Shown: piece after piece, positions 1-30,991 of the stretch | How positions within the stretch are numbered: position 1 is the stretch's first letter | How the letters are laid out: each line of letters begins with the position of its first letter | Source of the DNA: a virus | Length of the DNA: 30,991 nt | Direction: 5' to 3' (one strand) | Virus record (IMG/VR): IMGVR_UViG_3300045988_126185 | Location: 1 to 30,991 of that record | Made by a program: the position numbers and the translations under genes | The notes under the pieces: generated by a model | The model's database searches: none | What the model saw: the letters and a program-made list of their open reading frames with translations, nothing else | Told to the model about the DNA's origin: nothing

Positions 1-119
1 AGATTTTATAAATAATAATTTAAACTTGATATTAAGTATATTAGGAACAATTTTAACTGCTGTTGGTGGTTATATAGCTAAATTATATAAAAAGTATATA
101 AATGATAAACAAAAAAAAC
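1..119. repeat. Terminal direct repeat: bases 1-119 are identical to 30873-30991. This is consistent with an assembly overlap of a circular or terminally redundant genome.
   Basis: Exact sequence identity of window start and window end, read directly. Confidence 0.9.
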
Positions 120-319
120 AAATAGTTGAAGATACCGTTAAATATGTTGAACAAATAACAAAAGATATTTCTATATCTAGTGAAAATAAATTCAAAAAAT
201 GTAAAACAAAAGCTATTGAATGGTTAAATTCAAAAAATATAAAATTTAGTGATACTGAATTAGAGGTATTAATAGAAAGTGCCGTAAATGGCTTTAATAA
301 TTCTATTAATAAAAAATAA
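1..319 (+). CDS. Holin, 3' portion. The gene starts at 30868 and continues through the terminal repeat, giving about 107 aa in full.
   Basis: Small protein with a hydrophobic TM segment (LILSILGTILTAVGGYIA). It sits immediately upstream of the endolysin, and its N-terminus is found at 30868 preceded by an RBS (GGAGGAATAAT). Confidence 0.6.
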   Translation, partial: DFINNNLNLILSILGTILTAVGGYIAKLYKKYINDKQKKQIVEDTVKYVEQITKDISISSENKFKKCKTKAIEWLNSKNIKFSDTELEVLIESAVNGFNNSINKK

Positions 320-327
320 AGGAGTGA

Positions 328-1182
328 ATGAAAATGGAAATTAAAGAAAAATTAACTAAAGTAAATTATTGGCAAGGAAATGGTAATGGTGGAGCTAAAC
401 AAAATAAATATATAGTTATCCATTATGTTGGGGAAGTAAGCACTGCTTTAAATAATGCTAAGTATTTTGAAAATAGTTATAGAGGAGCTTCTGCACATTA
501 TTTTGTAGATGAAATTGATACTTATAGAGTAGTTAAAGATAGCGACTCTGCTTGGCATTGTGGTACTACAGGAGCTTATAAACACCCTGAATGTAGAAAT
601 ACAAACTCAATAGGTATTGAAATGTGTTGCTTTAACAATAATGGTACTTTAGATGTATCAAATAAAGTTGTTGAAAGAACAATAGAATTAACAAAAGAAT
701 TAATGGCAAAATATGGTATTAGTGCTGATAGAGTTTTAAGACATTATGATGTTACAGGTAAAAATTGTCCTGCTCCATTCGTTAGAGATGTTAATAGATG
801 GAATGATTTTAAAGCTAGAATAGGAGATACAAGCACACCAAGTGTTCCATCATCAAGTGGATGTGATCAAATTTTAAGAGTAGGTTCTGTAGTTAGAATT
901 GATAGACCATTAACAGTAACAGCAATAAGTGGTAATTTAATAGCTATTCAAGAATTAACTGGTAAACCTACTGCAAGTTATCATTGGTTCGACCCTACTA
1001 ATTTTGAGGTAGTTGAAGGGAATGTAGCTAAGCAAGTATGTTCAGTTGGTTGTAAAGTTAAATTACATGGAGAATATAGCGTTTTAGGTTTAGTAAAAAC
1101 TGAGGACTGGGCTTGTAAATTAAAAATAGGAAATAGAACTAATTGGGTATGGACTAATCCATGCTATGAAGTAAAAGACTAG
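328..1182 (+). CDS. Endolysin: N-acetylmuramoyl-L-alanine amidase (Amidase_2/PGRP-type catalytic domain) with a C-terminal cell-wall-binding region.
   Basis: Amidase_2 motifs (HYVGE, AHYFVD, SAWHCG, NSIGIEMC). RBS GGAGTGAATGAAA precedes the ATG, and the position follows the holin. Confidence 0.8.
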   Translation: MKMEIKEKLTKVNYWQGNGNGGAKQNKYIVIHYVGEVSTALNNAKYFENSYRGASAHYFVDEIDTYRVVKDSDSAWHCGTTGAYKHPECRNTNSIGIEMCCFNNNGTLDVSNKVVERTIELTKELMAKYGISADRVLRHYDVTGKNCPAPFVRDVNRWNDFKARIGDTSTPSVPSSSGCDQILRVGSVVRIDRPLTVTAISGNLIAIQELTGKPTASYHWFDPTNFEVVEGNVAKQVCSVGCKVKLHGEYSVLGLVKTEDWACKLKIGNRTNWVWTNPCYEVKD

Positions 1183-1200
1183 AAAATTTCTAGTTTTTTT
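1179..1200 (+). terminator. Rho-independent terminator after the endolysin gene.
   Basis: Hairpin CTAGAAA-ATT-TCTAG followed by TTTTTTT. Confidence 0.6.
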
Positions 1201-1230
1201 AATTTATTTTAATATTTTTTCAAAAATGTA

Positions 1231-1259
1231 TTGACAAAGTAATTACAATAGCGTATAAT
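1231..1259 (+). promoter_or_regulatory. Sigma-A type promoter P1 (TTGACA, 17-nt spacer, TATAAT) driving the early ORFan block.
   Basis: Exact consensus -35 at 1231-1236 and -10 at 1254-1259 with a 17-nt spacer. Confidence 0.7.
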
Positions 1260-1292
1260 CATAAGTGAAGTTAAGGGAAGGAGAAAAGAAAA

Positions 1293-1505
1293 ATGGAAAT
1301 TAACATGAAAAATTACAATTTAGAAAGTTTTAAAGAAAAAGATATTTATAGTTGGGAGGAGATAATAAGTATTATAGAAGACTTAGAATGTGAACTTCAT
1401 ATAAAAGAAGAAAAAATTGAAGAATTAGAAAATGATTTAGAAAGTAATTATAAAAAAATTTCACTAGCTGAACAATATGATATAAGTGATAGAGATTTTA
1501 TATAG
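1293..1505 (+). CDS. Hypothetical early protein (70 aa, acidic, coiled-coil-like).
   Basis: ORF with RBS GGGAAGGAG, first gene after P1. Confidence 0.5.
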   Translation: MEINMKNYNLESFKEKDIYSWEEIISIIEDLECELHIKEEKIEELENDLESNYKKISLAEQYDISDRDFI

Positions 1506-1517
1506 GAGGGAAATATA

Positions 1518-1637
1518 ATGGAAGAATTAAATAAAGAAATTGAAAGAGTCAAAATTGTGTTAGAAAATTATCTAACACAATATGACAACACAAAAGAAGA
1601 AATAGTAAAAGAAATAATAGAAAGAAGGAATAAATAA
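1518..1637 (+). CDS. Hypothetical small protein (39 aa).
   Basis: ATG preceded by TAGGAGGG; not in the ORF track because it is under 60 aa. Confidence 0.35.
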   Translation: MEELNKEIERVKIVLENYLTQYDNTKEEIVKEIIERRNK

Positions 1638-1933
1638 TGTTAAATCAAATAGTATTAGTTGGTCGATTAGTTCAAGACCCTGAAATAAAAGAACTAGAAA
1701 AGGTTGGCTATATAACTTTAGCAGTATCAAGAAGTTATAAAAATGCAAATGGAGAATATGATACTGATTTTATACCAGTTACTTTATTTAAAGGCATAGC
1801 TGAAAACACAAAAGTTTATTGTAAAAAAGGCGATATGGTTGATGTTAGAGGAAGAATAGAATGTGAAAATGGCAAAATAAATTTAATAGCCGAAAAAGTA
1901 TCGTTTTTATCAAGTAGAAAGGAAAGTGAATAA
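1637..1933 (+). CDS. SSB-like OB-fold protein, short form (98 aa) lacking an acidic C-terminal tail.
   Basis: N-terminus MLNQIVLVGRLVQDPE...DFIPVT...AEN...KKGDMVDVRGR matches the SSB signature. Confidence 0.6.
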   Translation: MLNQIVLVGRLVQDPEIKELEKVGYITLAVSRSYKNANGEYDTDFIPVTLFKGIAENTKVYCKKGDMVDVRGRIECENGKINLIAEKVSFLSSRKESE

Positions 1934-2151
1934 TGAAAACATCAAGAACATTTAGATTATCATCTTTTGTTGATAATACTTTAAAAAATATAAATTCTAA
2001 GTTAGGAATTAAAAAAACAACAATGATAGAATTATCAGTTATTGAAAAATCACAAAGAATGGGCTTTCTAACGCAAAATAGCGACGACGCTATAAAATGT
2101 ATAGATGAAATGATAAAAGCCCTAGAAACGGCTAAAAATAGGCTAAAATAG
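1933..2151 (+). CDS. Hypothetical protein (72 aa).
   Basis: ORF coupled by ATGA overlap to the upstream gene. Confidence 0.45.
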   Translation: MKTSRTFRLSSFVDNTLKNINSKLGIKKTTMIELSVIEKSQRMGFLTQNSDDAIKCIDEMIKALETAKNRLK

Positions 2152-2172
2152 TAAGATAAGGAGAATAAAAGA

Positions 2173-2415
2173 ATGAAAAAGAAAAGTTTAGAAGAAGTTT
2201 TAAAAGAAAATAAAAAAACTTATAGAGAAAGATTAGAAGAGCAAAGAAAACAAGCTCACAAGGAAAATATTAAAGAAACTATATTATTTTGGTTTGTTGC
2301 TATGTTTATAATAATAAGTACTATAATAATGTTAAATAATCTAAATTCAAAAGATATTAGTAGATGTGAAAAGATAGGATATAGTAAGAGTATATGCAAC
2401 ACCAACATAAAATAA
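2173..2415 (+). CDS. Hypothetical membrane protein (80 aa, one TM).
   Basis: RBS AAGGAG; hydrophobic segment ILFWFVAMFIIISTIIML. Confidence 0.45.
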   Translation: MKKKSLEEVLKENKKTYRERLEEQRKQAHKENIKETILFWFVAMFIIISTIIMLNNLNSKDISRCEKIGYSKSICNTNIK

Positions 2416-2588
2416 ATAATAAAATAGAATTAGAACAAGAACGTTTAGCTAAAATGAAATATTTATGTTCGAATATTCAAATGACATTAGAAAAGTACTT
2501 AAATATAAATAAAAAAATAGAACAAAAACAAGATAAAATAAATTTTCTTATAAAACTAAAAAAAGAGCTTGAAAAAATAGGGGAATGA
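2394..2588 (+). CDS. Hypothetical protein (64 aa).
   Basis: ORF overlapping its neighbours; coiled-coil-like. Confidence 0.3.
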   Translation: MQHQHKINNKIELEQERLAKMKYLCSNIQMTLEKYLNINKKIEQKQDKINFLIKLKKELEKIGE

Positions 2589-3214
2589 AAATGAAAAGAA
2601 AACTTAAAAAATGGGTTAAAATTTTAATTTTTATACTATTAATTATATTGATAATTATATTATTATTTTTCATTAAAAAAATAAATGTAAAAGAGCCAAT
2701 AAAAGAAAAAAATATAAATATAAAATATAAAAAGCATATTTATACAAATGAAAATTATCAATTACAAAATGAAATAGATAATTATTTAGAACAAAAAAGA
2801 ATTGAAGAAATTAAAAGAAAAGAAGAAGAAATAAAAAGATTAAATTCTATGAAAACTTATGAAACAAGATTAACGAGTTATTATTTAGGAGATAATACAG
2901 AAACAACGACTAAAACTGGTAGTGGATTAGATATTTACGATTTTGAAGTTAATAATAATGGTTGGTATACTTATCAAGGAAAGTTAGTTGTTGCGACTGC
3001 TACAAATTATCTTATAAAATATGGATTTGTATTAGGAGAAAATATTAAAACATATAAATATTATGATGAATTGGTTTTAAATATAGATGGTATTGATTAT
3101 CAAGCAATAGTTTTAGATAGCTGTGGTAGTTCAATGAAAACTGGAAGAATAGACTTGTTTGTTTCAAATAAAGAAAGTGTAAAAGATACAAAAATAATAG
3201 TAAAGGAGAAATAA
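2585..3214 (+). CDS. Membrane-anchored 3D-domain protein, a candidate peptidoglycan-binding or lytic-transglycosylase-like protein (YocH/MltA 3D family).
   Basis: N-terminal TM (ILIFILLIILIIILLFFI). C-terminal YYLGDNTETTTKTGSG...IVLDSCGSSMKTGRIDLFV resembles the 3D-domain Asp motifs. Confidence 0.5.
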   Translation: MKMKRKLKKWVKILIFILLIILIIILLFFIKKINVKEPIKEKNINIKYKKHIYTNENYQLQNEIDNYLEQKRIEEIKRKEEEIKRLNSMKTYETRLTSYYLGDNTETTTKTGSGLDIYDFEVNNNGWYTYQGKLVVATATNYLIKYGFVLGENIKTYKYYDELVLNIDGIDYQAIVLDSCGSSMKTGRIDLFVSNKESVKDTKIIVKEK

Positions 3215-3215
3215 A

Positions 3216-3428
3216 ATGTATAGAGATTTAGAAAGTAATTATGAAGAATATTTAGAAAAATCATATGAGAATGAAACAACATGTGAATTAATAAATAATT
3301 TAGAAAAAATAGATAAACAAAGAAAACAATTGGATAAAGAAGAATTATATATTATTAAAGAATTATGGAAGAGAATACCTAGTCTAAAAAAAGAAGAGTT
3401 GTTTCAACCAAAAGTAAAGGAGAAATAA
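3216..3428 (+). CDS. Hypothetical protein (70 aa).
   Basis: ORF with RBS AAGGAG. Confidence 0.4.
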   Translation: MYRDLESNYEEYLEKSYENETTCELINNLEKIDKQRKQLDKEELYIIKELWKRIPSLKKEELFQPKVKEK

Positions 3429-3432
3429 GAAT

Positions 3433-3639
3433 ATGGACGATAGAACAATAGAAGAAATTAGAAAAAATGAAACTAAACTTATAAATGAAATTAAAGTATT
3501 AGAACAACAATGTCAAAAACAAAAAGAAGTTATTGATAATATTAAAAAATGCTTTGATGATGGACATTTTGAAGATGATTGTGATTGTTTAATAATAGAA
3601 AAATATATAGATAATTATTTAAAAGAGGTATCAGAATGA
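3433..3639 (+). CDS. Hypothetical protein (68 aa).
   Basis: ORF with RBS AAGGAG. Confidence 0.4.
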   Translation: MDDRTIEEIRKNETKLINEIKVLEQQCQKQKEVIDNIKKCFDDGHFEDDCDCLIIEKYIDNYLKEVSE

Positions 3640-3968
3640 ACGATAAATGTAAATATTGTGATTATGTTTCTAAATGTTCAAGAATATGTGAATATAATAG
3701 TATTCTATGTAGAGCACAAAGGAGTTTTCCAAAAGTAGTAGATAAATCTTATGAACAATTAAAACAAGAAAACCAACAACTAAAAGATAATTGGAATACG
3801 TTAAAAGAATATATAAAAGAAACTAAATTAAAGGAATTTGAAAAATCGTATGGTAAAAGATATGGTAAAAGATATGGGAAAACATTTACTCAAGCAGAAG
3901 TAGTAGTGTGTAATATGATTTTAGGTAAAATGCAAAAAATAGAACAAGGAAGTGATAGCAATGAATAG
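3636..3968 (+). CDS. Hypothetical Cys-rich protein (putative zinc-binding N-terminus, CKYCDYVSKCSRICEY), with a KRYG tandem repeat.
   Basis: ORF; 12-nt tandem repeat tatggtaaaaga at about 3841-3880. Confidence 0.4.
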   Translation: MNDKCKYCDYVSKCSRICEYNSILCRAQRSFPKVVDKSYEQLKQENQQLKDNWNTLKEYIKETKLKEFEKSYGKRYGKRYGKTFTQAEVVVCNMILGKMQKIEQGSDSNE

Positions 3969-4326
3969 AAGAATTAAAAAATTTATAAATAAATGTTATA
4001 ACAAAGAAAAAGATGCTTATTGTTGGATTAATACTAACAAAAAATTATCAGATGAAGAATTATCCGATATAGAAAAATATTTTAATGACAAAAATTATAA
4101 CTTCATGTTGATTATTAATGGTTGTTCACAATTAAGACCACAAAGAACATGTGGAACATTACCAACATTTTTAAAAGGAATTGATGGATGTCATACTATA
4201 TTTAAAAGTTCTTCAAATGCATTTATATTGTGCAGTTGGTTAGAGGATTATGATGAATATAAAGATGATATTAAAGAGTTGTTAGATTTACCTGATATTT
4301 TAGAAGTTAAAGCATTAAGGAAGTGA
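3952..4326 (+). CDS. Hypothetical protein (124 aa).
   Basis: ORF. Confidence 0.4.
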   Translation: MIAMNRRIKKFINKCYNKEKDAYCWINTNKKLSDEELSDIEKYFNDKNYNFMLIINGCSQLRPQRTCGTLPTFLKGIDGCHTIFKSSSNAFILCSWLEDYDEYKDDIKELLDLPDILEVKALRK

Positions 4327-4634
4327 TAGTAATGAATAAAGAAGATACATTAAAACAAATATGTAAAATGATTTCTAGTGGTGATATACCAAAAGTAGTA
4401 TATGATAAATATTTATCTAAAACACAATTGGGATTTATGAATTATGAAGAATTATATGATTTTTTAATGAACAAAACCAAAAAATACGAAGAAGTAATTG
4501 ATAAAATACAAAAACATTGTGAAATAGAAATAAATGCTTCTAATTATTATTTAAAAAATCATAATAGCCAAAAAGAATTATGTCATAAAGTTGCCCATCA
4601 AATAATTTTAGATATTTTAAAAGAGGTTGAATAA
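4323..4634 (+). CDS. Hypothetical protein (103 aa).
   Basis: ORF, overlap-coupled. Confidence 0.4.
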   Translation: MIVMNKEDTLKQICKMISSGDIPKVVYDKYLSKTQLGFMNYEELYDFLMNKTKKYEEVIDKIQKHCEIEINASNYYLKNHNSQKELCHKVAHQIILDILKEVE

Positions 4635-4660
4635 ATGATTTATAAAGGAGATGATAAATA

Positions 4661-5041
4661 ATGAAATTAGAAATTGGGCAATTTGCTAGATTAAAAAGTG
4701 GTTATTCCGATGAATTAGGAATAGGTAAAATAGACTTTGTTGCTAATTGTGGAGTTGCAACAATAGATTTTAAAAATAAAAAATTAGGTGTATTTACTGA
4801 AGATATAATAAAAGTTAATTATAATATAATAGATTTAATTGAATTAGGAGATATTTTAGTTGATGACACAAATAGAAAATTAGAAGTTTTATCAATAGAT
4901 AATGAGTTAATGGTTAGAAATACAGGATTAATTTATGATAATAATTATTATTTACCGATAAAAAACATAGCAATTAAATCAGTCATAACACACGAGCAAA
5001 TGGAACAAATGGCTTATAAGGTAGGAGATGATAAAAAATAA
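4661..5041 (+). CDS. Hypothetical protein (126 aa).
   Basis: ORF with RBS AGGAG. Confidence 0.4.
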   Translation: MKLEIGQFARLKSGYSDELGIGKIDFVANCGVATIDFKNKKLGVFTEDIIKVNYNIIDLIELGDILVDDTNRKLEVLSIDNELMVRNTGLIYDNNYYLPIKNIAIKSVITHEQMEQMAYKVGDDKK

Positions 5042-5106
5042 TAAAATTATATTGTAAAAATATTTAAAATATATTATAATTTATTTAAGTTAGGAGGAAT
5101 TATAAT

Positions 5107-5799
5107 ATGGACAAAAAATCTTATTATGCTATAATACCAGCAAATGTAAGATATGATGATAATTTAAAAGATAAAGCTAAATTATTATATGGAGAAATAA
5201 CAGCTTTATGTAATGAAAAAGGATATTGTTGGGCAACAAATGAATATTTTGCTAATTTATACAATGTTAGCAAAACTACAATATCCACTTTGATTAAAAA
5301 TTTAATAGATAATGGATACATATATTCAAGTTTTATTTACAAAGAAAATTCAAAAGAAATTGATAAAAGAATATTAAGTATAACTAATGTACCCCCTTTA
5401 AAAAATTTTAAAGACCCCCTTAAAGAAAATTTAAAGACCCCTTTAAAAAATTTTAAAGACCCCCTTAAAGAAAATTTAAAGGATAATAATACAATTAATA
5501 ATACAATTAATAATAGTAATAGTTATTATTATATAGAAGAACAATTTGGAAGAACATTAGCACCTGTTGAATATACAAAAATTGATAAATGGAAAGAAAC
5601 TTTTTCAGATGATATTATTAATTATGCAACTGATATAGCTATATTAAATGGGGTTAAGAATTTTAATTATATTGATGGTATTATTAGAAACTGGAAAGAT
5701 AAAAATATAAAAAGCATTAAAGAATTAAAAAATGAAACTTTAATTGAAAAGTCAATAAAAAAAGAATTGTTTGATTACAATTGGTTAGAAGAAGAATAG
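5107..5799 (+). CDS. Replisome organizer or replication initiator (phage_rep_org_N-like wHTH N-terminus plus DnaD-like C-terminal domain).
   Basis: N-terminus YYAIIPANVRYD...LLYGEITALCNEKGYCWATNEYFANLYNVSKTTISTLIKNL. C-terminus DKWKETFSDDIINYATDIAI...NYIDGIIRNW is DnaD/DnaB_2-like. Internal direct repeats are present. Confidence 0.65.
   Translation: MDKKSYYAIIPANVRYDDNLKDKAKLLYGEITALCNEKGYCWATNEYFANLYNVSKTTISTLIKNLIDNGYIYSSFIYKENSKEIDKRILSITNVPPLKNFKDPLKENLKTPLKNFKDPLKENLKDNNTINNTINNSNSYYYIEEQFGRTLAPVEYTKIDKWKETFSDDIINYATDIAILNGVKNFNYIDGIIRNWKDKNIKSIKELKNETLIEKSIKKELFDYNWLEEE
5393..5481. repeat. Four tandem ~21-22-bp C-rich iterons (CCCC(C)TTTAAAAAATTTTAAAGAC alternating with CCCCTTAAAGAAAATTTAAAGAC) inside the replisome-organizer gene, followed by an AT-rich AATAATACAATTAAT x2 tract. 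Candidate origin of replication.
   Basis: Direct repeats read in the sequence. The poly-C runs are conspicuous in an AT-rich genome. Origins lie inside the initiator gene in lambda O and SPP1 gene 38. Confidence 0.5.
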
Positions 5800-5808
5800 A
5801 GGTTAAAT

Positions 5809-6009
5809 ATGGTAGATGATAAATTTGTAAATGATACGATTAGACAATTAAAATGTGGACATAGTTGTTATTTATTTAATCATGAACAAGTTAAGATTAT
5901 AAAAGAAAAATATAGTAAAAAAACGAAATTAGAATTAGAAATAAAAAAAGATGGAGAATATTTTATAGCTAAGCCATCTAAAGCAGTATTAAAAAGCCAA
6001 CATTATTAA
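5809..6009 (+). CDS. Hypothetical protein (66 aa).
   Basis: ORF with RBS AGAGGT. Confidence 0.4.
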   Translation: MVDDKFVNDTIRQLKCGHSCYLFNHEQVKIIKEKYSKKTKLELEIKKDGEYFIAKPSKAVLKSQHY

Positions 6010-6010
6010 T

Positions 6011-6039
6011 TTGACAAATTGATAATAAAGTAGTATAAT
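6011..6039 (+). promoter_or_regulatory. Sigma-A type promoter P2 (TTGACA-17-TATAAT) for the recombination module.
   Basis: Exact consensus hexamers at 6011-6016 and 6034-6039. Confidence 0.7.
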
Positions 6040-6043
6040 GTTA

Positions 6044-6134
6044 TTAGTGTACAGGTTAAAGTAGATTTATTGTAGACAAGAAAACCTGTACACACTAAAA
6101 TAATTTCTTGTTTACAATAAGTCTATTTTTTATT
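6044..6134 (+). promoter_or_regulatory. Structured leader with two mutually exclusive hairpins, A (6044-6057 with 6083-6098) and B (6062-6080 with 6107-6125). Hairpin B is followed by TTTTTTATT, so this is a terminator/antiterminator switch.
   Basis: Interleaved inverted repeats read directly. B has a 17/19-bp stem plus a U-tract. A encloses B's 5' arm in its loop. Confidence 0.5.
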
Positions 6135-6146
6135 AGGAGGGATAAT

Positions 6147-6743
6147 ATGAAAGGATTTGAAAACGTATCGGTAGAAGTTGCCGAAGATTTAATAGAATTA
6201 ATTAATTCTATGAAAGGTTTAGAAAAGAGTTCTAAAGTAGAATATTCTGTTCAAAACAAAAAAGGAGAATGGTCAAAAAAAACATTTAACTATGTACCAT
6301 TGGACGATATTTTAAACAAAATAAAAGAAAATAATAATTTTGCTGTAATGCAACCTATTGGAGTTGATGATAATGGTGTTAATGGAGTTAAATGTATTTT
6401 AATACATAAATCAGGACATATATTTGAAACTAATACATTTCCATTTACTTCAACTGGAAGCAGTAAAATTCAAGATGAGGGTGCAGAAATAACATATCGT
6501 AAGAGATATAGTATAGGAGCATTCTTAGGAATGGCTACTGATGAAGATACTGATGGAAACGACCCAGAAGCAAGTAATAGTAGTATAAGATTTGCAACTG
6601 AAAATCAATTAAAATTGATTAATAAATTAGATACAAATATAAAAAATAAAATTTTAGAAAAATATAAAATAACTAAAATTGAAGAATTAAATATTAAACA
6701 AGCAAGTGAAATTATTTCAAATATGAAAGGAGAAAATAAATAA
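6147..6743 (+). CDS. erf: ERF-family single-strand annealing protein (recombinase).
   Basis: RBS AGGAGGG 5 nt upstream. ITYRKRYSIGAFLGMATDEDTDGND resembles the ERF core motif and acidic tract. The track ORF from 6108 includes the leader. Confidence 0.55.
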   Translation: MKGFENVSVEVAEDLIELINSMKGLEKSSKVEYSVQNKKGEWSKKTFNYVPLDDILNKIKENNNFAVMQPIGVDDNGVNGVKCILIHKSGHIFETNTFPFTSTGSSKIQDEGAEITYRKRYSIGAFLGMATDEDTDGNDPEASNSSIRFATENQLKLINKLDTNIKNKILEKYKITKIEELNIKQASEIISNMKGENK

Positions 6744-7060
6744 TGGAAAATGAATTAATGATAGTAGAAAATAATGAATTAGAATTAACAAAAGAAGGAA
6801 TTAAATTTATAAAAAAAGTTCAAAAAGCAAAGGTTGAACTTGCTAAAATGGAAGAACAATTAAAAGATATGTTTAAAGAAAAAATGGAAGAAAACGGTAT
6901 TAAAAAATACACAAGCCCTGATGGTACATTTAAAGCTACTTATTACGAAGAAACTGTTACAAATAGATTTGATAGTACTAAGTTTAAAAAAGAAAATGAA
7001 GAGCTTTATAATCAATATTTAAAACCATATAAAAGAAGTTCTTACATAAAATTCAATTAA
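6743..7060 (+). CDS. Hypothetical protein (105 aa).
   Basis: ORF, ATGA-coupled. Confidence 0.45.
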   Translation: MENELMIVENNELELTKEGIKFIKKVQKAKVELAKMEEQLKDMFKEKMEENGIKKYTSPDGTFKATYYEETVTNRFDSTKFKKENEELYNQYLKPYKRSSYIKFN

Positions 7061-7061
7061 T

Positions 7062-7625
7062 GTGTTAGAATTTATAGAAGAAAGCCATACTTACATATTA
7101 AATGGGGAAATAATACCATCTGTAACACAAATATTACAAGACTTATTTCCTCTTAAATATGATGGTGTTCCACAAGAAATATTAGATAATAAGGCTGAAT
7201 ATGGAACACAACTACATAAATTTATAGAAATAATAGAAAAAAAGAAACCTAAAAAACCTTTAGCATATATAAAACGATATTATAAGCCAAATATATACCA
7301 AGAAGAGAGTTTAAAAGATTATTTAAAAATAAAAGAAAAATATAATATAGTTATTACTGACAGTGAAAAAAGAGTTCATTACAAAAATAAATACTGTGGA
7401 ACATTAGATTTAAAAGGCTATGTTAATAATAAAAGTGCTATAATTGATATAAAAACTATTTACAAATTAGATGAATTATATGTCAGTTGGCAAAATAGTA
7501 TGTATGAATTAGCAGATGGTAAAGTAGACGAATTATATTGCTTATGGTTACCAAAAGGAAGATTAGGAAAATTAATTAAATTAGAAAGAATAGATAAAAA
7601 ATATTTATTAGCAATAATAGAATAG
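7062..7625 (+). CDS. PD-(D/E)XK family nuclease, a putative recombination exonuclease (GTG start).
   Basis: N-terminus HTYILNGEIIPSVTQIL and CGTLDLKGY...IIDIKT (D...D/E-x-K motif); lies within the recombination module. Confidence 0.5.
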   Translation: MLEFIEESHTYILNGEIIPSVTQILQDLFPLKYDGVPQEILDNKAEYGTQLHKFIEIIEKKKPKKPLAYIKRYYKPNIYQEESLKDYLKIKEKYNIVITDSEKRVHYKNKYCGTLDLKGYVNNKSAIIDIKTIYKLDELYVSWQNSMYELADGKVDELYCLWLPKGRLGKLIKLERIDKKYLLAIIE

Positions 7626-7637
7626 GAGGAATAAAGA

Positions 7638-8039
7638 ATGGAGTTTAAAATAGGAGAAAATTTAACAATATCACAATTACAAAGTGAAATAGATAAATTA
7701 TCAAATAAAGTAAGTAAAGAATATAACAATGTAATAAGCAATAGAGATAAAATAAATTATTTGAAAGAACAATTAAAAAAATTAAAAGAAGAAGAAAAGA
7801 ATAAACCAATTATTGATGAAACAGAAAAAAAATATTTAAAAGAAGTTATTAGACCATTTAAAGACAAAGTTGAATATATAAAAAAAATAATGAATCTTAA
7901 TAAAAGTAAAGAATATATATCTATAGGAATAGAATATGAACCATCTGTTGACCTCCCATATTTTGAAAAGAATAATATGTATGAAGGAATGGAAACAGGT
8001 AAGGAATATACATTAAAGGAGTTAGGTTTAGATGAATAA
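7638..8039 (+). CDS. Hypothetical protein (133 aa).
   Basis: ORF with RBS AGGAGG. Confidence 0.45.
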   Translation: MEFKIGENLTISQLQSEIDKLSNKVSKEYNNVISNRDKINYLKEQLKKLKEEEKNKPIIDETEKKYLKEVIRPFKDKVEYIKKIMNLNKSKEYISIGIEYEPSVDLPYFEKNNMYEGMETGKEYTLKELGLDE

Positions 8040-8445
8040 AGGAGTAATTGTTGGGAGATTAGTAAGAAATCCAGAATTAAGATATACAAGTTCAAATAAA
8101 GCAATTACAAAAATAACAATTGCTTGTAATAATTCAAAAGATGATACAACATTTTTAGATATAACAATATTTGGAAAAATGGCAGAAACAACTAACGAAT
8201 ATTGTCAAAAAGGAGATATTTTAGGAATAGAATACATAGTTAAAAATTACAATTGGGAAGATGAAGAAGGTAAAAGACACTTTACATATAATTTTATAGC
8301 TAATAGAGTAGAGTTTATATCAAAGGCTAGTAAATCTACTAACAAAGTAGAAATACCTCAAGAACAGGCTAAAAATAGTTTAAATAAAGATGTATTTGAT
8401 GAATTTGGAGATAGTGTTTCTATTGATGATAATTTTCTAGAATGA
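8032..8445 (+). CDS. ssb: Single-stranded DNA-binding protein with an acidic C-terminal tail.
   Basis: MNKGVIVGRLVRNPELRYT...ITIFGKMAE...KGD...; C-terminus ...DDNFLE matches the acidic SSB tail (DDDIPF-like). Confidence 0.7.
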   Translation: MNKGVIVGRLVRNPELRYTSSNKAITKITIACNNSKDDTTFLDITIFGKMAETTNEYCQKGDILGIEYIVKNYNWEDEEGKRHFTYNFIANRVEFISKASKSTNKVEIPQEQAKNSLNKDVFDEFGDSVSIDDNFLE

Positions 8446-8885
8446 GAGGTACAGTTAAACAATTAATTCCATATATGTTGGAATTAGATGATACTAAAAT
8501 ATATGAAGTAAAAGAATATAAAGAAAAAAGAAACTTAGACCAAAATGCTAAATATTGGAAGTTATTAAATGAACTTGCACTCACATTAAAAGTAGGAGTA
8601 GAAGAGTTACATTTTAAAATGTTAAAAGACTATTCACAAAGATATGAAATTCTAGTCCCTAAAGATATAAAATTAAGAGGAATTGACTATTATGAAAAAA
8701 AATCTAAAATAATTAGAAATGGTCAAGAATTTATAGTATATCAAATATTTACACCTAGCCATGAATTAAATACAAGAGAATTTGCATTATTATTACAAGG
8801 ATTATGTGATGAATGTAAAGAACAAGGAATTGAAACACTAAGTCCTAATGAATTAAAAAAGTTAGAAGAAATGATAAGAGGTTAA
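8442..8885 (+). CDS. ninB: NinB/Orf-family recombination mediator.
   Basis: NLDQNAKYWKLLNEL matches lambda Orf SLDQNRKLWACL. Confidence 0.5.
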   Translation: MRGTVKQLIPYMLELDDTKIYEVKEYKEKRNLDQNAKYWKLLNELALTLKVGVEELHFKMLKDYSQRYEILVPKDIKLRGIDYYEKKSKIIRNGQEFIVYQIFTPSHELNTREFALLLQGLCDECKEQGIETLSPNELKKLEEMIRG

Positions 8886-8887
8886 AT

Positions 8888-9106
8888 ATGAAAAAAACAC
8901 AAAAAGAATTAATTGAAAAACATTTATTAAAAAAAGGTAAAATAACAAGTTGGGAAGCATTTAAAAGATATGGAATAACAAGATTATCACATATAATTTA
9001 TCTATTAAGAAAAGAAGACTATAATATTAAAAGTGTAAGTACTACTAAAAAAAATAGATATGGACATTATTGTACTTATAGCACATATACATTAGAAAAT
9101 GACTAA
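8888..9106 (+). CDS. Winged-HTH DNA-binding protein (HTH_36/HTH_39-like).
   Basis: ITSWEAFKRYGITRLSHIIYLLRKEDYNI motif. Confidence 0.4.
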   Translation: MKKTQKELIEKHLLKKGKITSWEAFKRYGITRLSHIIYLLRKEDYNIKSVSTTKKNRYGHYCTYSTYTLEND

Positions 9107-9386
9107 ACAAGAAAAATTAGTATATGAAAAAATAACCGAAGAACAACCATATTGCCAATTATGTGGTAGTACAAGCTATTTACATAGACACCACATTTAT
9201 TATAGAAGTCAATTAGGTTTAACGGTAGAAAAAAATATAATAGTATTATGTGATAAATGTCATAGATTAGTACATTCAAATAAAAAAGAATGGCAACCTA
9301 AGTTATTAGAAATTCAATATAAAAAATATGGCTATTTTGCAAAGGAAGAAGTCATTAAATGTAAGAAATATGGAAAAATAGCATGA
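9099..9386 (+). CDS. HNH endonuclease domain protein (zinc-binding).
   Basis: CQLCG...HRHHI...N..IVLCDKCH..VH, an HNH-type motif. Confidence 0.5.
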   Translation: MTKQEKLVYEKITEEQPYCQLCGSTSYLHRHHIYYRSQLGLTVEKNIIVLCDKCHRLVHSNKKEWQPKLLEIQYKKYGYFAKEEVIKCKKYGKIA

Positions 9387-9401
9387 AAGGAAAATGGGAA
9401 G

Positions 9402-9578
9402 ATGAGTTTTAAAAGAAAACTAGAAAGAAAAAACGAAAAAAAAGAACAATTAAATATTAAAAACACATATGGTAAAAAGCCTAAAGGAATTTGCCCTAGA
9501 TGCCATAAACATAGTATATTTATGACAAACCAAGAAAATGAAGTATATTGTATAAGATGTAATAATAGAATAAAATAA
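9402..9578 (+). CDS. Small zinc-ribbon protein (58 aa).
   Basis: CPRC...CIRC; ATG after GGAAAATGGGAAG; under 60 aa so absent from the track. Confidence 0.35.
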   Translation: MSFKRKLERKNEKKEQLNIKNTYGKKPKGICPRCHKHSIFMTNQENEVYCIRCNNRIK

Positions 9579-9697
9579 AAAAATTAAAAACTATTAAAAA
9601 AGCTAGTAAATTGTTTTTTATTCATATCACATTACCTTCTAATATAACTAAACTAATTTTACCCTTAAAAACAATGTGAGTTTGTTTAATAGTGAGT

Positions 9698-9727
9698 TTG
9701 ACATTGTTATTAATAATGTGATATAAT
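9698..9727 (+). promoter_or_regulatory. Sigma-A type promoter P3 (TTGACA-17-TATAAT with extended TGn) flanked by candidate operator repeats.
   Basis: Consensus hexamers at 9698-9703 and 9722-9727, with TG at 9719-9720. Inverted repeat TATCACATTA (9625-9634) with TAATGTGATA (9714-9723). Direct repeat GTGAGTTTG x2 (9676-9684, 9692-9700). Confidence 0.65.
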
Positions 9728-9750
9728 AATAAAAGAAAATAGGAGGAAAT

Positions 9751-10227
9751 ATGGATTATAAATTTAGTAAAATTGATTTAGACGAATATGAATTGTCTTA
9801 CACAAACAAAAACAAAGAAAAAGTAAAAATACCATTTAAAAGAACGGTTGAAATGGGACAAAAAATACAAGGAATAACTGCTAGAGCTAGAACTAAAATG
9901 TTTATTGAATTAACTAAACTAGGAATAACTAAAAATGATTTAATAATTAAAAAAAGTGATGGAAAAGGTCATACAACATATGATGAAACTAACTATCAAG
10001 AATTTGAAAGAAAATACATAGAAGAAGAGACTTTAATTGTCATGAACGAAATAATGGAGTCTTGTTTTAAAAAGAATTTAGTTGATTTATTTGATGATAT
10101 GGGAATAAATACATATTCAAATGATAAAGATAGTATAAATGTTATATCAACATTTAGCCAAAAGTTTGGGATGATACTTTCAAAAAACGATGAAGAAAAA
10201 TCTCCCAGTGCTAGCGATAAAGAATAA
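9751..10227 (+). CDS. Hypothetical protein (158 aa).
   Basis: ORF with RBS AGGAGG. Confidence 0.45.
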   Translation: MDYKFSKIDLDEYELSYTNKNKEKVKIPFKRTVEMGQKIQGITARARTKMFIELTKLGITKNDLIIKKSDGKGHTTYDETNYQEFERKYIEEETLIVMNEIMESCFKKNLVDLFDDMGINTYSNDKDSINVISTFSQKFGMILSKNDEEKSPSASDKE

Positions 10228-10582
10228 TCAAATAAGAAATAGTAATAAAACAATATTTTGTTTTGCTTATCAAGAAGATTTAGACCAAGCATACGCATTT
10301 TATTGTTCAAGATATGAAAATATAAGCTATAGAGAATTTTTAAATTTAGGATTTTTTGAATTTAAAAAGAAAATAGGAAGTATACCAAAGAGTGAGCCTT
10401 TATATGATATAATAAAATCAAGAACAATAGAACTAGGTAAAATCAAAGATAAAGAAGAACGAAAATATTGGAGAGAATTAAAAAGAATAAATCAAATACC
10501 TCAAATATTTATAAGTACTGATGAAATATTTAGAGAATTAAAGGGAAGAATGAAAGAAACTAAACAAGTAGGAGGAAAATAA
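10190..10582 (+). CDS. Hypothetical protein (130 aa); start uncertain, overlaps the upstream ORF.
   Basis: ORF. Confidence 0.35.
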   Translation: MKKNLPVLAIKNNQIRNSNKTIFCFAYQEDLDQAYAFYCSRYENISYREFLNLGFFEFKKKIGSIPKSEPLYDIIKSRTIELGKIKDKEERKYWRELKRINQIPQIFISTDEIFRELKGRMKETKQVGGK

Positions 10583-10584
10583 TA

Positions 10585-10998
10585 ATGGAAAAAAATTTAA
10601 TAAAATTTAATGAAAATATAACAAAGGTAACAAAAGAAATAGCAAAATATGAAGATGAAAAGGGAAATTATACATTGATACCAATAGGACAATTAATGTG
10701 TAGCTGTGAATATATGGAATTAGATGAACCAATGTACAAGAAAGCATTATTTGAAAAGATAATTGAAAAAGATGTTGAATATAATAAAATTAAAACTACA
10801 AAAGTAGTAGATAAATCAACAATCACACATAATAAAAAAGACCAAGGAACATTAGTAGATAATGAAGTAGAAGTAAGTCAAGTATGGGTAGTAAAAAATG
10901 GAATAGGATTAACTAAATCATTTGATAGCAAGGATAAAGCCTTACAAGTAGTAAATGAATTAAATAATAAATATTTAGAAATGGCAGAGTTAAAATAA
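10585..10998 (+). CDS. Hypothetical protein (137 aa).
   Basis: ORF with RBS GGAGG. Confidence 0.45.
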   Translation: MEKNLIKFNENITKVTKEIAKYEDEKGNYTLIPIGQLMCSCEYMELDEPMYKKALFEKIIEKDVEYNKIKTTKVVDKSTITHNKKDQGTLVDNEVEVSQVWVVKNGIGLTKSFDSKDKALQVVNELNNKYLEMAELK

Positions 10999-11222
10999 TG
11001 ATTAATGTTTTTAAAGAAAATAAAGAATTAAAAAAAGAAAACATACGATTAAAAATGAAAATAAGTGATGATGATTATTATCATAAAACTTTTTTAAAAA
11101 GAGAACAGTATTACATCAATAAAATTGATGATTTACAAGAAAAAGTAAAACAACTTCAAAAAGAATTAATTGAATTATATGAAAAGAATTATGAATTAGC
11201 AAAGAAACTTAATAAGGAGTAA
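10998..11222 (+). CDS. Hypothetical coiled-coil protein (74 aa).
   Basis: ORF, ATGA-coupled. Confidence 0.4.
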   Translation: MINVFKENKELKKENIRLKMKISDDDYYHKTFLKREQYYINKIDDLQEKVKQLQKELIELYEKNYELAKKLNKE

Positions 11223-11224
11223 TT

Positions 11225-11701
11225 ATGAAAAAAATAGAAATTAAATATATACCAATAGATGATATAAAACCTTATATAAATAACCCTAGATTAAATGAAG
11301 AGGCTATTCCTTATGTTATGAATAGTATAAAAGAGTTTGGATTTAAAAACCCTATTATATTAGATAAAAACAATGTAATAGTAGCAGGACATACTAGATT
11401 AGAAAGTGCTAAAAGACTTGATATGAAAGAAGTACCAGTTATTTATGCTGATGACTTAACTAAAGAACAAATAAAAGCATTTAGATTAGCAGATAATAAA
11501 GTTAGTGAAAAATCAATATGGGACTATACTAAGTTAGATGAAGAATTAGAAAATATTTTAGATATTGATATGAGCATGTTTGATTTTGAGAATATAGAAG
11601 AAACTAATTTAGATGATTTTTTTGAAGATAACGATAATAAAAAAGAAAAGGAGAGTAAACTTATAGAATGCCCTCATTGTCATAAGCCTATTGAACTGTG
11701 A
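11225..11701 (+). CDS. ParB-like nuclease domain protein (ParB N-terminal/sulfiredoxin fold); possible DpdB-like partner of DpdA.
   Basis: IPIDDIKPYINNPR...NPIILDKNNVIVAGHTRLESAKRL...LADN matches ParB N-terminal motifs. Overlap-coupled (GTGA) to the downstream TGT-like gene. Confidence 0.6.
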   Translation: MKKIEIKYIPIDDIKPYINNPRLNEEAIPYVMNSIKEFGFKNPIILDKNNVIVAGHTRLESAKRLDMKEVPVIYADDLTKEQIKAFRLADNKVSEKSIWDYTKLDEELENILDIDMSMFDFENIEETNLDDFFEDNDNKKEKESKLIECPHCHKPIEL

Positions 11702-12441
11702 AAGTATTTTTGGCTTCAACAAGTAGTAGAGAAAATATGGGAGAGAGTGAACTAAATAAAATTCCATATATTTTAGAAAGTTTTTATACAATAAAAAATG
11801 AAAGAACATTAAATAGAATAAAAAATATAAATAAAAAGAAATTTTTGTTAGACAGTGGAGCATTTACTTTTATGAATGGTCATAAAGGAAAAGTTGACTG
11901 GAATAAATACATAGAAGATTATGCAAAATTCATTAATAAATATAATATAAAATATTTTTTTGAATTAGATATAGATGTAGTTGTAGGTATTAAAGAAGTT
12001 GAAAGATTAAGAAAAAAGCTTGAAATGTTAACTCACAAACAATGCATCCCAGTATGGCATAAATCTAGAGGATTAGAATATTATAAAAGAATGTGTAAAG
12101 AGTATAATTATATAGCAATTGGTGGAATAGTTATAGGAGAAATAAAAAAACAAGATTATAAAGTGTTTATTCCATTATTAAAAATTGCTAAAGAAAATAA
12201 TTGCAAAGTACACGGATTAGGTTTCACGGTAACGAGAGAACTTAACAAGTATCACTTTTATAGTGTTGATAGTACAAATTGGTTGTCTGGTGGAAGATTT
12301 GGACAATTACATACATTTAATGGAAAGTTTATTGAAAGTAAAAGTTTTAAAAACAAAAGAGCAAAAGATTATAAGCAAATAGATAAACATAATTTAGAGC
12401 AATGGATAAAGTTTCAAAATTATGCAGATAAATATTTATAA
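11698..12441 (+). CDS. dpdA: TGT-like transglycosylase of the DpdA type (7-deazaguanine DNA base-exchange enzyme), lacking the Zn-binding C-terminus of tRNA TGT.
   Basis: LLDSGAFTF resembles TGT LTDSGGFQ (catalytic Asp). NYIAIGGIVIGE resembles TGT GYAIGGLSVGE. VHGLGFT resembles LMGVGTP. Short length, GTG start, and a preQ0/preQ1 transporter gene lies downstream. Confidence 0.6.
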   Translation: MKVFLASTSSRENMGESELNKIPYILESFYTIKNERTLNRIKNINKKKFLLDSGAFTFMNGHKGKVDWNKYIEDYAKFINKYNIKYFFELDIDVVVGIKEVERLRKKLEMLTHKQCIPVWHKSRGLEYYKRMCKEYNYIAIGGIVIGEIKKQDYKVFIPLLKIAKENNCKVHGLGFTVTRELNKYHFYSVDSTNWLSGGRFGQLHTFNGKFIESKSFKNKRAKDYKQIDKHNLEQWIKFQNYADKYL

Positions 12442-12480
12442 GTAGTATGCAAAAACCTACTATAAAAAACTAAAGGAGAG
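12441..12480 (+). ncRNA. Candidate preQ1-I riboswitch aptamer: P1 AGUAG/CUACU, 11-nt loop ending AC, tail AUAAAAAACUAA running into the RBS.
   Basis: As I recall it, the tail is identical to the B. subtilis queC preQ1-I aptamer tail (CUAUAAAAAACUAA). There is a 5-bp P1, and it sits immediately 5' of a YhhQ/COG1738 gene, the classic genomic context. Confidence 0.5.
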
Positions 12481-13131
12481 ATTAAAATAAAAAAAGATAA
12501 AAAAATAAGTAAATTATTATTAGGACTAATTATTTTATATACAATTAGTTTCTTGATAAGCAATATTATAACAATTAAACAAATAATTTTACCATTTGGA
12601 ATAACAATGACAAGTGCAGTTATATTATTTCCGATAGTATATATATTAAGCGATGTATTTAGTGAAGTATATGGTTATAGATGGAGTAGAAATACAAGAT
12701 ATATAGCATTTGTAAGTAATTTATTTATGGTATTAATATTCACATTAGTAATAAAACTACCAAGTGCAAGTACATTCACAGGACAAGAAGCGTTGATACA
12801 AACATTAGGAAGCACACCAAAGGTATTATTTGCTTCATTATTAGCATATTTAGTTGGAGATTTTGTAAATGATAAAATATTTGCTAAAATGAAAGAAAAA
12901 CATACTGATACAAAAGGATTTGGAATAAGAGCAATATTATCCAGTTTATTTGGAGAATTAGTAGATAGTTCTATATTCTTACCAATTGTATTTTTAGGAG
13001 TATTACCAATTAATATAATAATTACAATGGCAATAACTCAAGTAATATTAAAAGTAAGTTATGAAGTAATAATGTTACCTATAACAAAGTTAGTTGTTAA
13101 AAAAGCAAAATTATACGAAGAAAATAACTAA
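12481..13131 (+). CDS. yhhQ: YhhQ-family (COG1738) queuosine-precursor (preQ0/preQ1) transporter; likely a non-canonical ATT or ATA start after RBS AAAGGAGAG.
   Basis: ISNIITIKQIILPFGITMTSAVILFPIVYILSDVFSEVYG aligns with E. coli YhhQ SSNYLVQLPVSILGFHTTWGAFSFPFIFLATDLTVRIFG. Conserved TM1 (KLLLGLIILYTISFL) is encoded upstream of the first canonical start (TTG 12553), in frame, with no ATG/GTG/TTG available. Confidence 0.65.
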   Translation: MKIKKDKKISKLLLGLIILYTISFLISNIITIKQIILPFGITMTSAVILFPIVYILSDVFSEVYGYRWSRNTRYIAFVSNLFMVLIFTLVIKLPSASTFTGQEALIQTLGSTPKVLFASLLAYLVGDFVNDKIFAKMKEKHTDTKGFGIRAILSSLFGELVDSSIFLPIVFLGVLPINIIITMAITQVILKVSYEVIMLPITKLVVKKAKLYEENN

Positions 13132-13151
13132 AATAAAAAGGAAGTGATACT

Positions 13152-13517
13152 ATGGCTAAAGAAGATAATTTAATACCAGGAGGACATAAATTAACAAGAG
13201 AAGAACAGTCGAGGGCTGGTAAACGTAGTGGAGAAGTAAGAGCATTAAAGAAAACCTTTAAAATGGCTCTTAAAGAACTATTACAAGAAGAAGTAAAAGA
13301 TAAAAAAGGAAATCCATCTGGAAAAACTTATCAAGATTTAGTAAACATAGGTCTTGTAAAAGGTGCTATGAAAGGGAATGCTATTAATTATAAAACTATT
13401 TTAGAAACAATAGGAGAAATAGAAGCAGAAAAAACCGAAGTATCAGTTCCTACAATAAAATTAGAAGTAGTAGATAATAGTAAGCTAGAGAGTGTGTTAT
13501 ATGAAGATAAAAAGTAA
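13152..13517 (+). CDS. Hypothetical basic protein; a possible DNA-binding or small terminase candidate.
   Basis: ORF with RBS AAGGAAG; basic N-terminus PGGHKLTREEQSRAGKRSGEVRA. Confidence 0.4.
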   Translation: MAKEDNLIPGGHKLTREEQSRAGKRSGEVRALKKTFKMALKELLQEEVKDKKGNPSGKTYQDLVNIGLVKGAMKGNAINYKTILETIGEIEAEKTEVSVPTIKLEVVDNSKLESVLYEDKK

Positions 13518-13857
13518 CAAGTATCACAACACTAAAGTTATCTATAATGGAATAAAGTTCGATAGTAAAAAAGAAAGAGACAGATATATTACTTTAAAAC
13601 AACTAGAAAAAGCAGGAATAATAAAAGAATTAGAACTACAACCAAAGTTCTTATTATTAGATACAATTCATTATAAAGGTAAAACATACCCTAAAACCTA
13701 TTATAAAGCCGATTTCAAGTACTTTGATAATGAAAAGGATAAATATATAGTTGAAGATGTTAAAAGCACTATAACAGCAAAAGATAAGGTATATAGGCTT
13801 AAAATAAAAATGTTATTAACAAAATATCCTGATATAGACTTTGTTGAAGTAATATGA
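13501..13857 (+). CDS. DUF1064 family phage protein.
   Basis: KYHNTKVIYNGIKFDSKKERDRY...ADFKY...VEDVKS pattern; the ATG at 13501 is preferred over 13492. Confidence 0.5.
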   Translation: MKIKSNKYHNTKVIYNGIKFDSKKERDRYITLKQLEKAGIIKELELQPKFLLLDTIHYKGKTYPKTYYKADFKYFDNEKDKYIVEDVKSTITAKDKVYRLKIKMLLTKYPDIDFVEVI

Positions 13858-13863
13858 TATAAT
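13855..13863 (+). promoter_or_regulatory. Extended -10 element TGATATAAT, the same 9-mer as in P3, overlapping the DUF1064 stop codon, with a weak -35 (TAGACT). Candidate promoter for the structured leader and the packaging genes.
   Basis: Sequence motif. Downstream TAATGTGATG (13864-13873) repeats the P3 operator-like half-site. Confidence 0.35.
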
Positions 13864-14241
13864 TAATGTGATGGAAAAAGTGTTTTACAATTTCCTTGCA
13901 TGCTATCTTTATAGGTAGCATAGAGTAGATAACAAATTACTACGGTGAGCTAGATAGCCGACTACATTATCTATTCTATGGTGTCTATAAGGCACTAGAA
14001 ATTCTTATTTTATTTGCTATACGAACTCTGAGAGGATAAGATAGTAAATAGCATTACCTTTAACAGGTAGTGTCTAATGATATATAAAAAGAGAGAAGTA
14101 AAGAGGTATCGTTCAAGAGTAATTAACTTGTTCGCTTTAGGAAATAGTTAGATAAGCCCTTGTATACTAACTTATAACAAGGTCAAACCTTTATATCATT
14201 AGACAGTATCTATTAAAGATACAAAGAAAGGAATTAAAATT
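13864..14241 (+). ncRNA. About 380-nt ORF-free, GC-richer structured region upstream of the packaging genes. Candidate long 5' leader, ribozyme-like RNA or degenerate group-I-like element.
   Basis: No ORF in any frame. Base composition is distinct from the flanks. It contains a GCCGACUACA (group I R-like) element and shares AAGGUCAAAC with the tape-measure intron. Confidence 0.3.
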
Positions 14242-14487
14242 ATGGCTAGAAAAAAAGATACAAAAAAAGGAATTAAAACTGAAAAAGAAATTATTTCTTT
14301 AGATAATTCTCCAATATCTCCATTGATACAAGAAGAAAAAGAAATAATACCAGAAAAGTTTGTAAACATTACACCAAAAAAAGTAGAACATAAAAATAAA
14401 ATTAATATTAAAAATAAAAGAGTGTATAAAGACTTAGGAAATGGATATGGAATGTATTCAGATGATGGGTCTATATTTAAAATATAG
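14242..14487 (+). CDS. Hypothetical protein (81 aa, Lys-rich).
   Basis: ORF with RBS AAAGGA. Confidence 0.45.
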   Translation: MARKKDTKKGIKTEKEIISLDNSPISPLIQEEKEIIPEKFVNITPKKVEHKNKINIKNKRVYKDLGNGYGMYSDDGSIFKI

Positions 14488-14496
14488 GAGGTTTAT

Positions 14497-14736
14497 ATGG
14501 AATTTATAAAACTAAGAGAAGATAGATACATGATTAAAAATAGTAATAATATTGTAGTATCTGAAAAAGAAAAGTTAGAATTAGAAAAAAAGAATTTAAT
14601 TATAGAAGATATTCAAAGCAATGAATGTCAAGGAAGAACAACACAAAGAATAAAAAAAATAGATAGGAAGTTGAAAAATGAAAGAAAACCAATTACAACT
14701 GAAACTATCGAAGAAACAACAGAACCTACTGAATGA
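14497..14736 (+). CDS. Hypothetical protein (79 aa); possible small terminase candidate by position.
   Basis: ORF with RBS AGGAGG, immediately upstream of and overlapping terL. Confidence 0.4.
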   Translation: MEFIKLREDRYMIKNSNNIVVSEKEKLELEKKNLIIEDIQSNECQGRTTQRIKKIDRKLKNERKPITTETIEETTEPTE

Positions 14737-16072
14737 TATAATATCTAAAGATATACCTGAAATATATGTATTAGGTAGTACCCAAAGTGGAAAGACTTAT
14801 GATATATGCTTTGCTTGTATAATGTATGCTCAGGAGCTTTATAAGTATAATCCTAATGAAAAATATTATGGAGCTATAATTGGCTGGAGTGTAACAACAT
14901 TAAAAGGGAACATAGTTGAAGTTATAAAAAATTTCCTTGAGTCAATGGGATTACAAAAAAAGAAAAATGGTAAAGGAGATTATGATTTACACTGGGGTGG
15001 AGATGATGACAAATATTTAGAAATATATAACATTAAATATTTGTTTTTTGGTTTTAACACCGTGTTATCATATAATAAAATATTAGGTAAACCATTAATA
15101 TTTGAATGGATAGATGAAAGTGCTAGGATATTTTCTTCTGCACAATTAAGAGAGAGCTTTAAAGAATTGCCTACAAGACAAATGAGCTATGTAACACATC
15201 CTTATTTAAAAACGATACATAGTTTTAATGTAGAGGGTAATGAAAACCATCCTTATAAAATTGAATATATTGACGGAAAACCTAAAGCAAAGCATTATAC
15301 TTTTTTCCCTTATGACAATCCTAAACTTGATACAGAAGAAGCTATGATAAAAGTAAAACAAATGTTCCCACAAGATAGTGCATTACAAAAACAAAAAATA
15401 TTTAACGAATGGTGCATAGCCGAAGGTAAAGTATTTGATAAATTAAATATAATAGATAGCTTAGATAATTTTGTTATACGTGAAATAGGATTAGGAAATG
15501 ACTATGGTAGTGTAAATCCTACAACATTCGTTCCAATAATGTTGACAATGAATAAATTAACTAAAAAATGGTGCTTAATAAGACTACCAGTTTATTATCA
15601 TAATCCTAAAGAATTAGGAGATACACCAACGACAGAGTTTTATAGTAATCAATTAAGAATGTTTATGGTTTATATAAAAAAGCAATTCCCACACGTTCCT
15701 TTAACTACAAATGTCATAGATAGTGAAGCTTCACATTTTGATAATAGATTAACCGTTGATAATATACAACACACGTTATCTGATAAAACCGACGGAGTTG
15801 ACGCAGGAGTACAACATTTGCAGTCTTTATGCGATAAAGAATACTTTTATATATTAAAAGGCAATAGTATAAAACAATTTACAAATGATGGAAAACCTAT
15901 TTATAGTGGTAAAGATGAAAGCTTAATTGAATTTGAAAGTTATCAATATGATAATGTAAGAAGTATTAAAGAGGGAACAAACTGTTATAAAAAAGAATTA
16001 GACCATAGTGTTGACGCAACACGTTATTTAATCAAAGAATGGGCAAATACTGGAAGATGTCCTATTGTATAG
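14678..16072 (+). CDS. terL: Terminase large subunit.
   Basis: Walker A GSTQSGKT. C-terminal nuclease motif DHSVDATRYL. N-terminal L..KQ..LL. Position upstream of portal. Confidence 0.8.
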   Translation: MKENQLQLKLSKKQQNLLNDIISKDIPEIYVLGSTQSGKTYDICFACIMYAQELYKYNPNEKYYGAIIGWSVTTLKGNIVEVIKNFLESMGLQKKKNGKGDYDLHWGGDDDKYLEIYNIKYLFFGFNTVLSYNKILGKPLIFEWIDESARIFSSAQLRESFKELPTRQMSYVTHPYLKTIHSFNVEGNENHPYKIEYIDGKPKAKHYTFFPYDNPKLDTEEAMIKVKQMFPQDSALQKQKIFNEWCIAEGKVFDKLNIIDSLDNFVIREIGLGNDYGSVNPTTFVPIMLTMNKLTKKWCLIRLPVYYHNPKELGDTPTTEFYSNQLRMFMVYIKKQFPHVPLTTNVIDSEASHFDNRLTVDNIQHTLSDKTDGVDAGVQHLQSLCDKEYFYILKGNSIKQFTNDGKPIYSGKDESLIEFESYQYDNVRSIKEGTNCYKKELDHSVDATRYLIKEWANTGRCPIV

Positions 16073-16147
16073 GAGGAAAGAATATGTTATACTACAAGTA
16101 GAGGTAATGCTCCAATCTTCCCTCTAAATACATATTGGAGGTGTATT

Positions 16148-16432
16148 ATGAAAGAAATTTGGAAAGATGTTAAAAATTATGAAGGATTATATCAAGTCAG
16201 CAATTTAGAGTGGTGCACTCCATCTTATAATATTAATTATGGTAAAAGAAATAATAATTTGAATAAGGAAGTATGGCAATACGATTTGCAAGGTAAATTT
16301 ATAAAGAAATGGAAAAGCACGATGGAAATACAGAGAACTTTGGGTTTTAAAAACCAAAATATAAGTTTTGCGTGTTTGGGAGAAAAGCATACGTCACACG
16401 GTTACATATGGAAATATAGGGAGGTTGATTAA
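16148..16432 (+). CDS. Degenerate homing endonuclease: NUMOD4 N-terminus plus C-terminal DNA-binding motif, with the HNH catalytic core missing.
   Basis: MKEIWKDVKNYEGLYQVSNLEW (NUMOD4/I-HmuI-like) then directly ...LGFKNQNISFACLGEKHTSHGYIWKY. No H-N-H core lies between them. Confidence 0.5.
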   Translation: MKEIWKDVKNYEGLYQVSNLEWCTPSYNINYGKRNNNLNKEVWQYDLQGKFIKKWKSTMEIQRTLGFKNQNISFACLGEKHTSHGYIWKYREVD

Positions 16433-16637
16433 AATAGAACTTAGGTGCAAAGCTACTAAAAGATTTTTATTTGAAATAAATATTGAAGAATATTATAATA
16501 ATTTAAAAAAGATGGGTATAGATATAACAACTCCTATAAAAATTAAAATACCGTGTCAAAAATGTAAAATGATAGAAGAATATGAACTATATCCATCACA
16601 TTATGAACATAAAAAGAGTTATAAAAGAGAAAGTTGA
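16368..16637 (+). CDS. Hypothetical protein (start uncertain: TTG at 16368 or TTG at 16425 just after AGGGAGG).
   Basis: ORF. Confidence 0.3.
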   Translation: MRVWEKSIRHTVTYGNIGRLIKIELRCKATKRFLFEINIEEYYNNLKKMGIDITTPIKIKIPCQKCKMIEEYELYPSHYEHKKSYKRES

Positions 16638-16662
16638 CATATAAAATAATATATGTTATAAT
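16634..16662 (+). promoter_or_regulatory. Sigma-A type promoter P4 (TTGACA-17-TGtTATAAT) upstream of the morphogenesis genes.
   Basis: Exact consensus hexamers at 16634-16639 and 16657-16662, with extended TG. Confidence 0.7.
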
Positions 16663-16705
16663 GAATACACTAGAAAAGTGCAATAAATGTGTCGAAACAT
16701 AGGAA

Positions 16706-16740
16706 GCATAAGGATAGTAATATCTTTATGCTTTTTATTT
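16706..16740 (+). terminator. Intrinsic terminator in the P4 leader: an 11-bp stem with GUAA loop, then TTTTTATTTT. Defines a ~70-nt leader or sRNA and an attenuation point before the late genes.
   Basis: Hairpin GCATAAGGATA/TATCTTTATGC plus a U-tract, read directly. Confidence 0.55.
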
Positions 16741-16759
16741 TGTAGAAAGGAGGTATAAA

Positions 16760-17113
16760 ATGATAAAATTACTTAAAAATACGATAGAAAATATAAGTGC
16801 TTTTTTTACTAATATTTGTGACGAAATTGTTAAAAAAATACAAAAAATAAAAAAATATTATGAAAATAGTAAAAAATGGAAATTATATCTCTATTTAAAC
16901 GGACAATGTATTAAATGTTTAAAAATAGATAAAGACTTCGCTCCAATGAATAAAATTTATGTAGTAAAAGTTAAAAATATGGAACATCTATTAGGCACAA
17001 ATAAACCTGTACAAATAGTTGTTAGAAGTTATAAGTATAAATATACTGATGAAGTTAAAAAAACGGCTCATATAGAAGTTATTATATACGAGGGGGTGGA
17101 AATAAATGAATAA
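16760..17113 (+). CDS. Hypothetical protein (117 aa).
   Basis: ORF with RBS AAAGGAGG. Confidence 0.45.
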   Translation: MIKLLKNTIENISAFFTNICDEIVKKIQKIKKYYENSKKWKLYLYLNGQCIKCLKIDKDFAPMNKIYVVKVKNMEHLLGTNKPVQIVVRSYKYKYTDEVKKTAHIEVIIYEGVEINE

Positions 17114-18467
17114 TGCAAGAATAAAATCTGCTTATAATGTTTTGGAAGCTCCTTATATTAAAGTAGAAGCAACTGTAACACAGCCTGGAATAACAAATGG
17201 TAAACCTAACATATATAGAAAATCAAAATATATAATTGCTCCTAGTGGTAAAAAAGTTGCAACATATATAGTTAATCAAATATTTGGTAGTGATTTAGTT
17301 ACGCAAACCGAAGGATTAAATATTAATTGGCTTATGCCTACTTTAAAAGAAAGCTTGGAACTAGCAGTATATGAAGAAGAGTCATTCATATTAATACATA
17401 AGTTTGATGATAAAATTTATCTTGAATGTATTAAAAAATCAGATATACACGATTTAGTACAAAAGTTTGATAAAATAATAAGTGGTACTATAATACAACA
17501 ATATGATACAAACGAAGATACTTACGAATTACATAGAAATATAAAAATTGATAATGGAATAACATATATGGAGATGAAAGCTTACAAACTAGATAGCAAA
17601 TCAAAACTTATTCCTGTTGATATAAATGTATTTAATAAATATACAAGCAATGATTATCTACCAATGTACATATTACCTTATGAAATATTGATTAACATTG
17701 ATATTGGACAAGATTTTTTCAAAGATAGTAAAAAGTTTATTAATGAAGAAATGAAAATATTTAATGTATTTTCTGATGAAATAGAAAAAACTAAAACAAG
17801 AATAGTAACTACTCAACATTTTCAAAGTGGAGATATAGTTGCTAATTGGACACCAGCTAGTACACATTATAAAGTTGATACCTTAACCGTTGGTAATTTA
17901 CAAGATTATTTCACTTTATTACCTGGAGATAAAGACCATCAAATGTTTGAATTTTTACAAGGCAGTATAAGAGTTAATGATTATATTAATTCATTTAAGT
18001 TCTGTGATTATCAAATAATTCAAATGGCAGGATTAAGCCCAGCAAGCTTTGGTTATGAAAAGGACGCATATCAAAATGTAGATAGCATTGATTTAAGTAA
18101 AAACAATTCTGATATGACAATAGAAGCTATTAAAACACAAATAGAGCCACAAATAAATCATTTATTAGAAAATATAGTTAAGGCACAACAAAGTCAAGGA
18201 ATAACTAAAAATCTAATACCTAATTCATTAAATTGGGATTATGGCTTAAATGAAAAGTTAACAGATATGAAAAAACTACAAGTATTAAATAGAGTTCAAA
18301 GTGTTGGAAGTATACCATATTCAATAAAAGCAAAAATAATAACTCCAATATTAAAAAAATTAATAGATGATGACATAGACAAAGAAGATATGCTTACTAT
18401 TGAAAAATTAATAGAAGAAAATGAAAAGGAAAGAAAATCAATAGAAATAGAGTATGGCGAGGTGTAG
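17106..18467 (+). CDS. Portal protein (candidate).
   Basis: 453-aa ORF between terL and the MuF-like gene, following the conserved siphovirus gene order. Confidence 0.55.
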   Translation: MNNARIKSAYNVLEAPYIKVEATVTQPGITNGKPNIYRKSKYIIAPSGKKVATYIVNQIFGSDLVTQTEGLNINWLMPTLKESLELAVYEEESFILIHKFDDKIYLECIKKSDIHDLVQKFDKIISGTIIQQYDTNEDTYELHRNIKIDNGITYMEMKAYKLDSKSKLIPVDINVFNKYTSNDYLPMYILPYEILINIDIGQDFFKDSKKFINEEMKIFNVFSDEIEKTKTRIVTTQHFQSGDIVANWTPASTHYKVDTLTVGNLQDYFTLLPGDKDHQMFEFLQGSIRVNDYINSFKFCDYQIIQMAGLSPASFGYEKDAYQNVDSIDLSKNNSDMTIEAIKTQIEPQINHLLENIVKAQQSQGITKNLIPNSLNWDYGLNEKLTDMKKLQVLNRVQSVGSIPYSIKAKIITPILKKLIDDDIDKEDMLTIEKLIEENEKERKSIEIEYGEV

Positions 18468-18470
18468 TAA

Positions 18471-19445
18471 ATGAAAGATGAAATATCAGAAGTAATCAAT
18501 GAAGAAGTTCAAAGCTATTCAAAAGAAAGTTATGATTATTTAGATGAAGTAAAAAAACTTATATTTACTTGCTTAATAGGAAAAATATCATATGACATAT
18601 TTAAAGGTAAATTAAACAAGATAAATTCTAAATATAATAAAATCGAAAAAAATAGAACTTCAAAAGGTTATAAAAAAGTAAAAGATAAAGTAATCAAATC
18701 AAACAAAACACCTATTTCTAGTAAAAAAATAGAATTTACTGAAAAAGATTTAGCACAATTGCTATTTAAACTAGATAAAACTAGTCAAATTAAAGCAAAA
18801 GATAAATTTATAAGAGTTATTACTAACTACTATAAAACAACGCTTAAAACGGCTAAAAAAGAGTATATAAGCATAGATGACTATTTAAAAAAGAAACTTA
18901 CTCAATATGATAAAGTTGAAAAAGTAGTCGCTTATCATAATCAAGATGGAACAATAAGAGCATATCACGACATAGCAAGTTATAATTCAATGGTTTATAA
19001 CACTAACTTAACAAGTAGTGCATGGAATGAAACAATTAATTATTGTTATGAAAATAATACTGATATAGTTTATGTAGAGCCTCATCCGTTTAGCTGTCCT
19101 TTATGTCAAGAATGGCAAGGCAAGTTTTATAGTTTAACTGGTAAATCATCAAAATATGAGAATATAGAAAATGCTTATAAAGGTGGACTTAAACATCCTA
19201 ATTGTAAACATAATATAACAACAAATGTAGGACAACAAGAAACTGATGATTATAGTTCTAATGAATGGGTTGAAAGATACCAAGCAAGGCAAAAAAAACA
19301 GGCGTTAGAACTAAAAAGAAAAAGATTAAAGACTGACCGAGATATTTATAAAGAATTAAATAACTATGAGGAGGTTGATAAAATCAATGCTCAAATAAGG
19401 ACTTTAAATAGTTCTATAAAAGAGCAAAAAAAATTAATGAAATAG
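18471..19445 (+). CDS. Minor head / head morphogenesis protein (Phage_Mu_F / SPP1 gp7 family).
   Basis: HPNCKH motif (resembling HPNCRC) and surrounding conserved region ...VEPHPFSCPLCQEWQGKFY... Confidence 0.65.
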   Translation: MKDEISEVINEEVQSYSKESYDYLDEVKKLIFTCLIGKISYDIFKGKLNKINSKYNKIEKNRTSKGYKKVKDKVIKSNKTPISSKKIEFTEKDLAQLLFKLDKTSQIKAKDKFIRVITNYYKTTLKTAKKEYISIDDYLKKKLTQYDKVEKVVAYHNQDGTIRAYHDIASYNSMVYNTNLTSSAWNETINYCYENNTDIVYVEPHPFSCPLCQEWQGKFYSLTGKSSKYENIENAYKGGLKHPNCKHNITTNVGQQETDDYSSNEWVERYQARQKKQALELKRKRLKTDRDIYKELNNYEEVDKINAQIRTLNSSIKEQKKLMK

Positions 19446-19524
19446 TCCAGAGGCAATTATGACTATAAACTATATGCCGTGTCGACACATTTAGCACTTT
19501 ACTTAAAGTAAAGGAGAGAAAAAA

Positions 19525-20064
19525 ATGAATTTAGATATTACAAAATATTTAAAAAACAAAGATATTACAATTAGTAATGATGACCTAGATTTAGACAAAA
19601 TGTCAAAAGATTTATACAAAGGATATACTAAAAATAGTGATATCAAAGAGCCTGATTATTCAGGTTATGTAAAAAAAGAAGATTTTGACAAATTGCAAAG
19701 TGATTATACTACTTTGGAAAATAATTATAATACCACAGTAAAAACTTTAAGCGATACTAACGATAAAATGGCTAGAGTATCTTTAGAAAGTAAACTAGTT
19801 AGAAAAGGTTTTAAAGAAGAAAATTTTGACGAAGTAGTTAAATTAAGAAACAGTTTATATGCTGATGAAAAAGATGACCAAAAAGCAGTTGATAGTATAG
19901 CAGAAAGATTTAAAAATACTTACTTTGCAGAAGAAAAAACACCATATACTCCAGCACCAAATGAAAATGGAGGAGTTAATGGAAATAATGGAAGTAAAAC
20001 AAATGATATAAAAATCACTAGAAACACTTCTATTAAAGATTTAATTGTACCTGTAACTAAATAA
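19525..20064 (+). CDS. Scaffolding protein (candidate).
   Basis: Acidic, helical or coiled-coil protein immediately upstream of the capsid gene. Confidence 0.45.
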   Translation: MNLDITKYLKNKDITISNDDLDLDKMSKDLYKGYTKNSDIKEPDYSGYVKKEDFDKLQSDYTTLENNYNTTVKTLSDTNDKMARVSLESKLVRKGFKEENFDEVVKLRNSLYADEKDDQKAVDSIAERFKNTYFAEEKTPYTPAPNENGGVNGNNGSKTNDIKITRNTSIKDLIVPVTK

Positions 20065-20104
20065 TTTTTAGTTAAAATATAGAGGAAAGAAAGGAGAGAA
20101 AATT

Positions 20105-21265
20105 ATGAATTTTACAGGAGTTAACTTAGACCTACAAGGTTTAATGAAAAGAGTGTATGCTAACTTGTTATATCAATCACAATTCTATAAAATGTTAAGT
20201 AGAAGTGACATGGAAGTAACAAGAACAGGTACACCAATTATCGAAGTTATTAAACAACTTGATACTACTTTAAATGTTCGTGATAATGTTGAAATAGCAA
20301 ATGAAGGACTTAAAACAGAACTTGCTAAATATCAAAGCGTTAAAGTAGACTTAACTGAATTATCAATGGATTATTCATTCAGAATTAGTCCAATTGTAAT
20401 GGGTTCAGGAATTGAAAGAGCAATAGAAGGGCAAATAGAATTAAAGAATGCTCAAGTTGCTAAAAATATTGATATTTATGGATTTAATAAATTAAATTCT
20501 GATATCACAGGTCCAGCAGATGGTTCTATGGCTTATACTGATGGACAAATCACAAAATGGGCTCCATCTAATGGAACTGAAACTATTGAATTAATTAATG
20601 ATTTAAAATCTAAATTATTCGATAGAGACATTTATGATGGTTACTTACTAGGATTAAGAAGTGACGCATATTCATATTTCATTTCAAGTTTAACATCTAT
20701 CTTAAAATATGAAACAAGAGCAGGTGTTGAAGGTGTAGATATGGGACAAGTTGCTGACGCTTATGGTGTTTATGTATTCCAAATCAACAGCAATGTAGTT
20801 GCTAAAGATAAGAATAAACAAGACACTAATGTAGTTGGATATTTTGCTAACGAAGTTGGTGTTGTTGGTGATACATTCTGGAGTTCATTCGCACAATACG
20901 ATGGTAATTATCCAGGATTCCCAGGATATTTCGTATTAGAAGGAAATATCATGTTTGGAGCAAAAACTGTTAGACCAGAAGCAGTTATTAAATTAGTTGA
21001 AAGCATTCCAACAGTTACAGCAGGTTCATTTGACGCTGGTAAAGTTGGAACAGAATACAATCAAACAACAGCATTCTCTGGCACAGAAGTTGTTAAATAT
21101 GAAGCTGGTGGACTTCCTGCTGGATTATCATTAAATGCAACATCTGGAGCAGTTACTGGAACACCAACAAAAGCAGGTTCATTCAATGTTTCAATCTATG
21201 GTGTAGATAAATATGGTAACTATTCTAATGCATTCAATGGAACAATTGAAATCGCTGAAGCATAG
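20105..21265 (+). CDS. Major capsid protein with a C-terminal Ig-like (He_PIG/cadherin-like) decoration domain.
   Basis: Position after the scaffold with a strong RBS. C-terminus GGLPAGLSLNATSGAVTGTPTKAGSFNVSI matches the putative Ig domain signature. Confidence 0.6.
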   Translation: MNFTGVNLDLQGLMKRVYANLLYQSQFYKMLSRSDMEVTRTGTPIIEVIKQLDTTLNVRDNVEIANEGLKTELAKYQSVKVDLTELSMDYSFRISPIVMGSGIERAIEGQIELKNAQVAKNIDIYGFNKLNSDITGPADGSMAYTDGQITKWAPSNGTETIELINDLKSKLFDRDIYDGYLLGLRSDAYSYFISSLTSILKYETRAGVEGVDMGQVADAYGVYVFQINSNVVAKDKNKQDTNVVGYFANEVGVVGDTFWSSFAQYDGNYPGFPGYFVLEGNIMFGAKTVRPEAVIKLVESIPTVTAGSFDAGKVGTEYNQTTAFSGTEVVKYEAGGLPAGLSLNATSGAVTGTPTKAGSFNVSIYGVDKYGNYSNAFNGTIEIAEA

Positions 21266-21284
21266 TTAGAAAGGAAGTGAGAAA

Positions 21285-21662
21285 ATGCAATTTTTCACAA
21301 AAGCAGAGTTTGAGTTAAAATACCCAGATTATGCAAATGCTGATATTTCAACTTGGAAGATAGAAGCAGTTAGTGAGATGATTTTCTCACAAGTTGGCTT
21401 AAGATACAGGGACACAAGTTGGGATACGACAAGTGTCCCTTTGCCAATTAAAAATGCTTCTATGGAGCAATTAAGATTTATGATTGAACATGATATACCA
21501 TTTATAGATTATAATAAGAGTGTTAAGGCAGGTGATATGTCAGCTGAATTAAATAGTGATTATTCAACTTTATCATTAAGAATATTAGGAAATAATGGTT
21601 ATCTATATAGAGGTAGTAGAATGTCTGATAATATGGCTTTAACAATACCTTTTGGAGGGTAA
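21285..21662 (+). CDS. Head-tail connector / neck protein (candidate).
   Basis: Position and size. Confidence 0.35.
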   Translation: MQFFTKAEFELKYPDYANADISTWKIEAVSEMIFSQVGLRYRDTSWDTTSVPLPIKNASMEQLRFMIEHDIPFIDYNKSVKAGDMSAELNSDYSTLSLRILGNNGYLYRGSRMSDNMALTIPFGG

Positions 21663-21664
21663 TA

Positions 21665-21991
21665 ATGTTTTTGGTTAATGGAATGAAAGCAAAATTAAGA
21701 CAATTTAATAGAGATGAAGATAATAATGTGTTTGACGACCAAAATTATAAAGAAGTTTTTATTAAATGTTGTCCTTATAATGCTGATGAGAGTATAAACT
21801 TTGGTATTTATACACATCCAGAAGCAACAGGTTATTATCAAGTACCAAGATGGGTAGATGTTAAAGAGGGCGACCAAATAATTTTTCTAGGAAATAGAGG
21901 AATTATTGAGGAAAGAGTTCATACCATATTAGAAGTAAAAGATGAATGGCTATTCAACCGTGTAGAAAATAAGATTTTGGTAATAAAATGA
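21665..21991 (+). CDS. Head closure / neck protein (candidate).
   Basis: Position and size; ATGA overlap coupling. Confidence 0.35.
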   Translation: MFLVNGMKAKLRQFNRDEDNNVFDDQNYKEVFIKCCPYNADESINFGIYTHPEATGYYQVPRWVDVKEGDQIIFLGNRGIIEERVHTILEVKDEWLFNRVENKILVIK

Positions 21992-22350
21992 ATGTTGATG
22001 TTAATTTTAAATGGCAACCTGGTGCAAAAAATAAAATAGAACAAGCACCAAAAAAAATGCTTTATGATATTGCTAAGATAACTTTAGATATGTCTTCTCA
22101 AAATATACCATTATCTAATCGTAAAAATAGCGGACATTTAAGGATTTCGTCCGCAAGTGGTGGAGTTAGAGAAGATAATCAAGGTTATTATATTGGTTCT
22201 TATACTAATTATGCAAAATATGTATGGAAAATGGGTGCTAATACTAAATGGAGTACACCGAACACTTTTGGAAAATGGTATGCTGAAGTATATAGAAAAC
22301 AATATAACAATATTAATAAGCAAGCCGTTGAAAGGAATAAATTGAAATGA
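21988..22350 (+). CDS. Neck / tail-completion protein (candidate).
   Basis: Position and size. Confidence 0.3.
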   Translation: MNVDVNFKWQPGAKNKIEQAPKKMLYDIAKITLDMSSQNIPLSNRKNSGHLRISSASGGVREDNQGYYIGSYTNYAKYVWKMGANTKWSTPNTFGKWYAEVYRKQYNNINKQAVERNKLK

Positions 22351-22787
22351 CGCAAAAAGACATTGAAAGAAAGCAATTAATCTTAATTGACTACATACAA
22401 GAATTAGTCAACAATTATACTACTGAAAAATGGAAAATAAAAGCCGAATATTCAACAAATGATAATGATAAAAGGGTAATTACTATACAAGAACAAACAG
22501 GCGAAAAAACCGTGTTTTATGGAGATATAAAACCTATGTTTAATTATTATATGTTTGATATATATGGTTTATCAATTCAAGAATGTAAAAATATATCATT
22601 AATGCTAGGATATCTAATTGGTAAAAATGTTATTAGAGAAGTAAATAACAACGGAAAATTAGAAAAGTGGCAAATAATGTTTATTCAATGGGCTAACCCA
22701 CAACCTATTGAATATTTAGATATTAGAAGAGTGGGATATAATGCTACATATAAATGTGTAGTAAATAAGATTTATGAGGAGGAATAA
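22347..22787 (+). CDS. Tail terminator / tail-completion protein (candidate).
   Basis: Position immediately upstream of the major tail protein. Confidence 0.3.
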   Translation: MTQKDIERKQLILIDYIQELVNNYTTEKWKIKAEYSTNDNDKRVITIQEQTGEKTVFYGDIKPMFNYYMFDIYGLSIQECKNISLMLGYLIGKNVIREVNNNGKLEKWQIMFIQWANPQPIEYLDIRRVGYNATYKCVVNKIYEEE

Positions 22788-22789
22788 AA

Positions 22790-23260
22790 ATGCAATGGTT
22801 TGTAAATAACAGAGAAGTTATTAAAGGATTATCTATTAATACAGGTACAACAGCAGCTCCTGAATATACTGAGATGTGTACTACTACTGAAATAACTTTT
22901 GGAACAGATTTAGAGCAACAAGACTTTTACGTTTTCTGCGACGCTATTCAACGTTCTATAATCACTGGTGTGGCTATGAATATTGAAACGACAGTTAAAT
23001 TAGATATTAATAATAAATCTATCCAAACTTTAGTTGGAATGATACATACTTTATTAGCTCAAGGCTCAATAGCACAATTTAATAATCAAACAGTACAATT
23101 TGAATTATTAACAGGAGTACAAGAAGGAGCTTTAACTTATACTAAATATACAGTTCCATGTTGTTTAAACTTTAGTGAACTAGGAGGAAGTGCTGAAGAC
23201 GCTTCAGAATTTAGTTTAACTATTGCTATTACTGGAAAAGGTACAGTAGTAAGCGGATAA
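22790..23260 (+). CDS. Major tail protein.
   Basis: Beta-rich 156-aa protein directly upstream of the tape measure; strong RBS. Confidence 0.55.
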   Translation: MQWFVNNREVIKGLSINTGTTAAPEYTEMCTTTEITFGTDLEQQDFYVFCDAIQRSIITGVAMNIETTVKLDINNKSIQTLVGMIHTLLAQGSIAQFNNQTVQFELLTGVQEGALTYTKYTVPCCLNFSELGGSAEDASEFSLTIAITGKGTVVSG

Positions 23261-23265
23261 TTTAA

Positions 23266-23301
23266 AAGGGTAGGGGTATAATGCCCTTACCTTTATTTTT
23301 T
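23266..23301 (+). terminator. Intrinsic terminator or attenuator between the major tail protein and tape-measure genes.
   Basis: An 11-bp stem AAAGGGTAGGGG/CCCTTACCTTT (2 G-U pairs), loop TATAATG, then ATTTTTT. Confidence 0.5.
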
Positions 23302-23320
23302 ATAAGAAGGAGGTGGATAT

Positions 23321-23802
23321 ATGAACGGTGGCGAGGTAGTATTTCATTTTAAAGGCAACGATAAAGATTTGGATAAAAAAACAAGTGAATTAAGTTCTAA
23401 ACTTGGAAATATTGGTAAATCTATCGGTGGAGCATTTTTAAAAGGTACAGCAGTGGCTGGGGCTTCGCTAACAGCTATGGTAGGAGCTAGCGTTAAAGCT
23501 TTTGCTAATGTAGAACAGTCAATAGGTGGTGTTGAAACATTGTTTAAAGATAGTGCTTCAACAGTTATAGCCAATGCAAAAAAAGCTTACACGACGGCTG
23601 GAGTAAGTGCTAATGATTATATGGAGCAGGTAACTTCATTTAGTGCTAGTTTATTACAGTCTCTAGGTGGAGATACAGCTAAGGCAGCAGAATACGCCGA
23701 TAGAGCAATAGTTGATATGTCAGATAATGCTAATAAAATGGGTACATCTATGGAAATGATACAAAATGCATATCAAGGTTTCGCAAAACAAAATTATACG
23801 AT
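23321..23802 (+). CDS. Tape measure protein, exon 1.
   Basis: Conserved TMP N-terminal region ending ...NAYQGFAKQNYT. The unspliced frame terminates at a TAA 17 nt later. Confidence 0.7.
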
Positions 23803-24118
23803 AAAATTAATGTCTGCTTAATTAGTGATAATTAAGTAAGTGTATGTGAACCTTATCAAGGGTGTGAGATTAAAATATAAGTAGGAAATGACTTGTTGAG
23901 ATAATCTTGCTAACTGGGGAAGCCTAAGTCTAAAAGATATGGTTATCCAGTGCCAAGCCTATAAATAGGAAGGTCAAACGACTATGAGTTCGTTACTCAG
24001 TACATTTACTATTGATACGTAAATGGAAGTGCATACTATCTCAAATGTGAGATAAAGATATAGTCTAATCCCACTTTTAAATAAGTGTTAAAGTACTAGG
24101 AAACTAGGGGTATAAATG
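23803..24118 (+). ncRNA. Group I self-splicing intron (no ORF) interrupting the tape-measure gene.
   Basis: Exon junction restores the conserved ...QNYT-M-LDNLKLGYGG. U before the 5' splice site; terminal G (omega-G). Internal group I R-like (ACGACUAUGA) and S-like (AAGAUAUAGUCU) elements that can form P7. P/Q-like CUGGGGAAGCC / AUCCAGUGCC. The 5' boundary is ambiguous by 9 nt (23803 or 23812). Confidence 0.7.
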
Positions 24119-25991
24119 GTTAGATAATTTGAAGCTTGGATATGGTGGTACAAAAGAAGAGATGGCAAGGCTTATAAAAGACGCTTCTAAAATGACCGAT
24201 GTACAAAAAGAATTAAATGTATCGGTTAAAGATGGAGATATGTCATTTGGTAATATAGTTAATGCTATTTCCGTAATGCAAAAGAAAATGGGTATAGCAG
24301 GAACAACTACAAAAGAAGCTTCCGAAACAATAAGCGGGTCTATCAATAGTGCTAAAGCAAGTTTTCAAAACTTTTTAGCAGGTACTGGTTCAATAGACCA
24401 AGTTATTTCAACTTTTTCAACAGCTGGGCAAAATATAATGAAAGCTATTGTTAAGATGGCACCAGATATAATTGATGGAATAGTCACTTTAATAAATGCA
24501 ATTGTACCACAAATACCAGCACTAGTTGGAGCTTTACTACCAACTGTTATAAATGGTATTTCTTCACTTATAAGTGGCTTAGCTGGGGCTTTGCCAGAAT
24601 TATTAAAAGTATTAATGGATACATTAATAGAACAAGGACCGATAATATTACAAACATTAATGGATAGTGTTTTAGATATAGTTTATTCTCTTTCTGATAC
24701 ATTACCAACATTAATACCACAAATAGTTAAAGCCATAATGACTTTATTACCAGTATTATTGAGTAATATGCCAGCTTTTATGAAAGCAGGAATTGAATTA
24801 ATAATGGCTGTGATAAATGGATTAGTTGATAGTATTCCTATTTTAATTGATATGCTACCAGATTTAATAGAAGAATTGGTTAATGGTCTTATATCTGCAC
24901 TACCTATGCTATTAGGTGTAGGAATGGCTATAAATATAAAACTTGCACAAGCAATTATTAAAGCAGTGCCAAAATTAATAAGTTCTATACCAAAAATTAT
25001 TAATTCTTTAGTAGAAGGATTTAAAAAAGGAGTATCAAATTTTGCCTTTGTAGGTAAAAGTTTAATTGATGGATTAGGCTCAGAAATAACAACAGGTGCG
25101 TCACAATTAGGTCAAAAAATATTAACATCTGTAACAAATTTCTTTACTAAAACTATACCTTCAATATTTAATAATTTTGTTTCATTCTTAGCTAGTATTC
25201 CTGCAAAAATAGGGGAATTTGTGCAAGGAGTTATATCATTTATTGGGCAAATACCTTACTATGTAGGATATGCAATAGGGTATGTAATAGGATTTATTGC
25301 TTCTATACCTTTTAGATTATGGGAAATTTTAACTTCTGCAGTAGAAAAAGTAAAAGAGTTCGGGATTTCAATATGGACATGGATAACTGTTGATTTACCA
25401 CAAATAATACAAGGTATCATCAACTGGTTTGCACAATTACCAGGTAGAATATGGACATGGCTAACAACTACTATATCAAATTTTGCTACATGGTTAGGAA
25501 ATATGAAAACTAAAGCAGTTGAAGGAATTAAAAAAGTTGCAAATTCAATTGTAAATGGGTTCAAATCTTTACCAGATAAAATATTCAATGTAGGTAAAAA
25601 CCTTATCCGTGGATTATGGAACGGTATAGTAGGAATGAAAGATTGGATTAGTGGAAAGGTTAAAGGATTTGCTTCTGGAGTTATAAATGGATTTAAAAAA
25701 TCGTTCGGAGTTCATAGTCCGTCACGTGAGTTTGCTATAATAGGTAGATTTAATATGCTAGGATTAGAAAAAGGTATGGAAGATATGCAACCTGATTTAC
25801 AAAAATCAATAAATGGTATGTTTGATTTATCGCCTAGTTTATATGGTTCTACAAGTAATAATTTAAGTCCAAATATAAATGTAACAGTAAATAATAACAT
25901 GAAACAAGACCCACTAGGACAAATGATTAATGATGTTAAAACTTTCTCTGGTGGCTCTAAAAACGATTATAGTTATGGAATGGGAGTGTAG
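24119..25991 (+). CDS. Tape measure protein, exon 2.
   Basis: Open frame from 24108. (M)LDNLKLGYGGTKEEMARL... is the conserved TMP continuation, and the frame is contiguous with exon 1 after removing 316 nt. Confidence 0.7.
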
Positions 25992-25994
25992 TTT

Positions 25995-27488
25995 ATGATA
26001 CAAATGTATATAAATGATGAAGAAGTAGTATGCAGTAAGGAATTTACTATAAGTGAAGAAATGCTTGTTACTTCTTCTACCGTTCTTAACAATTGTTATC
26101 CTAAAAGTTGGGAAGAAAATCAAGATTATGTAAATAACTTTTATTATCCTGAAGATTATTCAAAATTAAAGATATTAAAAGATAATGTGCTTATATTTTG
26201 TGGTGTTGTTAAAAATACTGGGGAAATTAGTTTAAACCCTAGATATCCACATTTTTGTAGTTTACAGATATTAGATTTTAAAACATTTTTATCAGAGGGA
26301 GAAACACTTGATTTTGTAATAGCTAATAAAACTATTGGAGAAGCTATTGAAATGATAGTGAATGCTGTTAGTGATTATGGCTTTGTATTAGGTAATATTA
26401 ATATTTATGGAATAGACGACATTATAGGTGCCTATTCTACACAAAATAAAACAGCTTATGATGTCTTTCAATATATAGCAGACATTACACAAAGTAAATG
26501 GACTACAAGAATGGTTGACGAAAATACCGTTGCAATAGACTTTTACGACCCTACTTTATTACCTAGAGCAAACAATATAAAATATAATCTACAATATTTT
26601 GAAGAAAATAATATAAAGGATTTATCTTTTAGCTATGGAACTAGAGATTATAGAAACAAACAGGTAATGCTTTCAAATGAAGTATATGCGTCAATAGATT
26701 ATACCGATAATATAATAGCCGATGGATATACAAGAACTTTTACAGCACAAGAAAAAATAGGAATAATAAAAAGTATAAAGGTTGGTGGAGATAGTAAAAC
26801 ATTCGCCACTAATAATGATAAAGATTTAGGAGTTGACGCAAACTTTTACTATACACCTGGGGAAAAAAATGTTGATAGTAATCCCAACGACCCTATTTAT
26901 GGAACAGGATTAGAAATTACAATTGAATATACGCCAATAGTTCAAGGTAGACAAATTGTTTATGATAATGACGAAGTAACTAGAGTTAGTAATAATACTG
27001 GGAGAAAAGGTGTTATTGCTAGGTATGAAAATAGAAATGATGTATTAAGCAGTGATGAATTAAATAAAATAGGGCAAACTTATTTAAGATATAAAGGTAC
27101 GCCTGAAATAAAACTAACAGTTGTAACTAAAGATAAAGACATTTTTAATATAGGAGAGATAGCTTATTTTGAAGCACCTATACAAGAATTGCAAGCCGAT
27201 TATATGGTTAAAAAGAAAGAAACACAAATAATAACTACAGCAGGTTATAACAATATATTTTATACTTATGAATTAACATCTAATTTTAATAGTGAAAATG
27301 CTGTAAACTGGTTTGATAATCAAAGAAATAAAGCTACTGGTAATATAGGACAAGGAGAATATATAGCCCGTAATATAGATATAGAAAATACGGCTAATAT
27401 CATTTTTAAAAATTTAGTTGTTACTGAAGTAGAAACACAAGGAGATAATATATTGAATTGCGTAATAGAAAGTCCATTTAATAATTAG
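25995..27488 (+). CDS. Distal tail protein (Dit) candidate.
   Basis: Position immediately after the TMP; 497 aa. Confidence 0.45.
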   Translation: MIQMYINDEEVVCSKEFTISEEMLVTSSTVLNNCYPKSWEENQDYVNNFYYPEDYSKLKILKDNVLIFCGVVKNTGEISLNPRYPHFCSLQILDFKTFLSEGETLDFVIANKTIGEAIEMIVNAVSDYGFVLGNINIYGIDDIIGAYSTQNKTAYDVFQYIADITQSKWTTRMVDENTVAIDFYDPTLLPRANNIKYNLQYFEENNIKDLSFSYGTRDYRNKQVMLSNEVYASIDYTDNIIADGYTRTFTAQEKIGIIKSIKVGGDSKTFATNNDKDLGVDANFYYTPGEKNVDSNPNDPIYGTGLEITIEYTPIVQGRQIVYDNDEVTRVSNNTGRKGVIARYENRNDVLSSDELNKIGQTYLRYKGTPEIKLTVVTKDKDIFNIGEIAYFEAPIQELQADYMVKKKETQIITTAGYNNIFYTYELTSNFNSENAVNWFDNQRNKATGNIGQGEYIARNIDIENTANIIFKNLVVTEVETQGDNILNCVIESPFNN

Positions 27489-27498
27489 GAGGTAAAAT

Positions 27499-29406
27499 AT
27501 GACAAATGATTTTAAAAAAACTTTACTACAATATTTTACTGGTAATCTTGAAAAGGATACAGGTGTAACAAAAGAAATAATACAAAAAATAAGTTCTATA
27601 CCTTTAAGTGATTTTGATGGTTATTATGTTCCAAATAGCAAGCTAACAATACGTGGAATGGTAAGAGATAGTAGTAGTGGTAATGTTGTATTATATGGTG
27701 GATATGAAGATGGTAATATCTTAAAAGGTATAATAATAGTATTAAATCAAGATTTTAAACCTTTAAAAGTATTTTATAAATTTTCGAGTGGTACAGATTT
27801 AAGATATATCCATAGTATGAACCAAGATGAAAGTGGTAATTATTATTACATAGATAGTAATACCTTAGGGAGTACAACAGCCGAAAGAAGATTAGTTTTA
27901 GTAAATAATGTAAGTCAAAGTAGTAGTGTAACATTAAGAAAGACTTATTCTTTTCCAAGCGGATATAATGATTTTTATTGCTATAATGTATATAAAGATG
28001 TTAATAGTGCTAATTATGTTTTCGTTGGAACTAAACCACCAGATTATGACGATTTTAAAATAATATCCGTAAAAATAGATGTTGGTACAACTAATGAATG
28101 GAAACAATGGAATTCATCGGGTGGTTGGATATTAGGAGATAGTTTTGTTAATTTTGATAGTGATGGTAATTTATTTTGCGAAACTATTATAACACGTTCA
28201 ATGAATAACGCTAGCACTCTTAATGCTGTTTCAATTTGGAAAAAAGACTATACTAGCAATGATTTTACTCTATCTAATCTAAATATACCTTTTGACTACA
28301 AACCTTACATAGATAATGACAATTATCATAATCAAAGTGTATTTATTAATAAAGATGAAGTATATTTTGTTAGTACTAATCAGTCGATATTCTTACGTGA
28401 TGTTATAGAAAATAAATATATAGAATTATATTATTATAATTTAAGCACTAATGAATACAAGAAAATATATAGTAAATTTTTAGGGGAATATGTTGAATGT
28501 GATTTAGAAGCTATTTATTTAAACAAAAATCAAAATGATGTATATATTCAATATAATGTTATTCAAGATGGAACACCGATAGCAGATTATTACTTTCAAA
28601 GATACGTTGATAGATGGTTTCCGTTAAAAATAGCTGATAAACAACCGTTTTATCATGGAACAAGATTATTATATATAAATAACACTTATAACCTAGTCAA
28701 TGCTTATATGATTAGTACTACTTTTGATAGTTTATATTGGAGCGTTTATAATATTTTAGAAATATATAATAAAAATAACTTTAACGGAGAAACTTATATA
28801 AATACAAATAGTTTAATACCAAATTCAAGTGTTTTATATAATGAAAATAATGATGTTGTATTTGCAAGAAATTTATATAATAAAACTATAAGTGAAAGAA
28901 CAACACAAGCAACTTTAGAGATACCTAACAATTATTTAAACGATGTAATGATAGCCAAACAAAATTTAATAAGTGAAACTAATTTAACAATGGTAGAAAA
29001 TCAAAATACTGTTACTAAAAATGTTTATGAAACAGTTTATTTGAATTTTATCAATACATTACAAATGATTAATAATAATAATGAAGAAAATCCAATATTA
29101 AATTCAAATGGCGCAATAAGGTTAAATAACAGTATATCTAATCTTATAGATTATGATAATTCAAAAATAGGTAAAGCAAAAATAAATTTTGAAGATGGAA
29201 CAAGCTCTATTATTCCTATAGCATTCACACAAAATGGAAATGTTATGAGAACAGAGTTTACTATAACAGTTGATAAGAACATAACTAATATTCAATTATT
29301 GAGTAATGATGAAACTACAATTTATCAAACAATAGAAACTCAATTATCAATAAATAAAACATATACAATTTCCCAAGACGTAACAGTTGAGGGAGTTCAA
29401 TTATAA
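27499..29406 (+). CDS. Tail-associated / baseplate protein (Tal) or receptor-binding protein candidate.
   Basis: Position after Dit; 635 aa, Asn/Tyr-rich beta-type composition. Confidence 0.4.
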   Translation: MTNDFKKTLLQYFTGNLEKDTGVTKEIIQKISSIPLSDFDGYYVPNSKLTIRGMVRDSSSGNVVLYGGYEDGNILKGIIIVLNQDFKPLKVFYKFSSGTDLRYIHSMNQDESGNYYYIDSNTLGSTTAERRLVLVNNVSQSSSVTLRKTYSFPSGYNDFYCYNVYKDVNSANYVFVGTKPPDYDDFKIISVKIDVGTTNEWKQWNSSGGWILGDSFVNFDSDGNLFCETIITRSMNNASTLNAVSIWKKDYTSNDFTLSNLNIPFDYKPYIDNDNYHNQSVFINKDEVYFVSTNQSIFLRDVIENKYIELYYYNLSTNEYKKIYSKFLGEYVECDLEAIYLNKNQNDVYIQYNVIQDGTPIADYYFQRYVDRWFPLKIADKQPFYHGTRLLYINNTYNLVNAYMISTTFDSLYWSVYNILEIYNKNNFNGETYINTNSLIPNSSVLYNENNDVVFARNLYNKTISERTTQATLEIPNNYLNDVMIAKQNLISETNLTMVENQNTVTKNVYETVYLNFINTLQMINNNNEENPILNSNGAIRLNNSISNLIDYDNSKIGKAKINFEDGTSSIIPIAFTQNGNVMRTEFTITVDKNITNIQLLSNDETTIYQTIETQLSINKTYTISQDVTVEGVQL

Positions 29407-29444
29407 AGGAGTGATAAAATGAAACATAAACTAATAGTTAACAT

Positions 29445-29451
29445 GGGGGGG
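29445..29451. repeat. G7 homopolymeric tract followed by a 7-bp hairpin (TGTGTTA/TAACACA) in the Tal-fibre intergenic region.
   Basis: Read directly; a poly-G run is unusual in this AT-rich genome. Confidence 0.5.
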
Positions 29452-29494
29452 TGTGTTATTTAATTAACACATTCTCCAAAAAGGAGAATGAAAT

Positions 29495-29971
29495 ATGGAT
29501 ATGATTACCTATGCCGATAAAATAGCATTGAATGAAAATCCTGAAATTCAAGAAAATAATAAAATAACAGCTGAAAATATGAATGAAATAAAAACCGTTG
29601 TAAACAATTTTATAAATGATGTTATTTCTAATAGAATACAACAAGATATTACAACAAACGGTAATCCTGTTAAATGCGGATATAAAATAGATAATAAAGA
29701 TGTGTATGTAAAGCGTTATTCAAGTCCGTTTAATGGACAAACAGCAACATTTGCTTATGGATTAGAAAATATAACTATTACAGATATTTCAGGTTATTAT
29801 GCTAATGCTAATTTCTCGTCGGTGTTCCCTTTACCATCAATAAGAACACAATTTGCAGATTATACAACTGAAATTTATATTGCTAATGGTAATGTAAATA
29901 TAAACACTGCTAATGTTGGAAGAGATGGATTTACGGCATACGTATATATATATTTTACATATAATGATTAA
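29495..29971 (+). CDS. Tail fibre / receptor-binding protein paralog 1.
   Basis: N-terminal domain MDMITYADKIALNENPEI...NMNEIKTVVN is paralogous to the next gene. Strong RBS. Confidence 0.45.
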   Translation: MDMITYADKIALNENPEIQENNKITAENMNEIKTVVNNFINDVISNRIQQDITTNGNPVKCGYKIDNKDVYVKRYSSPFNGQTATFAYGLENITITDISGYYANANFSSVFPLPSIRTQFADYTTEIYIANGNVNINTANVGRDGFTAYVYIYFTYND

Positions 29972-29987
29972 TTAAATAACAAATTTA

Positions 29988-30542
29988 ATGCAAATAACAT
30001 ATGAAGATAAAGTAGCATTGAATGAAAATACAGGAATTGCAGATATAAATAAAGTTAAAGCAGACGATATGAATATGATAAAAAGTGTTGTAAATGCTAA
30101 TCAAGAAGATGTAGGAGATATTTCAAATTTAAAAACAAAAGATATCACAAGTATAGTAAATGCTGCAAATGAAATAGAAGAGGAAAATTATTATTCTACT
30201 GAAGAAAAACAAATTGGAAAATGGATAGATAATAAACCTTTATATAGAAAAACATTTGTAATAGATGGTAATTCGTCACCACAACAACAAAGTTATCAAT
30301 TTGATTTAGCTTCATTAAACTGGGAAACAGTAACTTTAATATATGGAACTACTTATCAAGAAACAAACTCTTATTATAGAGATTTACATAATGCTTATGC
30401 TTATGATAGTACGGCAACTAATGAATATTCTGGAGCTTGGACTAGTGGTACTCTTTTACGTGTTCGTTCTCGTGGGATAGCAGTTACTAAATTCTACGTA
30501 ACTTTAGAATATACAAAAACAACTGATAGCCCTTCAAATTAA
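29988..30542 (+). CDS. Tail fibre / receptor-binding protein paralog 2.
   Basis: N-terminus MQITYEDKVALNENTGI...DMNMIKSVVN shares a domain with the upstream gene. The C-terminus is divergent. Confidence 0.45.
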   Translation: MQITYEDKVALNENTGIADINKVKADDMNMIKSVVNANQEDVGDISNLKTKDITSIVNAANEIEEENYYSTEEKQIGKWIDNKPLYRKTFVIDGNSSPQQQSYQFDLASLNWETVTLIYGTTYQETNSYYRDLHNAYAYDSTATNEYSGAWTSGTLLRVRSRGIAVTKFYVTLEYTKTTDSPSN

Positions 30543-30572
30543 AATGTCATAATGACTAGAAAGGAATAAAAA

Positions 30573-30857
30573 ATGGAAAAAGAAGAACTAAAAATATTAT
30601 ACGATACAGAAGCACGTTCAAAATCTAACACTAAAAGAATAGATGAACAAGATAAAAAAATAAATAATCTTGAAAAAACTTATTCTATTATGGAAAAAAT
30701 GGATTTTAGAATGGGAAAAGTTGAAAATGCTGTTGAAAGAATTGATACAAAATTAGAAAATAGTGAAAAGCAAAAAAGCATGAAGTGGGATAAATTAATT
30801 GATTATTTATTTTATGCAATACTTGCTTACGCTTTATTTAGATTAGGTTTAAAATAG
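30573..30857 (+). CDS. xhlA: XhlA-like lysis-associated membrane protein (haemolysin XhlA family).
   Basis: Coiled-coil N-terminus plus C-terminal TM LIDYLFYAILAYALFRLGL; position immediately upstream of holin and endolysin, as in the PBSX xhlA-xhlB-xlyA arrangement. Confidence 0.5.
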   Translation: MEKEELKILYDTEARSKSNTKRIDEQDKKINNLEKTYSIMEKMDFRMGKVENAVERIDTKLENSEKQKSMKWDKLIDYLFYAILAYALFRLGLK

Positions 30858-30867
30858 GAGGAATAAT

Positions 30868-30991
30868 ATGATAGATTTTATAAATAATAATTTAAACTTG
30901 ATATTAAGTATATTAGGAACAATTTTAACTGCTGTTGGTGGTTATATAGCTAAATTATATAAAAAGTATATAAATGATAAACAAAAAAAAC
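30868..30991 (+). CDS. Holin, 5' portion (continues at window base 120 via the terminal repeat).
   Basis: ATG at 30868 with RBS AGGAGG. Its sequence from 30873 onward is identical to window 1-119, which continues in frame to the stop at 319. Confidence 0.6.
   Translation, partial: MIDFINNNLNLILSILGTILTAVGGYIAKLYKKYINDKQKK

Follow-up and report, generated by a model that had tools for sequence, protein, structure and literature searches.

Does a phage genome in which no lysogeny module is recognized belong to a strictly lytic phage, or to one that persists in its host by other means? This question was raised by IMG/VR record IMGVR_UViG_3300045988_126185, a stretch of 30,991 nucleotides (hereafter the window) for which a first-pass annotation had proposed an obligately virulent or non-integrative lifestyle. 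The 119 bases at 1..119 are identical to those at 30873-30991, and because the source contig comes from a k=119 assembly (ENA ERZ27261103 k119_213914), this end repeat is the circularisation signature of that assembly and the true genome measures 30,872 bp. With a GC content of 26%, the genome carries 56-57 genes, which are encoded without exception by the + strand and span 93.7% of its length, while the six longest minus-strand ORFs (80-115 aa) each lie within + strand genes and have no Pfam match. Moreover, ARAGORN found no tRNA in the genome, and an Rfam scan gave 0 matches at gathering thresholds. The circular map, the single coding strand and the missing tRNAs of the first-pass annotation are thus all borne out. 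The order of genes leads from early ORFans through replication and recombination to DNA modification, then to packaging, head and tail, and lastly to lysis.

When all ORFs were scanned against Pfam and PHROGs, no Phage_integrase, Resolvase/Recombinase, excisionase, HTH_3/CI, Cro or antirepressor family was recovered, and NCBIfam and PADLOC scans likewise returned no lysogeny family in any ORF. Here, 20 early ORFans scanned singly (E<=1) gave no credible match, and phmmer and tblastn searches in which related phages supplied the queries (integrases, repressor and Cro) met nothing in the window below E=1.7, nor was any remnant of these relatives' lysogeny genes found there. The profile search for recombinases and repressors that the first-pass annotation had called for therefore came out empty, in agreement with its claim that integrase, recombinase, excisionase and CI/Cro genes are absent. 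For about 20 small early ORFans no function could be assigned, and its description of this region as anti-defence-like fails, as no anti-defence family was matched and the genes are simply ORFans. Since the early ORFs without a Pfam or PHROG match reach at most 158 aa, except for one predicted membrane protein of 209 aa, they are too small to be a tyrosine integrase or large serine recombinase; for a small resolvase-type serine recombinase, the exclusion comes from the lack of a profile match and not from size. The early, replication and recombination genes are these:

1293..1505, + strand: first early ORF, a coiled-coil-like ORFan of 70 aa
1637..1933, + strand: short SSB paralogue (Pfam, PHROGs)
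1933..2151, + strand: 72-aa ORF, weak ribbon-helix-helix (RHH) candidate (RHH_3, E 0.17)
5107..5799, + strand: DnaD-like replication initiator or helicase loader, HTH_36 + DnaB_2 (Pfam, PHROGs, NCBIfam)
6108..6743, + strand: Erf-type single-strand annealing protein (Pfam, PHROGs)
7062..7625, + strand: exonuclease (PHROGs, phrog_298)
8032..8445, + strand: SSB (Pfam, PHROGs)
8442..8885, + strand: NinB/Orf-like recombination mediator (phrog_72; weak Pfam NinB match)
8888..9106, + strand: small winged-helix protein, HTH_39, not of CI/Cro type (Pfam)
9099..9386, + strand: HNH endonuclease (Pfam, PHROGs)
13492..13857, + strand: DUF1064 protein, with the PHROG label Holliday junction resolvase (Pfam, PHROGs)

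The ORF at 1933-2151, which is co-directional with the early operon, gave an AF2 model of low confidence (pLDDT 65) with an extended N-terminus followed by helices; its product may be an RHH DNA binder, with a repressor role as a candidate function only. Either this product or that of 8888-9106 could in principle act as a transcription repressor.

The place at which a lysogeny module might be expected from the relatives (see below) is the junction between the lysis and early modules, which, together with the predicted promoters, has the following features:

30868..30991, wrapping to 1-319, + strand: holin gene, of which 30868..30991 is the 5' part, Phage_holin_6_1 (Pfam, PHROGs)
328..1182, + strand: endolysin, Amidase_2, last gene of the late operon (Pfam, PHROGs)
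1173..1204, + strand: hairpin and T-run at the endolysin stop codon (inverted repeat I3), a probable late-operon terminator
1231..1259, + strand: perfect sigma-70 promoter sequence, TTGACA-17-TATAAT, before the first early gene
6011..6039, + strand: second perfect sigma-70 promoter sequence, intergenic
9698..9727, + strand: third perfect sigma-70 promoter sequence, with extended -10 TG, intergenic
16634..16662, + strand: fourth perfect sigma-70 promoter sequence

The window's junction thus contains only the hairpin and a promoter sequence within 110 bp, whereas the same junction in temperate relatives holds a minus-strand integrase/cI/cro cassette. Perfect TTGACA-N16-18-TATAAT motifs number four on the + strand and zero on the minus strand, against an expected 0.07 per strand, and four were reached in 0 of 1000 simulations. 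No CI/Cro arrangement around divergent promoters was seen, the genes and all four consensus promoters being on the + strand, and transcription would be one-directional and driven by these host-type sigma-70 promoters.

For the search for relatives, the conserved tail protein at 25995..27488 served as the family marker. It lies in the packaging, head and tail region, which is composed as follows:

14678..16072, + strand: large terminase subunit (23-26% identity to annotated terminases)
16148..16637, + strand: degenerate NUMOD4/NUMOD1 homing-endonuclease remnant in two ORFs, HNH core missing (Pfam, PHROGs, translation)
17106..18467, + strand: putative portal protein, from gene order, no family match
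18471..19445, + strand: minor head protein, Phage_min_cap2 (Pfam, PHROGs)
20105..21265, + strand: major capsid protein by position, with a C-terminal Ig-like He_PIG domain (Pfam)
23321..23802, + strand: exon 1 of the tape-measure gene (PHROGs, comparison with L141)
23803..24118, + strand: group I intron within the tape-measure gene (RF00028, comparison with L141)
24119..25991, + strand: exon 2 of the tape-measure gene, the spliced product being 784 aa
25995..27488, + strand: conserved tail protein in distal-tail position
27499..29406, + strand: variable tail fibre/receptor-binding protein, by position

Among the relatives, the lysis/early junction of L031 is occupied by genes for a Phage_integrase (2e-27) and an HTH_3 repressor together with a DUF739 Cro-like gene, and in the sister genomes L029 and L030 this 2.3-kb block is replaced, between homologous flanks, by 0.86 kb of unrelated + strand ORFs. 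A large serine recombinase is found in L041 (a distant relative on a 45.9 kb contig), and tyrosine-integrase loci occur in seven more relatives (L067, a fragment, and L101, L106, L109, L118, L121 and L135). At least nine more distant family members thus carry a tyrosine or serine integrase, and the family has at least two integrase kinds and two genome architectures. In this large mosaic family the cassette, which lies on the minus strand, comprises either a tyrosine integrase plus cI and cro or a large serine recombinase; it mostly occupies the lysis/early junction, and other members are without it or have different genes in its place. In nine near-complete close relatives (28.6-31.7 kb), by contrast, the ORFs of at least 120 aa that are absent from the window include no recombinase or repressor, and encode methyltransferases, HNH endonucleases, RecT, a sigma factor, lysins and similar proteins. 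Likewise, L141 and L142, which are about 96% identical to the window and come from other gut samples, share its junction and have no lysogeny genes. As the close relatives are without the module and at least nine distant ones have integrases, the family evidently gains and loses it. The absence of lysogeny genes from the window is real and is kept in its closest relatives, and for this reason the gene content most probably indicates a non-temperate lifestyle. The window probably represents a lytic branch of a phage family with a changeable complement of lysogeny cassettes, which is nothing unusual, and its sub-lineage would most likely be virulent, or at any rate unable to integrate or to maintain repression.

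Alternatively, the first-pass annotation had seen in a ParB-like gene possible support for a plasmid-prophage. The gene belongs to the following cassette:

11225..11701, + strand: stand-alone ParB_N protein, ParB/Srx-fold, 158 aa (Pfam, PHROGs, PADLOC, NCBIfam)
11698..12441, + strand: phage-type DpdA-like (TGT-like) DNA transglycosylase (phrog_887, 1e-58; weak DpdA matches)
12553..13131, + strand: YhhQ/Vut_1 queuosine-precursor (preQ0/preQ1) transporter (Pfam; TIGR00697)

Although PHROGs labels the family of the ParB_N protein 'ParB-like partition protein', its match to TIGR00180 (42 bits, cutoff 58.45) covers the N-terminal half only, its top match is the N-terminus of type II methyltransferases, and no profile recognized an HTH or dimerisation domain in it. 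Scans of all ORFs against Pfam and PHROGs gave no match to a ParA/ParM ATPase, plasmid Rep or protelomerase and recognized no toxin-antitoxin gene, and parS-like repeats were absent from the three intergenic regions that were inspected. Moreover, the ParB_N and DpdA genes share 4 nt where the first stops and the second starts (translational coupling), ParB_N lies upstream of DpdA in seven of the eight other DpdA-carrying loci, the three-gene cassette is kept in other samples, and elsewhere in relatives the ParB_N domain frequently forms a fusion with an N6_N4 methyltransferase or precedes one. A role in partition was therefore rejected for this lone, ParA-less domain, and with it the plasmid-prophage alternative loses its sole support. 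Instead, ParB_N resembles an accessory factor for DNA modification, on the lines of DpdB, a ParB-fold ATPase that bacterial DpdA needs (PMC10164549), and a ParB-like ORF adjoining phage DpdA was proposed earlier as a DpdB homologue (PMC6392294). This proposed analogy is drawn solely from fold family and gene linkage, and the ParB_N protein did not match the PADLOC DpdB model. As for DpdA itself, its family phrog_887 is annotated 'queuine tRNA-ribosyltransferase', and its scores against NF041059 (22.9 bits, cutoff 200) and PADLOC DpdA (1e-5) suggest a phage-type relative and not the bacterial equivalog. YhhQ, which scores above threshold with TIGR00697 (100.9 bits, cutoff 50.95), provides a source of preQ0, and no window ORF has a family match to FolE, QueC, QueD or QueE in Pfam or PHROGs. 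ParB_N together with DpdA would most likely insert the scavenged 7-deazaguanine into phage DNA, as DpdB assists bacterial DpdA. Hypermodification genes are indeed present at 11225-13131, as first annotated, but they do not point to virulence because they do not discriminate lytic from temperate phages.

Considered as a whole, the best explanation, which we regard as reasonably probable, is that the window comprises the whole genome of a lytic, siphovirus-like phage whose host is an uncultured gut Firmicute of low GC ('Bacilli', 'Tenericutes' or Erysipelotrichaceae by MAG binning), with ParB_N as a DpdA accessory. The term 'strictly lytic' is deduced from gene absence and not provable from sequence; of the first-pass arguments, the missing lysogeny genes stand, while those from hypermodification, anti-defence and ParB are weak or mistaken. 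Set against this, a temperate but non-integrating phage-plasmid with the ParB-like protein in partition seems to us highly improbable. Besides the ParB_N domain and its PHROGs label, what favours it is that relatives are found within MAG bins as stand-alone contigs of about 32-34 kb; such co-binning may reflect similar composition only, yet an episomal element would look alike. In GTDB genomes the relatives are phage-only MAG contigs (most 32-35 kb), with no prophage flanked by host DNA among them and L041 as the one longer contig. The truncated domain architecture, the empty searches for partition, replication, repressor and toxin-antitoxin genes and the coupling to DNA modification all argue against a phage-plasmid, as does a tblastn search of PLSDB (72,556 plasmids), in which the portal-position protein had no relative.

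Temperance through cryptic functions, whether by a small RHH or winged-helix repressor with host recombination (e.g., Xer-type) or by an unrecognized ORFan recombinase, is quite unlikely. The many uncharacterised early ORFans, the weak RHH_3 signal and model of 1933-2151, the winged helix of 8888-9106 and the clear temperate members of the family are consistent with it; the small size and zero recombinase matches of the unmatched ORFs, the co-directional strong promoters, the lack of any cassette remnant, the low model confidence and the absence shared by nine near-complete relatives and the 96%-identical genomes speak against it. We find it very doubtful, too, that the window is an integrase-free temperate episome of gut Bacilli, in which ParB_N would segregate or clamp DNA besides its DpdA role and the RHH-like or winged-helix product would repress. 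Carrier states and pseudolysogeny have been proposed for other integrase-less gut phages, and such a state with the gut host, although unlikely here, fits the lack of lysogeny genes, the co-binning of relatives with host MAGs and the recurrence of near-identical genomes across several human gut samples. By sequence analysis, it would be indistinguishable from ordinary lytic replication, and no window gene points specifically to chronic carriage.

That a phage has no lysogeny genes is a scientifically ordinary result. Of more relevance to automated lifestyle prediction, typing and any therapeutic interest is that lifestyle in this abundant family of uncultured gut phages is a property of the individual genome, integrase cassettes being swapped at one junction, and that a ParB_N Pfam match beside or fused to DNA-modification enzymes ought not to count as a lysogeny or plasmid marker. 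Modestly useful by-products are a ParB_N module whose partner is a methyltransferase at some loci and DpdA at others, a DpdA and YhhQ salvage cassette without precursor synthesis genes, and a recently mobile group I intron in the tape-measure gene. This intron aligns with the full RF00028 model (1-253) at 48.3 bits, just below the gathering score of 50, and E 3.6e-11, a U precedes its 5' splice site, and G is its last base. Removal of 23803-24118 yields a 784-aa protein identical at 759 of 784 positions to the product of the uninterrupted gene of L141, and as both intron-plus and intron-minus alleles exist, the intron appears to be mobile, and recently so.

In comparison with known systems, the window resembles the Dpd systems in having a DpdA-like (TGT-like) enzyme adjoining a ParB-fold protein, and resembles the DpdA-only phages of Hutinet et al., which rely on host or exogenous precursor, in having a YhhQ-type preQ0 transporter and no preQ0 synthesis genes (PMC10164549, PMC6884629, PMC6392294). 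In contrast to bacterial Dpd, its 158-aa ParB_N lacks the C-terminal helical domain of DpdB and has its nearest counterpart in the ParB_N domain of phage methyltransferases, and DNA modification is here predicted from genes. With the ParB of the plasmid-prophages P1 and N15, the protein shares the ParB N-terminal (ParB/Srx) fold family, but it has no ParA partner or recognized HTH or dimerisation domain, and its gene context is DNA modification, not partition. The intron is like those of Staphylococcus Kayvirus and Twort-like phages in its full-length RF00028 match, its mobility and its 3' core, which is 91-97% identical over 64-67 nt to Staphylococcus phage regions annotated as (intron-encoded) endonuclease, though it sits in the tape-measure gene of an unrelated gut siphovirus and has no homing endonuclease ORF. 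As for lifestyle, comparative genomics from the Bruessow laboratory reportedly established pairs of dairy Siphoviridae such as the Streptococcus thermophilus phages Sfi19 (virulent) and Sfi21 (temperate), whose main difference is said to lie at the lysis/early junction, where the lysogeny module has been deleted or replaced. The window differs from these in having no detectable sequence relationship to them, an uncultured low-GC gut bacterium as host, a family with at least two integrase kinds and two architectures, and a lifestyle read from genes alone. Nonetheless, the modular order (lysis, lysogeny, replication, packaging, head, tail) is held in common, the genes of the virulent members are all on one strand, as in the window, and a module exchange of the same sort separates L031 from L029 and L030.

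The first 119 bases of the window are identical to its last 119. Its sequence is recorded at ENA as a k=119 assembly contig of 30,991 bp (ERZ27261103) and is also present in the Logan assembly of ERR1137076. From the identical ends and the k=119 contig record, we conclude that the window is a circularly closed genome of 30,872 bp. Its GC content is 26.2%, with a strong G>C and A>T skew over the entire plus strand, and 56-57 ORFs, every one of them on that strand, cover 93.7% of the sequence. ARAGORN found no tRNA in the window, and thus both the single coding strand and the missing tRNA described in the first-pass annotation hold. Since TGA is the stop of 11 genes, the standard bacterial code applies, and code 4 (a Mycoplasma-like host) was ruled out. 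For the gene inventory, the ORFs were joined into ten pseudo-proteins and then scanned against Pfam and PHROGs.

Features of the window (genes from the Pfam and PHROGs scan unless stated otherwise)
Across the contig end, plus strand: holin
328-1182, plus strand: endolysin, Amidase_2 (the gene as recorded elsewhere has a start that differs from the one called here)
1231-1259, 6011-6039, 9698-9727 and 16634-16662, plus strand: sigma-70 consensus promoters, intergenic or at a gene end
5107-5799, plus strand: DnaD-like initiator
6108-6743, plus strand: Erf
11225-11701, plus strand: ParB_N
11698-12441, plus strand: TGT/DpdA-like protein
12553-13131, plus strand: Vut_1/YhhQ transporter
23321-23802 and 24119-25991, plus strand: tape-measure exons
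Plus strand: SSB (two copies); exonuclease; NinB/Orf; small HTH_39 protein; HNH endonuclease; DUF1064 protein
Plus strand: large terminase (TerL), also backed by comparison with isolated phages
Plus strand: minor head protein; Ig-tagged capsid protein; tape-measure protein in two pieces; tail proteins

The absence of a lysogeny module, as first proposed from the sequence alone, was borne out by the profile check, in which no ORF matched an integrase, resolvase/recombinase, excisionase, CI/Cro or antirepressor, nor ParA, a protelomerase or a plasmid Rep, in Pfam and PHROGs. Likewise, the six longest minus-strand ORFs of the window matched nothing, and the integrases, repressor and Cro of its relatives left no trace in it. 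When 20 early ORFans were scanned singly at E<=1, there was only noise, bar a weak RHH_3 match (Pfam, E 0.17) for 1933-2151, whose homologues are all near-identical and whose AlphaFold model is of poor quality (pLDDT 65, pTM 0.34). Of the early ORFs left unmatched by both Pfam and PHROGs, none exceeds 158 aa except that of a 209-aa membrane protein, and products of this size are too short to be a tyrosine integrase or a large serine recombinase. Judged by its gene content, the genome has no recognisable means of integrating. The 209-aa protein (2585-3214) has an N-terminal transmembrane helix, and its C-terminal segment (…AIVLDSCGSSMKTGRIDLFV…) resembles, by eye, a 3D/DPBB (MltA-like) cell-wall domain, a likeness for which Pfam gives no match. 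No anti-defence gene was identified in the early region that had been called anti-defence-like.

Transcription signals are similarly one-sided. The genome has exactly four perfect TTGACA-N16-18-TATAAT promoters, all on the plus strand, against 0.07 expected per strand; a count of four was never attained in 1000 Markov simulations, and the minus strand has zero. These four consensus promoters suggest that transcription is wholly reliant on the host RNA polymerase. At the lysis-to-early junction, where temperate relatives carry their integrase, cI and cro, the endolysin stop is followed by a hairpin and T-run (1173-1204), a promoter at 1231 and the first early gene at 1293, and so the usual site of a lysogeny module has no room for one. 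The hairpin came from a repeat search, the consensus terminator scan having given nothing useful in this AT-rich genome. With no divergent promoter pair in the window, and CI/Cro unmatched, the reported lack of a CI/Cro-type divergent switch stands. The largest non-coding gap (13858-14241, 384 bp) immediately precedes the packaging genes and is a possible pac/cos or late-regulatory region; it holds a 30-nt inverted repeat (14055-14084 and 14192-14221), and of the 25-nt direct repeats at 14215-14239 and 14254-14278, the second copy runs into the ORF starting at 14242.

Among 50,697 phage records, megablast found no related genome, only 64-82-nt stretches over the 3' end of the tape-measure intron. 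No isolated phage has a TerL more than 26% identical to that of the window, and the portal-position protein (17106-18467) had no match by tblastn in the same records or in the plasmid collection, and hence no lifestyle is transferable from a cultured relative. Moreover, this protein belongs to no Pfam, PHROG or NCBIfam family, nor does the capsid-position protein (20105-21265) beyond its Ig tag, and the structural module is very divergent from those of all cultured phages.

Uncultured relatives are plentiful, and include 32 IMG/VR loci with the conserved tail protein (54-69% identity) and 14 GTDB MAG contigs, mostly stand-alone and of 32-35 kb. The bins of these contigs come from human gut, cattle and rumen and bear the labels Tenericutes, Bacilli, Clostridia or Erysipelotrichaceae. 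A TerL profile confirmed 125 IMG/VR candidate stretches as relatives, from which the best 80 loci were retained. In one relative, L031, the lysis genes and an HNH gene on the minus strand are directly followed by a tyrosine integrase (PF00589, 2e-27), also on the minus strand, an HTH_3 repressor and a DUF739/Cro-like gene on the plus strand. In place of this 2.3-kb block, its sisters L029 and L030 have 0.86 kb of unrelated plus-strand ORFs between flanks 71-81% identical. A large serine recombinase lies at the end of a 45.9-kb MAG contig (L041), and tyrosine integrase sequences occur in seven further loci, of which at least L106 and L109 have theirs on the plus strand upstream of TerL, beside minus-strand ORFs that include a Cro-like gene. 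On these matches, lysogeny genes are sporadic in the family.

Nine near-complete close relatives (28.6-31.7 kb, TerL 61-68% identical to the window) were stitched; the L007/L013/L097/L102 cluster was left out, automatic stitching having joined two different contigs. Those of their ORFs that are at least 120 aa long and have no counterpart in the window comprise methyltransferases, a SAM-synthetase-like protein, a sigma-70-like factor, HNH endonucleases, RecT, a second Vut_1, lysins and BspA-like proteins, with no recombinase or repressor among them. In two stitched genomes (L006+L100, 3949-4521 and 7372-8223; L033+L092, 25143-26303), ORFs absent from the window encode the sigma-70-like factor (Sigma70_r2/r4), SAM-synthetase-like protein and BspA/DUF285 leucine-rich-repeat proteins. 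Long minus-strand ORFs of the relatives, considered as hidden integrases, were provisionally put down, on the strength of their position, to frames antisense to the tape-measure gene. Other human gut samples hold genomes about 96% identical to the window in the stretches retrieved, with the same lysis-to-early junction, and the same early protein is encoded on a short contig of a Hadza gut sample.

The ParB-like gene had been offered as a possible partition gene of a plasmid-prophage, a role that its features speak against. The 158-aa product matches ParB_N only over its first ~90 residues, scores 42 bits against TIGR00180 (cutoff 58.45) over the N-terminal half of the model, and best matches type II DNA methyltransferases in their N-terminal domain (PADLOC MTase_II, 1e-24; phrog_498). 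Its stop overlaps the DpdA start by 4 nt, there is no ParA, and the ParB_N-DpdA-YhhQ trio recurs in other samples with an identical DpdA protein. Within the family, ParB_N directly precedes DpdA in 7 of the 8 other DpdA-bearing loci, and elsewhere, in about a dozen cases, it is fused to an N6_N4 methyltransferase or has the gene of one next to it downstream. Given that such fusions occupy the same genomic position in relatives, ParB_N appears to be a module common to two kinds of DNA-modifying enzyme. In L098 and L099 (ORFs at about 7257-7934 and 6676-7353), a 225-aa ABC-type P-loop ATPase follows a stand-alone ParB_N in place of DpdA or the methyltransferase. Bacterial DpdA needs DpdB, a ParB-fold ATPase (PMC10164549), and a ParB-like ORF beside a phage DpdA was already suggested to be a DpdB homologue (PMC6392294), though by profile the window's ParB_N is no orthologue of bacterial DpdB and its DpdA is no more than a remote relative of the bacterial equivalog. 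From domain scores, the DpdA overlap, family linkage and this literature, we read the gene as a putative DNA-modification accessory. The preQ0 synthesis genes FolE, QueC, QueD and QueE are absent from the window beside the cassette (11225-13131), but a YhhQ-like transporter is present, which implies that a 7-deazaguanine precursor would be salvaged via the phage-encoded transporter; phages with DpdA, without preQ0 synthesis genes and some with YhhQ, are a recognised group (PMC6884629).

A group I intron of 316 nt (23803-24118) interrupts the tape-measure gene. An Rfam scan of the window gave no match at gathering thresholds; the intron aligns to RF00028 from end to end of the model at 48.3 bits (E 3.6e-11), slightly short of the gathering score of 50, with U before the 5' splice site and G as its last base. 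Its removal yields a 784-aa protein, identical at 759 of 784 positions to the uninterrupted 784-aa gene of L141, an intronless ~96% relative, and the nucleotide alignment of the two breaks at 23802 and 24115. The gene is uninterrupted across the junction in 22 loci. Intron copies in relatives are 94-97% identical, against about 59-69% for the neighbouring tail protein, which points to recent homing and marks this as a recently mobile intron; synonymous differences are bunched beside the insertion site. Six copies have an extra insertion at intron position 244/245 (~0.5 kb in L008, L011, L039 and L047; ~70 bp in L006 and L018), perhaps an ORF for a homing endonuclease or what is left of one. 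At 91-97% identity, the intron 3' core matches Staphylococcus Kayvirus/Silviavirus regions that carry the annotation (intron-encoded) endonuclease. A NUMOD4/NUMOD1 HNH homing endonuclease remnant (16148-16637) lies between the terminase gene and the portal gene, its catalytic HNH segment deleted and its frame split into two ORFs.

As regards lifestyle, the genome has neither a recognisable repressor switch nor a partition system, a state conserved in its sub-lineage. The suggestion of a strictly lytic phage is upheld as far as lysogeny genes go, these being absent from the window and its near relatives, while virulence itself we infer; the hypermodification genes that had been cited for it give no argument for virulence. 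Persistence in a carrier state is possible, and the small early proteins with no assigned role, including the RHH candidate at 1933-2151, keep any lifestyle assignment an inferred one. Most likely, we consider, this is a virulent or 'de-lysogenised' phage in a mosaic family with temperate members as well. The dairy streptococcal phages, with their virulent and temperate kinds, have long been known for the same situation.

Follow-up and report, generated by a model that had tools for sequence, protein, structure and literature searches.

Analysis of the window, i.e., the whole stretch of 30,991 nucleotides that was analysed, revealed a gene encoding a putative replication initiator. This gene is positioned on the + strand downstream of an AT-rich intergenic region, and its central part carries a tandem repeat that is followed by an AT-rich tract. 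The following features were located.

5028 to 5093, + strand: AT-rich intergenic tandem repeat in the promoter region upstream of the initiator gene (Tandem Repeats Finder arrays at 5032-5088)
5107 to 5799, + strand: replication initiator (replisome organizer) gene, 230 aa, holding the candidate origin (Pfam, PHROG, TIGR01446, hhalign)
5140 to 5379, + strand: N-terminal winged-helix DNA-binding domain, aa 12-91, as predicted by AF2 and Foldseek
5391 to 5413, + strand: iteron 1 (type A), ACCCCCTTTAAAAAATTTTAAAG
5414 to 5436, + strand: iteron 2 (type B), ACCCCCTTAAAGAAAATTTAAAG
5437 to 5458, + strand: iteron 3 (type A), ACCCCTTTAAAAAATTTTAAAG
5459 to 5481, + strand: iteron 4 (type B), ACCCCCTTAAAGAAAATTTAAAG
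5482 to 5540, + strand: AT-rich tract, candidate DNA-unwinding element (12-bp repeat, low duplex stability, family conservation)
5521 to 5772, + strand: C-terminal DnaD-like helical domain, aa 139-222 (Pfam, PDB matches, Foldseek, AF2)
11225 to 11701, + strand: gene for a ParB-like protein (Pfam/PHROG scan of ORFs)

The window represents a complete phage genome of about 30.87 to 30.9 kb with a GC content of 25%, and bases 1 to 119 are identical to bases 30873 to 30991. All of its genes are oriented on the + strand. GC and AT skew were positive throughout the window and carried no origin signal, and GC skew is uninformative here because all genes lie on one strand. About 28 of the larger ORFs were scanned against PHROG and Pfam. 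The predicted products comprise NinB, two SSBs, an exonuclease, an annealing protein of the Erf type, an HNH protein, a Holliday-junction resolvase, and a ParB-like nuclease. Neither scan detected a helicase, loader, primase, or polymerase among these ORFs; host replication factors would therefore be needed. The DnaA box TTATCCACA, with up to one mismatch, occurs at five sites in the window, which is fewer than expected by chance, and all five are more than 3 kb away from the region. A DnaA-box cluster beside an unwinding element, which is characteristic of a DnaA-dependent origin, was not found. The promoter scan of the window returned no more sites than scans of shuffled sequences, and no terminator was found. 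A search for the host among genome contigs yielded best matches of at most 59% identity, restricted to the N-terminal domain of the initiator, in Clostridium and Enterococcus MAGs. Because of this low and partial identity, a host could not be assigned.

The deduced initiator protein contains a Pfam HTH_36 domain at aa 19-72 (58.3 bits; cut-off, 25) and a DnaB_2 domain at aa 141-210 (68.9 bits), and TIGR01446 (DnaD_dom) was also matched. PHROG searches identified phrog_186 and phrog_19658, which bear the annotation "DnaD-like helicase loader / replication initiation protein," and a weak match to phrog_678, "replication initiation O-like" (E 2.5e-10). Sequence matches in the PDB were to DnaD (8ojj, 2zc2, and 2i5u). 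The Pfam scan gave no match to the RepA_N domain (pfam06970) at E values up to 0.01 and reported no lambda-O-type domain. These assignments agree with the original prediction, in which the gene was called a replisome organizer.

A structural model of the initiator was generated with AF2 on the basis of 50 homologues. The modelled N-terminal domain consists of helices at residues 12-15, 22-34, 45-52, and 56-68 and a beta hairpin at 73-78/85-91, with block-mean pLDDT values of about 79 to 95. Block means over residues 141 to 200 were about 90 to 93 and dropped towards the C terminus, and values below 50 were restricted to residues 96-136 and 1-3. With Foldseek, the best agreement of the complete model was with DnaD, and its C-terminal domain matched the DnaD-like structure 2zc2 with a TM score of 0.83 (target-normalised). 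The N-terminal domain matched winged-helix regulators and the plasmid initiator N-terminal domains 4pt7, 5kbj, and 4pql, which we take to be staphylococcal RepA structures (TM about 0.46 to 0.49, target-normalised; E about 5e-3). The N-terminal winged helix is a likely iteron-binding module, and the C-terminal DnaD-like domain a likely recruiter of the host helicase-loading machinery. Residues 96-125 are encoded by the iterons and those from 126 on by the AT tract, so that, according to the model, array and tract coincide exactly with the inter-domain linker predicted to be disordered (aa 96-136).

Tandem Repeats Finder described positions 5393 to 5481 as a 45-bp unit in 2.0 copies with 100% identity (score, 178) and, alternatively, as a 23-bp unit in 4.0 copies with 86% identity starting at 5391. 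The array therefore consists of four alternating 23/22-bp units at 5391-5481. The original prediction had described four tandem alternating units at 5393-5481, and this arrangement was recovered, with the array starting at 5391; its unit length of about 21 bp has to be corrected to 23 and 22 bp. In-frame translation within ORF 5107-5799 yields PPLKNFKD PLKENLKT PLKNFKD PLKENLK, followed by DNNTINNTINNSNS. This translation and the low-pLDDT segment 96-136 of the AF2 model bear out the earlier placement of PLKNFKD and PLKENLK in the initiator linker. The AT-rich repeat tract announced directly behind the array was also found (12-bp unit in 2.7 copies at 5484-5515). The poly-C runs, which had been called compositionally anomalous, proved to be even more so: on the + strand, all 30,991 bases contain no CCCC other than those of the four unit heads.

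Each unit comprises a C4-5 head and a near-palindromic core around an A-tract (unit CTTTAAAAAATTTTAAAG), and the A units each contain CTTTAAAAA/ATTTTAAAG, which is an 8-of-9 palindrome. A degenerate 21-mer of the unit, searched on both strands with up to three mismatches, matched exactly four sites in the window; shuffled sequences gave a mean of 0.08 sites and never four. A second iteron set was not found in the window, nor was a copy near any promoter. An exact scan of IMG/VR with the B iteron gave no matches. The same scan of metagenome contigs gave three unrelated single chance matches, one of which falls in a gene encoding ...FFPLKENLKNPVL...

The tract that follows the array (5482-5540) reads GAT AAT AAT ACA ATT AAT AAT ACA ATT AAT AAT AGT AAT AGT TAT TAT TAT ATA ..., and Tandem Repeats Finder identified positions 5484 to 5515 as a 12-bp unit, TAATAATACAAT, in 2.7 copies with 100% identity. 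The GC content of 5482-5535 is 9%. By nearest-neighbour duplex stability of 54-mers, this segment is among the three weakest places of the window, and only 0.06% of all 54-mers are as weak or weaker. The 12-mer TAATAATACAAT by itself is statistically ordinary for this AT-rich genome. The weakest duplex of the entire window is not the iteron-adjacent tract but the intergenic region 5028-5093, which also contains promoter-like hexamers at 5052-5080. This region is possibly an auxiliary easily melted region, and the melting site could lie there rather than beside the iterons.

Comparison of codon usage revealed that the repeat is composed of codons that are rare elsewhere in the genome. The proline codon CCC accounts for 3 of 5 proline codons in the repeat versus 2 of 208 (1%) in the rest of the window, and ACC (4% elsewhere), GAC (17%), CTT (8%), and AAG (13%) are likewise preferred. 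Their choice yields the ACCCC head and maintains the similarity of the units. The A and B units begin at different codon positions, and therefore the reading frame is kept only by the 45-bp double unit. A C-CCT preference was detected in the linkers of 46 distinct related loci, where CCT provides 63% of the proline codons (background, 28%) and the last base of the codon before the proline is C in 59% (background, 20%).

The wider sample of relatives comprised 95 distinct loci, which were taken from phage records, from genomes, and from contigs of viruses. A tandem array is present at the same position of the gene in 67 of them, with periods of 24 bp (21 loci), 23 bp (20 loci), 22 bp (10 loci), and 45/46 bp (6 loci). 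Most periods are 22 to 24 bp, and about half are not multiples of three. Locus L113 contains a 23-bp unit, ACGATTAACAAAAATGTTAATCG, in 2.9 copies that are read in three frames (RLTKMLI / DDYQNCES / TINKNVK) and thus represents a DNA repeat without a peptide repeat. Of 62 related loci, 59 have a low-GC tract behind the array (mean GC, 17.8% versus 35.1% for the locus), also in the GC-rich loci (33% versus 56%), and 53 of the 62 have AATAATA there. Asparagine in the tract is encoded by AAT in 80% of cases in GC-rich loci, compared to a background of 48% (Fisher p = 3e-4), and in 97% in the remaining loci (background, 69%). The closest relatives, the P0002 contigs L058 to L063, are about 98 to 99% identical to this genome and show two differences in the array region, both non-synonymous and both at unit junctions; with a divergence of only about 1 to 2%, they have no power for a constraint test.

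These data bear on the possibility that the repeat is a low-complexity peptide linker that has grown by replication slippage and that its DNA is purely coding. Such an origin would fit the predicted disorder of the encoded linker and the conservation of the peptide motifs PxKENL and DNNTxxNNT across homologues, and a recent 45-bp duplication alone would explain the two exact copies. It does not account for the systematic use of rare codons, for the restriction of + strand CCCC sites to the array, or for the recurrence of the C-CCT bias in the 46 loci. It is also at odds with the common 22/23-bp periods, with the three frames of the L113 copies, and with the preference of AAT over AAC even in GC-rich genomes. 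Moreover, the Rep protein of pSK41, which is analogous, can do without its linker peptide (PMC5703833). We consider slippage of a purely coding repeat highly improbable. The synonymous codon choice, the non-triplet periods, and the family-wide conservation of array and AT tract indicate selection on the DNA: the repeat is constrained as DNA and not as peptide, and the encoded peptide repeat is incidental. The locus is a clear example of a DNA-level function that overrides codon choice within a gene.

The near-palindromic units also affect folding. Single-stranded DNA of the segment 5385-5545 folds with -15.7 kcal/mol compared to -7.1 +/- 1.9 kcal/mol for shuffled sequences (z = -4.6). Together with the 8-of-9 palindrome in each A unit, this value would be expected if hairpins of the A units or a cruciform, whether formed in single-stranded DNA or in mRNA, served as a single-strand initiation signal or RNA element, and not the duplex iterons. 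The predicted pairs are almost all A-T pairs, the minimum free energy structure has an ensemble frequency of 0.0007, and the centroid reaches only -6.7 kcal/mol. Whenever a palindromic binding site is repeated, its copies can automatically pair with one another, and the relatives keep the period and the head-plus-palindrome arrangement, not the long-range pairing. The better-than-shuffle folding is thus regarded as a by-product of the near-palindromic units, and a hairpin signal has very little probability in comparison with duplex iterons.

Searching for characterized relatives revealed ORF13 of the lactococcal phage TP901-1, whose RefSeq record reads "replication protein, experimental." Alignment of the 50-sequence family with ORF13 by hhalign gave a probability of 98.4% (E 8e-15) over 207 columns covering both domains; pairwise BLASTP of the initiator with ORF13 gave an E value of 5e-4 at about 20 to 22% identity. 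A summary of the primary work reports that ORF13 binds direct repeats inside its own gene, that the repeats are the ori, and that phage-encoded resistance is conferred in trans (PMC8965321, 2022). ORF13 carries the same Pfam pair, HTH_36 (24.5 bits in ORF13) and DnaB_2, has direct repeats and then an AT/Asn-rich tract at the aligned inter-domain position, and lies in a similar neighbourhood, with a single-strand annealing protein and an SSB beside the initiator. The TP901-1 repeats differ in having a period of about 15 bp and a sequence unrelated to that of the iterons described here. ORF49 of phage BK5-T, another HTH_36 homologue, has an annotated repeat_region at the same place followed by GATAAT..., whereas its 23-bp units have alternating C and G heads and are likewise unrelated in sequence. 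The homologues of P335 and ul36 fall into the same ORF13-type group. With an HTH_36 domain, a DnaD/DnaB_2 domain, homology to ORF13, and inter-domain repeats followed by an AT tract, the initiator fits the TP901-1 ORF13 type.

Rep2009 of phage Tuc2009 resembles the initiator in having repeats in the middle of its gene, with the RefSeq note "contains origin of replication," and the same summary describes binding of Rep2009 to direct repeats in its gene, which function as ori, with phage-encoded resistance being conferred in trans (PMC8965321). Rep2009 differs in belonging to the Phage_rep_org_N / Rep_Org_C family without a match to HTH_36 or DnaB_2, and BLASTP of the initiator with the Tuc2009 Rep was not significant. 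Lactobacillus phage A2 was discarded as a comparator; its annotated rep_origin lies downstream of the primase gene and belongs to a different replication module.

A comparable layout has been described for plasmids. In pSK41 Rep, a staphylococcal RepA_N initiator, the target of the N-terminal winged helix is a set of four Rep boxes located centrally in rep, the ori-encoded linker is not required at the protein level, both domains resemble DnaD, and the DnaD-like C-terminal domain contacts host primosome proteins (PMC5703833). Beside the fold-level resemblance of the N-terminal domain, the likeness is one of layout only: both are three-part proteins with the ori, or here the candidate ori, in the centre of their own gene, where it encodes the linker. 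The present system differs in being a phage and not a plasmid and in having a C-terminal domain that is canonical DnaD/DnaB_2 by sequence. In plasmid pPR9, the N-terminal domain and the origin region have been replaced together by a phage-type pfam13730 (HTH_36) module, and the plasmid replicates autonomously (reviewed in PMC5703833). The N-terminal domain of the pPR9 initiator belongs to the same Pfam family, HTH_36, as that of the phage. A search for a pPR9-like initiator among plasmids mostly returned phage-like "plasmids," and the candidate H124 carries a phage-type module.

The ori of lambda consists of direct repeats together with an AT-rich unwinding element inside the O gene, the repeats being bound by O. 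In SPP1, gp38 binds the direct repeats of oriL in gene 38, beside an AT-rich unwinding element (PMC6316719). The original prediction had referred to these two layouts. As an analogy this holds, since each of the two origins combines direct repeats with an AT-rich unwinding element and lies within the gene of its initiator; the actual relatives are TP901-1 ORF13, BK5-T ORF49, and the HTH_36 initiators. Lambda and SPP1 each carry a loader gene, and SPP1 also has a gene for a helicase, neither of which was found among the scanned ORFs of this phage, and SPP1 has a second origin, oriR, whereas the phage has no second iteron set. The combination of an O-type N-terminal domain and a P-type loader, by which a lambda O/ori-lambda system is recognized, was not found here.

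These results indicate that 5391-5540, in the linker-coding part of the initiator gene, is very probably the phage's origin of theta-type replication. The candidate intragenic iteron origin of the original prediction is thus supported by computation through gene identity, position, DNA-level constraint, and homology to ORF13. The assignment is well supported but ordinary, because the layout has been proven experimentally in a homologous lactococcal phage protein.

It has to be weighed against the possibility that the initiator or another phage protein binds the repeats for regulation, partition, or packaging and that the origin lies elsewhere, e.g., at 5028-5093. The array could then be an autoregulatory roadblock, a titration site, a partition site, or a packaging site. 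The region 5028-5093 has its own tandem AT repeats and is the least stable duplex of the window, a ParB-like protein is encoded at 11225-11701, and iteron-binding initiators, as in iteron plasmids, commonly autoregulate too. On the other hand, array and AT tract travel with the HTH_36 domain through many unrelated contexts and only inside that gene, and no iteron copy is present near promoters or elsewhere in the genome. Intragenic repeats also form the origin of TP901-1, whose system is homologous, as well as those of Tuc2009, SPP1, and pSK41. A purely regulatory, partition, or packaging role therefore appears unlikely, and the origin assignment to 5391-5540 is preferred.

If 5391-5540 is the origin, initiation would proceed by binding, melting, and recruitment of host factors, steps that we infer for this phage. 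The HTH_36 domain of the 230-aa initiator would bind the four 22/23-bp iterons. As these are about two helical turns apart, initiator molecules could assemble side by side, oligomerise, and bend the DNA, and strain from this complex would open the adjacent unstable AT tract (5482-5540). The DnaD-like C-terminal domain would then bring in host helicase-loading proteins and primase, which in Firmicutes would be DnaB/DnaI with DnaC helicase and DnaG primase. The linker peptide, PLKNFKD/PLKENLK and then NNTINNT, would be disordered, with its sequence dictated by the DNA and not the reverse. For lambda, SPP1, TP901-1, Tuc2009, and pSK41-type plasmids, this mechanism was established decades ago. The analysis narrows the probable origin of an uncultivated phage to a 150-bp stretch and names the domain of the initiator that likely reads it. 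In addition, the survey of array periods, codon bias, and AT box provides a practical rule for annotating origins in phages with an HTH_36 initiator. The most reusable elements of this rule are the 22-24 bp period, the C/G head, the A-tract palindrome, and the AATAATA box, which is present even in GC-rich genomes.

Comparison of homologues with exchanged domains provided information on the part of the protein that goes with the iterons. P0060/L113 has a C-terminal domain nearly identical to that of this initiator, a divergent N-terminal domain, and a different iteron. Conversely, in P0044 and L004 an N-terminal domain that shares about 70% identity with that of this initiator is joined to an unrelated C-terminal domain of the Phg_2220_C type; P0044 keeps the peptide repeat PIKENL, and in L004 the DNA core is near-identical, TTAAAGAAAAC/TTTAAA. 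These individual swap cases suggest that the iteron type tracks the N-terminal winged helix and thereby lend indirect support to binding of the repeats by the initiator. When iteron similarity was compared with domain identity over 63 loci in a Mantel-type test, r was 0.23 for the N-terminal and 0.20 for the C-terminal domain, a matrix correlation that does not separate the two domains, and the pairing is therefore carried by the single swap cases.

Across the family, consensus units consist of a run of 4 to 6 C or G followed by a short palindrome around an A-tract, e.g., TGACAAAAATGTCA, TAGACAAAAATGTCTA, TTAACAAAAATGTTAA, and TGCCAAAATTGGCA. The period of about 22 to 24 bp is that of classical plasmid iterons. 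One could go further and propose that the HTH_36 initiator superfamily shares a single origin grammar, in which the invariant head and a conserved AATAATAC box are read by conserved parts of the initiator, although we regard this as a rather doubtful generalization. Under this proposal, an origin would comprise 2 to 5 units of 22 to 24 bp, each with a C4-6 or G4-6 head and a palindrome around an A-tract (e.g., TGACAAAAATGTCA, TTAACAAAAATGTTAA, and TTAAAGAAAATTTAAA), and a AATAATAC-type box at a fixed distance after the array. The AATAATAC box might be a defined element for single-strand binding or for melting, in analogy to DnaA-trios, and not merely AT-rich DNA. If such a grammar were real, the sequences of thousands of uncultivated phages could directly reveal their origins and the specificity of their initiators. 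Members of the HTH_36 initiator superfamily were found in Firmicutes phages and prophages and in contigs binned with CPR bacteria, Campylobacteraceae, and Bacteroidota.

Analysis of the initiator linker regions of GC-rich related loci (L024, L029, L070, L076, and L080; GC content, 56-58%) revealed that the iteron heads keep a G-run or a C-run (GGGGGT, ACCCCC) and that an AATAATA-type AT-rich tract directly follows the array. Both the heads and the tract were retained despite the opposing composition of these genomes. The related locus L113 carries at positions 2634-2699 a 23-bp iteron, ACGATTAACAAAAATGTTAATCG, present in 2.9 copies and unlike the iteron of the window; each copy of this iteron is read in a different one of the three frames. 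Comparison of the L113 initiator with that of the window revealed a near-identical DnaD-like domain, whereas the N-terminal domain is different.

The intergenic region immediately upstream of the initiator gene contains a further set of repeats. This region has the lowest duplex stability in the whole window, and promoter-like hexamers were located within it at 5052-5080. Two genes encoding SSB-like proteins were also found, the first of which is short and distant from the replication module. The second copy is truncated in some close relatives (88 aa in L059 and 62 aa in L060).

5028-5093, AT tandem repeats of 10, 11, and 22 bp
1637-1933, SSB-like gene 1 (98 aa)
8032-8445, SSB-like gene 2

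The first and last 119 bases of the window (1-119 and 30873-30991) are identical. Because of these identical ends, the window is a complete genome of 30,872 bp, either circularly assembled or terminally redundant. Outside the initiator region, the following genes and repeats were recorded.

3849-3882, 12-bp repeat TATGGTAAAAGA, 2.8 copies, inside ORF 3636-3968
11225-11701, ParB-like nuclease gene
11698-12441, queuine tRNA-ribosyltransferase-like gene (phrog_887, E 9e-60)
14055-14084 and 14192-14221, 30-nt inverted repeat, arms 87% complementary and 107 nt apart
29446-29452, run of seven G in a genome of 25% GC
29504-29604 and 29994-30094, 101-nt direct repeat with 76% identity

The ParB-like nuclease gene runs into the start of the queuine tRNA-ribosyltransferase-like gene, and this pair hints that the phage DNA may carry 7-deazaguanine modification. 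The inverted repeat falls in a gap that precedes the terminase region (14678-16072), where it may serve in packaging or regulation. The G run is contained in a 14-codon mini-ORF, within the short stretch that separates gene 27499-29406 from gene 29495-29971. The direct repeat identifies the adjacent genes 29495-29971 and 29988-30542 as paralogues. The 12-bp repeat translates as YGKRYGKRYGK in a gene of unknown function.

Follow-up and report, generated by a model that had tools for sequence, protein, structure and literature searches.

What does the intergenic DNA between the replication and recombination genes of a phage encode, and could the RNA made from it decide whether the recombination genes are read? 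We addressed this question for positions 6010-6146 of a phage sequence of 30,991 nucleotides, here called the window. An earlier note on this DNA had described a promoter, P2, followed by a leader with two mutually exclusive hairpins, of which one (helix A) would be an antiterminator and the other (helix B) a terminator, together gating the downstream erf/exo/ssb/ninB genes. Almost nothing is known about when genes are expressed in the many uncultured Clostridia-type phages that live in the gut and in other anaerobic communities, and an RNA device at the replication/recombination junction would be a rare handle on how a phage schedules its genes with the host polymerase alone. With moderate confidence, we read the region as a conserved cis-acting two-state leader RNA that works as a promoter-proximal transcription attenuator.

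A perfect promoter and a short leader precede the recombination genes

The intergenic stretch is flanked by a small ORF and erf (Table 1). As the earlier note stated, the leader lies downstream of P2, a strong promoter that agrees with the consensus at every position scored. From the position of its -10 hexamer, transcription is predicted to start at 6046/6047, which would give a leader RNA of about 85 nt. On the upstream side, the small ORF stops 1 nt ahead of the -35 hexamer, and the DnaD-like initiator encoded before it has the C-terminus ELFDYNWLEEE. On the downstream side, Pfam and PHROGs matches confirm the set of recombination genes that had been named. Folding shows that neither helix A nor helix B sequesters the Shine-Dalgarno sequence or the start codon of erf.

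Three perfect host-type promoters occur in the window as a whole, and no regulator gene was recognised among the ORFs scanned. A search of 50,697 phage records returned no nucleotide match for this phage, which has no close cultured relative; its terminase shares about 26% identity with the terminases of Clostridium tetani phages. Samples such as ERR11457059, SRR30770036 and ERZ28565326 contain near-identical phages.

Table 1. Coordinates of the leader, its promoter and the neighbouring genes in the window.
Feature	Position	Strand	Remarks
Upstream genes: DnaD-like replication initiator (5107-5799) and small ORF (5809-6009)	5107-6009	+	Pfam, PHROGs
Promoter P2	6011-6039	+	-35 TTGACA 6011-6016, 17-bp spacer, -10 TATAAT 6034-6039; 12/12 against the consensus
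L1, 5' arm of helix A, GTGTACAGGTT (= GUGUACAGGUU)	6047-6057	+	extreme 5' end of the predicted transcript
L2, 5' arm of helix B	6058-6083	+	core 6062-6080 in the earlier note; forms the loop of helix A in the A state
R1, 3' arm of helix A, AACCTGTACAC (= AACCUGUACAC)	6083-6093	+	inside the loop of helix B
A-rich linker between R1 and R2	6094-6103	+	10-13 nt across lineages
R2, 3' arm of helix B	6104-6129	+	core 6107-6125 in the earlier note
U tract, TTTTTTATT (= UUUUUUAUU)	6126-6134	+	directly before AGGAGG
Shine-Dalgarno AGGAGG (6135-6140) and erf start codon ATG (6147-6149)	6135-6149	+	
Erf	6147-6743	+	Pfam/PHROGs matches
RecE-C-like	6743-7060	+	Pfam/PHROGs matches
Exonuclease-like	7062-7625	+	Pfam/PHROGs matches
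Gene of unknown function	7638-8039	+	
SSB	8032-8445	+	Pfam/PHROGs matches
NinB/Orf	8442-8885	+	Pfam/PHROGs matches

The leader holds two interleaved helices

The leader is built from four arms in the interleaved order L1, L2, R1, R2, and both this order and the positions assigned to the arms in the earlier note hold. L1 (6047-6057) pairs with R1 (6083-6093) to form helix A, 11 perfect bp that start at the predicted transcript start. L2 (6058-6083) pairs with R2 (6104-6129) to form helix B, which reaches up to 26 bp and is interleaved with helix A. The two helices have at most one nucleotide in common. In addition, the first four U of the U tract are able to pair with the A tract at 6058-6061.

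The extent of both pairings had to be corrected. For L1/R1, the core of 11 perfect bp stands, but not the three outer pairs (6044-6046/6096-6098) proposed across a 2-nt bulge: these pairs coincide with the predicted transcript start or precede it, and no such extension of helix A is seen in the flanking bases of the relatives. For L2/R2, the pairing itself stands but the count of 17 out of 19 does not, since both supposed mismatches are G-U pairs in RNA. All 19 positions are thus paired, and the duplex extends to 26 nt.

The inverted-repeat pairing goes beyond chance, because shuffles and expected match counts both fall short of it. R2 is the sole recurrence of the L2 19-mer in the window (0.03 matches expected), and R1 is the sole exact recurrence of the L1 11-mer (about 0.2 matches expected; 0/100 shuffles reach 3); one chance-level 10/11 match to L1/R1 lies at 17004. 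Helix B is the second-longest among 53 local inverted repeats in the window. RNA folding, which the earlier note had suggested as a check, yields a stable + strand fold with a minimum free energy (MFE) of -30.1 kcal/mol (z = -4.35; none of 200 shuffles as good) and recovers both helices as alternatives, whereas the opposite strand of the region folds to just -17.7 kcal/mol.

Promoter and leader travel together among uncultured phages

The cassette of promoter and leader is present in at least six further lineages of uncultured Clostridia-type phages (L185; L028/L194; L024; L027/L032/L086; L025/L030; L034), most of which come from assemblies in Logan, ENA and IMG/VR and one from a Clostridia MAG. 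Three independent routes led to these cassettes: the Erf protein, a DNA pattern and the C-terminus of the initiator. The Erf route gave L002/L028 in IMG/VR and L185 and L188-L194 from a large protein collection. The DNA pattern, which describes the lower stem of helix B, gave L024, L025/L026, L027/L032/L086 and L030, as well as L034 from the Clostridia MAG. The family is small, with about seven lineages, several of them found via a pattern that itself fixes the lower stem; L185, whose Erf is 92% identical to that of the window, came to light in a search that placed no constraint on the leader.

For comparison we used seven lineages (the window, L185, L028, L024, L027, L025/L030 and L034). A promoter of the form TTGNNN-17-TATAAT, read from the sequences, precedes the leader in 7/7 lineages, and in all seven the first base of helix A lies 6-7 nt past the -10 hexamer, i.e., at the expected +1. 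The spacing within the leader is equally tight, with 0-5 nt between L1 and L2 and 0-1 nt between L2 and R1 in all lineages. The arms of helix B measure 24-26 nt, and the tract of U5-6, purine and U(U) is kept in all lineages.

The cassette is always found on the coding strand, where the replication genes give way to the next module, and in the relatives the initiator gene comes directly before it. The genes that follow vary: some relatives have Erf and others small unknown ORFs; another set consists of a 276-303-aa protein, a 239-259-aa ORF that is RecT-like as judged from its sequence alone, a 218-220-aa ORF and an SSB-like ORF; a further set contains another annealing-protein candidate and an SSB-like ORF. 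Many Erf relatives have neither promoter nor leader, and there erf adjoins the upstream gene. Promoter and leader are therefore an optional unit, gained or lost together. The cassette travels as one unit with its own near-consensus sigma-A-type promoter.

Megablast and blastn searches of the region and of a relative's leader against cultured phages returned nothing, or chance and promoter-like matches. An exact search for helix A in IMG/VR gave no match, because its sequence is lineage-specific. No new lineage emerged when a covariance model of the B structure was run over 99 further loci (initiator, initiator C-terminus and Erf relatives), and relatives of the gene directly behind the L027 leader led to one new locus, in unrelated high-GC DNA with no leader. 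Most matches to the DNA pattern in genomes and metagenomes were discarded on inspection as unrelated palindromes.

Both helices covary, on the coding strand

In the alignment of helix B, 97.4% of the cells are paired and eight pairs have changed on both sides. None of 500 shuffles reaches these values, and slid registers are 39-49% paired. The lower stem reads TAGATTTAT(T/A)G with hardly any variation; within it, L185 carries a compensatory U-A to A-U change, and L192 has G where the window has A at 6125, retaining a U-G pair. Helix A occurs in six different sequences, each of which forms 8-11 clean bp with its own partner. When an arm is combined with the partner from another lineage, at most 7 bp form, except for the closely related L025 and L030, which cross-pair with 9. 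RNAalifold applied to the 5' part of the leader recovers helix A, with 5/9 pairs compensated.

Counted over both stems, the lineage representatives have 167 Watson-Crick pairs, 17 G-U pairs and no mismatches, and one C-A pair occurs in helix A of the L086 variant. Every imperfection in helix B, and all but one in helix A, is thus a G-U pair. On the opposite strand, G-U pairs turn into C-A mismatches. This asymmetry, together with the fixed distance to the conserved promoter, argues for a transcript of the + strand and against an operator, a cruciform or chance. Selection acts on both helices in at least seven lineages.

Helix A forms first and helix B is the equilibrium fold

Before R2 is made, helix A is the MFE structure, with pair probabilities of 0.93-1.0, in 7/7 lineages tested. 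In the full-length leader, helix B is the equilibrium fold and helix A has a probability of 0. Adding 60-200 nt of upstream RNA does not keep helix A from forming, which rules out that upstream sequence sequesters L1 in readthrough transcripts. In the landscape of nested structures, every A pair is crossed by every B pair, and the pseudoknot-free barrier from A to B amounts to 15-20 kcal/mol. Helix A forms first and helix B is favoured later, as an antiterminator/terminator pair needs.

The argument that the connecting segments are too short for a pseudoknot is correct in part. On a rough estimate (stacking energies plus a 9.6 kcal/mol pseudoknot penalty and simple reach geometry), it applies to the full-length helices and to the base of helix B, whose bottom 7-9 bp, beside the U tract, cannot close unless helix A melts. 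By the same rough estimate, however, helix A and the upper 14-18 bp of helix B can coexist as an H-type pseudoknot, at about -27 to -32 kcal/mol versus -27 to -30 kcal/mol for full helix B. The A-rich linker should be long enough to span helix A in such a partial pseudoknot. The loop-side end of helix A is G-C rich in every lineage and the base of helix B is A-U rich, so that trading A pairs for B pairs should be unfavourable. The partial pseudoknot may thus equal full helix B in stability, in which case the final state could be static, with no switch.

Helix B resembles an intrinsic terminator, though an atypical one

Intrinsic terminators combine a stable stem with an adjacent U-rich tract, and helix B has both. 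The stem 6062-6125 reaches -23.8 kcal/mol, or -27.9 kcal/mol with the A/U-tract pairs, and across lineages stems of -24 to -30 kcal/mol are followed immediately by U5-6, a purine and U(U). The assignment of helix B as a terminator, made in the earlier note, is supported by this stem, the run of five to six U and the further U-rich stretch. It is weakened by the atypical loop: with 20-24 nt and an AU-rich stem base, helix B departs from the usual short loop (3-8 nt) and G+C-rich stem, and a consensus terminator scan of the window did not call the site. An attenuator further contains an earlier-forming helix that is incompatible with the terminator. Folding finds such a helix in A, its geometry being a rough estimate, and the double changes in helix B and compensated pairs in helix A indicate that selection keeps both.

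To place the leader among known regulatory RNAs, we compared it with described families and mechanisms. The whole window has no match in Rfam 15 at gathering thresholds, and thus no match to a riboswitch, T-box, ribosomal-leader or phage RNA family; a permissive search of 5950-6200 returned only generic long-hairpin (miRNA precursor) and other matches far below the thresholds. A by-eye search for T-box, TRAP, HutP, PyrR and RAT-like features found none conserved across lineages. Leader-peptide attenuation was rejected, the sole ORF starting from a GUG at +1 and comprising 3-9 unconserved codons. An ANTAR or RAT antiterminator was likewise rejected: helix A is a single perfect stem of 8-11 bp with a 25-31-nt loop and no overlap with the terminator arm, and the window ORFs scanned include no ANTAR- or PRD-domain genes. 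For a lambda-type Q cassette, no Q-like family was found in PHROGs or Pfam for the ORFs scanned between 1293 and 13131. For countertranscript-driven attenuation of the pT181 type, the window scan gave no suitable minus-strand promoter of at least 10/12, and the reverse strands of the relatives contain no conserved -10 hexamer. Literature searches found nothing on such a motif.

A proposed attenuator model and its possible selector

The best reading, in our model, is that helix A is a self-forming, kinetically favoured antiterminator and helix B an atypical intrinsic terminator. Transcription would begin at about 6046/6047, and L1, the first 11 nt, would pair with R1 once R1 exits the polymerase. 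The 25-nt loop of the resulting helix A would be the 5' arm of helix B. R2 would emerge about 10 nt later and could engage the upper part of L2. Both ends of L2 are anchored at the base of helix A, so that the bottom 7-9 bp of helix B would stay open for as long as helix A persists. With helix A in place, the polymerase would consequently read through into erf, exo, ssb and ninB. If helix A were prevented, helix B would close fully (-27 to -30 kcal/mol) just before UUUUUU and the transcript would end at about +85. We infer from this termination at B, its blockage by A and the direction of regulation: the default state is probably ON (readthrough), and capture of L1 or R1 within the interval of about 36 nt before helix A forms would turn the operon OFF.

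The model calls for a selector, since a terminator would never fire without one if helix A always formed. Helix A is strong alone (8-11 clean bp, probability of about 1, barrier of 15-20 kcal/mol), so that no stabilising protein would be needed, and a regulator that acts by blocking helix A is more plausible than one that stabilises it. Given that helix A needs no stabiliser and is lineage-specific, and that the base of helix B is nearly invariant, a base-pairing RNA would be a more natural selector than a protein. Among the window ORFs scanned with Pfam and PHROGs there is no recognisable antiterminator, repressor or RNA-binding regulator. The 110-aa, AbrB-like and small HTH proteins that are conserved upstream in relatives were considered as selectors and rejected, all of them being absent from the window. 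Cassette-bearing phages have no proteins in common beyond SSB-type genes and the initiator C-terminus. Likewise, the window contains no second copies of L1, R1 or L2 that could serve as trans partners, beyond the chance match at 17004.

One possible selector is the leader's own RNA, a speculation that we consider rather improbable. Early transcripts would fold helix A and be read through, and later leaders would force termination in trans. Leaders that have been terminated, or have relaxed into B, would present R1 within a large loop and leave L1 as an unpaired 5' tail, and the exposed arms could pair with nascent leaders before helix A forms, leading to termination at B. If true, self-regulation would give the recombination module a self-amplifying shut-off timer that works without protein, with its specificity derived from the lineage-specific helix A and with no cross-talk between co-infecting relatives.

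Comparison with known attenuators and phage leader RNAs

Terminator/antiterminator attenuators of Firmicutes include trp/TRAP, pyr/PyrR, bgl-sac RAT and T-box leaders. The leader studied here resembles them in being promoter-proximal, with a terminator-like hairpin and U tract before the first gene and an earlier, incompatible helix. However, in those attenuators the antiterminator and the 5' arm of the terminator have nucleotides in common, whereas the exclusion here is topological. Furthermore, the leader has no conserved protein-, tRNA- or ligand-binding features, leader peptide or Rfam match, its helix A is strong enough without a stabiliser, and its antiterminator lies at the extreme 5' end of the transcript, which distinguishes it from known attenuators. 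We know of no described example in which a terminator arm is held as the loop of an antiterminator.

The plasmids pT181, pIP501 and pAMbeta1 use attenuation driven by antisense RNA. In these systems, as proposed here, the default fold prevents the downstream terminator, and termination follows once an RNA has bound the 5' portion of the leader as it is being transcribed. Their countertranscript is made from a promoter on the opposite strand, whereas no conserved promoter of this kind was read here. In its working, the leader would be most like the antisense-triggered attenuators of pT181-type plasmids.

Among phages, the P4 CI RNA, P1/P7 c4 and N15 CB are immunity RNAs, represented in Rfam by the C4 family. 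Similar to the leader described here, they are phage leaders whose own segments can pair with one another; whether transcription ends prematurely depends on RNA-RNA pairing inside one leader copy or between copies, and short complementary boxes give specificity. Unlike these RNAs, with which it has no sequence or structure match, the leader belongs to a phage outside their host range of Gammaproteobacteria, and they are processed from longer transcripts and control immunity and lysogeny rather than a recombination module. The arrangement of lambda PR'-tR', a strong phage promoter with a terminator close behind, is also similar, but lambda employs Q and no Q-like gene was found among the window ORFs scanned. 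The put RNAs of HK022 are promoter-proximal hairpins that act in cis on the polymerase; they are consecutive and act processively on distant terminators, in contrast to the interleaved helices of the leader. In the case of IsrK from the Salmonella Gifsy-1 prophage, one promoter gives rise to two RNAs with alternative structures, a short terminated form and a readthrough mRNA, and the short form acts in trans on the long isoform, activating its translation (PMC4825925). Unlike what is proposed for the leader, termination control is not the regulated step for IsrK (PMC4825925); its sequence and host are unrelated.

The leader is a real, conserved and so far undescribed phage RNA that is a member of none of the families compared, and it is probably, on our model, an undescribed on/off device for recombination genes. 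Its design is unusual in that the terminator arm is the antiterminator loop, with helices that share essentially no nucleotides. The motif is also compact (about 85 nt) and comes with natural compensatory variants.

Alternative explanations

The alternative that survives best is a small-RNA gene, in which promoter, about 85 nt and terminator would mainly yield a short stable RNA acting in trans. Its target might be nascent copies of the same leader, where L1/R1 pairing would block helix A and bring about a self-limiting, lineage-specific shut-off. Consistent with a small RNA, promoter and terminator always occur together, the cassette is dispensable for having erf, and the lineage specificity of helix A is expected of a specificity determinant. 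In the B fold, R1 lies in an essentially unstructured 20-nt loop and L1 forms a free 5' tail. A precedent is the CI RNA of phage P4, which pairs with complementary stretches of its own leader and thereby causes premature termination. A second is IsrK from Gifsy-1, a terminated leader RNA that acts in trans on its own readthrough isoform (PMC4825925). On the other hand, folding predicts mostly helix A and readthrough, so that little short RNA would be made at first, no L1/R1 target exists elsewhere in the window except the chance-level 10/11 match, and there is no match to the c4/CI family of Rfam. We therefore regard a small-RNA gene as unlikely.

A static 5' structure is also improbable, at about the level that we assign to self-regulation. 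Here, helix A with upper helix B as a pseudoknot, or helix A alone, would guard the mRNA from 5'-end-dependent decay of the RNase J1 or Y type, the U tract would do no more than pair with the A tract, and termination would not be regulated. In Bacillus, mRNAs are stabilised by stem-loops at their 5' ends, and in all lineages helix A begins directly at the predicted +1, leaving no overhang on its 5' side. Moreover, the partial pseudoknot equals or beats full helix B in the rough estimate given above, and the 10-13-nt linker is about as long as needed to cross a stem of 8-11 bp. What such a structure leaves unexplained is that the best conserved part of helix B is its bottom 7-9 bp, incompatible with helix A, as seen from the compensatory change in L185 and the wobble-preserving one in L192. 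In addition, the conserved U run continues past the A tract, and a second helix of 25 bp would be superfluous for a simple stabiliser.

Still less probable is a processing site or timer, in which helix A would first allow readthrough and the leader would then slowly refold to helix B as an RNase III substrate; cleavage would part the upstream from the downstream mRNA or set off decay of the recombination mRNA. Duplexes of 24-26 bp are in the size range of RNase III substrates, and helix B is an uninterrupted duplex of this length with G-U pairs as the only irregularities. The metastability of helix A and the position of helix B as equilibrium fold would also fit. The conserved U tract exactly at the foot of helix B, however, would have no explanation. 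Even if the leader were merely a stabiliser or a processing site, it would still be a new conserved phage RNA motif absent from Rfam.

Factor-dependent antitermination in the manner of lambda PR'-tR' is, in our judgement, very doubtful. It would make a stop at helix B the default and require a Q-like or A-stabilising phage protein for readthrough. A strong constitutive promoter with a terminator close behind agrees with such a scheme, and most lineages have -10-like hexamers (TAAAGT, TAAAAT) at about +11 to +18. Hexamers of this kind just past a promoter could give a sigma-dependent pause, but they are expected by chance in DNA of 24% G+C. Helix A, moreover, forms unaided (probability of about 1) behind its barrier of 15-20 kcal/mol, no Q-like or other antiterminator family was detected among the window ORFs scanned, and SSB-type genes and the initiator C-terminus are all that cassette-bearing phages share at the protein level.

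A role at the DNA level, as operators, origin or cruciform, or a palindrome that arose by chance in AT-rich DNA, is largely refuted and highly improbable: the site adjoins the replication initiator gene, its lower stem is nearly invariant and some relatives carry a third copy, TAGACTTAT, after the U tract, but both helices covary, the irregularities of helix B are all G-U on the + strand only, the spacing to the conserved promoter is fixed, and the shuffle controls speak against chance. As for an origin, the likelier repeats are found at 5396-5482, inside the initiator gene.

A putative module boundary upstream of the leader

The initiators of the window phage (C-terminal end at 5766-5799) and of the related uncultured phages L024-L030 and L154-L181 have in common a C-terminal DnaB_2 domain with the end tail (E)(L/I)FDYDWL(N/E), and the N-terminal domains in front of this shared C-terminus are quite different. 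In the phages that carry the promoter-leader cassette, the last codons of the initiator tail are overlapped or directly followed by the -35 hexamer. The junction between initiator and cassette thus has the look of a site where modules have been joined by recombination.

Positions of features in the window and in related phage loci
Feature	Genome	Position	Remarks
Perfect TTGACA-17/18-TATAAT promoter	window	1231-1259	coding strand
Short SSB-like ORF, 98 aa	window	1637-1933	OB fold only
Tandem and inverted repeats TTTAAAGACCCC(C)TTTAAAAAATTTTAAAG	window	5396-5482	within the DnaD-like initiator gene (5107-5799)
Perfect TTGACA-17/18-TATAAT promoter	window	6011-6039	coding strand; two-helix leader downstream
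Full SSB	window	8032-8445
Perfect TTGACA-17/18-TATAAT promoter	window	9698-9727	coding strand
ParB-like nuclease gene, then queuine tRNA-ribosyltransferase-like (DpdA-like) gene	window	11225-12441
Non-coding stretch, 385 nt	window	13857-14242	precedes packaging genes
Short SSB gene, similar to the window 98-aa ORF	L185	2033-2350
Short SSB gene, similar to the window 98-aa ORF	L199	31-336
Third element, TTAGAC or TTAGAT	L024, L025, L027, L030, L034		immediately 3' of the U tract

A third element behind the U tract

The GUCUA end of R2, the 3' arm of the proposed terminator helix, has its complement in the third element, which is longest in L025, where it extends to TAGACTTAT. In readthrough transcripts, pairing of the third element with the R2 end could give a small hairpin that has the U tract for a loop and would keep R2 locked away from its partner arm L2. 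The counterpart in the window (6122-6137) is weak, with only a UCUA/UAGG pairing of 4 bp possible, and this pairing overlaps the ribosome-binding site.

Organization of the early region

Three perfect promoters split the early region into three blocks; of the three, the one at 6011-6039 alone has the two-helix leader behind it. Among the ORFs scanned (1293-13131), none was recognisable as an integrase, repressor or antiterminator gene. In L185 and L199, the short SSB gene directly adjoins the leader or erf on the upstream side.

The repeats inside the initiator gene encode a repeated PLK(E/N)NFKD peptide. Given their iteron-like appearance, they probably represent the replication origin, located within the initiator gene, as is the case for the lambda O gene.

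Non-coding stretch and putative DNA modification genes

Within the non-coding stretch that precedes the packaging genes lies an inverted repeat of 30 nt, whose arms (14055-14084 and 14192-14221) are 87% complementary and separated by 107 nt, along with further hairpins. A search of this stretch against Rfam gave no match at gathering thresholds, and its G+C content appears relatively high for this phage. The stretch may encode a structured RNA or serve as a pac/cos region. Further upstream, the succession of a ParB-like nuclease gene and a DpdA-like gene suggests that the phage DNA carries a 7-deazaguanine modification.

Follow-up and report, generated by a model that had tools for sequence, protein, structure and literature searches.

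A predicted preQ1 riboswitch-gated salvage module for 7-deazaguanine DNA modification in a small circular phage genome

The window analyzed is a complete circular phage genome of 30,991 nt, in which the first 119 bp are identical to the last 119 bp (terminal overlap), as expected from the circularity assumed in the original prediction. The three open reading frames of the module were found on the + strand at the positions first assigned to them: 11225-11701 (158 aa), 11698-12441 (247 aa, GTG start) and 12553-13131 (192 aa, TTG start). They encode, respectively, a ParB-like N-terminal-domain protein, a compact zinc-less phage DpdA and a YhhQ/COG1738 transporter. The transporter gene probably starts further upstream, at an ATA codon (12487..13131, 214 aa), and a class I preQ1 riboswitch aptamer was predicted at 12436..12479, also on the + strand. 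The claimed absence of precursor synthesis genes was borne out, since queC, queD, queE and folE were not detected in a Pfam scan of all + strand ORFs of the genome, and custom QueC, QueD, QueE and FolE profiles gave zero matches in six-frame segments of the genome (E<=10). Neither tRNA genes nor dpdC-K restriction genes are encoded by the phage. Little could be learned from scans for promoters (22 promoter-like sites where 27.9 were expected) and for terminators (0). The module had no megablast match among 50,697 phage records, the terminase and endolysin shared just 23-49% identity with phages of Clostridium, Bacillus, Lactobacillus and Agathobaculum, and the closest match in a prophage scan for the host reached only 56%. 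A low-GC Gram-positive host is predicted.

The motifs on which the TGT-like assignment had been based (LLDSGAFTF, YIAIGGIVIGE and VHGLGFT) were all present in the translation of the 247-aa protein. The protein matched phrog_887, annotated as 'queuine tRNA-ribosyltransferase' (9e-60), and the PADLOC DpdA model along residues 136-194 only (1e-5). No match to Pfam TGT (PF01702) was obtained, and the score against NCBIfam bDpdA (NF041059) was 22.9 bits, with a cutoff of 200. Because PDB sequence searches, both with the single sequence and with an 8-sequence profile, returned chance matches only, the fold was tested with a structural model. The modeled protein showed a TGT-type (beta/alpha)8 barrel, consisting of the TIM barrel only, and its best structural match was 7ui4, a bacterial DpdA that inserts preQ0 into DNA. 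Residues D52, F56, D93, H121, G142-G143, L174 and D191 showed no or almost no variation in 48 homologues, and the majority of these pocket and catalytic positions were also found in the DpdA proteins of phages Iggy and MS1. The set includes the catalytic general acid/base Asp, the substrate Asp, the nucleophile Asp, and the His-Gly, Gly-Gly and Leu of the pocket, as mapped by motif order and alignment to the residue list of PMC10164549 rather than by side-chain superposition. Fold and catalytic residues thus agree with DpdA, in line with the proposed TGT-superfamily identity. Among relatives with experimental proof, Iggy and CAjan DpdA were recovered with E values of 2e-12 and 5e-10, and the DNA of both phages contains dPreQ0 (PMC10484667).

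The protein contains just three cysteines (C116, C133 and C169), has no CxCxxC motif, and ends at residue 247. The original prediction had stated that the zinc subdomain is missing as in phage and bacterial DpdA; this held for phage DpdA, while bacterial DpdA does carry a conserved CxCx2Cx22H site. Membership of the bDpdA subfamily was rejected, as the phage protein has neither this zinc site nor the helical insertion Ins8.

A role of the locus in translation was also weighed. YhhQ would then import preQ0/preQ1 to raise the queuosine content of tRNAs of the host (Asn, Asp, Tyr, His), which would help with decoding NAU-rich phage genes, and the TGT-like protein would act on tRNA or merely assist. 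In 15 phage genes, NAY represented 21% of codons and NAU 80-90% of NAY codons; boosting of queuosine has been proposed for phages having a preQ0 pathway but no DpdA (Hutinet 2019, PMC6884629), and bacteria use the same riboswitch class for genes of tRNA queuosine salvage. However, DpdA lacks the tRNA-binding C-terminal domain, its modeled structure best matches a DNA preQ0 insertase, its nearest characterized relatives act on DNA, the phage has no tRNA genes of its own, and dpdA is tied to a DNA-binding ParB-like protein in ~97% of loci. As an explanation of the locus, a role in translation is considered highly improbable; YhhQ may still play a supporting part for the tRNA of the host.

The overlap coupling claimed for dpdA and the gene preceding it was confirmed: the TGA stop of the parB-like gene (11699-11701) overlaps the GTG start of dpdA (11698-11700) in a 4-nt GTGA, with no Shine-Dalgarno sequence before dpdA. 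The 158-aa product scored above threshold against ParB_N (PF02195; 31.9 bits, cutoff 26.3) and matched phrog_620 (2e-53). Its best PADLOC match was the ParB-type N-domain of type II methyltransferases (MTase_II, 1e-24), and its PDB sequence matches were ParB/Spo0J/Noc proteins. Besides an acidic tail and a CPHC at the C-terminus, a GxxR signature was recognized (G55-H-T-R58), whose G55 and R58 are conserved in at least 80% of 121 ParB-like partners. The PF02195 score, together with this nucleotide-binding-type motif, points to a member of the ParB/Srx N-terminal domain superfamily. An identity as DpdB was rejected: the protein carries GHTR instead of DGQQR, has 158 aa against ~400, and matched no DpdB model, with no DpdB family appearing among its matches in NCBIfam (E<=0.01) or PADLOC (E<=1).

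In order to evaluate gene linkage, 153 related loci were compared, with viral clusters and prophage loci forming two independent collections. A parB-like gene lay directly upstream of dpdA in 49/50 viral clusters and 52/54 prophage loci (~97% where room existed), usually with a 4-nt overlap. The pair was kept together while its flanks varied, with helicase, methylase or radical SAM genes upstream, and que genes, DUF6884 or yhhQ downstream. Where 2-3 kb of que genes intervened, the parB-like gene stayed by dpdA and not by the terminase. The same gene order recurs in phiFN37, a distant Fusobacterium phage of 85 kb. The view of the ParB-like protein as the counterpart of DpdB stands as regards a conserved partner of dpdA and falls as regards membership of the DpdB family.

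The linkage could partly reflect inherited synteny inside one clade, and the ParB-like protein might be a general phage DNA-binding protein (for packaging, partition or transcription), syntenic by chance and unrelated to DpdA chemistry. ParB_N proteins like those of phrog_620 occur commonly in phages that have no DpdA, three paralogues occur in phiFN37 (one of them beside a PAPS-reductase-like gene), methyltransferases carry the same domain as a fusion, and Iggy-type DpdA1 phages have no ParB neighbour, their DpdA being active in E. coli without one. Such an independence is nevertheless judged rather unlikely, given that the bond with dpdA survives changes on both flanks and the que insertions, recurs in both collections, and has a parallel in the ParB-fold ATPase needed by bacterial DpdA.

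The assignment of the third protein to the YhhQ/COG1738 family was upheld by two models, both above cutoff: Vut_1 (4e-40; 138 bits, cutoff 27.2) and TIGR00697, 'queuosine precursor transporter' (100.9 bits, cutoff 50.95). Among the Pfam families named in the original prediction, those of the ParB-like protein and the transporter were thus recovered, and TGT was not. YhhQ has been shown by experiment to import preQ0 (PMC5372724), and the substrate preference within the family (preQ0, preQ1, queuine) is unsettled in the literature (PMC5372724); the protein encoded here is predicted to import preQ0/preQ1. It is 58% identical to gp5 of phage MS1, which is encoded within a queCDE-folE-dpdA operon. 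A canonical start is missing at the full-length position of yhhQ, and translation probably begins at ATA 12487 rather than at TTG 12553: the frame is open upstream, a Shine-Dalgarno sequence lies 8 nt before the ATA, and the position is occupied by ATG in a sister contig (L004) and by ATA in this phage, L005 and L006. Within the N-terminal extension, L006 showed 4 synonymous against 1 non-synonymous changes.

Genes queC/queD/queE/folE follow those of DpdA orthologues (47-72% identity) in 32 of the viral clusters and 18 of the prophage loci, the latter comprising 11 without and 7 with yhhQ; orthologues with 50-72% identity were located within canonical operons of these genes. When presence of YhhQ was contrasted with that of QueD, viral clusters were distributed as both 0, YhhQ only 17, QueD only 32 and neither 0, and prophage loci as both 7, YhhQ only 23, QueD only 11 and neither 3 (combined Fisher p = 2e-15). 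Perfect exclusivity was rejected, and the relation is described as a strong anticorrelation, because 7 prophage loci, mostly Bacteroidales, carry both genes. One 280-aa radical SAM protein caught by the QueE profile (in locus L008) was discarded as a PA0069/SPL-type enzyme and not QueE.

The predicted class I preQ1 aptamer (12436-12479) lies between dpdA and yhhQ, directly past the dpdA stop codon. Stem P1 is formed by 12441-12445 and 12457-12461, and the A-rich tail (12462-12473; AUAAAAAACUAA), identical to the RF00522 consensus, leads into the yhhQ Shine-Dalgarno sequence at 12472-12478. The element was first noticed by eye, and a local scan as well as orthologues then bore it out. A whole-window Rfam scan at gathering threshold gave nothing, and the local search with RF00522 gave a full-length match of 23.5 bits (E 0.0056), below the gathering threshold of 39 bits; the orthologous copy in locus L071 reached 42.5 bits. 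Our own covariance model recovered 18 instances, every one directly upstream of yhhQ (in L022, of a queC-yhhQ pair), and 0 instances in loci with de novo genes only. In P1, 98.6% of cells were paired over 15 distinct sequences, against 17-70% in slid controls, and compensatory changes affected 3/5 pairs, a value equaled by 0/500 shuffles. No convincing P2 pseudoknot pairing was seen by eye, nor did the loop covary convincingly with the CUA(A/C)GG tail. These patterns suggest that a class I preQ1 riboswitch gates yhhQ.

Conservation across loci also bears on the notion that the locus is a leftover of a full preQ0 operon, either decaying or silent under some conditions, which lost its que genes and left DpdA with no substrate and the DNA unmodified, as in phage Orion. 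That DpdA-only phage is indeed unmodified, the yhhQ start has changed from ATG to ATA in 3/4 strain variants, and the Rfam score of this riboswitch copy is low. Decay, on the other hand, fits poorly with three intact ORFs, with the nearly invariant catalytic residues of DpdA in 48 homologues, with a YhhQ-only architecture repeated in at least 11 viral clusters and 23 prophage loci, with compensatory changes that maintain P1, and with the 4 to 1 excess of synonymous changes in the YhhQ extension. We regard a remnant as very unlikely.

The module is best explained as a minimal phage salvage system that places 7-deazaguanine in phage DNA, a reading to which a probability of roughly 0.7 is given. 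The core of the original prediction (a DpdA-type transglycosylase with a ParB-like protein and a YhhQ importer) is supported by fold, residues, que-operon orthologues, the YhhQ-QueD anticorrelation and the riboswitch. Through the GTGA overlap, the ParB-like protein and DpdA would be co-produced. After replication, DpdA would take guanine out of double-stranded phage DNA, with D191 acting as the nucleophile and D52 as the acid/base, and would then insert a free 7-deazaguanine base, preQ0 or preQ1. Since the phage has no synthesis genes, the base would be supplied by import through its own YhhQ, or else be drawn from the host pool. The preQ1-I riboswitch over the yhhQ ribosome-binding site would cut transporter synthesis when precursor is plentiful, and the weak AUA start would hold this membrane protein at a low level. 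The ParB-like protein probably aids the engagement of DpdA with DNA, possibly in an NTP-dependent manner, as DpdB does for bacterial DpdA, and the modified DNA would resist restriction.

Several observations count against this salvage reading: the sub-threshold riboswitch score, the non-canonical yhhQ start, the rejection by Pfam TGT and NCBIfam bDpdA, and the unchanged modification in CAjan, a phage with the de novo pathway, after deletion of yhhQ. Moreover, modification could be low and environment-dependent, because the two DpdA-only phages measured show none or only traces: <6 modifications per 10^6 nt in the mycobacteriophage Orion and just 50 dADG per 10^6 nt in phage 7-11. More speculatively, compact phage DpdAs of ~245 aa might make up a large, undescribed clade whose enzymes work only in tandem with a small ParB-type protein that binds NTP, the latter being a functional analogue of DpdB that was recruited independently. 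In the salvage branch of this clade, a virus-encoded preQ1 riboswitch would meter the import of environmental preQ1/preQ0. How far the DNA is modified, and with it the degree of protection from restriction, would in that case be dictated by the queuosine-precursor economy of the (gut-type) community and not by phage or host. This extended proposal is put forward tentatively, as a possibility with the odds against it.

Modification of DNA with 7-deazaguanine is an established anti-restriction strategy, and the source of the base in 'DpdA-only' phages has been open since 2019. The locus and its ~40 relatives offer a concrete answer, namely a transporter in place of the biosynthetic operon, under a ligand-sensing RNA. 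The conserved ParB-like partner may explain the inactivity of some phage DpdAs expressed alone, in parallel with the ATPase need of bacterial DpdA. If the proposal is true, the protection of phages from restriction (and from Cas9 in vitro) would hinge on micronutrient availability in the community, and the riboswitch would join the few clear examples of viruses that use a metabolite-sensing RNA for chemistry on their own DNA.

Systems of this kind are already known, while the stripped-down, riboswitch-gated salvage version is undescribed in the literature searched. As in DpdA1 phages (9g, CAjan, Iggy; PMC6884629, PMC7544227, PMC10484667), the enzyme is a zinc-less TGT-superfamily TIM barrel with the common catalytic Asp/His/Gly set, encoded among early DNA-metabolism genes, and some DpdA1-type phages (CAjan, MS1) also have yhhQ. 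The present DpdA shares 25-27% identity with DpdA1, is ~65 residues shorter and lacks the C-terminal insertion. Unlike DpdA1 systems, this phage has no folE, queD, queE or queC, and it shows an obligatory-looking ParB-like upstream partner and a predicted preQ1 riboswitch before yhhQ, neither of which is mentioned in PMC6884629, PMC7544227 or PMC10484667. The DpdA-only phages of Hutinet 2019 (PMC6884629) likewise carry dpdA without preQ0 synthesis genes; use of host preQ0, or else uptake, was proposed for them, and some phages were reported to encode YhhQ. In the DpdA clade described here, YhhQ in addition anticorrelates strongly with de novo genes, and the ParB-like partner and the riboswitch are further additions.

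The bacterial Dpd system (Salmonella Montevideo; PMC10164549) likewise has a DNA preQ0 transglycosylase beside a ParB-superfamily protein, and bacterial DpdA requires the ParB-fold ATPase DpdB (PMC10164549). However, bDpdA has 413 aa, four insertions and the CxCx2Cx22H zinc site, and DpdB, a DndB-like ATPase of ~45 kDa, carries a DGQQR motif and has a helical C-domain; none of these features is found in the phage proteins, which also fail the bDpdA and DpdB family models. Bacterial yhhQ genes are controlled by preQ1 riboswitches (PMC5372724), and the bacterial preQ1-I yhhQ/queT/qrtT genes (PMC5372724, PMC11477304) combine the same aptamer class and transporter family, with a shared predicted OFF-switch logic and a Shine-Dalgarno sequence next to the A-rich tail. 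In contrast to these salvage genes, the element described here, with its all-AU-rich P1 and sub-threshold Rfam score, is phage-encoded within a DNA-modification module, and would feed the modification of DNA rather than of tRNA.

The three open reading frames of the original prediction were recovered exactly at their positions, and all motifs quoted for the 247-aa product of dpdA (11698-12441, + strand) were present. The Pfam TGT profile (PF01702), proposed as a check, did not match this protein; in NCBIfam and PADLOC, the models for bacterial DpdA covered residues 136-194 only (approximately 1e-5), and a sequence search of the PDB returned nothing. The protein matched PHROG 887 (9e-60) and, by tblastn, the experimentally characterised DpdA proteins of Iggy (27% identity, 2e-12) and CAjan (25% identity, 5e-10), and its family comprised 5,049 members at E ≤ 1e-5, almost all of approximately 245 aa and none with a Pfam annotation. 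For bacterial DpdA, a catalytic role has been shown or proposed for D95, F99, D130, H181-G182, G206-G207, L236 and D256 (PMC10164549); their counterparts occur here in the same order, at D52, F56, D93, H121, G142-G143, L174 and D191. These residues vary little or not at all across the family, and most of them recur in the Iggy and MS1 enzymes. No zinc motif was found in the protein, which holds three scattered cysteines only, and none was seen in the alignment for Iggy and MS1 DpdA; since bacterial DpdA keeps a conserved CxCx2Cx22H zinc site (PMC10164549), the earlier remark that the zinc subdomain is lost in both phage and bacterial DpdA is true for the phage proteins only.

The GTG start of dpdA lies inside the stop codon of a ParB-like gene (GTGA; 11225-11701, + strand) and is not preceded by a Shine-Dalgarno sequence of its own. 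Three sets of loci (contigs with the same protein or close homologues, 80 IMG/VR loci and 62 loci from bacterial genomes) were scored with profiles for ParB, DpdA, YhhQ, QueC, QueD, QueE and FolE. A ParB-like gene stood directly 5' of dpdA, mostly with a 4-nt overlap, in 49 of 50 clusters of the viral and metagenomic set (clustered at 85% identity and counted if 600 nt or more was available upstream) and in 52 of 54 prophage loci. The pair was constant and its flanks varied: among the upstream neighbours were a helicase gene, genes for a C5-methylase and a radical SAM enzyme, and small ORFs, and among the downstream neighbours que genes, DUF6884 and yhhQ. The gene order of the window's module, transporter included, was also found in the 85-kb Fusobacterium phage phiFN37 (38% identity).

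The 158-aa ParB-like protein has a ParB N-terminal domain, with PF02195 above its cutoff (31.9 vs. 26.3 bits) as anticipated, and matched phrog_620 (2e-53). It is similar to ParB-type domains fused to phage methyltransferases (phrog_498, 2e-40; PADLOC MTase_II, 1e-24) and to classical ParB/Spo0J/Noc. Within the GxxR signature, G55 and R58 were kept in at least 80% of 121 DpdA-linked partners. Identity with DpdB was rejected: no DpdB model matched, GHTR stands in place of DGQQR, and the protein has 158 aa vs. a two-domain ATPase of approximately 45 kDa. That it is a DpdB analogue is a functional hypothesis drawn from the linkage alone. Iggy DpdA has no ParB neighbour and 9g DpdA is active in E. 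coli without a ParB-like partner (PMC6884629). Given the near-constant pairing in the loci scored, it nevertheless seems somewhat unlikely that the ParB-like protein has no part in DpdA chemistry. In phiFN37, three ParB-like paralogues lie inside 7 kb (2054-2560, 5519-6004 and 8922-9410), one after a PAPS-reductase-like gene, one coupled to dpdA and one alone, which suggests that ParB-type domains are interchangeable partners for various DNA-modifying enzymes.

The window begins and ends with a 119-bp exact direct repeat (1-119 = 30873-30991), such as arises when a genome that is circular or terminally redundant is assembled, and is therefore taken as a complete circular genome, in agreement with the original prediction; an LLH-type holin gene crosses the junction. 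The G+C content is approximately 25%. Every gene lies on one strand, and the Pfam scan of the window detected no integrase or repressor family. Two distinct SSB genes were present in these 31 kb (1637-1933 and 8032-8445; Pfam SSB, 7.7e-15 and 7e-22). Lying between the genes for terminase and portal, a small ORF at 16148-16432 carries a NUMOD4 motif (homing-endonuclease) and may be a mobile insertion; it is shared with sister variant L005, and sister L004 has other small ORFs (67 and 113 aa) instead.

The predicted lack of queCDE and folE was upheld: QueC, QueD, QueE, FolE or a related gene was not found by Pfam in any + strand ORF of the window, and profiles of phage Que proteins gave no match at E ≤ 10 against its six-frame segments. 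DpdA orthologues with 47-72% identity head canonical queC-queD-queE-folE operons, which ties the clade to 7-deazaguanine chemistry. Alternatively, the module might support queuosine in host tRNAs to the benefit of a genome rich in NAU codons; we regard that as improbable. YhhQ and QueD were strongly anticorrelated across loci: among viral clusters 17 had YhhQ only, 32 QueD only, and none both or neither, and among prophage loci the counts were 23, 11, 7 and 3, respectively (Fisher p = 9e-4 with the prophage loci alone and 2e-15 for the two sets together, phylogenetic relatedness being ignored). By gene content, the window is thus one example of a common layout, with a transporter in place of the biosynthetic operon. 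Loci with both genes were mainly Bacteroidales prophages, and CAjan and MS1 also carry yhhQ together with synthesis genes. The full de novo pathway accompanies yhhQ in prophage loci L104, L112, L116, L120, L121, L122 and L125, mostly from Bacteroidales (Alistipes, Muribaculaceae, Rikenellaceae), which break an otherwise clean exclusivity. Three further prophage loci (L135, L143 and L144) have ParB-dpdA and neither yhhQ nor que genes inside 6 kb; these truly DpdA-only modules presumably draw on the host precursor pool.

Between dpdA and yhhQ lies a class I preQ1 riboswitch (12436-12479, + strand) that was not part of the original prediction; its support comes from an orthologue scoring above the threshold and from covariation across 18 instances. 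The 45-nt spacer downstream of the dpdA stop (UUAUAAGUAGUAUGCAAAAACCUACUAUAAAAAACUAAAGGAGA) aligned end-to-end with RF00522 (PreQ1, Rfam) at 23.5 bits, under the curated 39 (E = 0.0056, local scan), and was not found by an Rfam scan of the whole window at threshold; the element at the same position in related locus L071 scored 42.5 bits. Nine copies were used to build a covariance model, and its search against 155 sequences gave the 18 instances, all but one immediately upstream of a yhhQ start; the exception, in L022, stands upstream of a queC-yhhQ pair. None occurred in de novo-only loci. In 15 distinct sequences, 98.6% of cells in the 5-bp P1 helix were paired, with compensatory changes at three of five pairs (UA/CG/AU and AU/GC/UA), vs. 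17-70% in slid controls and none as good among 500 shuffles. The A-rich tail matches the family consensus exactly and reaches into the Shine-Dalgarno sequence AAAGGAG (12472-12478); a P2 pseudoknot was sought in the riboswitch and not demonstrated. Riboswitches of this class are OFF switches (PMC5372724, PMC11477304) and are known to control bacterial yhhQ genes (PMC5372724); no paper in the literature searched mentions a riboswitch together with DpdA.

The yhhQ product (Vut_1/COG1738; canonical-start ORF 12553-13131, + strand) passed the NCBIfam equivalog for queuosine precursor transporters (100.9 bits, cutoff 50.95), confirming the family assignment. In a sister contig, an ATG 8 nt past the Shine-Dalgarno sequence yields a 214-aa YhhQ with an additional N-terminal helix, also present in phage MS1 gp5. 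The window and two of its three sister variants read ATA at position 12487-12489; the frame is open and the Shine-Dalgarno sequence intact. In sister L006, a TAA directly precedes the ATA, and the extension differs by four synonymous vs. one non-synonymous changes, apparently reflecting purifying selection. Based on these observations, yhhQ probably starts at 12487, and the ATA looks like a non-canonical start codon of a membrane protein gene, which would imply weak initiation. We lend little credence to the alternative of the module being a silent remnant.

Several accessory genes were noted in related loci. A conserved 120-aa protein (L011 3425-3784, L008 9420-9785 and approximately 25 further loci), within many de novo operons and often where folE is missing, resembles the C-terminal half of xanthine/hypoxanthine-guanine phosphoribosyltransferases, and could recycle the guanine that DpdA releases or have a deazapurine base as its substrate. 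Just 5' of the riboswitch, a protein of approximately 100 aa (L047 2826-3143, L071 2782-3087, L065 4829-5143, L033 11750-12115) combines a Cys-x-x-Gly-Gln-Asp motif with a weak match to QueF-II (TIGR03139, 5e-4), and L071 encodes a class I SAM methyltransferase 3' of dpdA; because of this divergent QueF-like protein and the methyltransferase, the product in some relatives may be preQ1 or a methylated form of it. In several loci that lack the riboswitch, dpdA and yhhQ are separated by a gene for a DUF6884 protein (6e-41; phiFN37 6805-7239, L048 1694-2134), and this uncharacterised family seems linked to the 7-deazaguanine pathway.

The most likely reading, at a probability of approximately 70%, is a salvage-type DNA modification module. 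The ParB-like protein and DpdA would be co-produced, YhhQ would import the base, and DpdA would replace guanines of the phage DNA by preQ0 or preQ1, between which aptamer class and transporter family do not discriminate; plentiful base would lower YhhQ synthesis through the riboswitch, and the modified DNA would resist restriction. The main caveat comes from the DpdA-only phages measured so far, Orion being without modification and 7-11 modified at 0.02% of G.

Compared with known systems, three features are absent from the literature searched: the compact 245-aa DpdA clade, in which a ParB-like partner is nearly universal; the systematic substitution of yhhQ for que genes inside this clade; and the phage-borne preQ1 riboswitch. 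Already published are phage DpdA systems, a group with DpdA only, and yhhQ genes in occasional phages (PMC6884629).

Follow-up and report, generated by a model that had tools for sequence, protein, structure and literature searches.

Does the short spacer in front of a phage-borne yhhQ gene hold a riboswitch, and if so, what would that riboswitch sense? The question arises from a stretch of viral DNA of 30,991 nucleotides, referred to as a whole as the window, in which an earlier note had proposed a preQ1-I riboswitch just upstream of the transporter gene. The window is that of a Bacillota-type tailed phage without a close cultured relative; its closest cultured relatives by terminase are Bacillota phages that are only about 25% identical, and a megablast of positions 11000-14000 against 50,697 phage records gave no match. 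The best explanation of the spacer is in our view a preQ1-I type II aptamer placed between the DpdA-like and the yhhQ cistrons, where it would mediate precursor-responsive repression, and we put the probability of this reading at roughly 0.7.

Layout of the element and its neighbours

The element, as read from the sequence, comprises the 33 nt at 12441-12473 in the spacer between a TGT-family/DpdA-like gene and yhhQ (Table 1). Its stem P1 consists of the pairs A12441-U12461, G12442-C12460, U12443-A12459, A12444-U12458 and G12445-C12457, and both the 5-bp AGUAG/CUACU helix around an 11-nt loop ending in AC and the tail running into the ribosome binding site, with AGGAGAG abutting the last tail base 12473, are found as the earlier note had described them. 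The TAA stop codon of the upstream ORF occupies 12439-12441 and its last base doubles as the first base of P1. By homology (PMC11625349), U12446 corresponds to the ligand contact U6, C12456 to the specificity cytosine and A12455-C12456 to the "AC" motif of type II aptamers, and G12449 is the sole candidate for the P2 ceiling pair. The tail had furthermore been given there as identical to that of the B. subtilis aptamer, which is correct, since the published aptamer AGAGGUUCUAGCUACACCCUCUAUAAAAAACUAAGG (PMC10639078) has the same 12 nt after P1.

Table 1. Coordinates of the aptamer parts and of the adjoining genes in the window
Feature	Position	Strand	Remarks
ParB_N-domain ORF, 158 aa	11225..11701	+	PF02195 1.4e-7; phrog_620 2.4e-53
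TGT-family/DpdA-like ORF, 247 aa, GTG start	11698..12441	+	phrog_887 queuine tRNA-ribosyltransferase 9.4e-60
P1 5' strand AGUAG	12441-12445	+	aptamer positions 1-5; G12445 is the pocket-floor guanine
Hairpin loop UAUGCAAAAAC	12446-12456	+	11 nt, 3' end AC
P1 3' strand CUACU	12457-12461	+	closes the helix with 12441-12445
Tail AUAAAAAACUAA	12462-12473	+	12 nt directly after P1
A-rich L3 AUAAAAAA	12462-12469	+	8 nt; identical to the B. subtilis L3
CUAA, presumed P2 3' strand	12470-12473	+	C12470 could pair with G12449 (inferred, no covariation)
Shine-Dalgarno AGGAGAG	12474-12480	+	core GGAG 12475-12478; begins 1 nt past the presumed P2
yhhQ (Vut_1 queuosine-precursor transporter)	12487..13131	+	214 codons from ATA 12487

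The transporter assignment of the downstream gene is borne out by matches of its product to PF02592 (6.8e-40) and TIGR00697 (8.8e-29). The upstream gene, called dpdA by the earlier note, is of the TGT-family/DpdA-like kind by its phrog_887 match, but a strong match to DpdA is not among its properties, since it scores weakly against the DpdA models (22.6-22.9 bits; NCBIfam DpdA 22.9 at a cut-off of 200, and PADLOC DpdA), and neither Pfam nor a PDB sequence search returned anything for it. The preceding ParB_N-domain ORF shares its last 4 nt with the beginning of the TGT-like gene and might encode a DpdB-like partner; the order ParB_N - TGT-like - YhhQ is kept in contigs L226-L228. A search of the window for homologues of QueC, QueD, QueE and FolE found none, and the 7-deazaguanine base must therefore come from the host or from outside by way of YhhQ. 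QueF, like QueC, is absent from the window phage, though transglycosylase and transporter genes are present.

Statistical weight and comparative evidence

The Rfam model RF00522 aligns end to end (model positions 1-45) with bases 12436-12479 at 23.5 bits when permissive filters are used, and this is the sole PreQ1 match in the whole 31-kb window. Its E-value of 0.0056 refers to 181 nt searched against all 4227 families, which by our own rescaling (0.0056/4227) amounts to a single-family E of about 1e-6 over the 181-nt spacer region. An Rfam search at the gathering threshold reported no match, as the gathering score of RF00522 is 39 compared to the 23.5 obtained here. The cmsearch that the earlier note had called for thus ended below gathering, an outcome that the note itself had named as refuting its proposal, whereas the full-length alignment and the existence of conserved variants favour the identity of the element, and we do not think that the gathering score decides the matter, since it asks too much of a 34-nt motif whose P1 is AU-rich. 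Indeed the low score of the window seems to reflect mainly the AU-rich stem, because relatives with a GC-richer P1 reach 36.1-38.4 bits on the same model (L175, which has the same UAUG loop, 36.1; L218 37.4; L181 38.4). Over the family members the scores range from 21.9 to 38.4 bits and none is at 39, so that the Rfam gathering score shuts out preQ1-I aptamers that are AU-rich in the stem and make up a coherent set with covariation.

Taken singly, the parts of the element carry little statistical weight. The tail 12-mer is by itself not significant, with 0.22 copies expected per shuffled window and one copy or more in 21 of 100 shuffles, a chance rate that refers to the AT-rich composition of this window, and the hairpin is by itself weak, its -3.3 kcal/mol (z = -0.76) being no more stable than shuffles. 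The combination of hairpin and tail is significant, unlike either part singly. A chance resemblance in an AT-rich spacer could appeal to these same figures and to the Rfam score below gathering, but we consider it hardly credible, since it is at odds with 31 variants that show compensatory changes in P1 and a constant gene context, as well as with the single-family E, and it is effectively refuted by the covariation, by the match of a family-built model to a contig outside its training set and by the relatives at 36-38 bits. It is thus the comparative evidence that is decisive for the identity of the element, because the single-sequence evidence is weak and the score lies below gathering.

This evidence stems from a protein-based search, which yielded 66 viral contigs encoding YhhQ relatives, and from DNA-pattern scans of viral contigs and metagenomes, which enlarged the set to 31 distinct variants. 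The three closest contigs (L001-L003, YhhQ 94-96% identical) carry an identical element, the aptamer being 100% identical across these and the window while the flanks differ, and two others (L007 and L026) carry variants; RF00522 matches were found at the same place before yhhQ in L001, L007 and L026 (22-24 bits). The 31 variants, from viral and metagenomic contigs, display about 10 different P1 helices, all of them fully paired, with 5' strands that include AGUAG, AGUUG, AGUGG, AGCUG, AGCGG, AGAGG, AGCAG, AGAUG and GGUGG. In a covariation alignment of 24 of the variants, standard pairs occupy 100% of the 120 P1 cells and compensatory double changes are seen at three of the five pairs (21 cells); the observed covariation score was reached by none of 500 shuffles, slid registers of P1 fall to 21-62% paired, and RNAalifold predicts the same helix unaided. 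A model built from the family furthermore finds L006, which lay outside the training set, at 31.3 bits, with everything else at or below 17 bits in 454 kb, and a run with filters off gave one match in the window, itself a training sequence.

While the stem varies, the pocket does not. The closing pair G12445-C12457, which would form the floor of the pocket, is GC in 24 of 24 aligned variants with an invariant G5; U6, G9, A12, A14, A15 and C16 are likewise invariant in the loop, the AAC before the P1 3' strand is fixed, and C17 and the A-run of L3 do not change. The alpha-site of class I aptamers consists of a specificity cytosine adjoining the P1 3' strand, U6, the last adenine of L3 and the G-C floor, where the aminomethyl group of preQ1 meets O6 of the guanine (PMC11625349), and it appears to be conserved here because the invariant positions are these very determinants. 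On the sequences of these variants the element is very probably a preQ1 class I riboswitch aptamer, an identity that the earlier note had proposed and that is now backed by 31 variants located before yhhQ or queC, by the covariation of P1 and by the invariance of the ligand-contact positions.

The genomic setting of the variants is equally uniform. The next gene downstream encodes YhhQ in nearly all cases and QueC in L108, and in L188 a 106-aa ORF follows the aptamer and overlaps the YhhQ gene, which comes next. The gene upstream encodes a DpdA-like protein, QueC, a DUF6884 protein or a protein of about 105 aa, and these last proteins, which adjoin some of the aptamers, are without Pfam or PHROG match. 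In 16 of 20 loci P1 lies at a distance of -1 to 6 nt from the stop of the gene before it, which shows the element to be intercistronic and not part of a 5' leader. GGAG or a close variant lies 0-1 nt past the aptamer tail in most variants, with the start codon 6-9 nt further on, and the Shine-Dalgarno sequence is found further downstream in L073, L108, L134 and L159. In phages with an 88%-identical YhhQ and the same ParB_N - TGT-like - YhhQ order, the aptamer is exactly absent, UAUUUAUAA running directly into AAAGGAGAG at the junction, and it follows that the element is dispensable and subject to insertion or deletion as a unit of about 32 nt.

Type, pseudoknot and mode of control

Type II aptamers are recognised by "AC", type I by the motifs UC and UU, and type III by UU together with a loop pairing AAGG (PMC11625349). 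The "AC" before the P1 3' strand and the invariant AAC of the variants suggest that a type II assignment fits. The type I subgroup was rejected, since its hallmarks are UC ahead of the P1 3' strand and UU behind the 5' strand where the window has AC and UA, and so was type III, in which UU goes together with a loop rich in pyrimidines that pairs with the AAGG of the Shine-Dalgarno sequence; UAUGCAAAAAC holds no complement to AAGG. McCown 2014 is said to be the paper that set out the type consensus.

Among known systems, the B. subtilis queC aptamer (class I, type II) resembles the phage element in its 5-bp P1, its G-C closing pair, the "AC" before the P1 3' strand, the identical 12-nt tail AUAAAAAACUAA and the same 8-nt L3. 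It differs in having a 12-nt loop (UUCUAGCUACAC) and a canonical four-step P2 (UAG/CUA), compared to a loop of 11 nt and no canonical P2 in the phage, and furthermore in being a transcription-termination switch of a 5' leader, whereas the phage element is intercistronic, is free of a terminator and abuts the Shine-Dalgarno sequence. The translational type II aptamer of T. tengcongensis (Tte) has in common with the phage element the AC motif, a Shine-Dalgarno sequence at the 3' end of the pseudoknot and a P2 that is only partly canonical, and the 3' parts of the loops are alike as well (GCAGUAAC in Tte; GCAAUAAC or GCAAAAAC in the phages). The Tte aptamer however buries the first two Shine-Dalgarno guanines in P2 by way of loop cytosines, whereas the phage loop is without bases that could pair with GGAG, and its L3 measures 9 nt as opposed to 8. 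The type I aptamer of Carnobacterium antarcticum and the type III aptamer of E. coli share the H-type class I scaffold and the alpha-site, and type III is in addition linked to bacteria that use yhhQ, but type I has its UC/UU motifs and binds two ligands, the corresponding motifs of the phage element being AC and UA and its loop being A-rich, and the UU and AAGG-pairing pyrimidine-rich loop of type III are absent from it.

The pseudoknot is the part of the structure that is least visible. Setting UAUG against CUAA gives G-C, U.U, A.A and U-A, and there is thus no full Watson-Crick P2 in the window; G12449-C12470 is the sole consistent Watson-Crick candidate, the tail C being present in 29 of 31 variants and the UA invariant. 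Loop position 8 varies between U, C and G without a change of partner, and two variants, with UUCG and UUUG loops, have no tail cytosine. The earlier note had been unable to pick out the loop-tail pairing by eye, and a comparative search of the 31 variants fared no better: covariation in P2 was sought by four pattern scans of viral contigs and one of metagenomes, in which the loop tetrad and tail were left free, and no consistent partner changes were found. From this, and from the two variants without the tail C, it follows that the pseudoknot is proposed purely by homology.

Three alternative pairing schemes were also considered. A bulged P2 (U6-A32, A7-U31, G9-C30) was ruled out, as it leaves no L1 and consumes U6; a Tte-like register (A12-U31, C10-G of the Shine-Dalgarno sequence) is a poor fit to the CUAAA tail of the window; and pairing of UUCG with CGGA at the Shine-Dalgarno sequence is possible in the UUCG variants but does not extend to the UAUG variants. 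The Shine-Dalgarno sequence is not visibly paired in the window element. Only two of the four P2 steps of T. tengcongensis are canonical, however, and in a type I switch regulation persists with the Shine-Dalgarno sequence up to 10 nt away by what has been termed "indirect" occlusion (PMC11625349), so that a minimal P2 and indirect occlusion both have precedent and may be supposed here as well. By analogy with the type I switch, indirect occlusion would be the likeliest mode. The loop tetrads among the variants (UAUG, UACG, UAGG, UUCG and UUUG) form a series of very small natural aptamers that bears on the minimum of P2 required for a class I pseudoknot.

A transcription-terminator platform was ruled out, since a search of the window region found no terminator-like site, nor a nearby promoter on the + strand. 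The lack of a terminator, the intercistronic position and the overlap of the upstream stop codon with P1 make translational control the likely mode. The ligand binding, the choice of preQ1 or preQ0 as ligand, P2 and the translational repression in the following scheme are all inferred. The phage mRNA would be polycistronic, with the element in the spacer between two cistrons, and when preQ1 and/or preQ0 is plentiful the base would bind between P1 and the tail; it would pair with C12456, and U12446 and A12469 would recognise it over the floor made by G12445-C12457. The A-rich L3 would then dock in the minor groove of P1 and the CUAA tail would be drawn over the ligand through G12449-C12470. The resulting H-type pseudoknot would be compact and would stop 1 nt short of the GGAG core, and loading of 30S subunits on yhhQ would fall. 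If the base ran short, P1, which is weak, and the A-rich tail would remain open and the transporter would be made, and the switch may in this way match the import of precursor to the host pool used by the transglycosylase. Because P1 shares a base with the upstream stop codon, ribosomes that terminate there have to melt the aptamer in each round, and this could weaken any switch.

The position next to a stop codon also raises the notion of a conserved intercistronic hairpin that has no small-molecule ligand and serves mRNA stability or processing, a protein site, or the coupling of reinitiation at yhhQ to termination at the upstream gene. The hairpin is always found within a few nt of the upstream stop, P2 is not demonstrable and close relatives dispense with the element, all of which would suit such a function. 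Nonetheless we find it quite improbable, since a hairpin of this kind would not keep an 11-nt loop and a 12-nt tail near-invariant while its stem covaries freely, nor is it apparent from it why the invariants coincide with preQ1-I contacts, why RF00522 aligns end to end and why the gene association is specific to queuosine and 7-deazaguanine genes.

Ligand, distribution and significance

A preQ1-I aptamer in front of yhhQ is in itself in keeping with what is known, since preQ1 riboswitches control yhhQ and type II aptamers bind preQ1 better than preQ0 and preQ0 better than guanine, preQ0 being bound 17-fold more weakly than preQ1 by the Tte aptamer (PMC11625349). The same fold could however be tuned to another 7-deazaguanine, namely preQ0 or a 7-carboxy- or 7-amido-7-deazaguanine derivative, and the element would then be a specificity variant. 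The notion draws on the 5' part of the loop, UAUG, in which A7 replaces U or C and which is unlike UUCUAG of B. subtilis and UCGCAG of T. tengcongensis, on the presence of a transglycosylase and a transporter without QueF or QueC, which would make preQ0 the relevant metabolite, and on the weaker preQ0 binding of type II aptamers already mentioned. It also draws on the distribution of the loop, since a scan of 185,579 species-representative genomes with the exact pattern gave nine matches, none of them real, and with related, non-identical patterns the true copies in viral contigs numbered about 18 or more. All four alpha-site determinants are however unchanged, including the floor guanine whose O6 reads the aminomethyl group, the UUCG and UACG variants, with 37-38 bits, merge gradually into the Rfam consensus, and the genome scan employed one exact pattern, so that absence from bacteria is weakly established. 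We therefore regard a shifted specificity as rather unlikely. DpdA enzymes insert preQ0 into DNA.

The aptamer set has so far been found only in viral and metagenomic contigs. The lack of a true genome copy as opposed to the 18 or so in viral contigs hints that the UAUG form is restricted to phages, a hint that refers to one strict pattern on the genome side and to related patterns on the viral side. Going further, the UAUG elements might be a phage-only preQ1-I subtype that senses preQ0 or another DNA-modification precursor, a mobile cassette of about 32 nt gating reinitiation after the stop codon, but this we consider doubtful. Such a unit would have been dropped between the cistrons of 7-deazaguanine DNA-hypermodification operons, and it would act there on reinitiation, as opposed to the classical initiation behind a 5' leader.

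While the preQ1-I class and its association with yhhQ are well known, its setting in phage DNA modification appears to be unreported: among the papers that could be searched there was none with DpdA and a riboswitch, none with a preQ1 riboswitch, a phage and YhhQ, and none in which phage DpdA or clusters for 7-deazaguanine DNA modification are connected with a riboswitch. Phage-carried riboswitches are uncommon; phage Dp-1 may carry a preQ1 riboswitch. Streptococcus phage MS1, with the gene order queC-queD-queE-folE-yhhQ-tgt, is similar in that its YhhQ is 57% identical and that its yhhQ adjoins a TGT-family gene, but it has no spacer before yhhQ and no annotated riboswitch, and the family model found no copy in MS1 or in phage CDKM15. 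Returning to the preQ1-I reading, it suggests that phages of this kind tune their import of precursor to the 7-deazaguanine pool of the cell, and if the element works as proposed, a 33-nt RNA would gauge the preQ0/preQ1 pool of the host and add a regulatory layer to an anti-restriction DNA-modification pathway.

Finally, it should be mentioned that the window copy of yhhQ has some peculiarities of its own. The codon at 12487 is ATA where L001-L003 have ATG, the listed ORF start, TTG at 12553, is TTA in these three contigs, and the spacer is 1 nt shorter than theirs owing to a deletion. The ATA may mean weak initiation of yhhQ, a base-call error or the onset of gene decay; the ORF is otherwise intact.

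Aptamer, gene order and yhhQ start in the window and its relatives

Two Logan contigs (L226 and L227, ~1440-1500) encode a YhhQ protein 88% identical to that of the window and have the order ParB_N - TGT-like - YhhQ in common with it, and in both of them the putative preQ1-I aptamer is precisely missing, with AAAGGAGAGAUUAUAAUG directly after the stop codon. A segment of ~32 nt is thus cleanly present in the one phage and absent from the others. When 12481-12489 is compared with the three closest relatives at yhhQ, an ATA is found in the window at the codon that is ATG in these, and the spacer between the Shine-Dalgarno sequence and the start is shorter by one deleted nucleotide. The mechanically listed start, TTG 12553, is a TTA leucine codon in the same three relatives.

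The gene for the ParB_N-domain protein shares its last 4 nt with the beginning of the TGT-like gene, and relatives keep the two genes adjoining. Since bacterial Dpd systems pair DpdA with the ParB-like DpdB, the ParB_N protein may be a phage analogue of DpdB; it should also be mentioned that it is matched by PADLOC 'MTase_II'. Homologues of QueC, QueD, QueE and FolE were not found in window 1-30991 by tblastn with the proteins of the Streptococcus phage MS1 as queries; of the 7-deazaguanine genes the phage has only those for the transglycosylase-like protein and the transporter.

Furthermore, proteins of ~105 aa recur beside the aptamer, upstream of it in L071, L084, L161, L164, L175 and L176, while a small protein lies on its downstream side in L188. 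One kind ends in ..CKTHFDV.. and another carries FCPLGNKGY near the N-terminus. Pfam and PHROG searches with these proteins gave no match; they might be QueF-like T-fold proteins.

Other leaders before phage yhhQ genes

A different leader is found in four further contigs (L060, L062, L063 and L064), where a covarying stem of 6-8 bp encloses a ~20-nt loop, UUUUGUA(A/G)..CCUU..GA, and is followed by an A-rich tail and then AAGGAG. RNAalifold predicts pairing of the pyrimidine run of the loop with the Shine-Dalgarno sequence. A search of Rfam returned zero matches at E <= 10, and the leader, which recalls the type III preQ1-I riboswitch (E. coli), is possibly another pseudoknot riboswitch candidate. 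The hairpin of a second group has a loop similar to that of the T. tengcongensis aptamer, but it lies ~30 nt ahead of the RBS and is followed by AUAUAGAUACUAAAAA in place of the A-rich tail; it likewise gave no match in Rfam.

Features in the window and in the contigs compared
Feature	Sequence	Position	Details
ParB_N-domain protein gene	window	11225-11701	PF02195; phrog_620
RF03070 match (ssNA-helicase RNA)	window	16704-16747 (+)	just 5' of ORF 16760-17113
TMP ORFs	window	23321-23821; 24129-25991	align to successive stretches of shared TMP profiles
RF00028 match (group I intron)	window	23842-24088 (+)	full-length; in ~300-nt gap between TMP ORFs
Small protein	L188	1941-2261	
Leader 5' of yhhQ	L060, L062	2915-3003	
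Leader 5' of yhhQ	L063, L064	2905-3003	
Hairpin AGAGG-UC(G/A)..AC-CCU(U/C)U	L004, L008, L009, L010	~60-30 nt 5' of yhhQ	

Tape-measure gene and a weak RNA match

Profile coverage indicates that the tape-measure (TMP) gene is split (23321-25991), the first and second ORFs covering positions 16-168 and 175-472 of phrog_3981 and positions 250-477 and 483-799 of phrog_991. At 48.3 bits (E = 1.6e-9), the group I intron match in the gap stays below the gathering score, which is 50. Elsewhere, the ssNA-helicase RNA match, for which the gathering score is 41.5, reaches 23.4 bits (E = 3.4) and is probably noise.

What the first reader, a model, noticed from the sequence alone, without database searches (positions are those of the whole stretch)
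13855..14241. A ~380-nt ORF-less, GC-richer structured region ahead of the packaging genes
This is the only long non-coding stretch in a tightly packed genome. It lies between the DUF1064 gene and the small genes preceding terL, starts with an extended -10 element (TGATATAAT) and a P3-like half-site, and has a base composition like the tape-measure intron. It carries a group-I R-like element (GCCGACUACA) and a possible partner (AAGAUAGUA), and shares AAGGUCAAAC with the bona fide intron. I cannot identify flanking exons. It could be a degenerate or free-standing group-I-like RNA, a long regulatory leader, or it may contain the packaging (pac/cos) site.
Basis: partly seen in the sequence, partly recalled or inferred. 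Interest (0 to 1): 0.55.

Follow-up and report, generated by a model that had tools for sequence, protein, structure and literature searches.

The report
Phage RNA scaffold cassettes, tandem pair
The gene-free stretch is not an intron or a packaging site but two tandem copies of a widespread, apparently undescribed phage RNA element, in which three conserved hairpins hold a freely exchangeable insert that in other phages is sometimes a tRNA.

Summary
Window 13858-14241 has no ORF on the coding strand and folds far better than shuffles (z = -4.0). It is only mildly GC-rich (0.30 against 0.26).

The group-I reading fails. Rfam gives no intron hit here, although the real tape-measure intron scores 48.3 bits. 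The quoted R/S-like words and the shared 10-mer are at chance level.

The region holds two tandem, sense-strand units (13900-13998 and 14051-14225). Each has hairpin H1, a long stem H2 that encloses a variable "cargo", and hairpin H3.

- **Distribution:** One 16-mer from unit 1 hits more than 119 IMG/VR contigs, and 116 of 123 hits carry the full scaffold.
- **Structure:** 25 of 27 base pairs covary. G·U pairs outnumber A·C by 378 to 49.
- **Placement:** 99 of 106 units run with the genes, 124 of 126 16-mer sites lie outside long ORFs, and tandem arrays are common.
- **Cargo:** 105 distinct sequences were found, and four are tRNAs.
- **Variation:** Phages 93-99% identical in the flanks keep the outer H1 and H3 but swap everything between them (gap of 384, 465 or 811 nt).

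Best mechanism (inferred): an intercistronic or leader RNA processing cassette of the late operon. There is no Rfam, GenBank-phage or literature match.

The parts
13835..13863 (+). Promoter-like site: TAGACT, a 17-nt spacer, then the extended -10 TGaTATAAT, which overlaps the DUF1064 stop codon.
   Evidence: Consensus scan (10 of 12 matches, TG present). Coordinates. Conserved in the close relatives L150-L157. Function not shown. TGATATAAT occurs 4 times in the genome.
13866..13901 (+). Short leader hairpin ahead of unit 1.
   Evidence: Minimum-free-energy folds (-8.4 kcal/mol). Nearly identical in L150-L157 (one or two substitutions). The part TACAATTTCCTTGCAT is also in L056.
13900..13998 (+). 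Scaffold unit 1, a canonical family member.
   Evidence: Model R1 gives 84.9 bits, E 1e-13; the reverse strand scores 55.2.
13902..13919 (+). Unit 1 hairpin H1: GCUAUCU-UUAU-AGGUAGC.
   Evidence: H1 pairs covary across the family.
13920..13932 (+). Unit 1 H2 5' arm, AUAGAGUAGAUAA. It pairs with 13967-13979 and has one conserved G·U pair.
   Evidence: (repeat I2). The 16-mer at 13916-13931 is found in more than 119 viral contigs.
13933..13966 (+). Unit 1 cargo, 34 nt.
   Evidence: The same cargo occurs in L032 and L109, and a variant in L081, in different flanks. Fold z = -0.8.
13967..13979 (+). Unit 1 H2 3' arm, UUAUCUAUUCUAU.
13980..13996 (+). Unit 1 hairpin H3: GGUGUCU-AUA-AGGCACU.
   Evidence: H3 pairs covary, for example column pair 233-261 with GC 57, AU 33 and GU 20.
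13997..14052 (+). Spacer between the units, with a predicted 11-bp hairpin.
   Evidence: Folds (-10.0 kcal/mol). Replaced by unrelated sequence in L150 and L151.
14051..14225 (+). Scaffold unit 2, a diverged family member.
   Evidence: Model R1 gives 28.2 bits, E 0.003 with filters off; the reverse strand scores 14.4. A 30-nt inverted repeat, 87% complementary, joins 14055-14084 and 14192-14221.
14053..14071 (+). Unit 2 hairpin H1: AUUACCU-UUAAC-AGGUAGU.
14072..14084 (+). Unit 2 H2 5' arm, GUCUAAUGAUAUA. It pairs with 14192-14204.
14085..14191 (+). Unit 2 cargo, 107 nt, of the type UAUAAAA...AAAGGU...AACCUUUA. It carries the recurrent loop motif GAGUAAUUAAC at 14117-14127.
   Evidence: Similar cargo outlines occur in L039, L067, L084, L121, L145 and L149. 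The motif is in 6 of 105 cargos against 0.055 expected. Fold z = +0.18.
14192..14204 (+). Unit 2 H2 3' arm, UAUAUCAUUAGAC.
14205..14222 (+). Unit 2 hairpin H3: AGUAUCU-AUUA-AAGAUAC. It ends 4 nt before the ribosome-binding site.
   Evidence: Kept with at most one substitution (identical in L154) in L150-L157, although the rest of the unit differs.
14227..14244 (+). Ribosome-binding site AAAGGA and the ATG of p81, the first gene of the p81-p79-terL block.
   Evidence: The same arrangement (H3, then AAAGAAAGGAGG, then ATG) is seen in L009.

Best explanation
**Shown**
- The 384-nt gap consists of a promoter-like site, a short leader hairpin and two tandem sense-strand copies of a conserved RNA scaffold that is widespread in low-GC uncultivated phages.
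- Each unit has three parts: H1 (7 bp), H2 (13 bp or more, enclosing a cargo of 23-350 nt) and H3 (7 bp).
- The left half, including the H1 loop, is also complementary to the right half. The unit can therefore fold either as three hairpins or as a rod of 24-30 bp with a conserved G·G mismatch that closes the cargo.

**Inferred from orientation and synteny**
- The units are transcribed as part of the mRNA that leads into p81-p79-terL, either from the promoter-like site at 13835-13863 or by read-through from terS and DUF1064.

**Inferred mechanism**
- The double-stranded base of the unit is cut by a duplex-specific endoribonuclease, with host RNase III the obvious candidate.
- Cutting releases the cargo as a discrete small RNA.
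- The upstream message is left ending in hairpin H1, which would protect it against 3' exonucleases.
- The downstream message is left starting with hairpin H3, 4 nt before its ribosome-binding site, which would act as a 5' stabiliser.
- Because anything placed in the H2 loop is excised, the loop would act as a safe harbour for RNA genes such as tRNAs. The conserved halves would serve as recombination joints through which cargo is swapped between phages.
For: **Family and structure**
- 116 of 123 hits have the matching right arm within 450 nt.
- Model R1 finds exactly two units in the window, both on the + strand.
- On 150 aligned matches, 93.8% of cells pair, against 86.0% for shuffles (0 of 500 as high) and 30-52% for slid controls. 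25 of 27 pairs show changes on both sides.

**RNA sense strand**
- G·U pairs number 378 and A·C 49. Most pairs of the extended rod also covary, for example 27-236 with AU 76, GU 17, UA 11 and GC 8.
- The correct strand scores 14-30 bits above the reverse.
- 99 of 106 units are co-oriented with the coding strand and 124 of 126 16-mer sites lie outside long ORFs.
- Cargo tRNAs lie in the same orientation as the scaffold.

**Intercistronic placement**
- In L009 one unit exactly fills the space from the terS stop codon to the ribosome-binding site of the p81 homolog, which leaves no room for a promoter.
- Units typically lie after late-activator-like, HNH or minor-head genes and before terminase, scaffold or capsid genes.
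- The order DUF1064, array, p81, p79, terL recurs in L056 and in L150-L157; L087 shows DUF1064, array and p81 before its locus ends.

**Rod as an RNase III-type duplex**
- A duplex of 24-30 bp is predicted, and it is the lower-energy conformer in 99 of 116 trimmed scaffolds.

**Cassette exchange**
- Homology with close relatives stops at 13931 and resumes at 14190. The outer H1 and H3 are retained and the interior is replaced.
- The same cargo occurs with different H1, H3 and flanks.
- The phage encodes an Erf-like annealing protein and an exonuclease.
Against: - There is no expression or cleavage data of any kind.
- RNase III needs little sequence specificity. The near-invariant H2 sequence across phages whose TerL proteins are only about 55% identical is therefore not explained by this model. 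It hints at a sequence-specific partner or at frequent horizontal spread.
- Cargo as a class is barely more structured than shuffles (mean z = -0.64). The window's two cargos give z = -0.8 and +0.18, so many cargos may be filler or may act through sequence.
- Only 4 of 105 cargos are recognisable tRNAs.
- The ends resemble terminal inverted repeats, which also fits a DNA-level mobile element.
- About 22 of 119 units are followed by, or contain, terminator-like hairpins. Some units may therefore end transcripts or be independent genes.
- Family members were gathered with a word from H2, so the apparent invariance of H2 is partly an ascertainment effect.
Confidence: 0.5

Rival explanations
1. 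The units are selfish miniature mobile DNA elements of the MITE type, with roughly 30-bp imperfect terminal inverted repeats. They spread among phage genomes, and the RNA fold is a by-product of the inverted repeats.
For: - The left half is close to the reverse complement of the right half.
- There are many copies per genome and many genomes. The scaffold sequence is near-identical in phages with diverged proteins.
- Near-identical phages differ in presence, absence and content of units.
- Correia, BOX and RUP elements are precedents (own knowledge).
Against: - There is strong strand asymmetry: G·U 378 against A·C 49. The halves differ in a conserved way, with a G·G mismatch in 114 of 117 units.
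- 99 of 106 units run with transcription.
- The 5' arm of H1 and the 3' arm of H3 covary within their own hairpins.
- What is exchanged is H2 plus cargo inside a fixed H1 and H3, not the whole inverted-repeat element.
- No empty site (H1 directly followed by H3) was found in 1.48 Mb.
- None of the 19 window proteins scanned against PHROGs or Pfam matched a transposase family.
Confidence: 0.15
2. The region is a cis-acting regulatory leader of the late or packaging operon. The two alternative folds (three hairpins or a rod) would act as a switch, or as a polymerase- or protein-binding element of the put or nut type, controlling read-through or translation of p81-terL.
For: - Its position lies directly after a promoter-like site and before the late genes.
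- Two mutually exclusive conformers are both supported by covariation.
- H3 ends 4 nt before the ribosome-binding site.
- Units often follow a gene that matches phrog_36, annotated as a transcriptional regulator.
Against: - No terminator-like site is predicted in 13400-14800.
- Copy number (1 to at least 4) and content differ among near-identical phages.
- Units also occur in front of scaffold and capsid genes, and some carry tRNAs. None of this is expected of a dedicated switch.
Confidence: 0.15
3. The cargo RNAs are the functional part: accessory or anti-defence RNAs such as replacement tRNAs, decoys or sponges. The scaffold would be merely their expression and processing frame, and the variability would reflect an arms race.
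For: - The locus is a hypervariable island between conserved flanks in 93-99% identical genomes.
- Some cargos are tRNAs or tRNA-like.
- A loop motif, AGURAUUAAC, recurs in unrelated cargos.
Against: - Most cargos have no recognisable family: no non-tRNA Rfam family reached its gathering score in 18 cargo-bearing loci, and no family match with E below 0.4 in the gap itself or in L012 and L020.
- Cargos show little excess structure.
- No complementary target was found in the phage's own genome. Host genomes could not be searched.
Confidence: 0.12
4. The region contains the pac or cos packaging site.
For: It lies between the terS-like gene and terL. In L012 the array lies between an HNH gene and terS, where cos sits in HNH-cos phages (own knowledge).
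Against: - The interior, 13932-14189, is replaced in near-identical phages. Phages with the same gene order upstream of the DUF1064 gene (L150 and L151) carry different arrays.
- Eight near-identical contigs start at different points and none ends at the region. The window itself is a circular assembly with a 119-nt overlap.
- Covarying, strand-specific hairpins are not a feature of terminase sites.
Confidence: 0.04
5. The region is a degenerate or free-standing group I intron-like RNA.
For: It contains short words that resemble the R and S elements, and one 10-mer shared with the real intron.
Against: - No Intron_gpI match appears at E <= 10, whereas the real intron scores 48.3 bits.
- Alignment to the intron is no better than shuffles.
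- The words fall in unrelated parts (cargo 1, the spacer, cargo 2) of a different and well-supported architecture.
Confidence: 0.02

Closest known systems
Phage RNase III processing sites (T7 R sites; Bacillus phage SP82 sites)
   Same: Both are conserved, irregular hairpins of about 25-30 bp between cistrons of phage polycistronic mRNAs. Both contain an internal mismatch, and both are thought to leave hairpin-capped, stabilised message ends. The SP82 sites are also conserved in sequence (own knowledge).
   Different: Here the stem encloses a 23-350 nt interchangeable insert, and each half is itself a hairpin. Units form tandem arrays that differ between near-identical phages. Cleavage has not been tested.
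Leader-trailer processing stalks of rRNA and tRNA operons
   Same: In both, a long duplex formed by flanking sequences closes a functional RNA that is released by cutting the duplex. Some cargos here are tRNAs.
   Different: Here the stalk is the conserved part and the enclosed RNA is the variable part. The elements are phage-borne and sit inside mRNAs.
Correia/NEMIS, BOX, RUP and ERIC intergenic repeat elements
   Same: All have ends resembling terminal inverted repeats and a modular middle. All are intergenic, are co-transcribed and fold in RNA. Correia elements are cut by RNase III (own knowledge).
   Different: This family shows a strong bias in orientation and in G·U pairs. What is exchanged is the inner hairpin, not the whole element. 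It carries tRNA cargo and sits in phage genomes, and no target duplication or empty site was seen.
Integron cassette arrays and attC sites
   Same: Both are arrays of exchangeable modules bounded by imperfect palindromes with a variable centre, and both are strand-specific folded structures.
   Different: No integrase is present. The variable part lies inside the hairpin and is non-coding. The evidence points to RNA rather than single-stranded DNA.
GOLLD and ROOL phage-associated RNAs
   Same: All are phage-borne non-coding RNAs from gut or rumen type samples that lie next to tRNAs. GOLLD and ROOL are both described as lying close to tRNA genes and in prophage regions (PMC5737381, section on ROOL); that GOLLD sometimes encloses a tRNA rests on my own knowledge.
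   Different: GOLLD and ROOL are large and ornate at about 600-800 nt. Here the conserved part is about 60 nt, and there is no Rfam match to either.
Group I intron (RF00028)
   Same: The only shared feature is that a real one is present elsewhere in this genome (23842-24088).
   Different: There is no model match, no P7 pairing and no exons. See the membership test.

Membership tests
Group I intron (Rfam RF00028) | Match to the covariance model (P3-P9 core with R/S pairing). | tested here: not met
   No hit at E <= 10 in 13700-14400. The positive control in the same genome scores 48.3 bits at 23842-24088.
Group I intron (Rfam RF00028) | Interrupts a gene, with flanking exons that join into one reading frame. 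| tested here: not met
   The flanks are a complete DUF1064 gene and a complete p81 gene. Relatives have both genes intact with different inserts between them.
Any curated RNA family (Rfam 15, 4227 models) | Score at or above the family's gathering threshold. | tested here: not met
   There are 0 hits in the window at gathering threshold. Only microRNA-like and snoRNA chance hits with E >= 0.4 fall in the region. L012 and L020 gave one weak sbrA hit at L020 1449-1494, outside their arrays.
Three-hairpin cargo scaffold (model R1, defined here) | H1, H2 and H3 are adjacent with no linker, the cargo sits in the H2 loop, and the unit lies on the sense strand. | tested here: met
   Unit 1 scores 84.9 bits (E 1e-13) and unit 2 scores 28.2 bits (E 0.003). 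Both are on the + strand and both beat their reverse strands.
Three-hairpin cargo scaffold (model R1, defined here) | Covariation supports all three helices. | tested here: met
   25 of 27 pairs show double changes. 93.8% of cells pair, against 86% for shuffles and 30-52% for slid controls. Caveat: the alignment was fitted to the model and includes some reverse-strand rows. A filtered recount agrees.
RNase III substrate | About 20 bp or more of near-continuous double-stranded RNA. | tested here: met
   The predicted rod is 24 bp in the canonical unit and 30 nt at 87% complementarity in unit 2. This is a prediction only.
RNase III substrate | Cleavage by the enzyme. | not testable with these tools
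   This needs an in-vitro assay or end-mapping.
MITE-type mobile element | Terminal inverted repeats. | tested here: met
   The two halves, about 30 nt each, are imperfectly complementary.
MITE-type mobile element | Target-site duplication and empty sites; insertion in either orientation. | tested here: not met
   No empty site was found in 1.48 Mb, and 99 of 106 units are co-oriented with the genes. Target duplications were not searched systematically.
pac/cos packaging site | Terminase cutting, with virion DNA ends at the site. | not testable with these tools
   The indirect evidence is against it. The interior is replaced in near-identical phages and the contigs are permuted.
Sigma-70-type promoter | -35 and -10 hexamers at 16-18 nt spacing. 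| tested here: inconclusive
   The site at 13835-13863 matches 10 of 12 positions with a TG extension. However, 9 sites were found in the scanned stretch against 7.6 expected from shuffles.
Intrinsic terminator or attenuator | A G+C-rich hairpin followed by a run of T. | tested here: not met
   0 sites in 13400-14800.
tRNA gene | Cloverleaf detected by ARAGORN or by Rfam RF00005. | tested here: not met
   There are none in the window. Other members of the scaffold family do carry tRNAs.
CRISPR array or type III antitoxin RNA array | Near-identical short repeats with regular spacing, next to cas or toxin genes. | tested here: not met
   The two units differ strongly from each other. Inserts range from 23 to 351 nt. 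No cas or toxin family was found in the flanking genes.

The most novel reading that the evidence does not exclude
These units may form a phage-borne 'RNA cassette' system. In this reading a conserved sense-strand scaffold acts as a universal expression, processing and recombination platform for interchangeable small RNA genes, including tRNAs, tRNA-like RNAs and other cargo. Cargo would be shuffled between phages at the scaffold joints, much as integrons shuffle protein genes. The hypervariable cargo would encode host-interaction or anti-defence RNAs. The extreme sequence conservation of the scaffold would then reflect a dedicated, still unknown sequence-specific partner, either a nuclease or an RNA-binding protein.
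Probability: 0.3. Interest if true: 0.9.

Novelty: new variant of a known kind. Interest (0 to 1): 0.72.

Why it matters
If the reading is right, a large group of low-GC uncultivated phages (the window's close relatives come from samples whose names look like human gut metagenomes) shares a compact RNA device. That device would punctuate late transcripts and also serve as a plug-in slot for small RNA genes.

- It would add a new, well-supported structured RNA class of 27 base pairs, nearly all covarying, that is absent from Rfam.
- It would explain where and how some phage tRNAs and unknown small RNAs are expressed.
- It would identify a hotspot of variation between otherwise near-identical phages that current protein-centred annotation cannot see.
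- The scaffold could also be a useful natural part for expressing and excising RNAs in Firmicutes.
- For this genome specifically, it removes a false lead: there is no second intron or packaging site in this region.

Tried and rejected
- **Rfam:** The whole window was searched at gathering threshold and at E <= 5, the region at E <= 10, and 20 related loci as well. Only tRNAs inside some cargos, the real intron and weak chance hits appeared.
- **GenBank phages (INPHARED):** Searched with the region plus flanks and with a consensus unit. Nothing found.
- **Direct similarity in TerL relatives:** Only short words were found, and these led to the repeat.
- **Decayed N-terminal extension of p81:** Rejected. 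Relatives with longer p81 homologs have unrelated coding sequence there, and the gap has no frame.
- **Closing stem that would make a cloverleaf:** The flanks do not pair in other members (by inspection).
- **Hammerhead in the L130 and L139 cargo:** CUGAUGAG...CGAAAC is present but there is no Rfam hit.
- **CRISPR-like, Cas12a-handle-like and T7-promoter-like readings of the conserved words:** Rejected by inspection.
- **Antisense targets of the cargo in the phage's own genome:** Only chance-level matches.
- **Excess structure in cargo:** Weak, with mean z = -0.64.
- **Empty scaffold sites:** None found.
- **Literature:** Five full-text searches, including the conserved words themselves, found no description (PMC5737381 read). 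Subscription journals are not covered, so a prior description cannot be excluded.
Full report
**1. The observation**

Window 13858-14241 lies between the stop codon of a DUF1064 gene (13492-13857; Pfam E 1.6e-21) and the ATG of an 81-aa gene, p81. p81 is followed by a 79-aa gene (p79) and terL (14678-16072). No + strand ORF of 25 aa or more lies in the gap.

The + strand RNA folds at -93.9 kcal/mol, against -71.6 +/- 5.5 for dinucleotide shuffles (z = -4.04). The - strand gives z = -2.85. GC is 0.299 against 0.261 for the genome, only the 83rd percentile.

The extended -10 sequence TGATATAAT (13855-13863) with TAGACT 17 nt upstream is real, but it is one of four TGATATAAT copies in the genome. 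Other apparent gaps hold small ORFs. Apart from the intron, this is therefore the longest non-coding stretch.

The window itself is a closed circular assembly. Its first 119 nt equal its last 119 nt, giving a genome of 30,872 bp.

**2. The group-I idea fails**

Rfam at its gathering threshold finds nothing in the window. At E <= 5 it finds a group I intron at 23842-24088 (48.3 bits against a threshold of 50, E 1.6e-9).

The same library finds no intron-like match in 13700-14400 even at E <= 10. It finds only microRNA-like hits that reflect one long hairpin. The shared AAGGTCAAAC lies in the intron's R element. The best local alignment between the gap and the intron scores 23, against 21.5 +/- 2.8 for shuffles. 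AAGATAGTA occurs three times in the genome.

**3. What is there: two tandem scaffold units**

Comparison with TerL relatives showed short shared words upstream of terL in L012 and L020. Reading those loci revealed a repeated unit that is also present twice in the window.

| Part | Unit 1 (13900-13998) | Unit 2 (14051-14225) |
|---|---|---|
| H1 | 13902-13919, GCUAUCU-UUAU-AGGUAGC | 14053-14071 |
| H2 arms | 13920-13932 and 13967-13979 | 14072-14084 and 14192-14204 |
| Cargo | 34 nt | 107 nt |
| H3 | 13980-13996, GGUGUCU-AUA-AGGCACU | 14205-14222 |

H3 of unit 2 ends 4 nt before the ribosome-binding site AAAGGA of p81. A covariance model built from 33 members (R1) was run with filters off. It finds exactly these two units in the 31-kb genome, both on the + strand. 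Unit 1 scores 84.9 bits (E 1e-13; reverse strand 55.2). Unit 2 scores 28.2 bits (E 0.003; reverse strand 14.4).

**4. A large family**

Of 123 hits, 116 have the matching right arm within 450 nt, and 3 more are cut by the end of their locus. These are therefore members, not chance matches.

The loci are low in GC (0.24-0.43, median 0.29). They carry at least three different TerL families. Model R1 finds 303 matches, counting both strands, in 100 loci. Tandem arrays of 2-5 units are common, for example in L146, L033, L131, L066, L069, L122 and L142.

Nothing similar is present in 50,697 GenBank phage records. Five literature searches, including searches for the conserved words themselves, found nothing.

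**5. It is a sense-strand RNA structure**

On the model-fitted alignment, 93.8% of cells pair. Column shuffles give 86.0% (0 of 500 as high) and slid partners give 30-52%. Of the 27 pairs, 25 show changes on both sides. After reverse-strand duplicates were removed, the same pattern holds, for example H3 pair 233-261 with GC 57, AU 33 and GU 20.

- G·U pairs outnumber A·C by 378 to 49, including one G·U in H2 kept in 102 of 114 units.
- 99 of 106 units point the same way as the surrounding genes, and 124 of 126 16-mer sites lie outside long ORFs.
- tRNAs found inside the cargo have the orientation of the scaffold.

A double-stranded DNA site or a neutral inverted repeat would not show this asymmetry.

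**6. Two folds**

The 3' arm and loop of H1 are complementary to the 5' arm and loop of H3. This extends H2 to a rod of 24-30 bp with a G·G mismatch conserved in 114 of 117 units. Most of these extra pairs covary too, for example 27-236 with AU 76, GU 17, UA 11 and GC 8. The rod is the lower-energy form in 99 of 116 cargo-trimmed scaffolds and in unit 2. The three-hairpin form is the minimum for unit 1. Both folds are therefore under selection, and I cannot tell which one is functional or when.

**7. The cargo**

The 105 distinct cargos fall into about 76 similarity clusters.

- Four are tRNAs (Trp three times and Arg once), and eight have a T-loop motif.
- In L074 and L033 the Rfam tRNA model uses the inner H2 stem as the acceptor stem.
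- Most cargos match nothing: no non-tRNA Rfam family reached its gathering score in 18 cargo-bearing loci. They fold only slightly better than shuffles, with mean z = -0.64. The window's cargos give z = -0.8 and +0.18.
- Cargo 1 recurs in L032 and L109, with a variant in L081, in different flanks.
- Cargo 2 shares an outline (UAUAAAA...AAAGGU...AACCUUUA) with cargos in L039, L067, L084, L121, L145 and L149.
- Cargo 2 also carries the loop motif GAGUAAUUAAC (14117-14127), which occurs in 6 of 105 cargos against 0.055 expected.
- No complementary target exists in the phage's own genome.

**8. Context**

The gene at 13152-13517 shares the invariant C-terminal tail VVDNxxxE with proteins at the same position in relatives. 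In L003, L005 and L009 those proteins are Pfam Terminase_2 small subunits. The array therefore lies between a terS-like gene and terL.

In L009 a single unit fills exactly the space between the terS stop codon and the ribosome-binding site of the p81 homolog. No promoter fits there, so the unit must be part of a polycistronic mRNA.

Across the family, units follow HNH genes, genes matching phrog_36 (annotated as a transcriptional regulator) and minor-head genes. They precede terminase, scaffold and capsid genes. These are the starts of late transcription units and the leaders of highly expressed genes. About 22 of 119 units are followed by, or contain, a terminator-like hairpin, and 14 are followed within 40 nt by a ribosome-binding site and an ORF.

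**9. A hypervariable cassette site**

An exact look-up of p81 returned eight contigs of 18-32 kb from samples whose names look like human gut metagenomes. Their start points are permuted.

Their flanks are 93-99% identical to the window, but the gap varies:

| Gap length | Contigs |
|---|---|
| 384 nt | L152 (the window type) |
| 465 nt | L150, L153 |
| 811 nt | L151, L154-L157 |

Different units fill each gap. Homology stops at 13931, just inside the H2 5' arm of the first unit. It resumes at 14190, at the H2 3' arm of the last unit. The outer H1, the last H3 and the ribosome-binding site are kept, and everything between them is replaced.

The first unit of L151 has the same H1 and H3 as the window's unit 1. 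Its H2 stem is different, compensated on both arms (AUAUUGAGUAAAUAUA pairing with UAUAUUUACUUGAUAU), and its cargo is about 100 nt. Elsewhere the same cargo is combined with different H1, H3 and flanks. The module that is exchanged is therefore H2 plus cargo, and the conserved halves are the joints.

The phage encodes an Erf-like annealing protein and an exonuclease that could use such short homologies (this link is an inference). L150 and L151 have the same gene order upstream of the DUF1064 gene but different arrays. This argues against a packaging signal.

**10. Mechanism**

I commit to an RNA processing cassette. The unit is transcribed within the late or packaging mRNA. Its double-stranded base is then cut by a duplex-specific endoribonuclease, with RNase III the obvious host enzyme.

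- The cargo is released as a discrete RNA.
- The upstream RNA ends in H1.
- The downstream RNA begins with H3, next to its ribosome-binding site.

This explains several features together. The three helices are adjacent with no linker, and units sit between a stop codon and a ribosome-binding site. The loop tolerates any insert, tRNAs occur in it, and units form arrays.

The architecture, family, strand and variability are shown. Transcription, cutting and stabilisation are inferred.

The main weakness is the near-invariant H2 sequence across distant phages, which RNase III does not require. This points to a specific partner or to frequent horizontal transfer. It keeps the mobile-element, regulatory-switch and functional-cargo readings alive.

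**11. Verdict**

The region is a tandem pair of members of a widespread phage RNA scaffold family that I could not find described. I file it as a new variant of known kinds (phage RNase III-type intercistronic processing sites and processing stalks). There is a substantial chance that it is something more distinctive: an exchangeable RNA-gene cassette system.

Noticed in passing
window 23842-24088 (+): A group I intron lies between the ORFs at 23321-23821 and 24129-25991, in the tape-measure region. It scores 48.3 bits, just under Rfam's gathering score of 50 (E 1.6e-9). Clear R (GGUCAAACGACUAUGAG) and S (AAGAUAUAGUCU) elements are present.
   Followed up: partly
window 12436-12479 (+), with genes at 11698-12441 and 12553-13131: A weak PreQ1 riboswitch match (23.5 bits against a gathering score of 39, E 0.96) sits directly upstream of a Vut_1/YhhQ-type transporter gene. 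It follows a gene like queuine tRNA-ribosyltransferase (DpdA-type; phrog_887, E 9e-60). Together these look like a 7-deazaguanine (preQ0) module with its own riboswitch.
   Followed up: no
window 1-119 and 30873-30991: The first 119 nt are repeated exactly at the end, so the window is a closed circular assembly of a 30,872-bp phage genome. Eight near-identical contigs start at different points.
   Followed up: partly
window 16148-16432 (+); L154 4907-5419: A truncated NUMOD4/NUMOD1 homing-endonuclease ORF (94 aa) lies just after terL. One close relative has the full 170-aa NUMOD4 + HNH_3 gene, and the others have no such gene there but a 65-67-aa ORF without a Pfam hit. This is a presence/absence polymorphism next to terL.
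   Followed up: no
window 14215-14239 and 14254-14278: A 25-nt direct repeat (96% identical, 39 nt apart) is present. The H3 3' arm plus ribosome-binding-site sequence AAAGATACAAAGAAAGGAATTAAAA is duplicated inside the first codons of p81 (residues KKDTKKGIK). It may be a scar of a duplication or a recombination event.
   Followed up: no
window 13152-13517; L003 287-904, L005 4586-5185, L009 4669-5262: The terS-like gene shares only its C-terminal tail (VVDNxxxE) with the Terminase_2 small subunits of relatives. In L012 the N-terminal part is a KGG-motif region instead. In close relatives only about 75 nt of the gene's 3' end is conserved, which suggests that the DNA-binding domain is swapped.
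   Followed up: partly
window 14117-14127; cargos in L039, L053, L067, L096, L139, L143 and L145: The loop motif (G)AGURAUUAAC recurs in otherwise unrelated cargos, in 6 of 105 against 0.055 expected by shuffling. Its partner and role are unknown.
   Followed up: partly
L074 1284-1401 and L033 3970-4089: The Rfam tRNA model (42 bits) matches 118-120-nt tRNA-like cargos in which the inner part of the scaffold's H2 stem serves as the acceptor stem. No free 3' end would exist without processing.
   Followed up: no
L151 2577-2800 (also L154-L157): Between two recognised units there is about 220 nt with a T-arm-like segment (AATGGTTTGATTCCATT). Model R1 does not recognise it. It may be a further, more diverged unit or a tRNA-like RNA.
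   Followed up: no
window 13911-13932 (scaffold left half): The conserved left half, TATAGGTAGCATAGAGTAGATA, carries TAG stop codons in all three + strand frames. Any read-through translation from the upstream gene would stop before the cargo.
   Followed up: no
window 9719, 10405, 13855 and 14734: The extended -10 word TGATATAAT occurs four times on the + strand, including at the p79/terL junction. These could be a set of phage promoters or simply a result of AT-rich composition.
   Followed up: no

Follow-up and report, generated by a model that had tools for sequence, protein, structure and literature searches.

We analysed a 30,991-nt stretch of viral DNA (hereafter, the window) and found that its tape-measure protein (TMP) gene is very probably interrupted by a splicing-competent, endonuclease-less group I intron of the IA type, predicted from sequence to occupy positions 23803 to 24118 on the plus strand. 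The group I reading is supported by a covariance-model match, an in-frame exon junction, covariation among introns inserted at the same site, and introns at the same codon that carry an endonuclease gene. The same lines of evidence uphold the original prediction of an ORF-less group I intron in the TMP gene.

Gene layout and exon junction

The window is a segment of a low-GC phage genome (26.1% GC) with all major ORFs on the plus strand. These encode a lysin (Amidase_2; 328-1182), a replication protein (5107-5799), the large terminase (14678-16072), the portal (17106-18467), and a minor head protein (18471-19445), after which come the tail genes. Searches of the neighbouring tail ORFs against Pfam and PHROGs were largely uninformative. 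No near-identical phage was found in GenBank, and megablast-level matches between window positions 6000 to 30991 and known phages were confined to the 3' domain of the intron. The phage is uncultured; our tentative best guess is that it infects a gut bacterium of the class Bacilli.

Exon 1 of the TMP gene (23321..23802, plus strand) comprises 160 codons and the AT of a junction Met codon, as judged from its ORF and translation and from the TMP matches of the spliced product. In the unspliced sequence, the exon 1 ORF extends from 23321 to 23821 and ends in ...AYQGFAKQNYT followed by IKLMSA and a stop. This in-frame TAA (23819-23821) lies 17 nt past T23802, exactly as had been claimed; it is six codons inside the intron, in the 5' strand of helix P2, and would end translation of unspliced RNA. 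Exon 2 (24119..25991, plus strand, stop codon included) begins with the G that finishes the Met codon, followed by LDNLKLGYGG, and the expected resumption of the frame as (M)LDNLKLGYGG was thus located at 24119/24120. The second long ORF runs from 24129 to 25991, and its frame is open back to 24108, reading ...LDNLKLGYGGTKEEM....

The 316-nt insert is non-coding: stops interrupt the TMP frame within it and none of its ORFs reaches 20 aa, consistent with its description as ORF-less. Exon 2 has no in-frame ATG. Its earliest possible start is a TTG at 24129, beyond the conserved LDN residues, for which no Shine-Dalgarno sequence was seen by eye, and the frame of an ATG at 24116 differs from that of TMP and is closed by a stop after three codons. 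Because of the early intron stop and the lack of a credible independent start in exon 2, production of functional TMP would need splicing. The insert had also been described as GC-richer than its surroundings; at 32.6% GC this is correct relative to the window mean, but it does not hold against the immediate flanks (36.7% in exon 1, and the adjacent 300-nt segments). Exon 2 has 30.9% GC.

Excision of 23803-24118 fuses AT (23801-23802) with G24119 into ATG and gives a single 784-codon ORF, as predicted; the junction of the ligated exons would read ...AATTATACGAT|GTTAGATAAT.... The 784-aa spliced protein matches phrog_58 (E = 5.6e-87) over residues 16-755, nearly its full length, and a match to phrog_6900 (residues 11-183) spans the junction. 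The intron is inserted within the Met codon of QGFAKQNYT-M-LDNLKLGYGGT, the motif best conserved in TMP. Homing elements typically target the most conserved stretch of a gene.

With residues 1-330 of the spliced protein as a query, we obtained thousands of hits and examined the best 120. Each of these homologues is one protein across the junction, with identity of up to 80% and coverage of 100%. The junction FAKQNYTM|LDNLKLGYGG is identical in 110 of these 120 contiguous proteins; the remaining 10 differ only at one to four of the QNYTM positions, with no change in length, and all 120 share the layout ...Y-x-(M/L)|LDNLKLGYGG. Because this layout is common to the best 120 uninterrupted homologues, we placed the 5' splice site after T23802. 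The P1 and P10 pairings agree with this position and are kept in all or nearly all of 16 aligned introns from the same site. The exon ends in U (T23802) and the insert in G (G24118), as anticipated; G24118 is the predicted omega-G at the 3' splice site, and every same-site intron has its final G directly before GTT(A/G)GA. A 9-nt ambiguity in the 5' boundary (23803 or 23812) that had been left open is now settled for 23803. A splice site at 23811/23812 was rejected, given that the extra IKL residues expected from it are absent from all 120 best homologues and that no guide pairing supports it.

Two adjacent ORFs about 300 nt apart could also be separated by an ordinary spacer between two tail genes that resembles a group I intron by chance, or by another kind of insertion (a group II intron, an intein, an IS element, or a MITE). 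This layout is the sole point in favour of such a reading, which is contradicted by the best homologues, 120 of 120 being single proteins across the site. An intein or an IS element is excluded because the insert encodes no protein. Together with the covariance-model match and the covariation presented below, the homologues effectively refute the spacer or other-insertion reading, and the probability we attach to it is negligible.

Covariance-model match and predicted structure

A search of the whole window against Rfam at the gathering threshold gave no hit. When E-values were reported, RF00028 (Intron_gpI) matched 23842-24088 on the plus strand over model positions 1-253, the entire model, with 48.3 bits (E = 3.6e-11 for 701 nt searched and 1.6e-9 for the whole window). 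The gathering score of RF00028 is 50 bits, a shortfall of 1.7 bits. An RF00028 search had been proposed as a check on the intron, and it succeeds in that the match is full length but falls short of the gathering score; a no-hit at default settings would be a false refutation, because 48.3 bits lies so narrowly under the Rfam cut-off. No other RNA family matched in the window at E <= 0.01 and no further introns were found, so that neither a group II intron nor another Rfam family offers an alternative at that level. These values weigh directly against a spacer with chance likeness.

A 96% identical relative scores 44.1 bits. In one contig (L006, 5200-7700) the Rfam search missed even the first intron, and a narrower search was needed to find it at this 44.1-bit score, which indicates that the Rfam speed filters are marginal for this intron family. 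Since the family scores 48.3 and 44.1 bits against a threshold of 50, censuses of phage introns based on Rfam would undercount it. Part of the deficit lies in the alignment to the model. Rfam places the P3 strand at AAUCU-UG just before P4, a placement that we rejected: this segment is unpaired with the 3' strand of P3 in the window, and it covaries with 23866-23872, forming the outer stem of P3.2. The lost bits that sink the score under the threshold are probably due to this misplacement of P3, which assigns it to the 3' strand of P3.2.

We aligned 16 diverse same-site TMP introns, trimmed of the insert in the P8 loop, and derived a structure from P1 to P10 by hand. This structure was partly built from the same 16 sequences, which inflates the contrast with slid controls, and several rows are closely related, so that cell counts exceed independent events and absolute counts flatter the model; with both limits in mind, standard pairs fill 97.2% of cells as observed, 83.7% in 500 shuffled alignments, and 33-42% with partners slid by 1-3 columns; both-side changes occur in 44 of 93 pairs (shuffled mean 27.4, with 0 of 500 reaching 44; slid partners, 4-12); and the covariation score is 0.378, compared to 0.132 for shuffled alignments (0 of 500 reaching the observed value) and 0.04-0.08 for slid partners. 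Compensatory changes support P2, P3, P3.1, the outer and inner stems of P3.2, P4, P5/P5a, one pair of P6, P7.1, P7.2, P8, P9a, and P9b. The set shows no variation in P1, P7, the P9 stem, or most of P6, and covariation is neutral on those helices. The distinct pair types seen per helix, for example four variants of P3, are hard to explain otherwise, and the covariation thus backs a group I fold over a spacer. An unconstrained minimum free energy (MFE) fold of the 316 nt recovered the same helices (-77 kcal/mol, z = -3.5).

The predicted anatomy is given here in window coordinates (window position = 23802 + intron position), with all elements on the plus strand. P1 would pair exon bases GAU (23800-23802) with the guide GUC (23812-23814), placing a U23802.G23812 wobble at the 5' splice site. 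All 16 same-site introns have the three pairs U23802.G23812, A23801-U23813, and G23800-C23814; the support for this helix is conservation, and P1 has 3 bp, or 4 if a bulge is allowed. The P10 guide UUAAU (23807-23811) faces GUUAG (24119-24123), the first five bases of exon 2; 97.5% of cells are paired, and one-sided changes in relatives keep the pairing (U.G to C-G, U-A to U.G). P2 (23817-23836) is an 8-bp hairpin with a GUGA (GNRA) tetraloop and compensatory changes in 6 of 8 pairs.

P3 joins GUAUGUG (23842-23848) to UGCAUAC (24030-24036), with 3 of 7 pairs compensatory; the window's GUAUG/CAUAC is replaced in other introns by GUACG/CGUAC, GGAUG/CAUCC, GUGGG/CCCAC, or GAAUG/CAUUC. As an alternative 5' strand for P3, GGUGUG (23861-23866) was rejected: it is invariant while the 3' strand of P3 becomes CCCAC in three contigs (L036, L043, L056). 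Two extra hairpins between P3 and P4 depart from the Rfam consensus layout. P3.1 (CCUU-AUC-AAGG, 23851-23861) lies between invariant GUGAA and GGUGUG; its pairing is 100%, and 2 of its 4 pairs show compensatory changes. Its first register (A48-U61 ... in intron positions) was abandoned, having one-sided changes only and 90% pairing; a shift by one raised pairing to 100%. P3.1 is an optional group I pairing (PMC3873408). P3.2 (23866-23908) has a variable two-part stem, compensatory in 5 of 7 outer and 5 of 5 inner pairs, and a loop, AGGAAAUG, that is invariant in 13 of the 16 sequences.

J3/4 and P4-P5-P5a occupy 23909-23951, with P4-P5-P5a starting at 23913 and P4 formed by ACUGGG (23913-23918) and UCCAGU (23946-23951), as supported by covariation and the Rfam alignment. 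The P/Q-like elements CUGGGG/CCAG noted earlier are present and correspond to P4. P6 (23952-23974) is nearly invariant, and its loop holds an insertion of about 50 nt in L036, L043, and L056. P7, the expected guanosine-binding helix, pairs GACUAU (23980-23985) with AUAGUC (24060-24065); its 5' strand is invariant in 16 of 16 introns and fits the Rfam consensus. The R-like ACGACUAU (23978-23985) and S-like AAGAUAUAGUCU (24055-24066) elements that were expected to form P7 contain these strands. Downstream of the P7 5' strand and ahead of the 3' strand of P3 lie two peripheral hairpins, P7.1 (23986-23998) and P7.2 (24003-24025). Pairing is 100% in both, and compensatory changes affect 2 of the 4 pairs of P7.1 and 5 of the 7 pairs of P7.2. 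Such hairpins in this position characterise IA2-like phage introns, including those of T4 td and Twort, and by this feature the window intron would be of IA type.

P8 (24037-24054) is a 7-bp hairpin with an AAUG loop and 4 of 7 pairs compensatory; in relatives, it is the site of a homing endonuclease ORF. P9 (24070-24110) is a three-way junction with a CCC/GGG stem, which in Twort is CCG/CGG, and it holds P9a (24073-24086) and P9b (CUAG-GAAA-CUAG, 24096-24107). P9b is capped by GAAA, and 4 of its 4 pairs are compensatory. All core helices are intact in the window copy, and the structure contains no non-standard pairs.

Same-site introns and loss of the endonuclease gene

Related introns were found with an 18-mer, AGGAAGGTCAAACGACTA, which spans the end of P6 and the 5' strand of P7 and is present in 56 IMG/VR contigs and 30 loci of GTDB representative genomes. 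At 21 viral contigs and three MAG loci (two "Bacilli bacterium MAG291" and one Lachnospira MAG), the 18-mer lies approximately 165-230 nt downstream of ...AAYTAYACNAT, which places the intron at the same TMP codon. Same-site introns also occur in Lactococcus phage 38502 and Streptococcus phage Str-PAP-1. The record of phage 38502 lists, in order, a "tapemeasure protein," an "HNH endonuclease," and a "tapemeasure protein."

Longer relatives measure 842-882 nt, and their extra sequence lies wholly in the P8 loop (P8 elements of 519-580 nt). The P8-loop ORF encodes 160-169 aa with NUMOD4 and HNH_3, and the P8 and P7 3' strands are made up of its last codons. In two contigs (L030 and L069) this ORF is intact within introns that, P8 excluded, share 96-98% identity with the window intron; in L037 the same ORF is frameshifted; in L012 and L055 partial deletions leave 88-90 nt of the insert; and the window, together with about ten other contigs, has a minimal P8 hairpin of 16-18 nt. 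Same-site copies thus offer a natural series of the homing cycle, from intact gene through frameshift and partial deletion to clean deletion. Invasion, decay of the endonuclease, and deletion form the standard sequence for homing elements. Because near-identical relatives carry intact, frameshifted, and partly deleted versions of the endonuclease gene, the window copy is best read as a deletion derivative: by sequence comparison, it evidently descends from an 842-nt mobile intron with a NUMOD4/HNH_3 gene in the P8 loop, since cleanly deleted. Lacking this ORF, it is a non-autonomous derivative, and with the gene deleted it no longer homes alone; it would spread only by ordinary recombination or with an enzyme supplied by a co-infecting relative. 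TMP is essential for tail assembly, so the window intron must keep splicing.

Loss of the endonuclease gene is the stage that precedes decay in the intron life cycle, which raises the question of whether the window copy is a decayed, non-splicing remnant, leaving either a TMP pseudogene in a defective phage or two polypeptides (a 166-aa N-terminal one and an internally started C-terminal one). The RF00028 score below the gathering threshold and the two TMP coding sequences in database records of relatives would fit a remnant. Its core helices are nevertheless all intact, with the MFE fold in agreement, and at least 11 further contigs have ORF-less copies in which identity remains 94-100% and the same pairings are retained. 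Both exons are long open frames that join exactly, and exon 2 offers no in-frame ATG, only the TTG that lies past the LDN residues with no Shine-Dalgarno sequence visible by eye. We therefore consider a remnant improbable and retain the splicing-competent intron.

Intron identity among these phages is 94-100%, compared to 45-81% for the flanking TMP exons and approximately 73-75% for the phage genomes. In the nearest phage found (L002), which is syntenic and 82.5% identical over 12 kb, no intron interrupts the TMP gene. Because the intron is more conserved than its exons and L002 is intron-less, the sequences point to horizontal movement of the intron among diverged TMP genes.

The order of P3 strand, GUGAAC, hairpin, GGUGUG, hairpin with AGGAAAUG, GCUAAC, and P4 is also seen in many introns outside TMP genes that contain the 18-mer, and this recurrence makes the layout a trait of a broader phage intron lineage, beyond the window copy. 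Seven related contigs contain a second insert of 231-233 nt, ORF-less and 22 nt downstream of the TMP intron, for which RF00028 gave only a 13-bit local hit. It is conceivable, though on balance doubtful, that two things hold jointly: that the 5' layout (P3 5' strand, GUGAAC, P3.1, GGUGUG, P3.2 with its conserved loop, GCUAAC, P4) defines a distinct, under-annotated phage IA subclass systematically missed just below the Rfam gathering score, and that the second insert is itself a self-splicing element, very small and divergent. If the second insert self-splices, these TMP genes would have two introns flanking a 22-nt mini-exon.

Proposed splicing and comparison with known introns

We propose a two-step transesterification initiated by guanosine: in the folded late transcript, P1 would form between exon GAU and the guide GUC (23812-23814), with the U23802.G23812 wobble, and free guanosine bound in P7 would attack after U23802. 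UUAAU (23807-23811) would then pair with GUUAG (24119-24123) to form P10, omega-G24118 would take the place of the cofactor, and exon ligation would yield an mRNA for the 784-aa TMP. Ribosomes on unspliced RNA would halt at the TAA at 23819-23821, ahead of the catalytic core. The intron would be a selfish passenger with no evident benefit to the phage.

A functional intron might in addition have been co-opted, with splicing serving as a control on TMP timing or dosage, or with unspliced RNA yielding a short N-terminal TMP. The stop six codons into the intron is compatible with this, as is the in-frame TAA in the equivalent P2 strand of L001, the sole relative examined for the stop, and phrog_6900 is a 235-position "TMP" family that covers just the N-terminal 183 residues. 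Group I introns of bacteria and phages, however, generally have early stops, and phrog_6900 may merely gather mis-annotated exon 1 fragments. The nearest phage relative and most homologues do without the intron, and its spread is uncoupled from the phylogeny of the host gene, as expected of a selfish element. Co-option is accordingly highly improbable in our estimation, and a selfish, splicing intron remains the preferred reading.

General understanding of group I introns is unchanged by the window intron; its practical value concerns annotation and the gap at the Rfam threshold. ORFs 23321-23821 and 24129-25991 should be annotated as one 784-aa TMP, join(23321..23802, 24119..25991), and the same correction applies to deposited phages, for example Lactococcus phage 38502 and Streptococcus phage Str-PAP-1, whose intron copies are not annotated as introns in GenBank. 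Predictions of tail length from TMP size hinge on the joined annotation.

The introns of phages 38502 (KX160204) and Str-PAP-1 (NC_028666) have an insertion point identical to that of the window intron (ACGAU | ... G | GUU(A/G)GAU) and share its P1/P10, core, and P3.1/P3.2 layout at 70-75% identity. They differ in length (859-864 nt), in carrying a 163-aa NUMOD4/HNH_3 ORF in the P8 loop, in having a longer P9a, and in having as P3.2 a short, A-rich hairpin that lacks the AGGAAAUG loop. A different kind of likeness links the window intron to intron 1 of the large-terminase gene (orf142) of Staphylococcus phage Twort and to the intron of the UvsX/RecA-like recombinase gene of the Twort-like Staphylococcus phage Alsa_3. 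The 3' domain of the window intron (P7 3' strand, P9, P9a, and P9b to omega-G) resembles theirs and is 87-97% identical over 60-69 nt to Twort-like phage introns. In Twort and Alsa_3, an HNH-type endonuclease ORF lies just upstream of the shared domain, whereas neither their 5' two-thirds nor their host genes are related to those of the window. The likeness is therefore modular, and near-identity of the 3' domain alongside unrelated 5' parts suggests modular exchange between introns.

The original prediction also regarded a TMP location as less usual, which is only partly right: introns in this gene were published in 2008 (PMC2504315), and TMP has been called a "frequently interrupted" gene (PMC10448857). 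Group I introns occupy three TMP sites in prophages of B. cereus, B. weihenstephanensis, and B. anthracis, belong to IA1/IA2, and in several cases lack a complete endonuclease gene (Tourasse & Kolsto 2008, PMC2504315); a TMP intron of Lactobacillus phage JCL1032 is listed in the same study. As published descriptions have it, the B. cereus-group introns TMP-IVS1, -IVS2, and -IVS3a/b resemble the window intron in being group I introns in conserved parts of TMP in temperate Firmicute phages, in occurring across otherwise differing phages, and in being endonuclease-incomplete in several cases, but their host proteins differ, exceeding 1200 aa in lambdaBa01-like phages. Our database search returned no sequence match to the Bacillus prophage TMP introns; the only Bacillus hits were to myoviruses, in other regions. 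The lysin intron of Streptococcus thermophilus phages (Foley et al. 2000, cited by PMC3952083) reportedly likewise exists at one site as a full-length copy and as progressively deleted, ORF-less copies, and differs in its host gene and intron sequence.

Introns are also known in other virion genes, including the capsid gene of Tuc2009 and capsid and tail genes of Cluster J mycobacteriophages (PMC3706429). For vibriophage ICP1, splicing of a TMP intron to give full-length TMP was demonstrated by RNA-seq and RT-PCR (Barth et al. 2023, PMC10448857). As in the window, the ICP1 TMP gene is split by an intron, there associated with an HNH_3 endonuclease; unlike the window, ICP1 is an unrelated phage of a Gram-negative host, and its endonuclease gene is present. 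TMP introns are thus already documented, and the window intron adds a well-supported further example.

Lineage with a shared 5' layout and its detection

The unusual 5' layout of the intron in the tape-measure protein (TMP) gene is common to introns found in non-TMP contexts, including those at loci L004, L015, L021, L028, L031, and L032, among others. In each, the elements follow the same order: a P3 strand, GUGAAC, a hairpin, GGUGUG, a hairpin with a AGGAAAUG loop, GCUAAC, and P4. Covariation in P3 is also present in these non-TMP introns. Introns of this lineage appear to score near or below the gathering threshold of the Rfam group I model RF00028 (50 bits), with 48.3 and 44.1 bits for the two copies tested. 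When a 2.5-kb stretch of the related contig L006 (5200-7700) was searched with Rfam under E-value reporting, its first intron went entirely undetected; the same search over 721 nt (6900-7620) recovered this intron with a score of 44.1 bits. The speed filters of the search are thus marginal for introns of this family.

A second TMP insert and the deposited annotations

Seven related viral contigs (L006, L012, L014, L018, L026, L052, and L054) carry a second ORF-less insert of 231 to 233 nt in the TMP gene (L006 6989-7220, minus strand), which is absent from the window. It begins just 22 nt past the 3' splice site of the first intron, leaving a mini-exon of G TTA GAT AAT TTA AAA CTC GGT between the two inserts. 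U precedes the start of the second insert, G is its last base, and the TMP frame picks up after it at TAT GGT GG. A P1-like pairing of ACUCGGU with GCCGAGU is visible, and RF00028 gave just a 13-bit local match, to P4-P5.

The same-site TMP introns of two deposited phages are not annotated in their records. For Lactococcus phage 38502, the TMP is split into two CDSs (L001 3499-4035 and 4879-6861) with an "HNH endonuclease" in between, and the annotated start of the second CDS is an internal TTG. For Streptococcus phage Str-PAP-1, no feature is annotated across the intron stretch.

The closest phage relative (ENA ERZ28810593 NODE_1425), which lacks the intron, encodes a reverse transcriptase (RVT_1, L002 16273-17328) just 3' of the tail genes, adjoining a Phage_tail_APC protein gene. 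The locus is a possible diversity-generating retroelement, and the window, which stops at 30991, showed no counterpart.

Promoter-like element and 3' domain shared with Twort-like phages

A sigma-70-like promoter lies within the enlarged P6 loop of introns L036, L043, and L056 (alignment A1 columns 192-233) and of Twort terminase intron 1 (L089, about 1385-1420). The element consists of TTGTAT, TTGCAT, or TTGACT, a 17-nt spacing, and TATAAT, often with a TG extension. Its position upstream of the endonuclease ORF borne in P8 suggests that the endonuclease gene is transcribed independently, from inside the intron.

Across window positions 6000-30991, the sole megablast-level match to GenBank phages is the 3' domain of the TMP intron (24050-24118), which aligns with L089 2501-2569 and with 1501-1564 of L090, a second Twort-like Staphylococcus phage locus. 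The matching sequences are introns of Twort-like Staphylococcus myoviruses, located in large-terminase and recombinase genes, and identity over this domain is 87 to 97%. The 5' parts of those introns are unrelated to that of the window intron, a sequence pattern that suggests modular exchange between introns.
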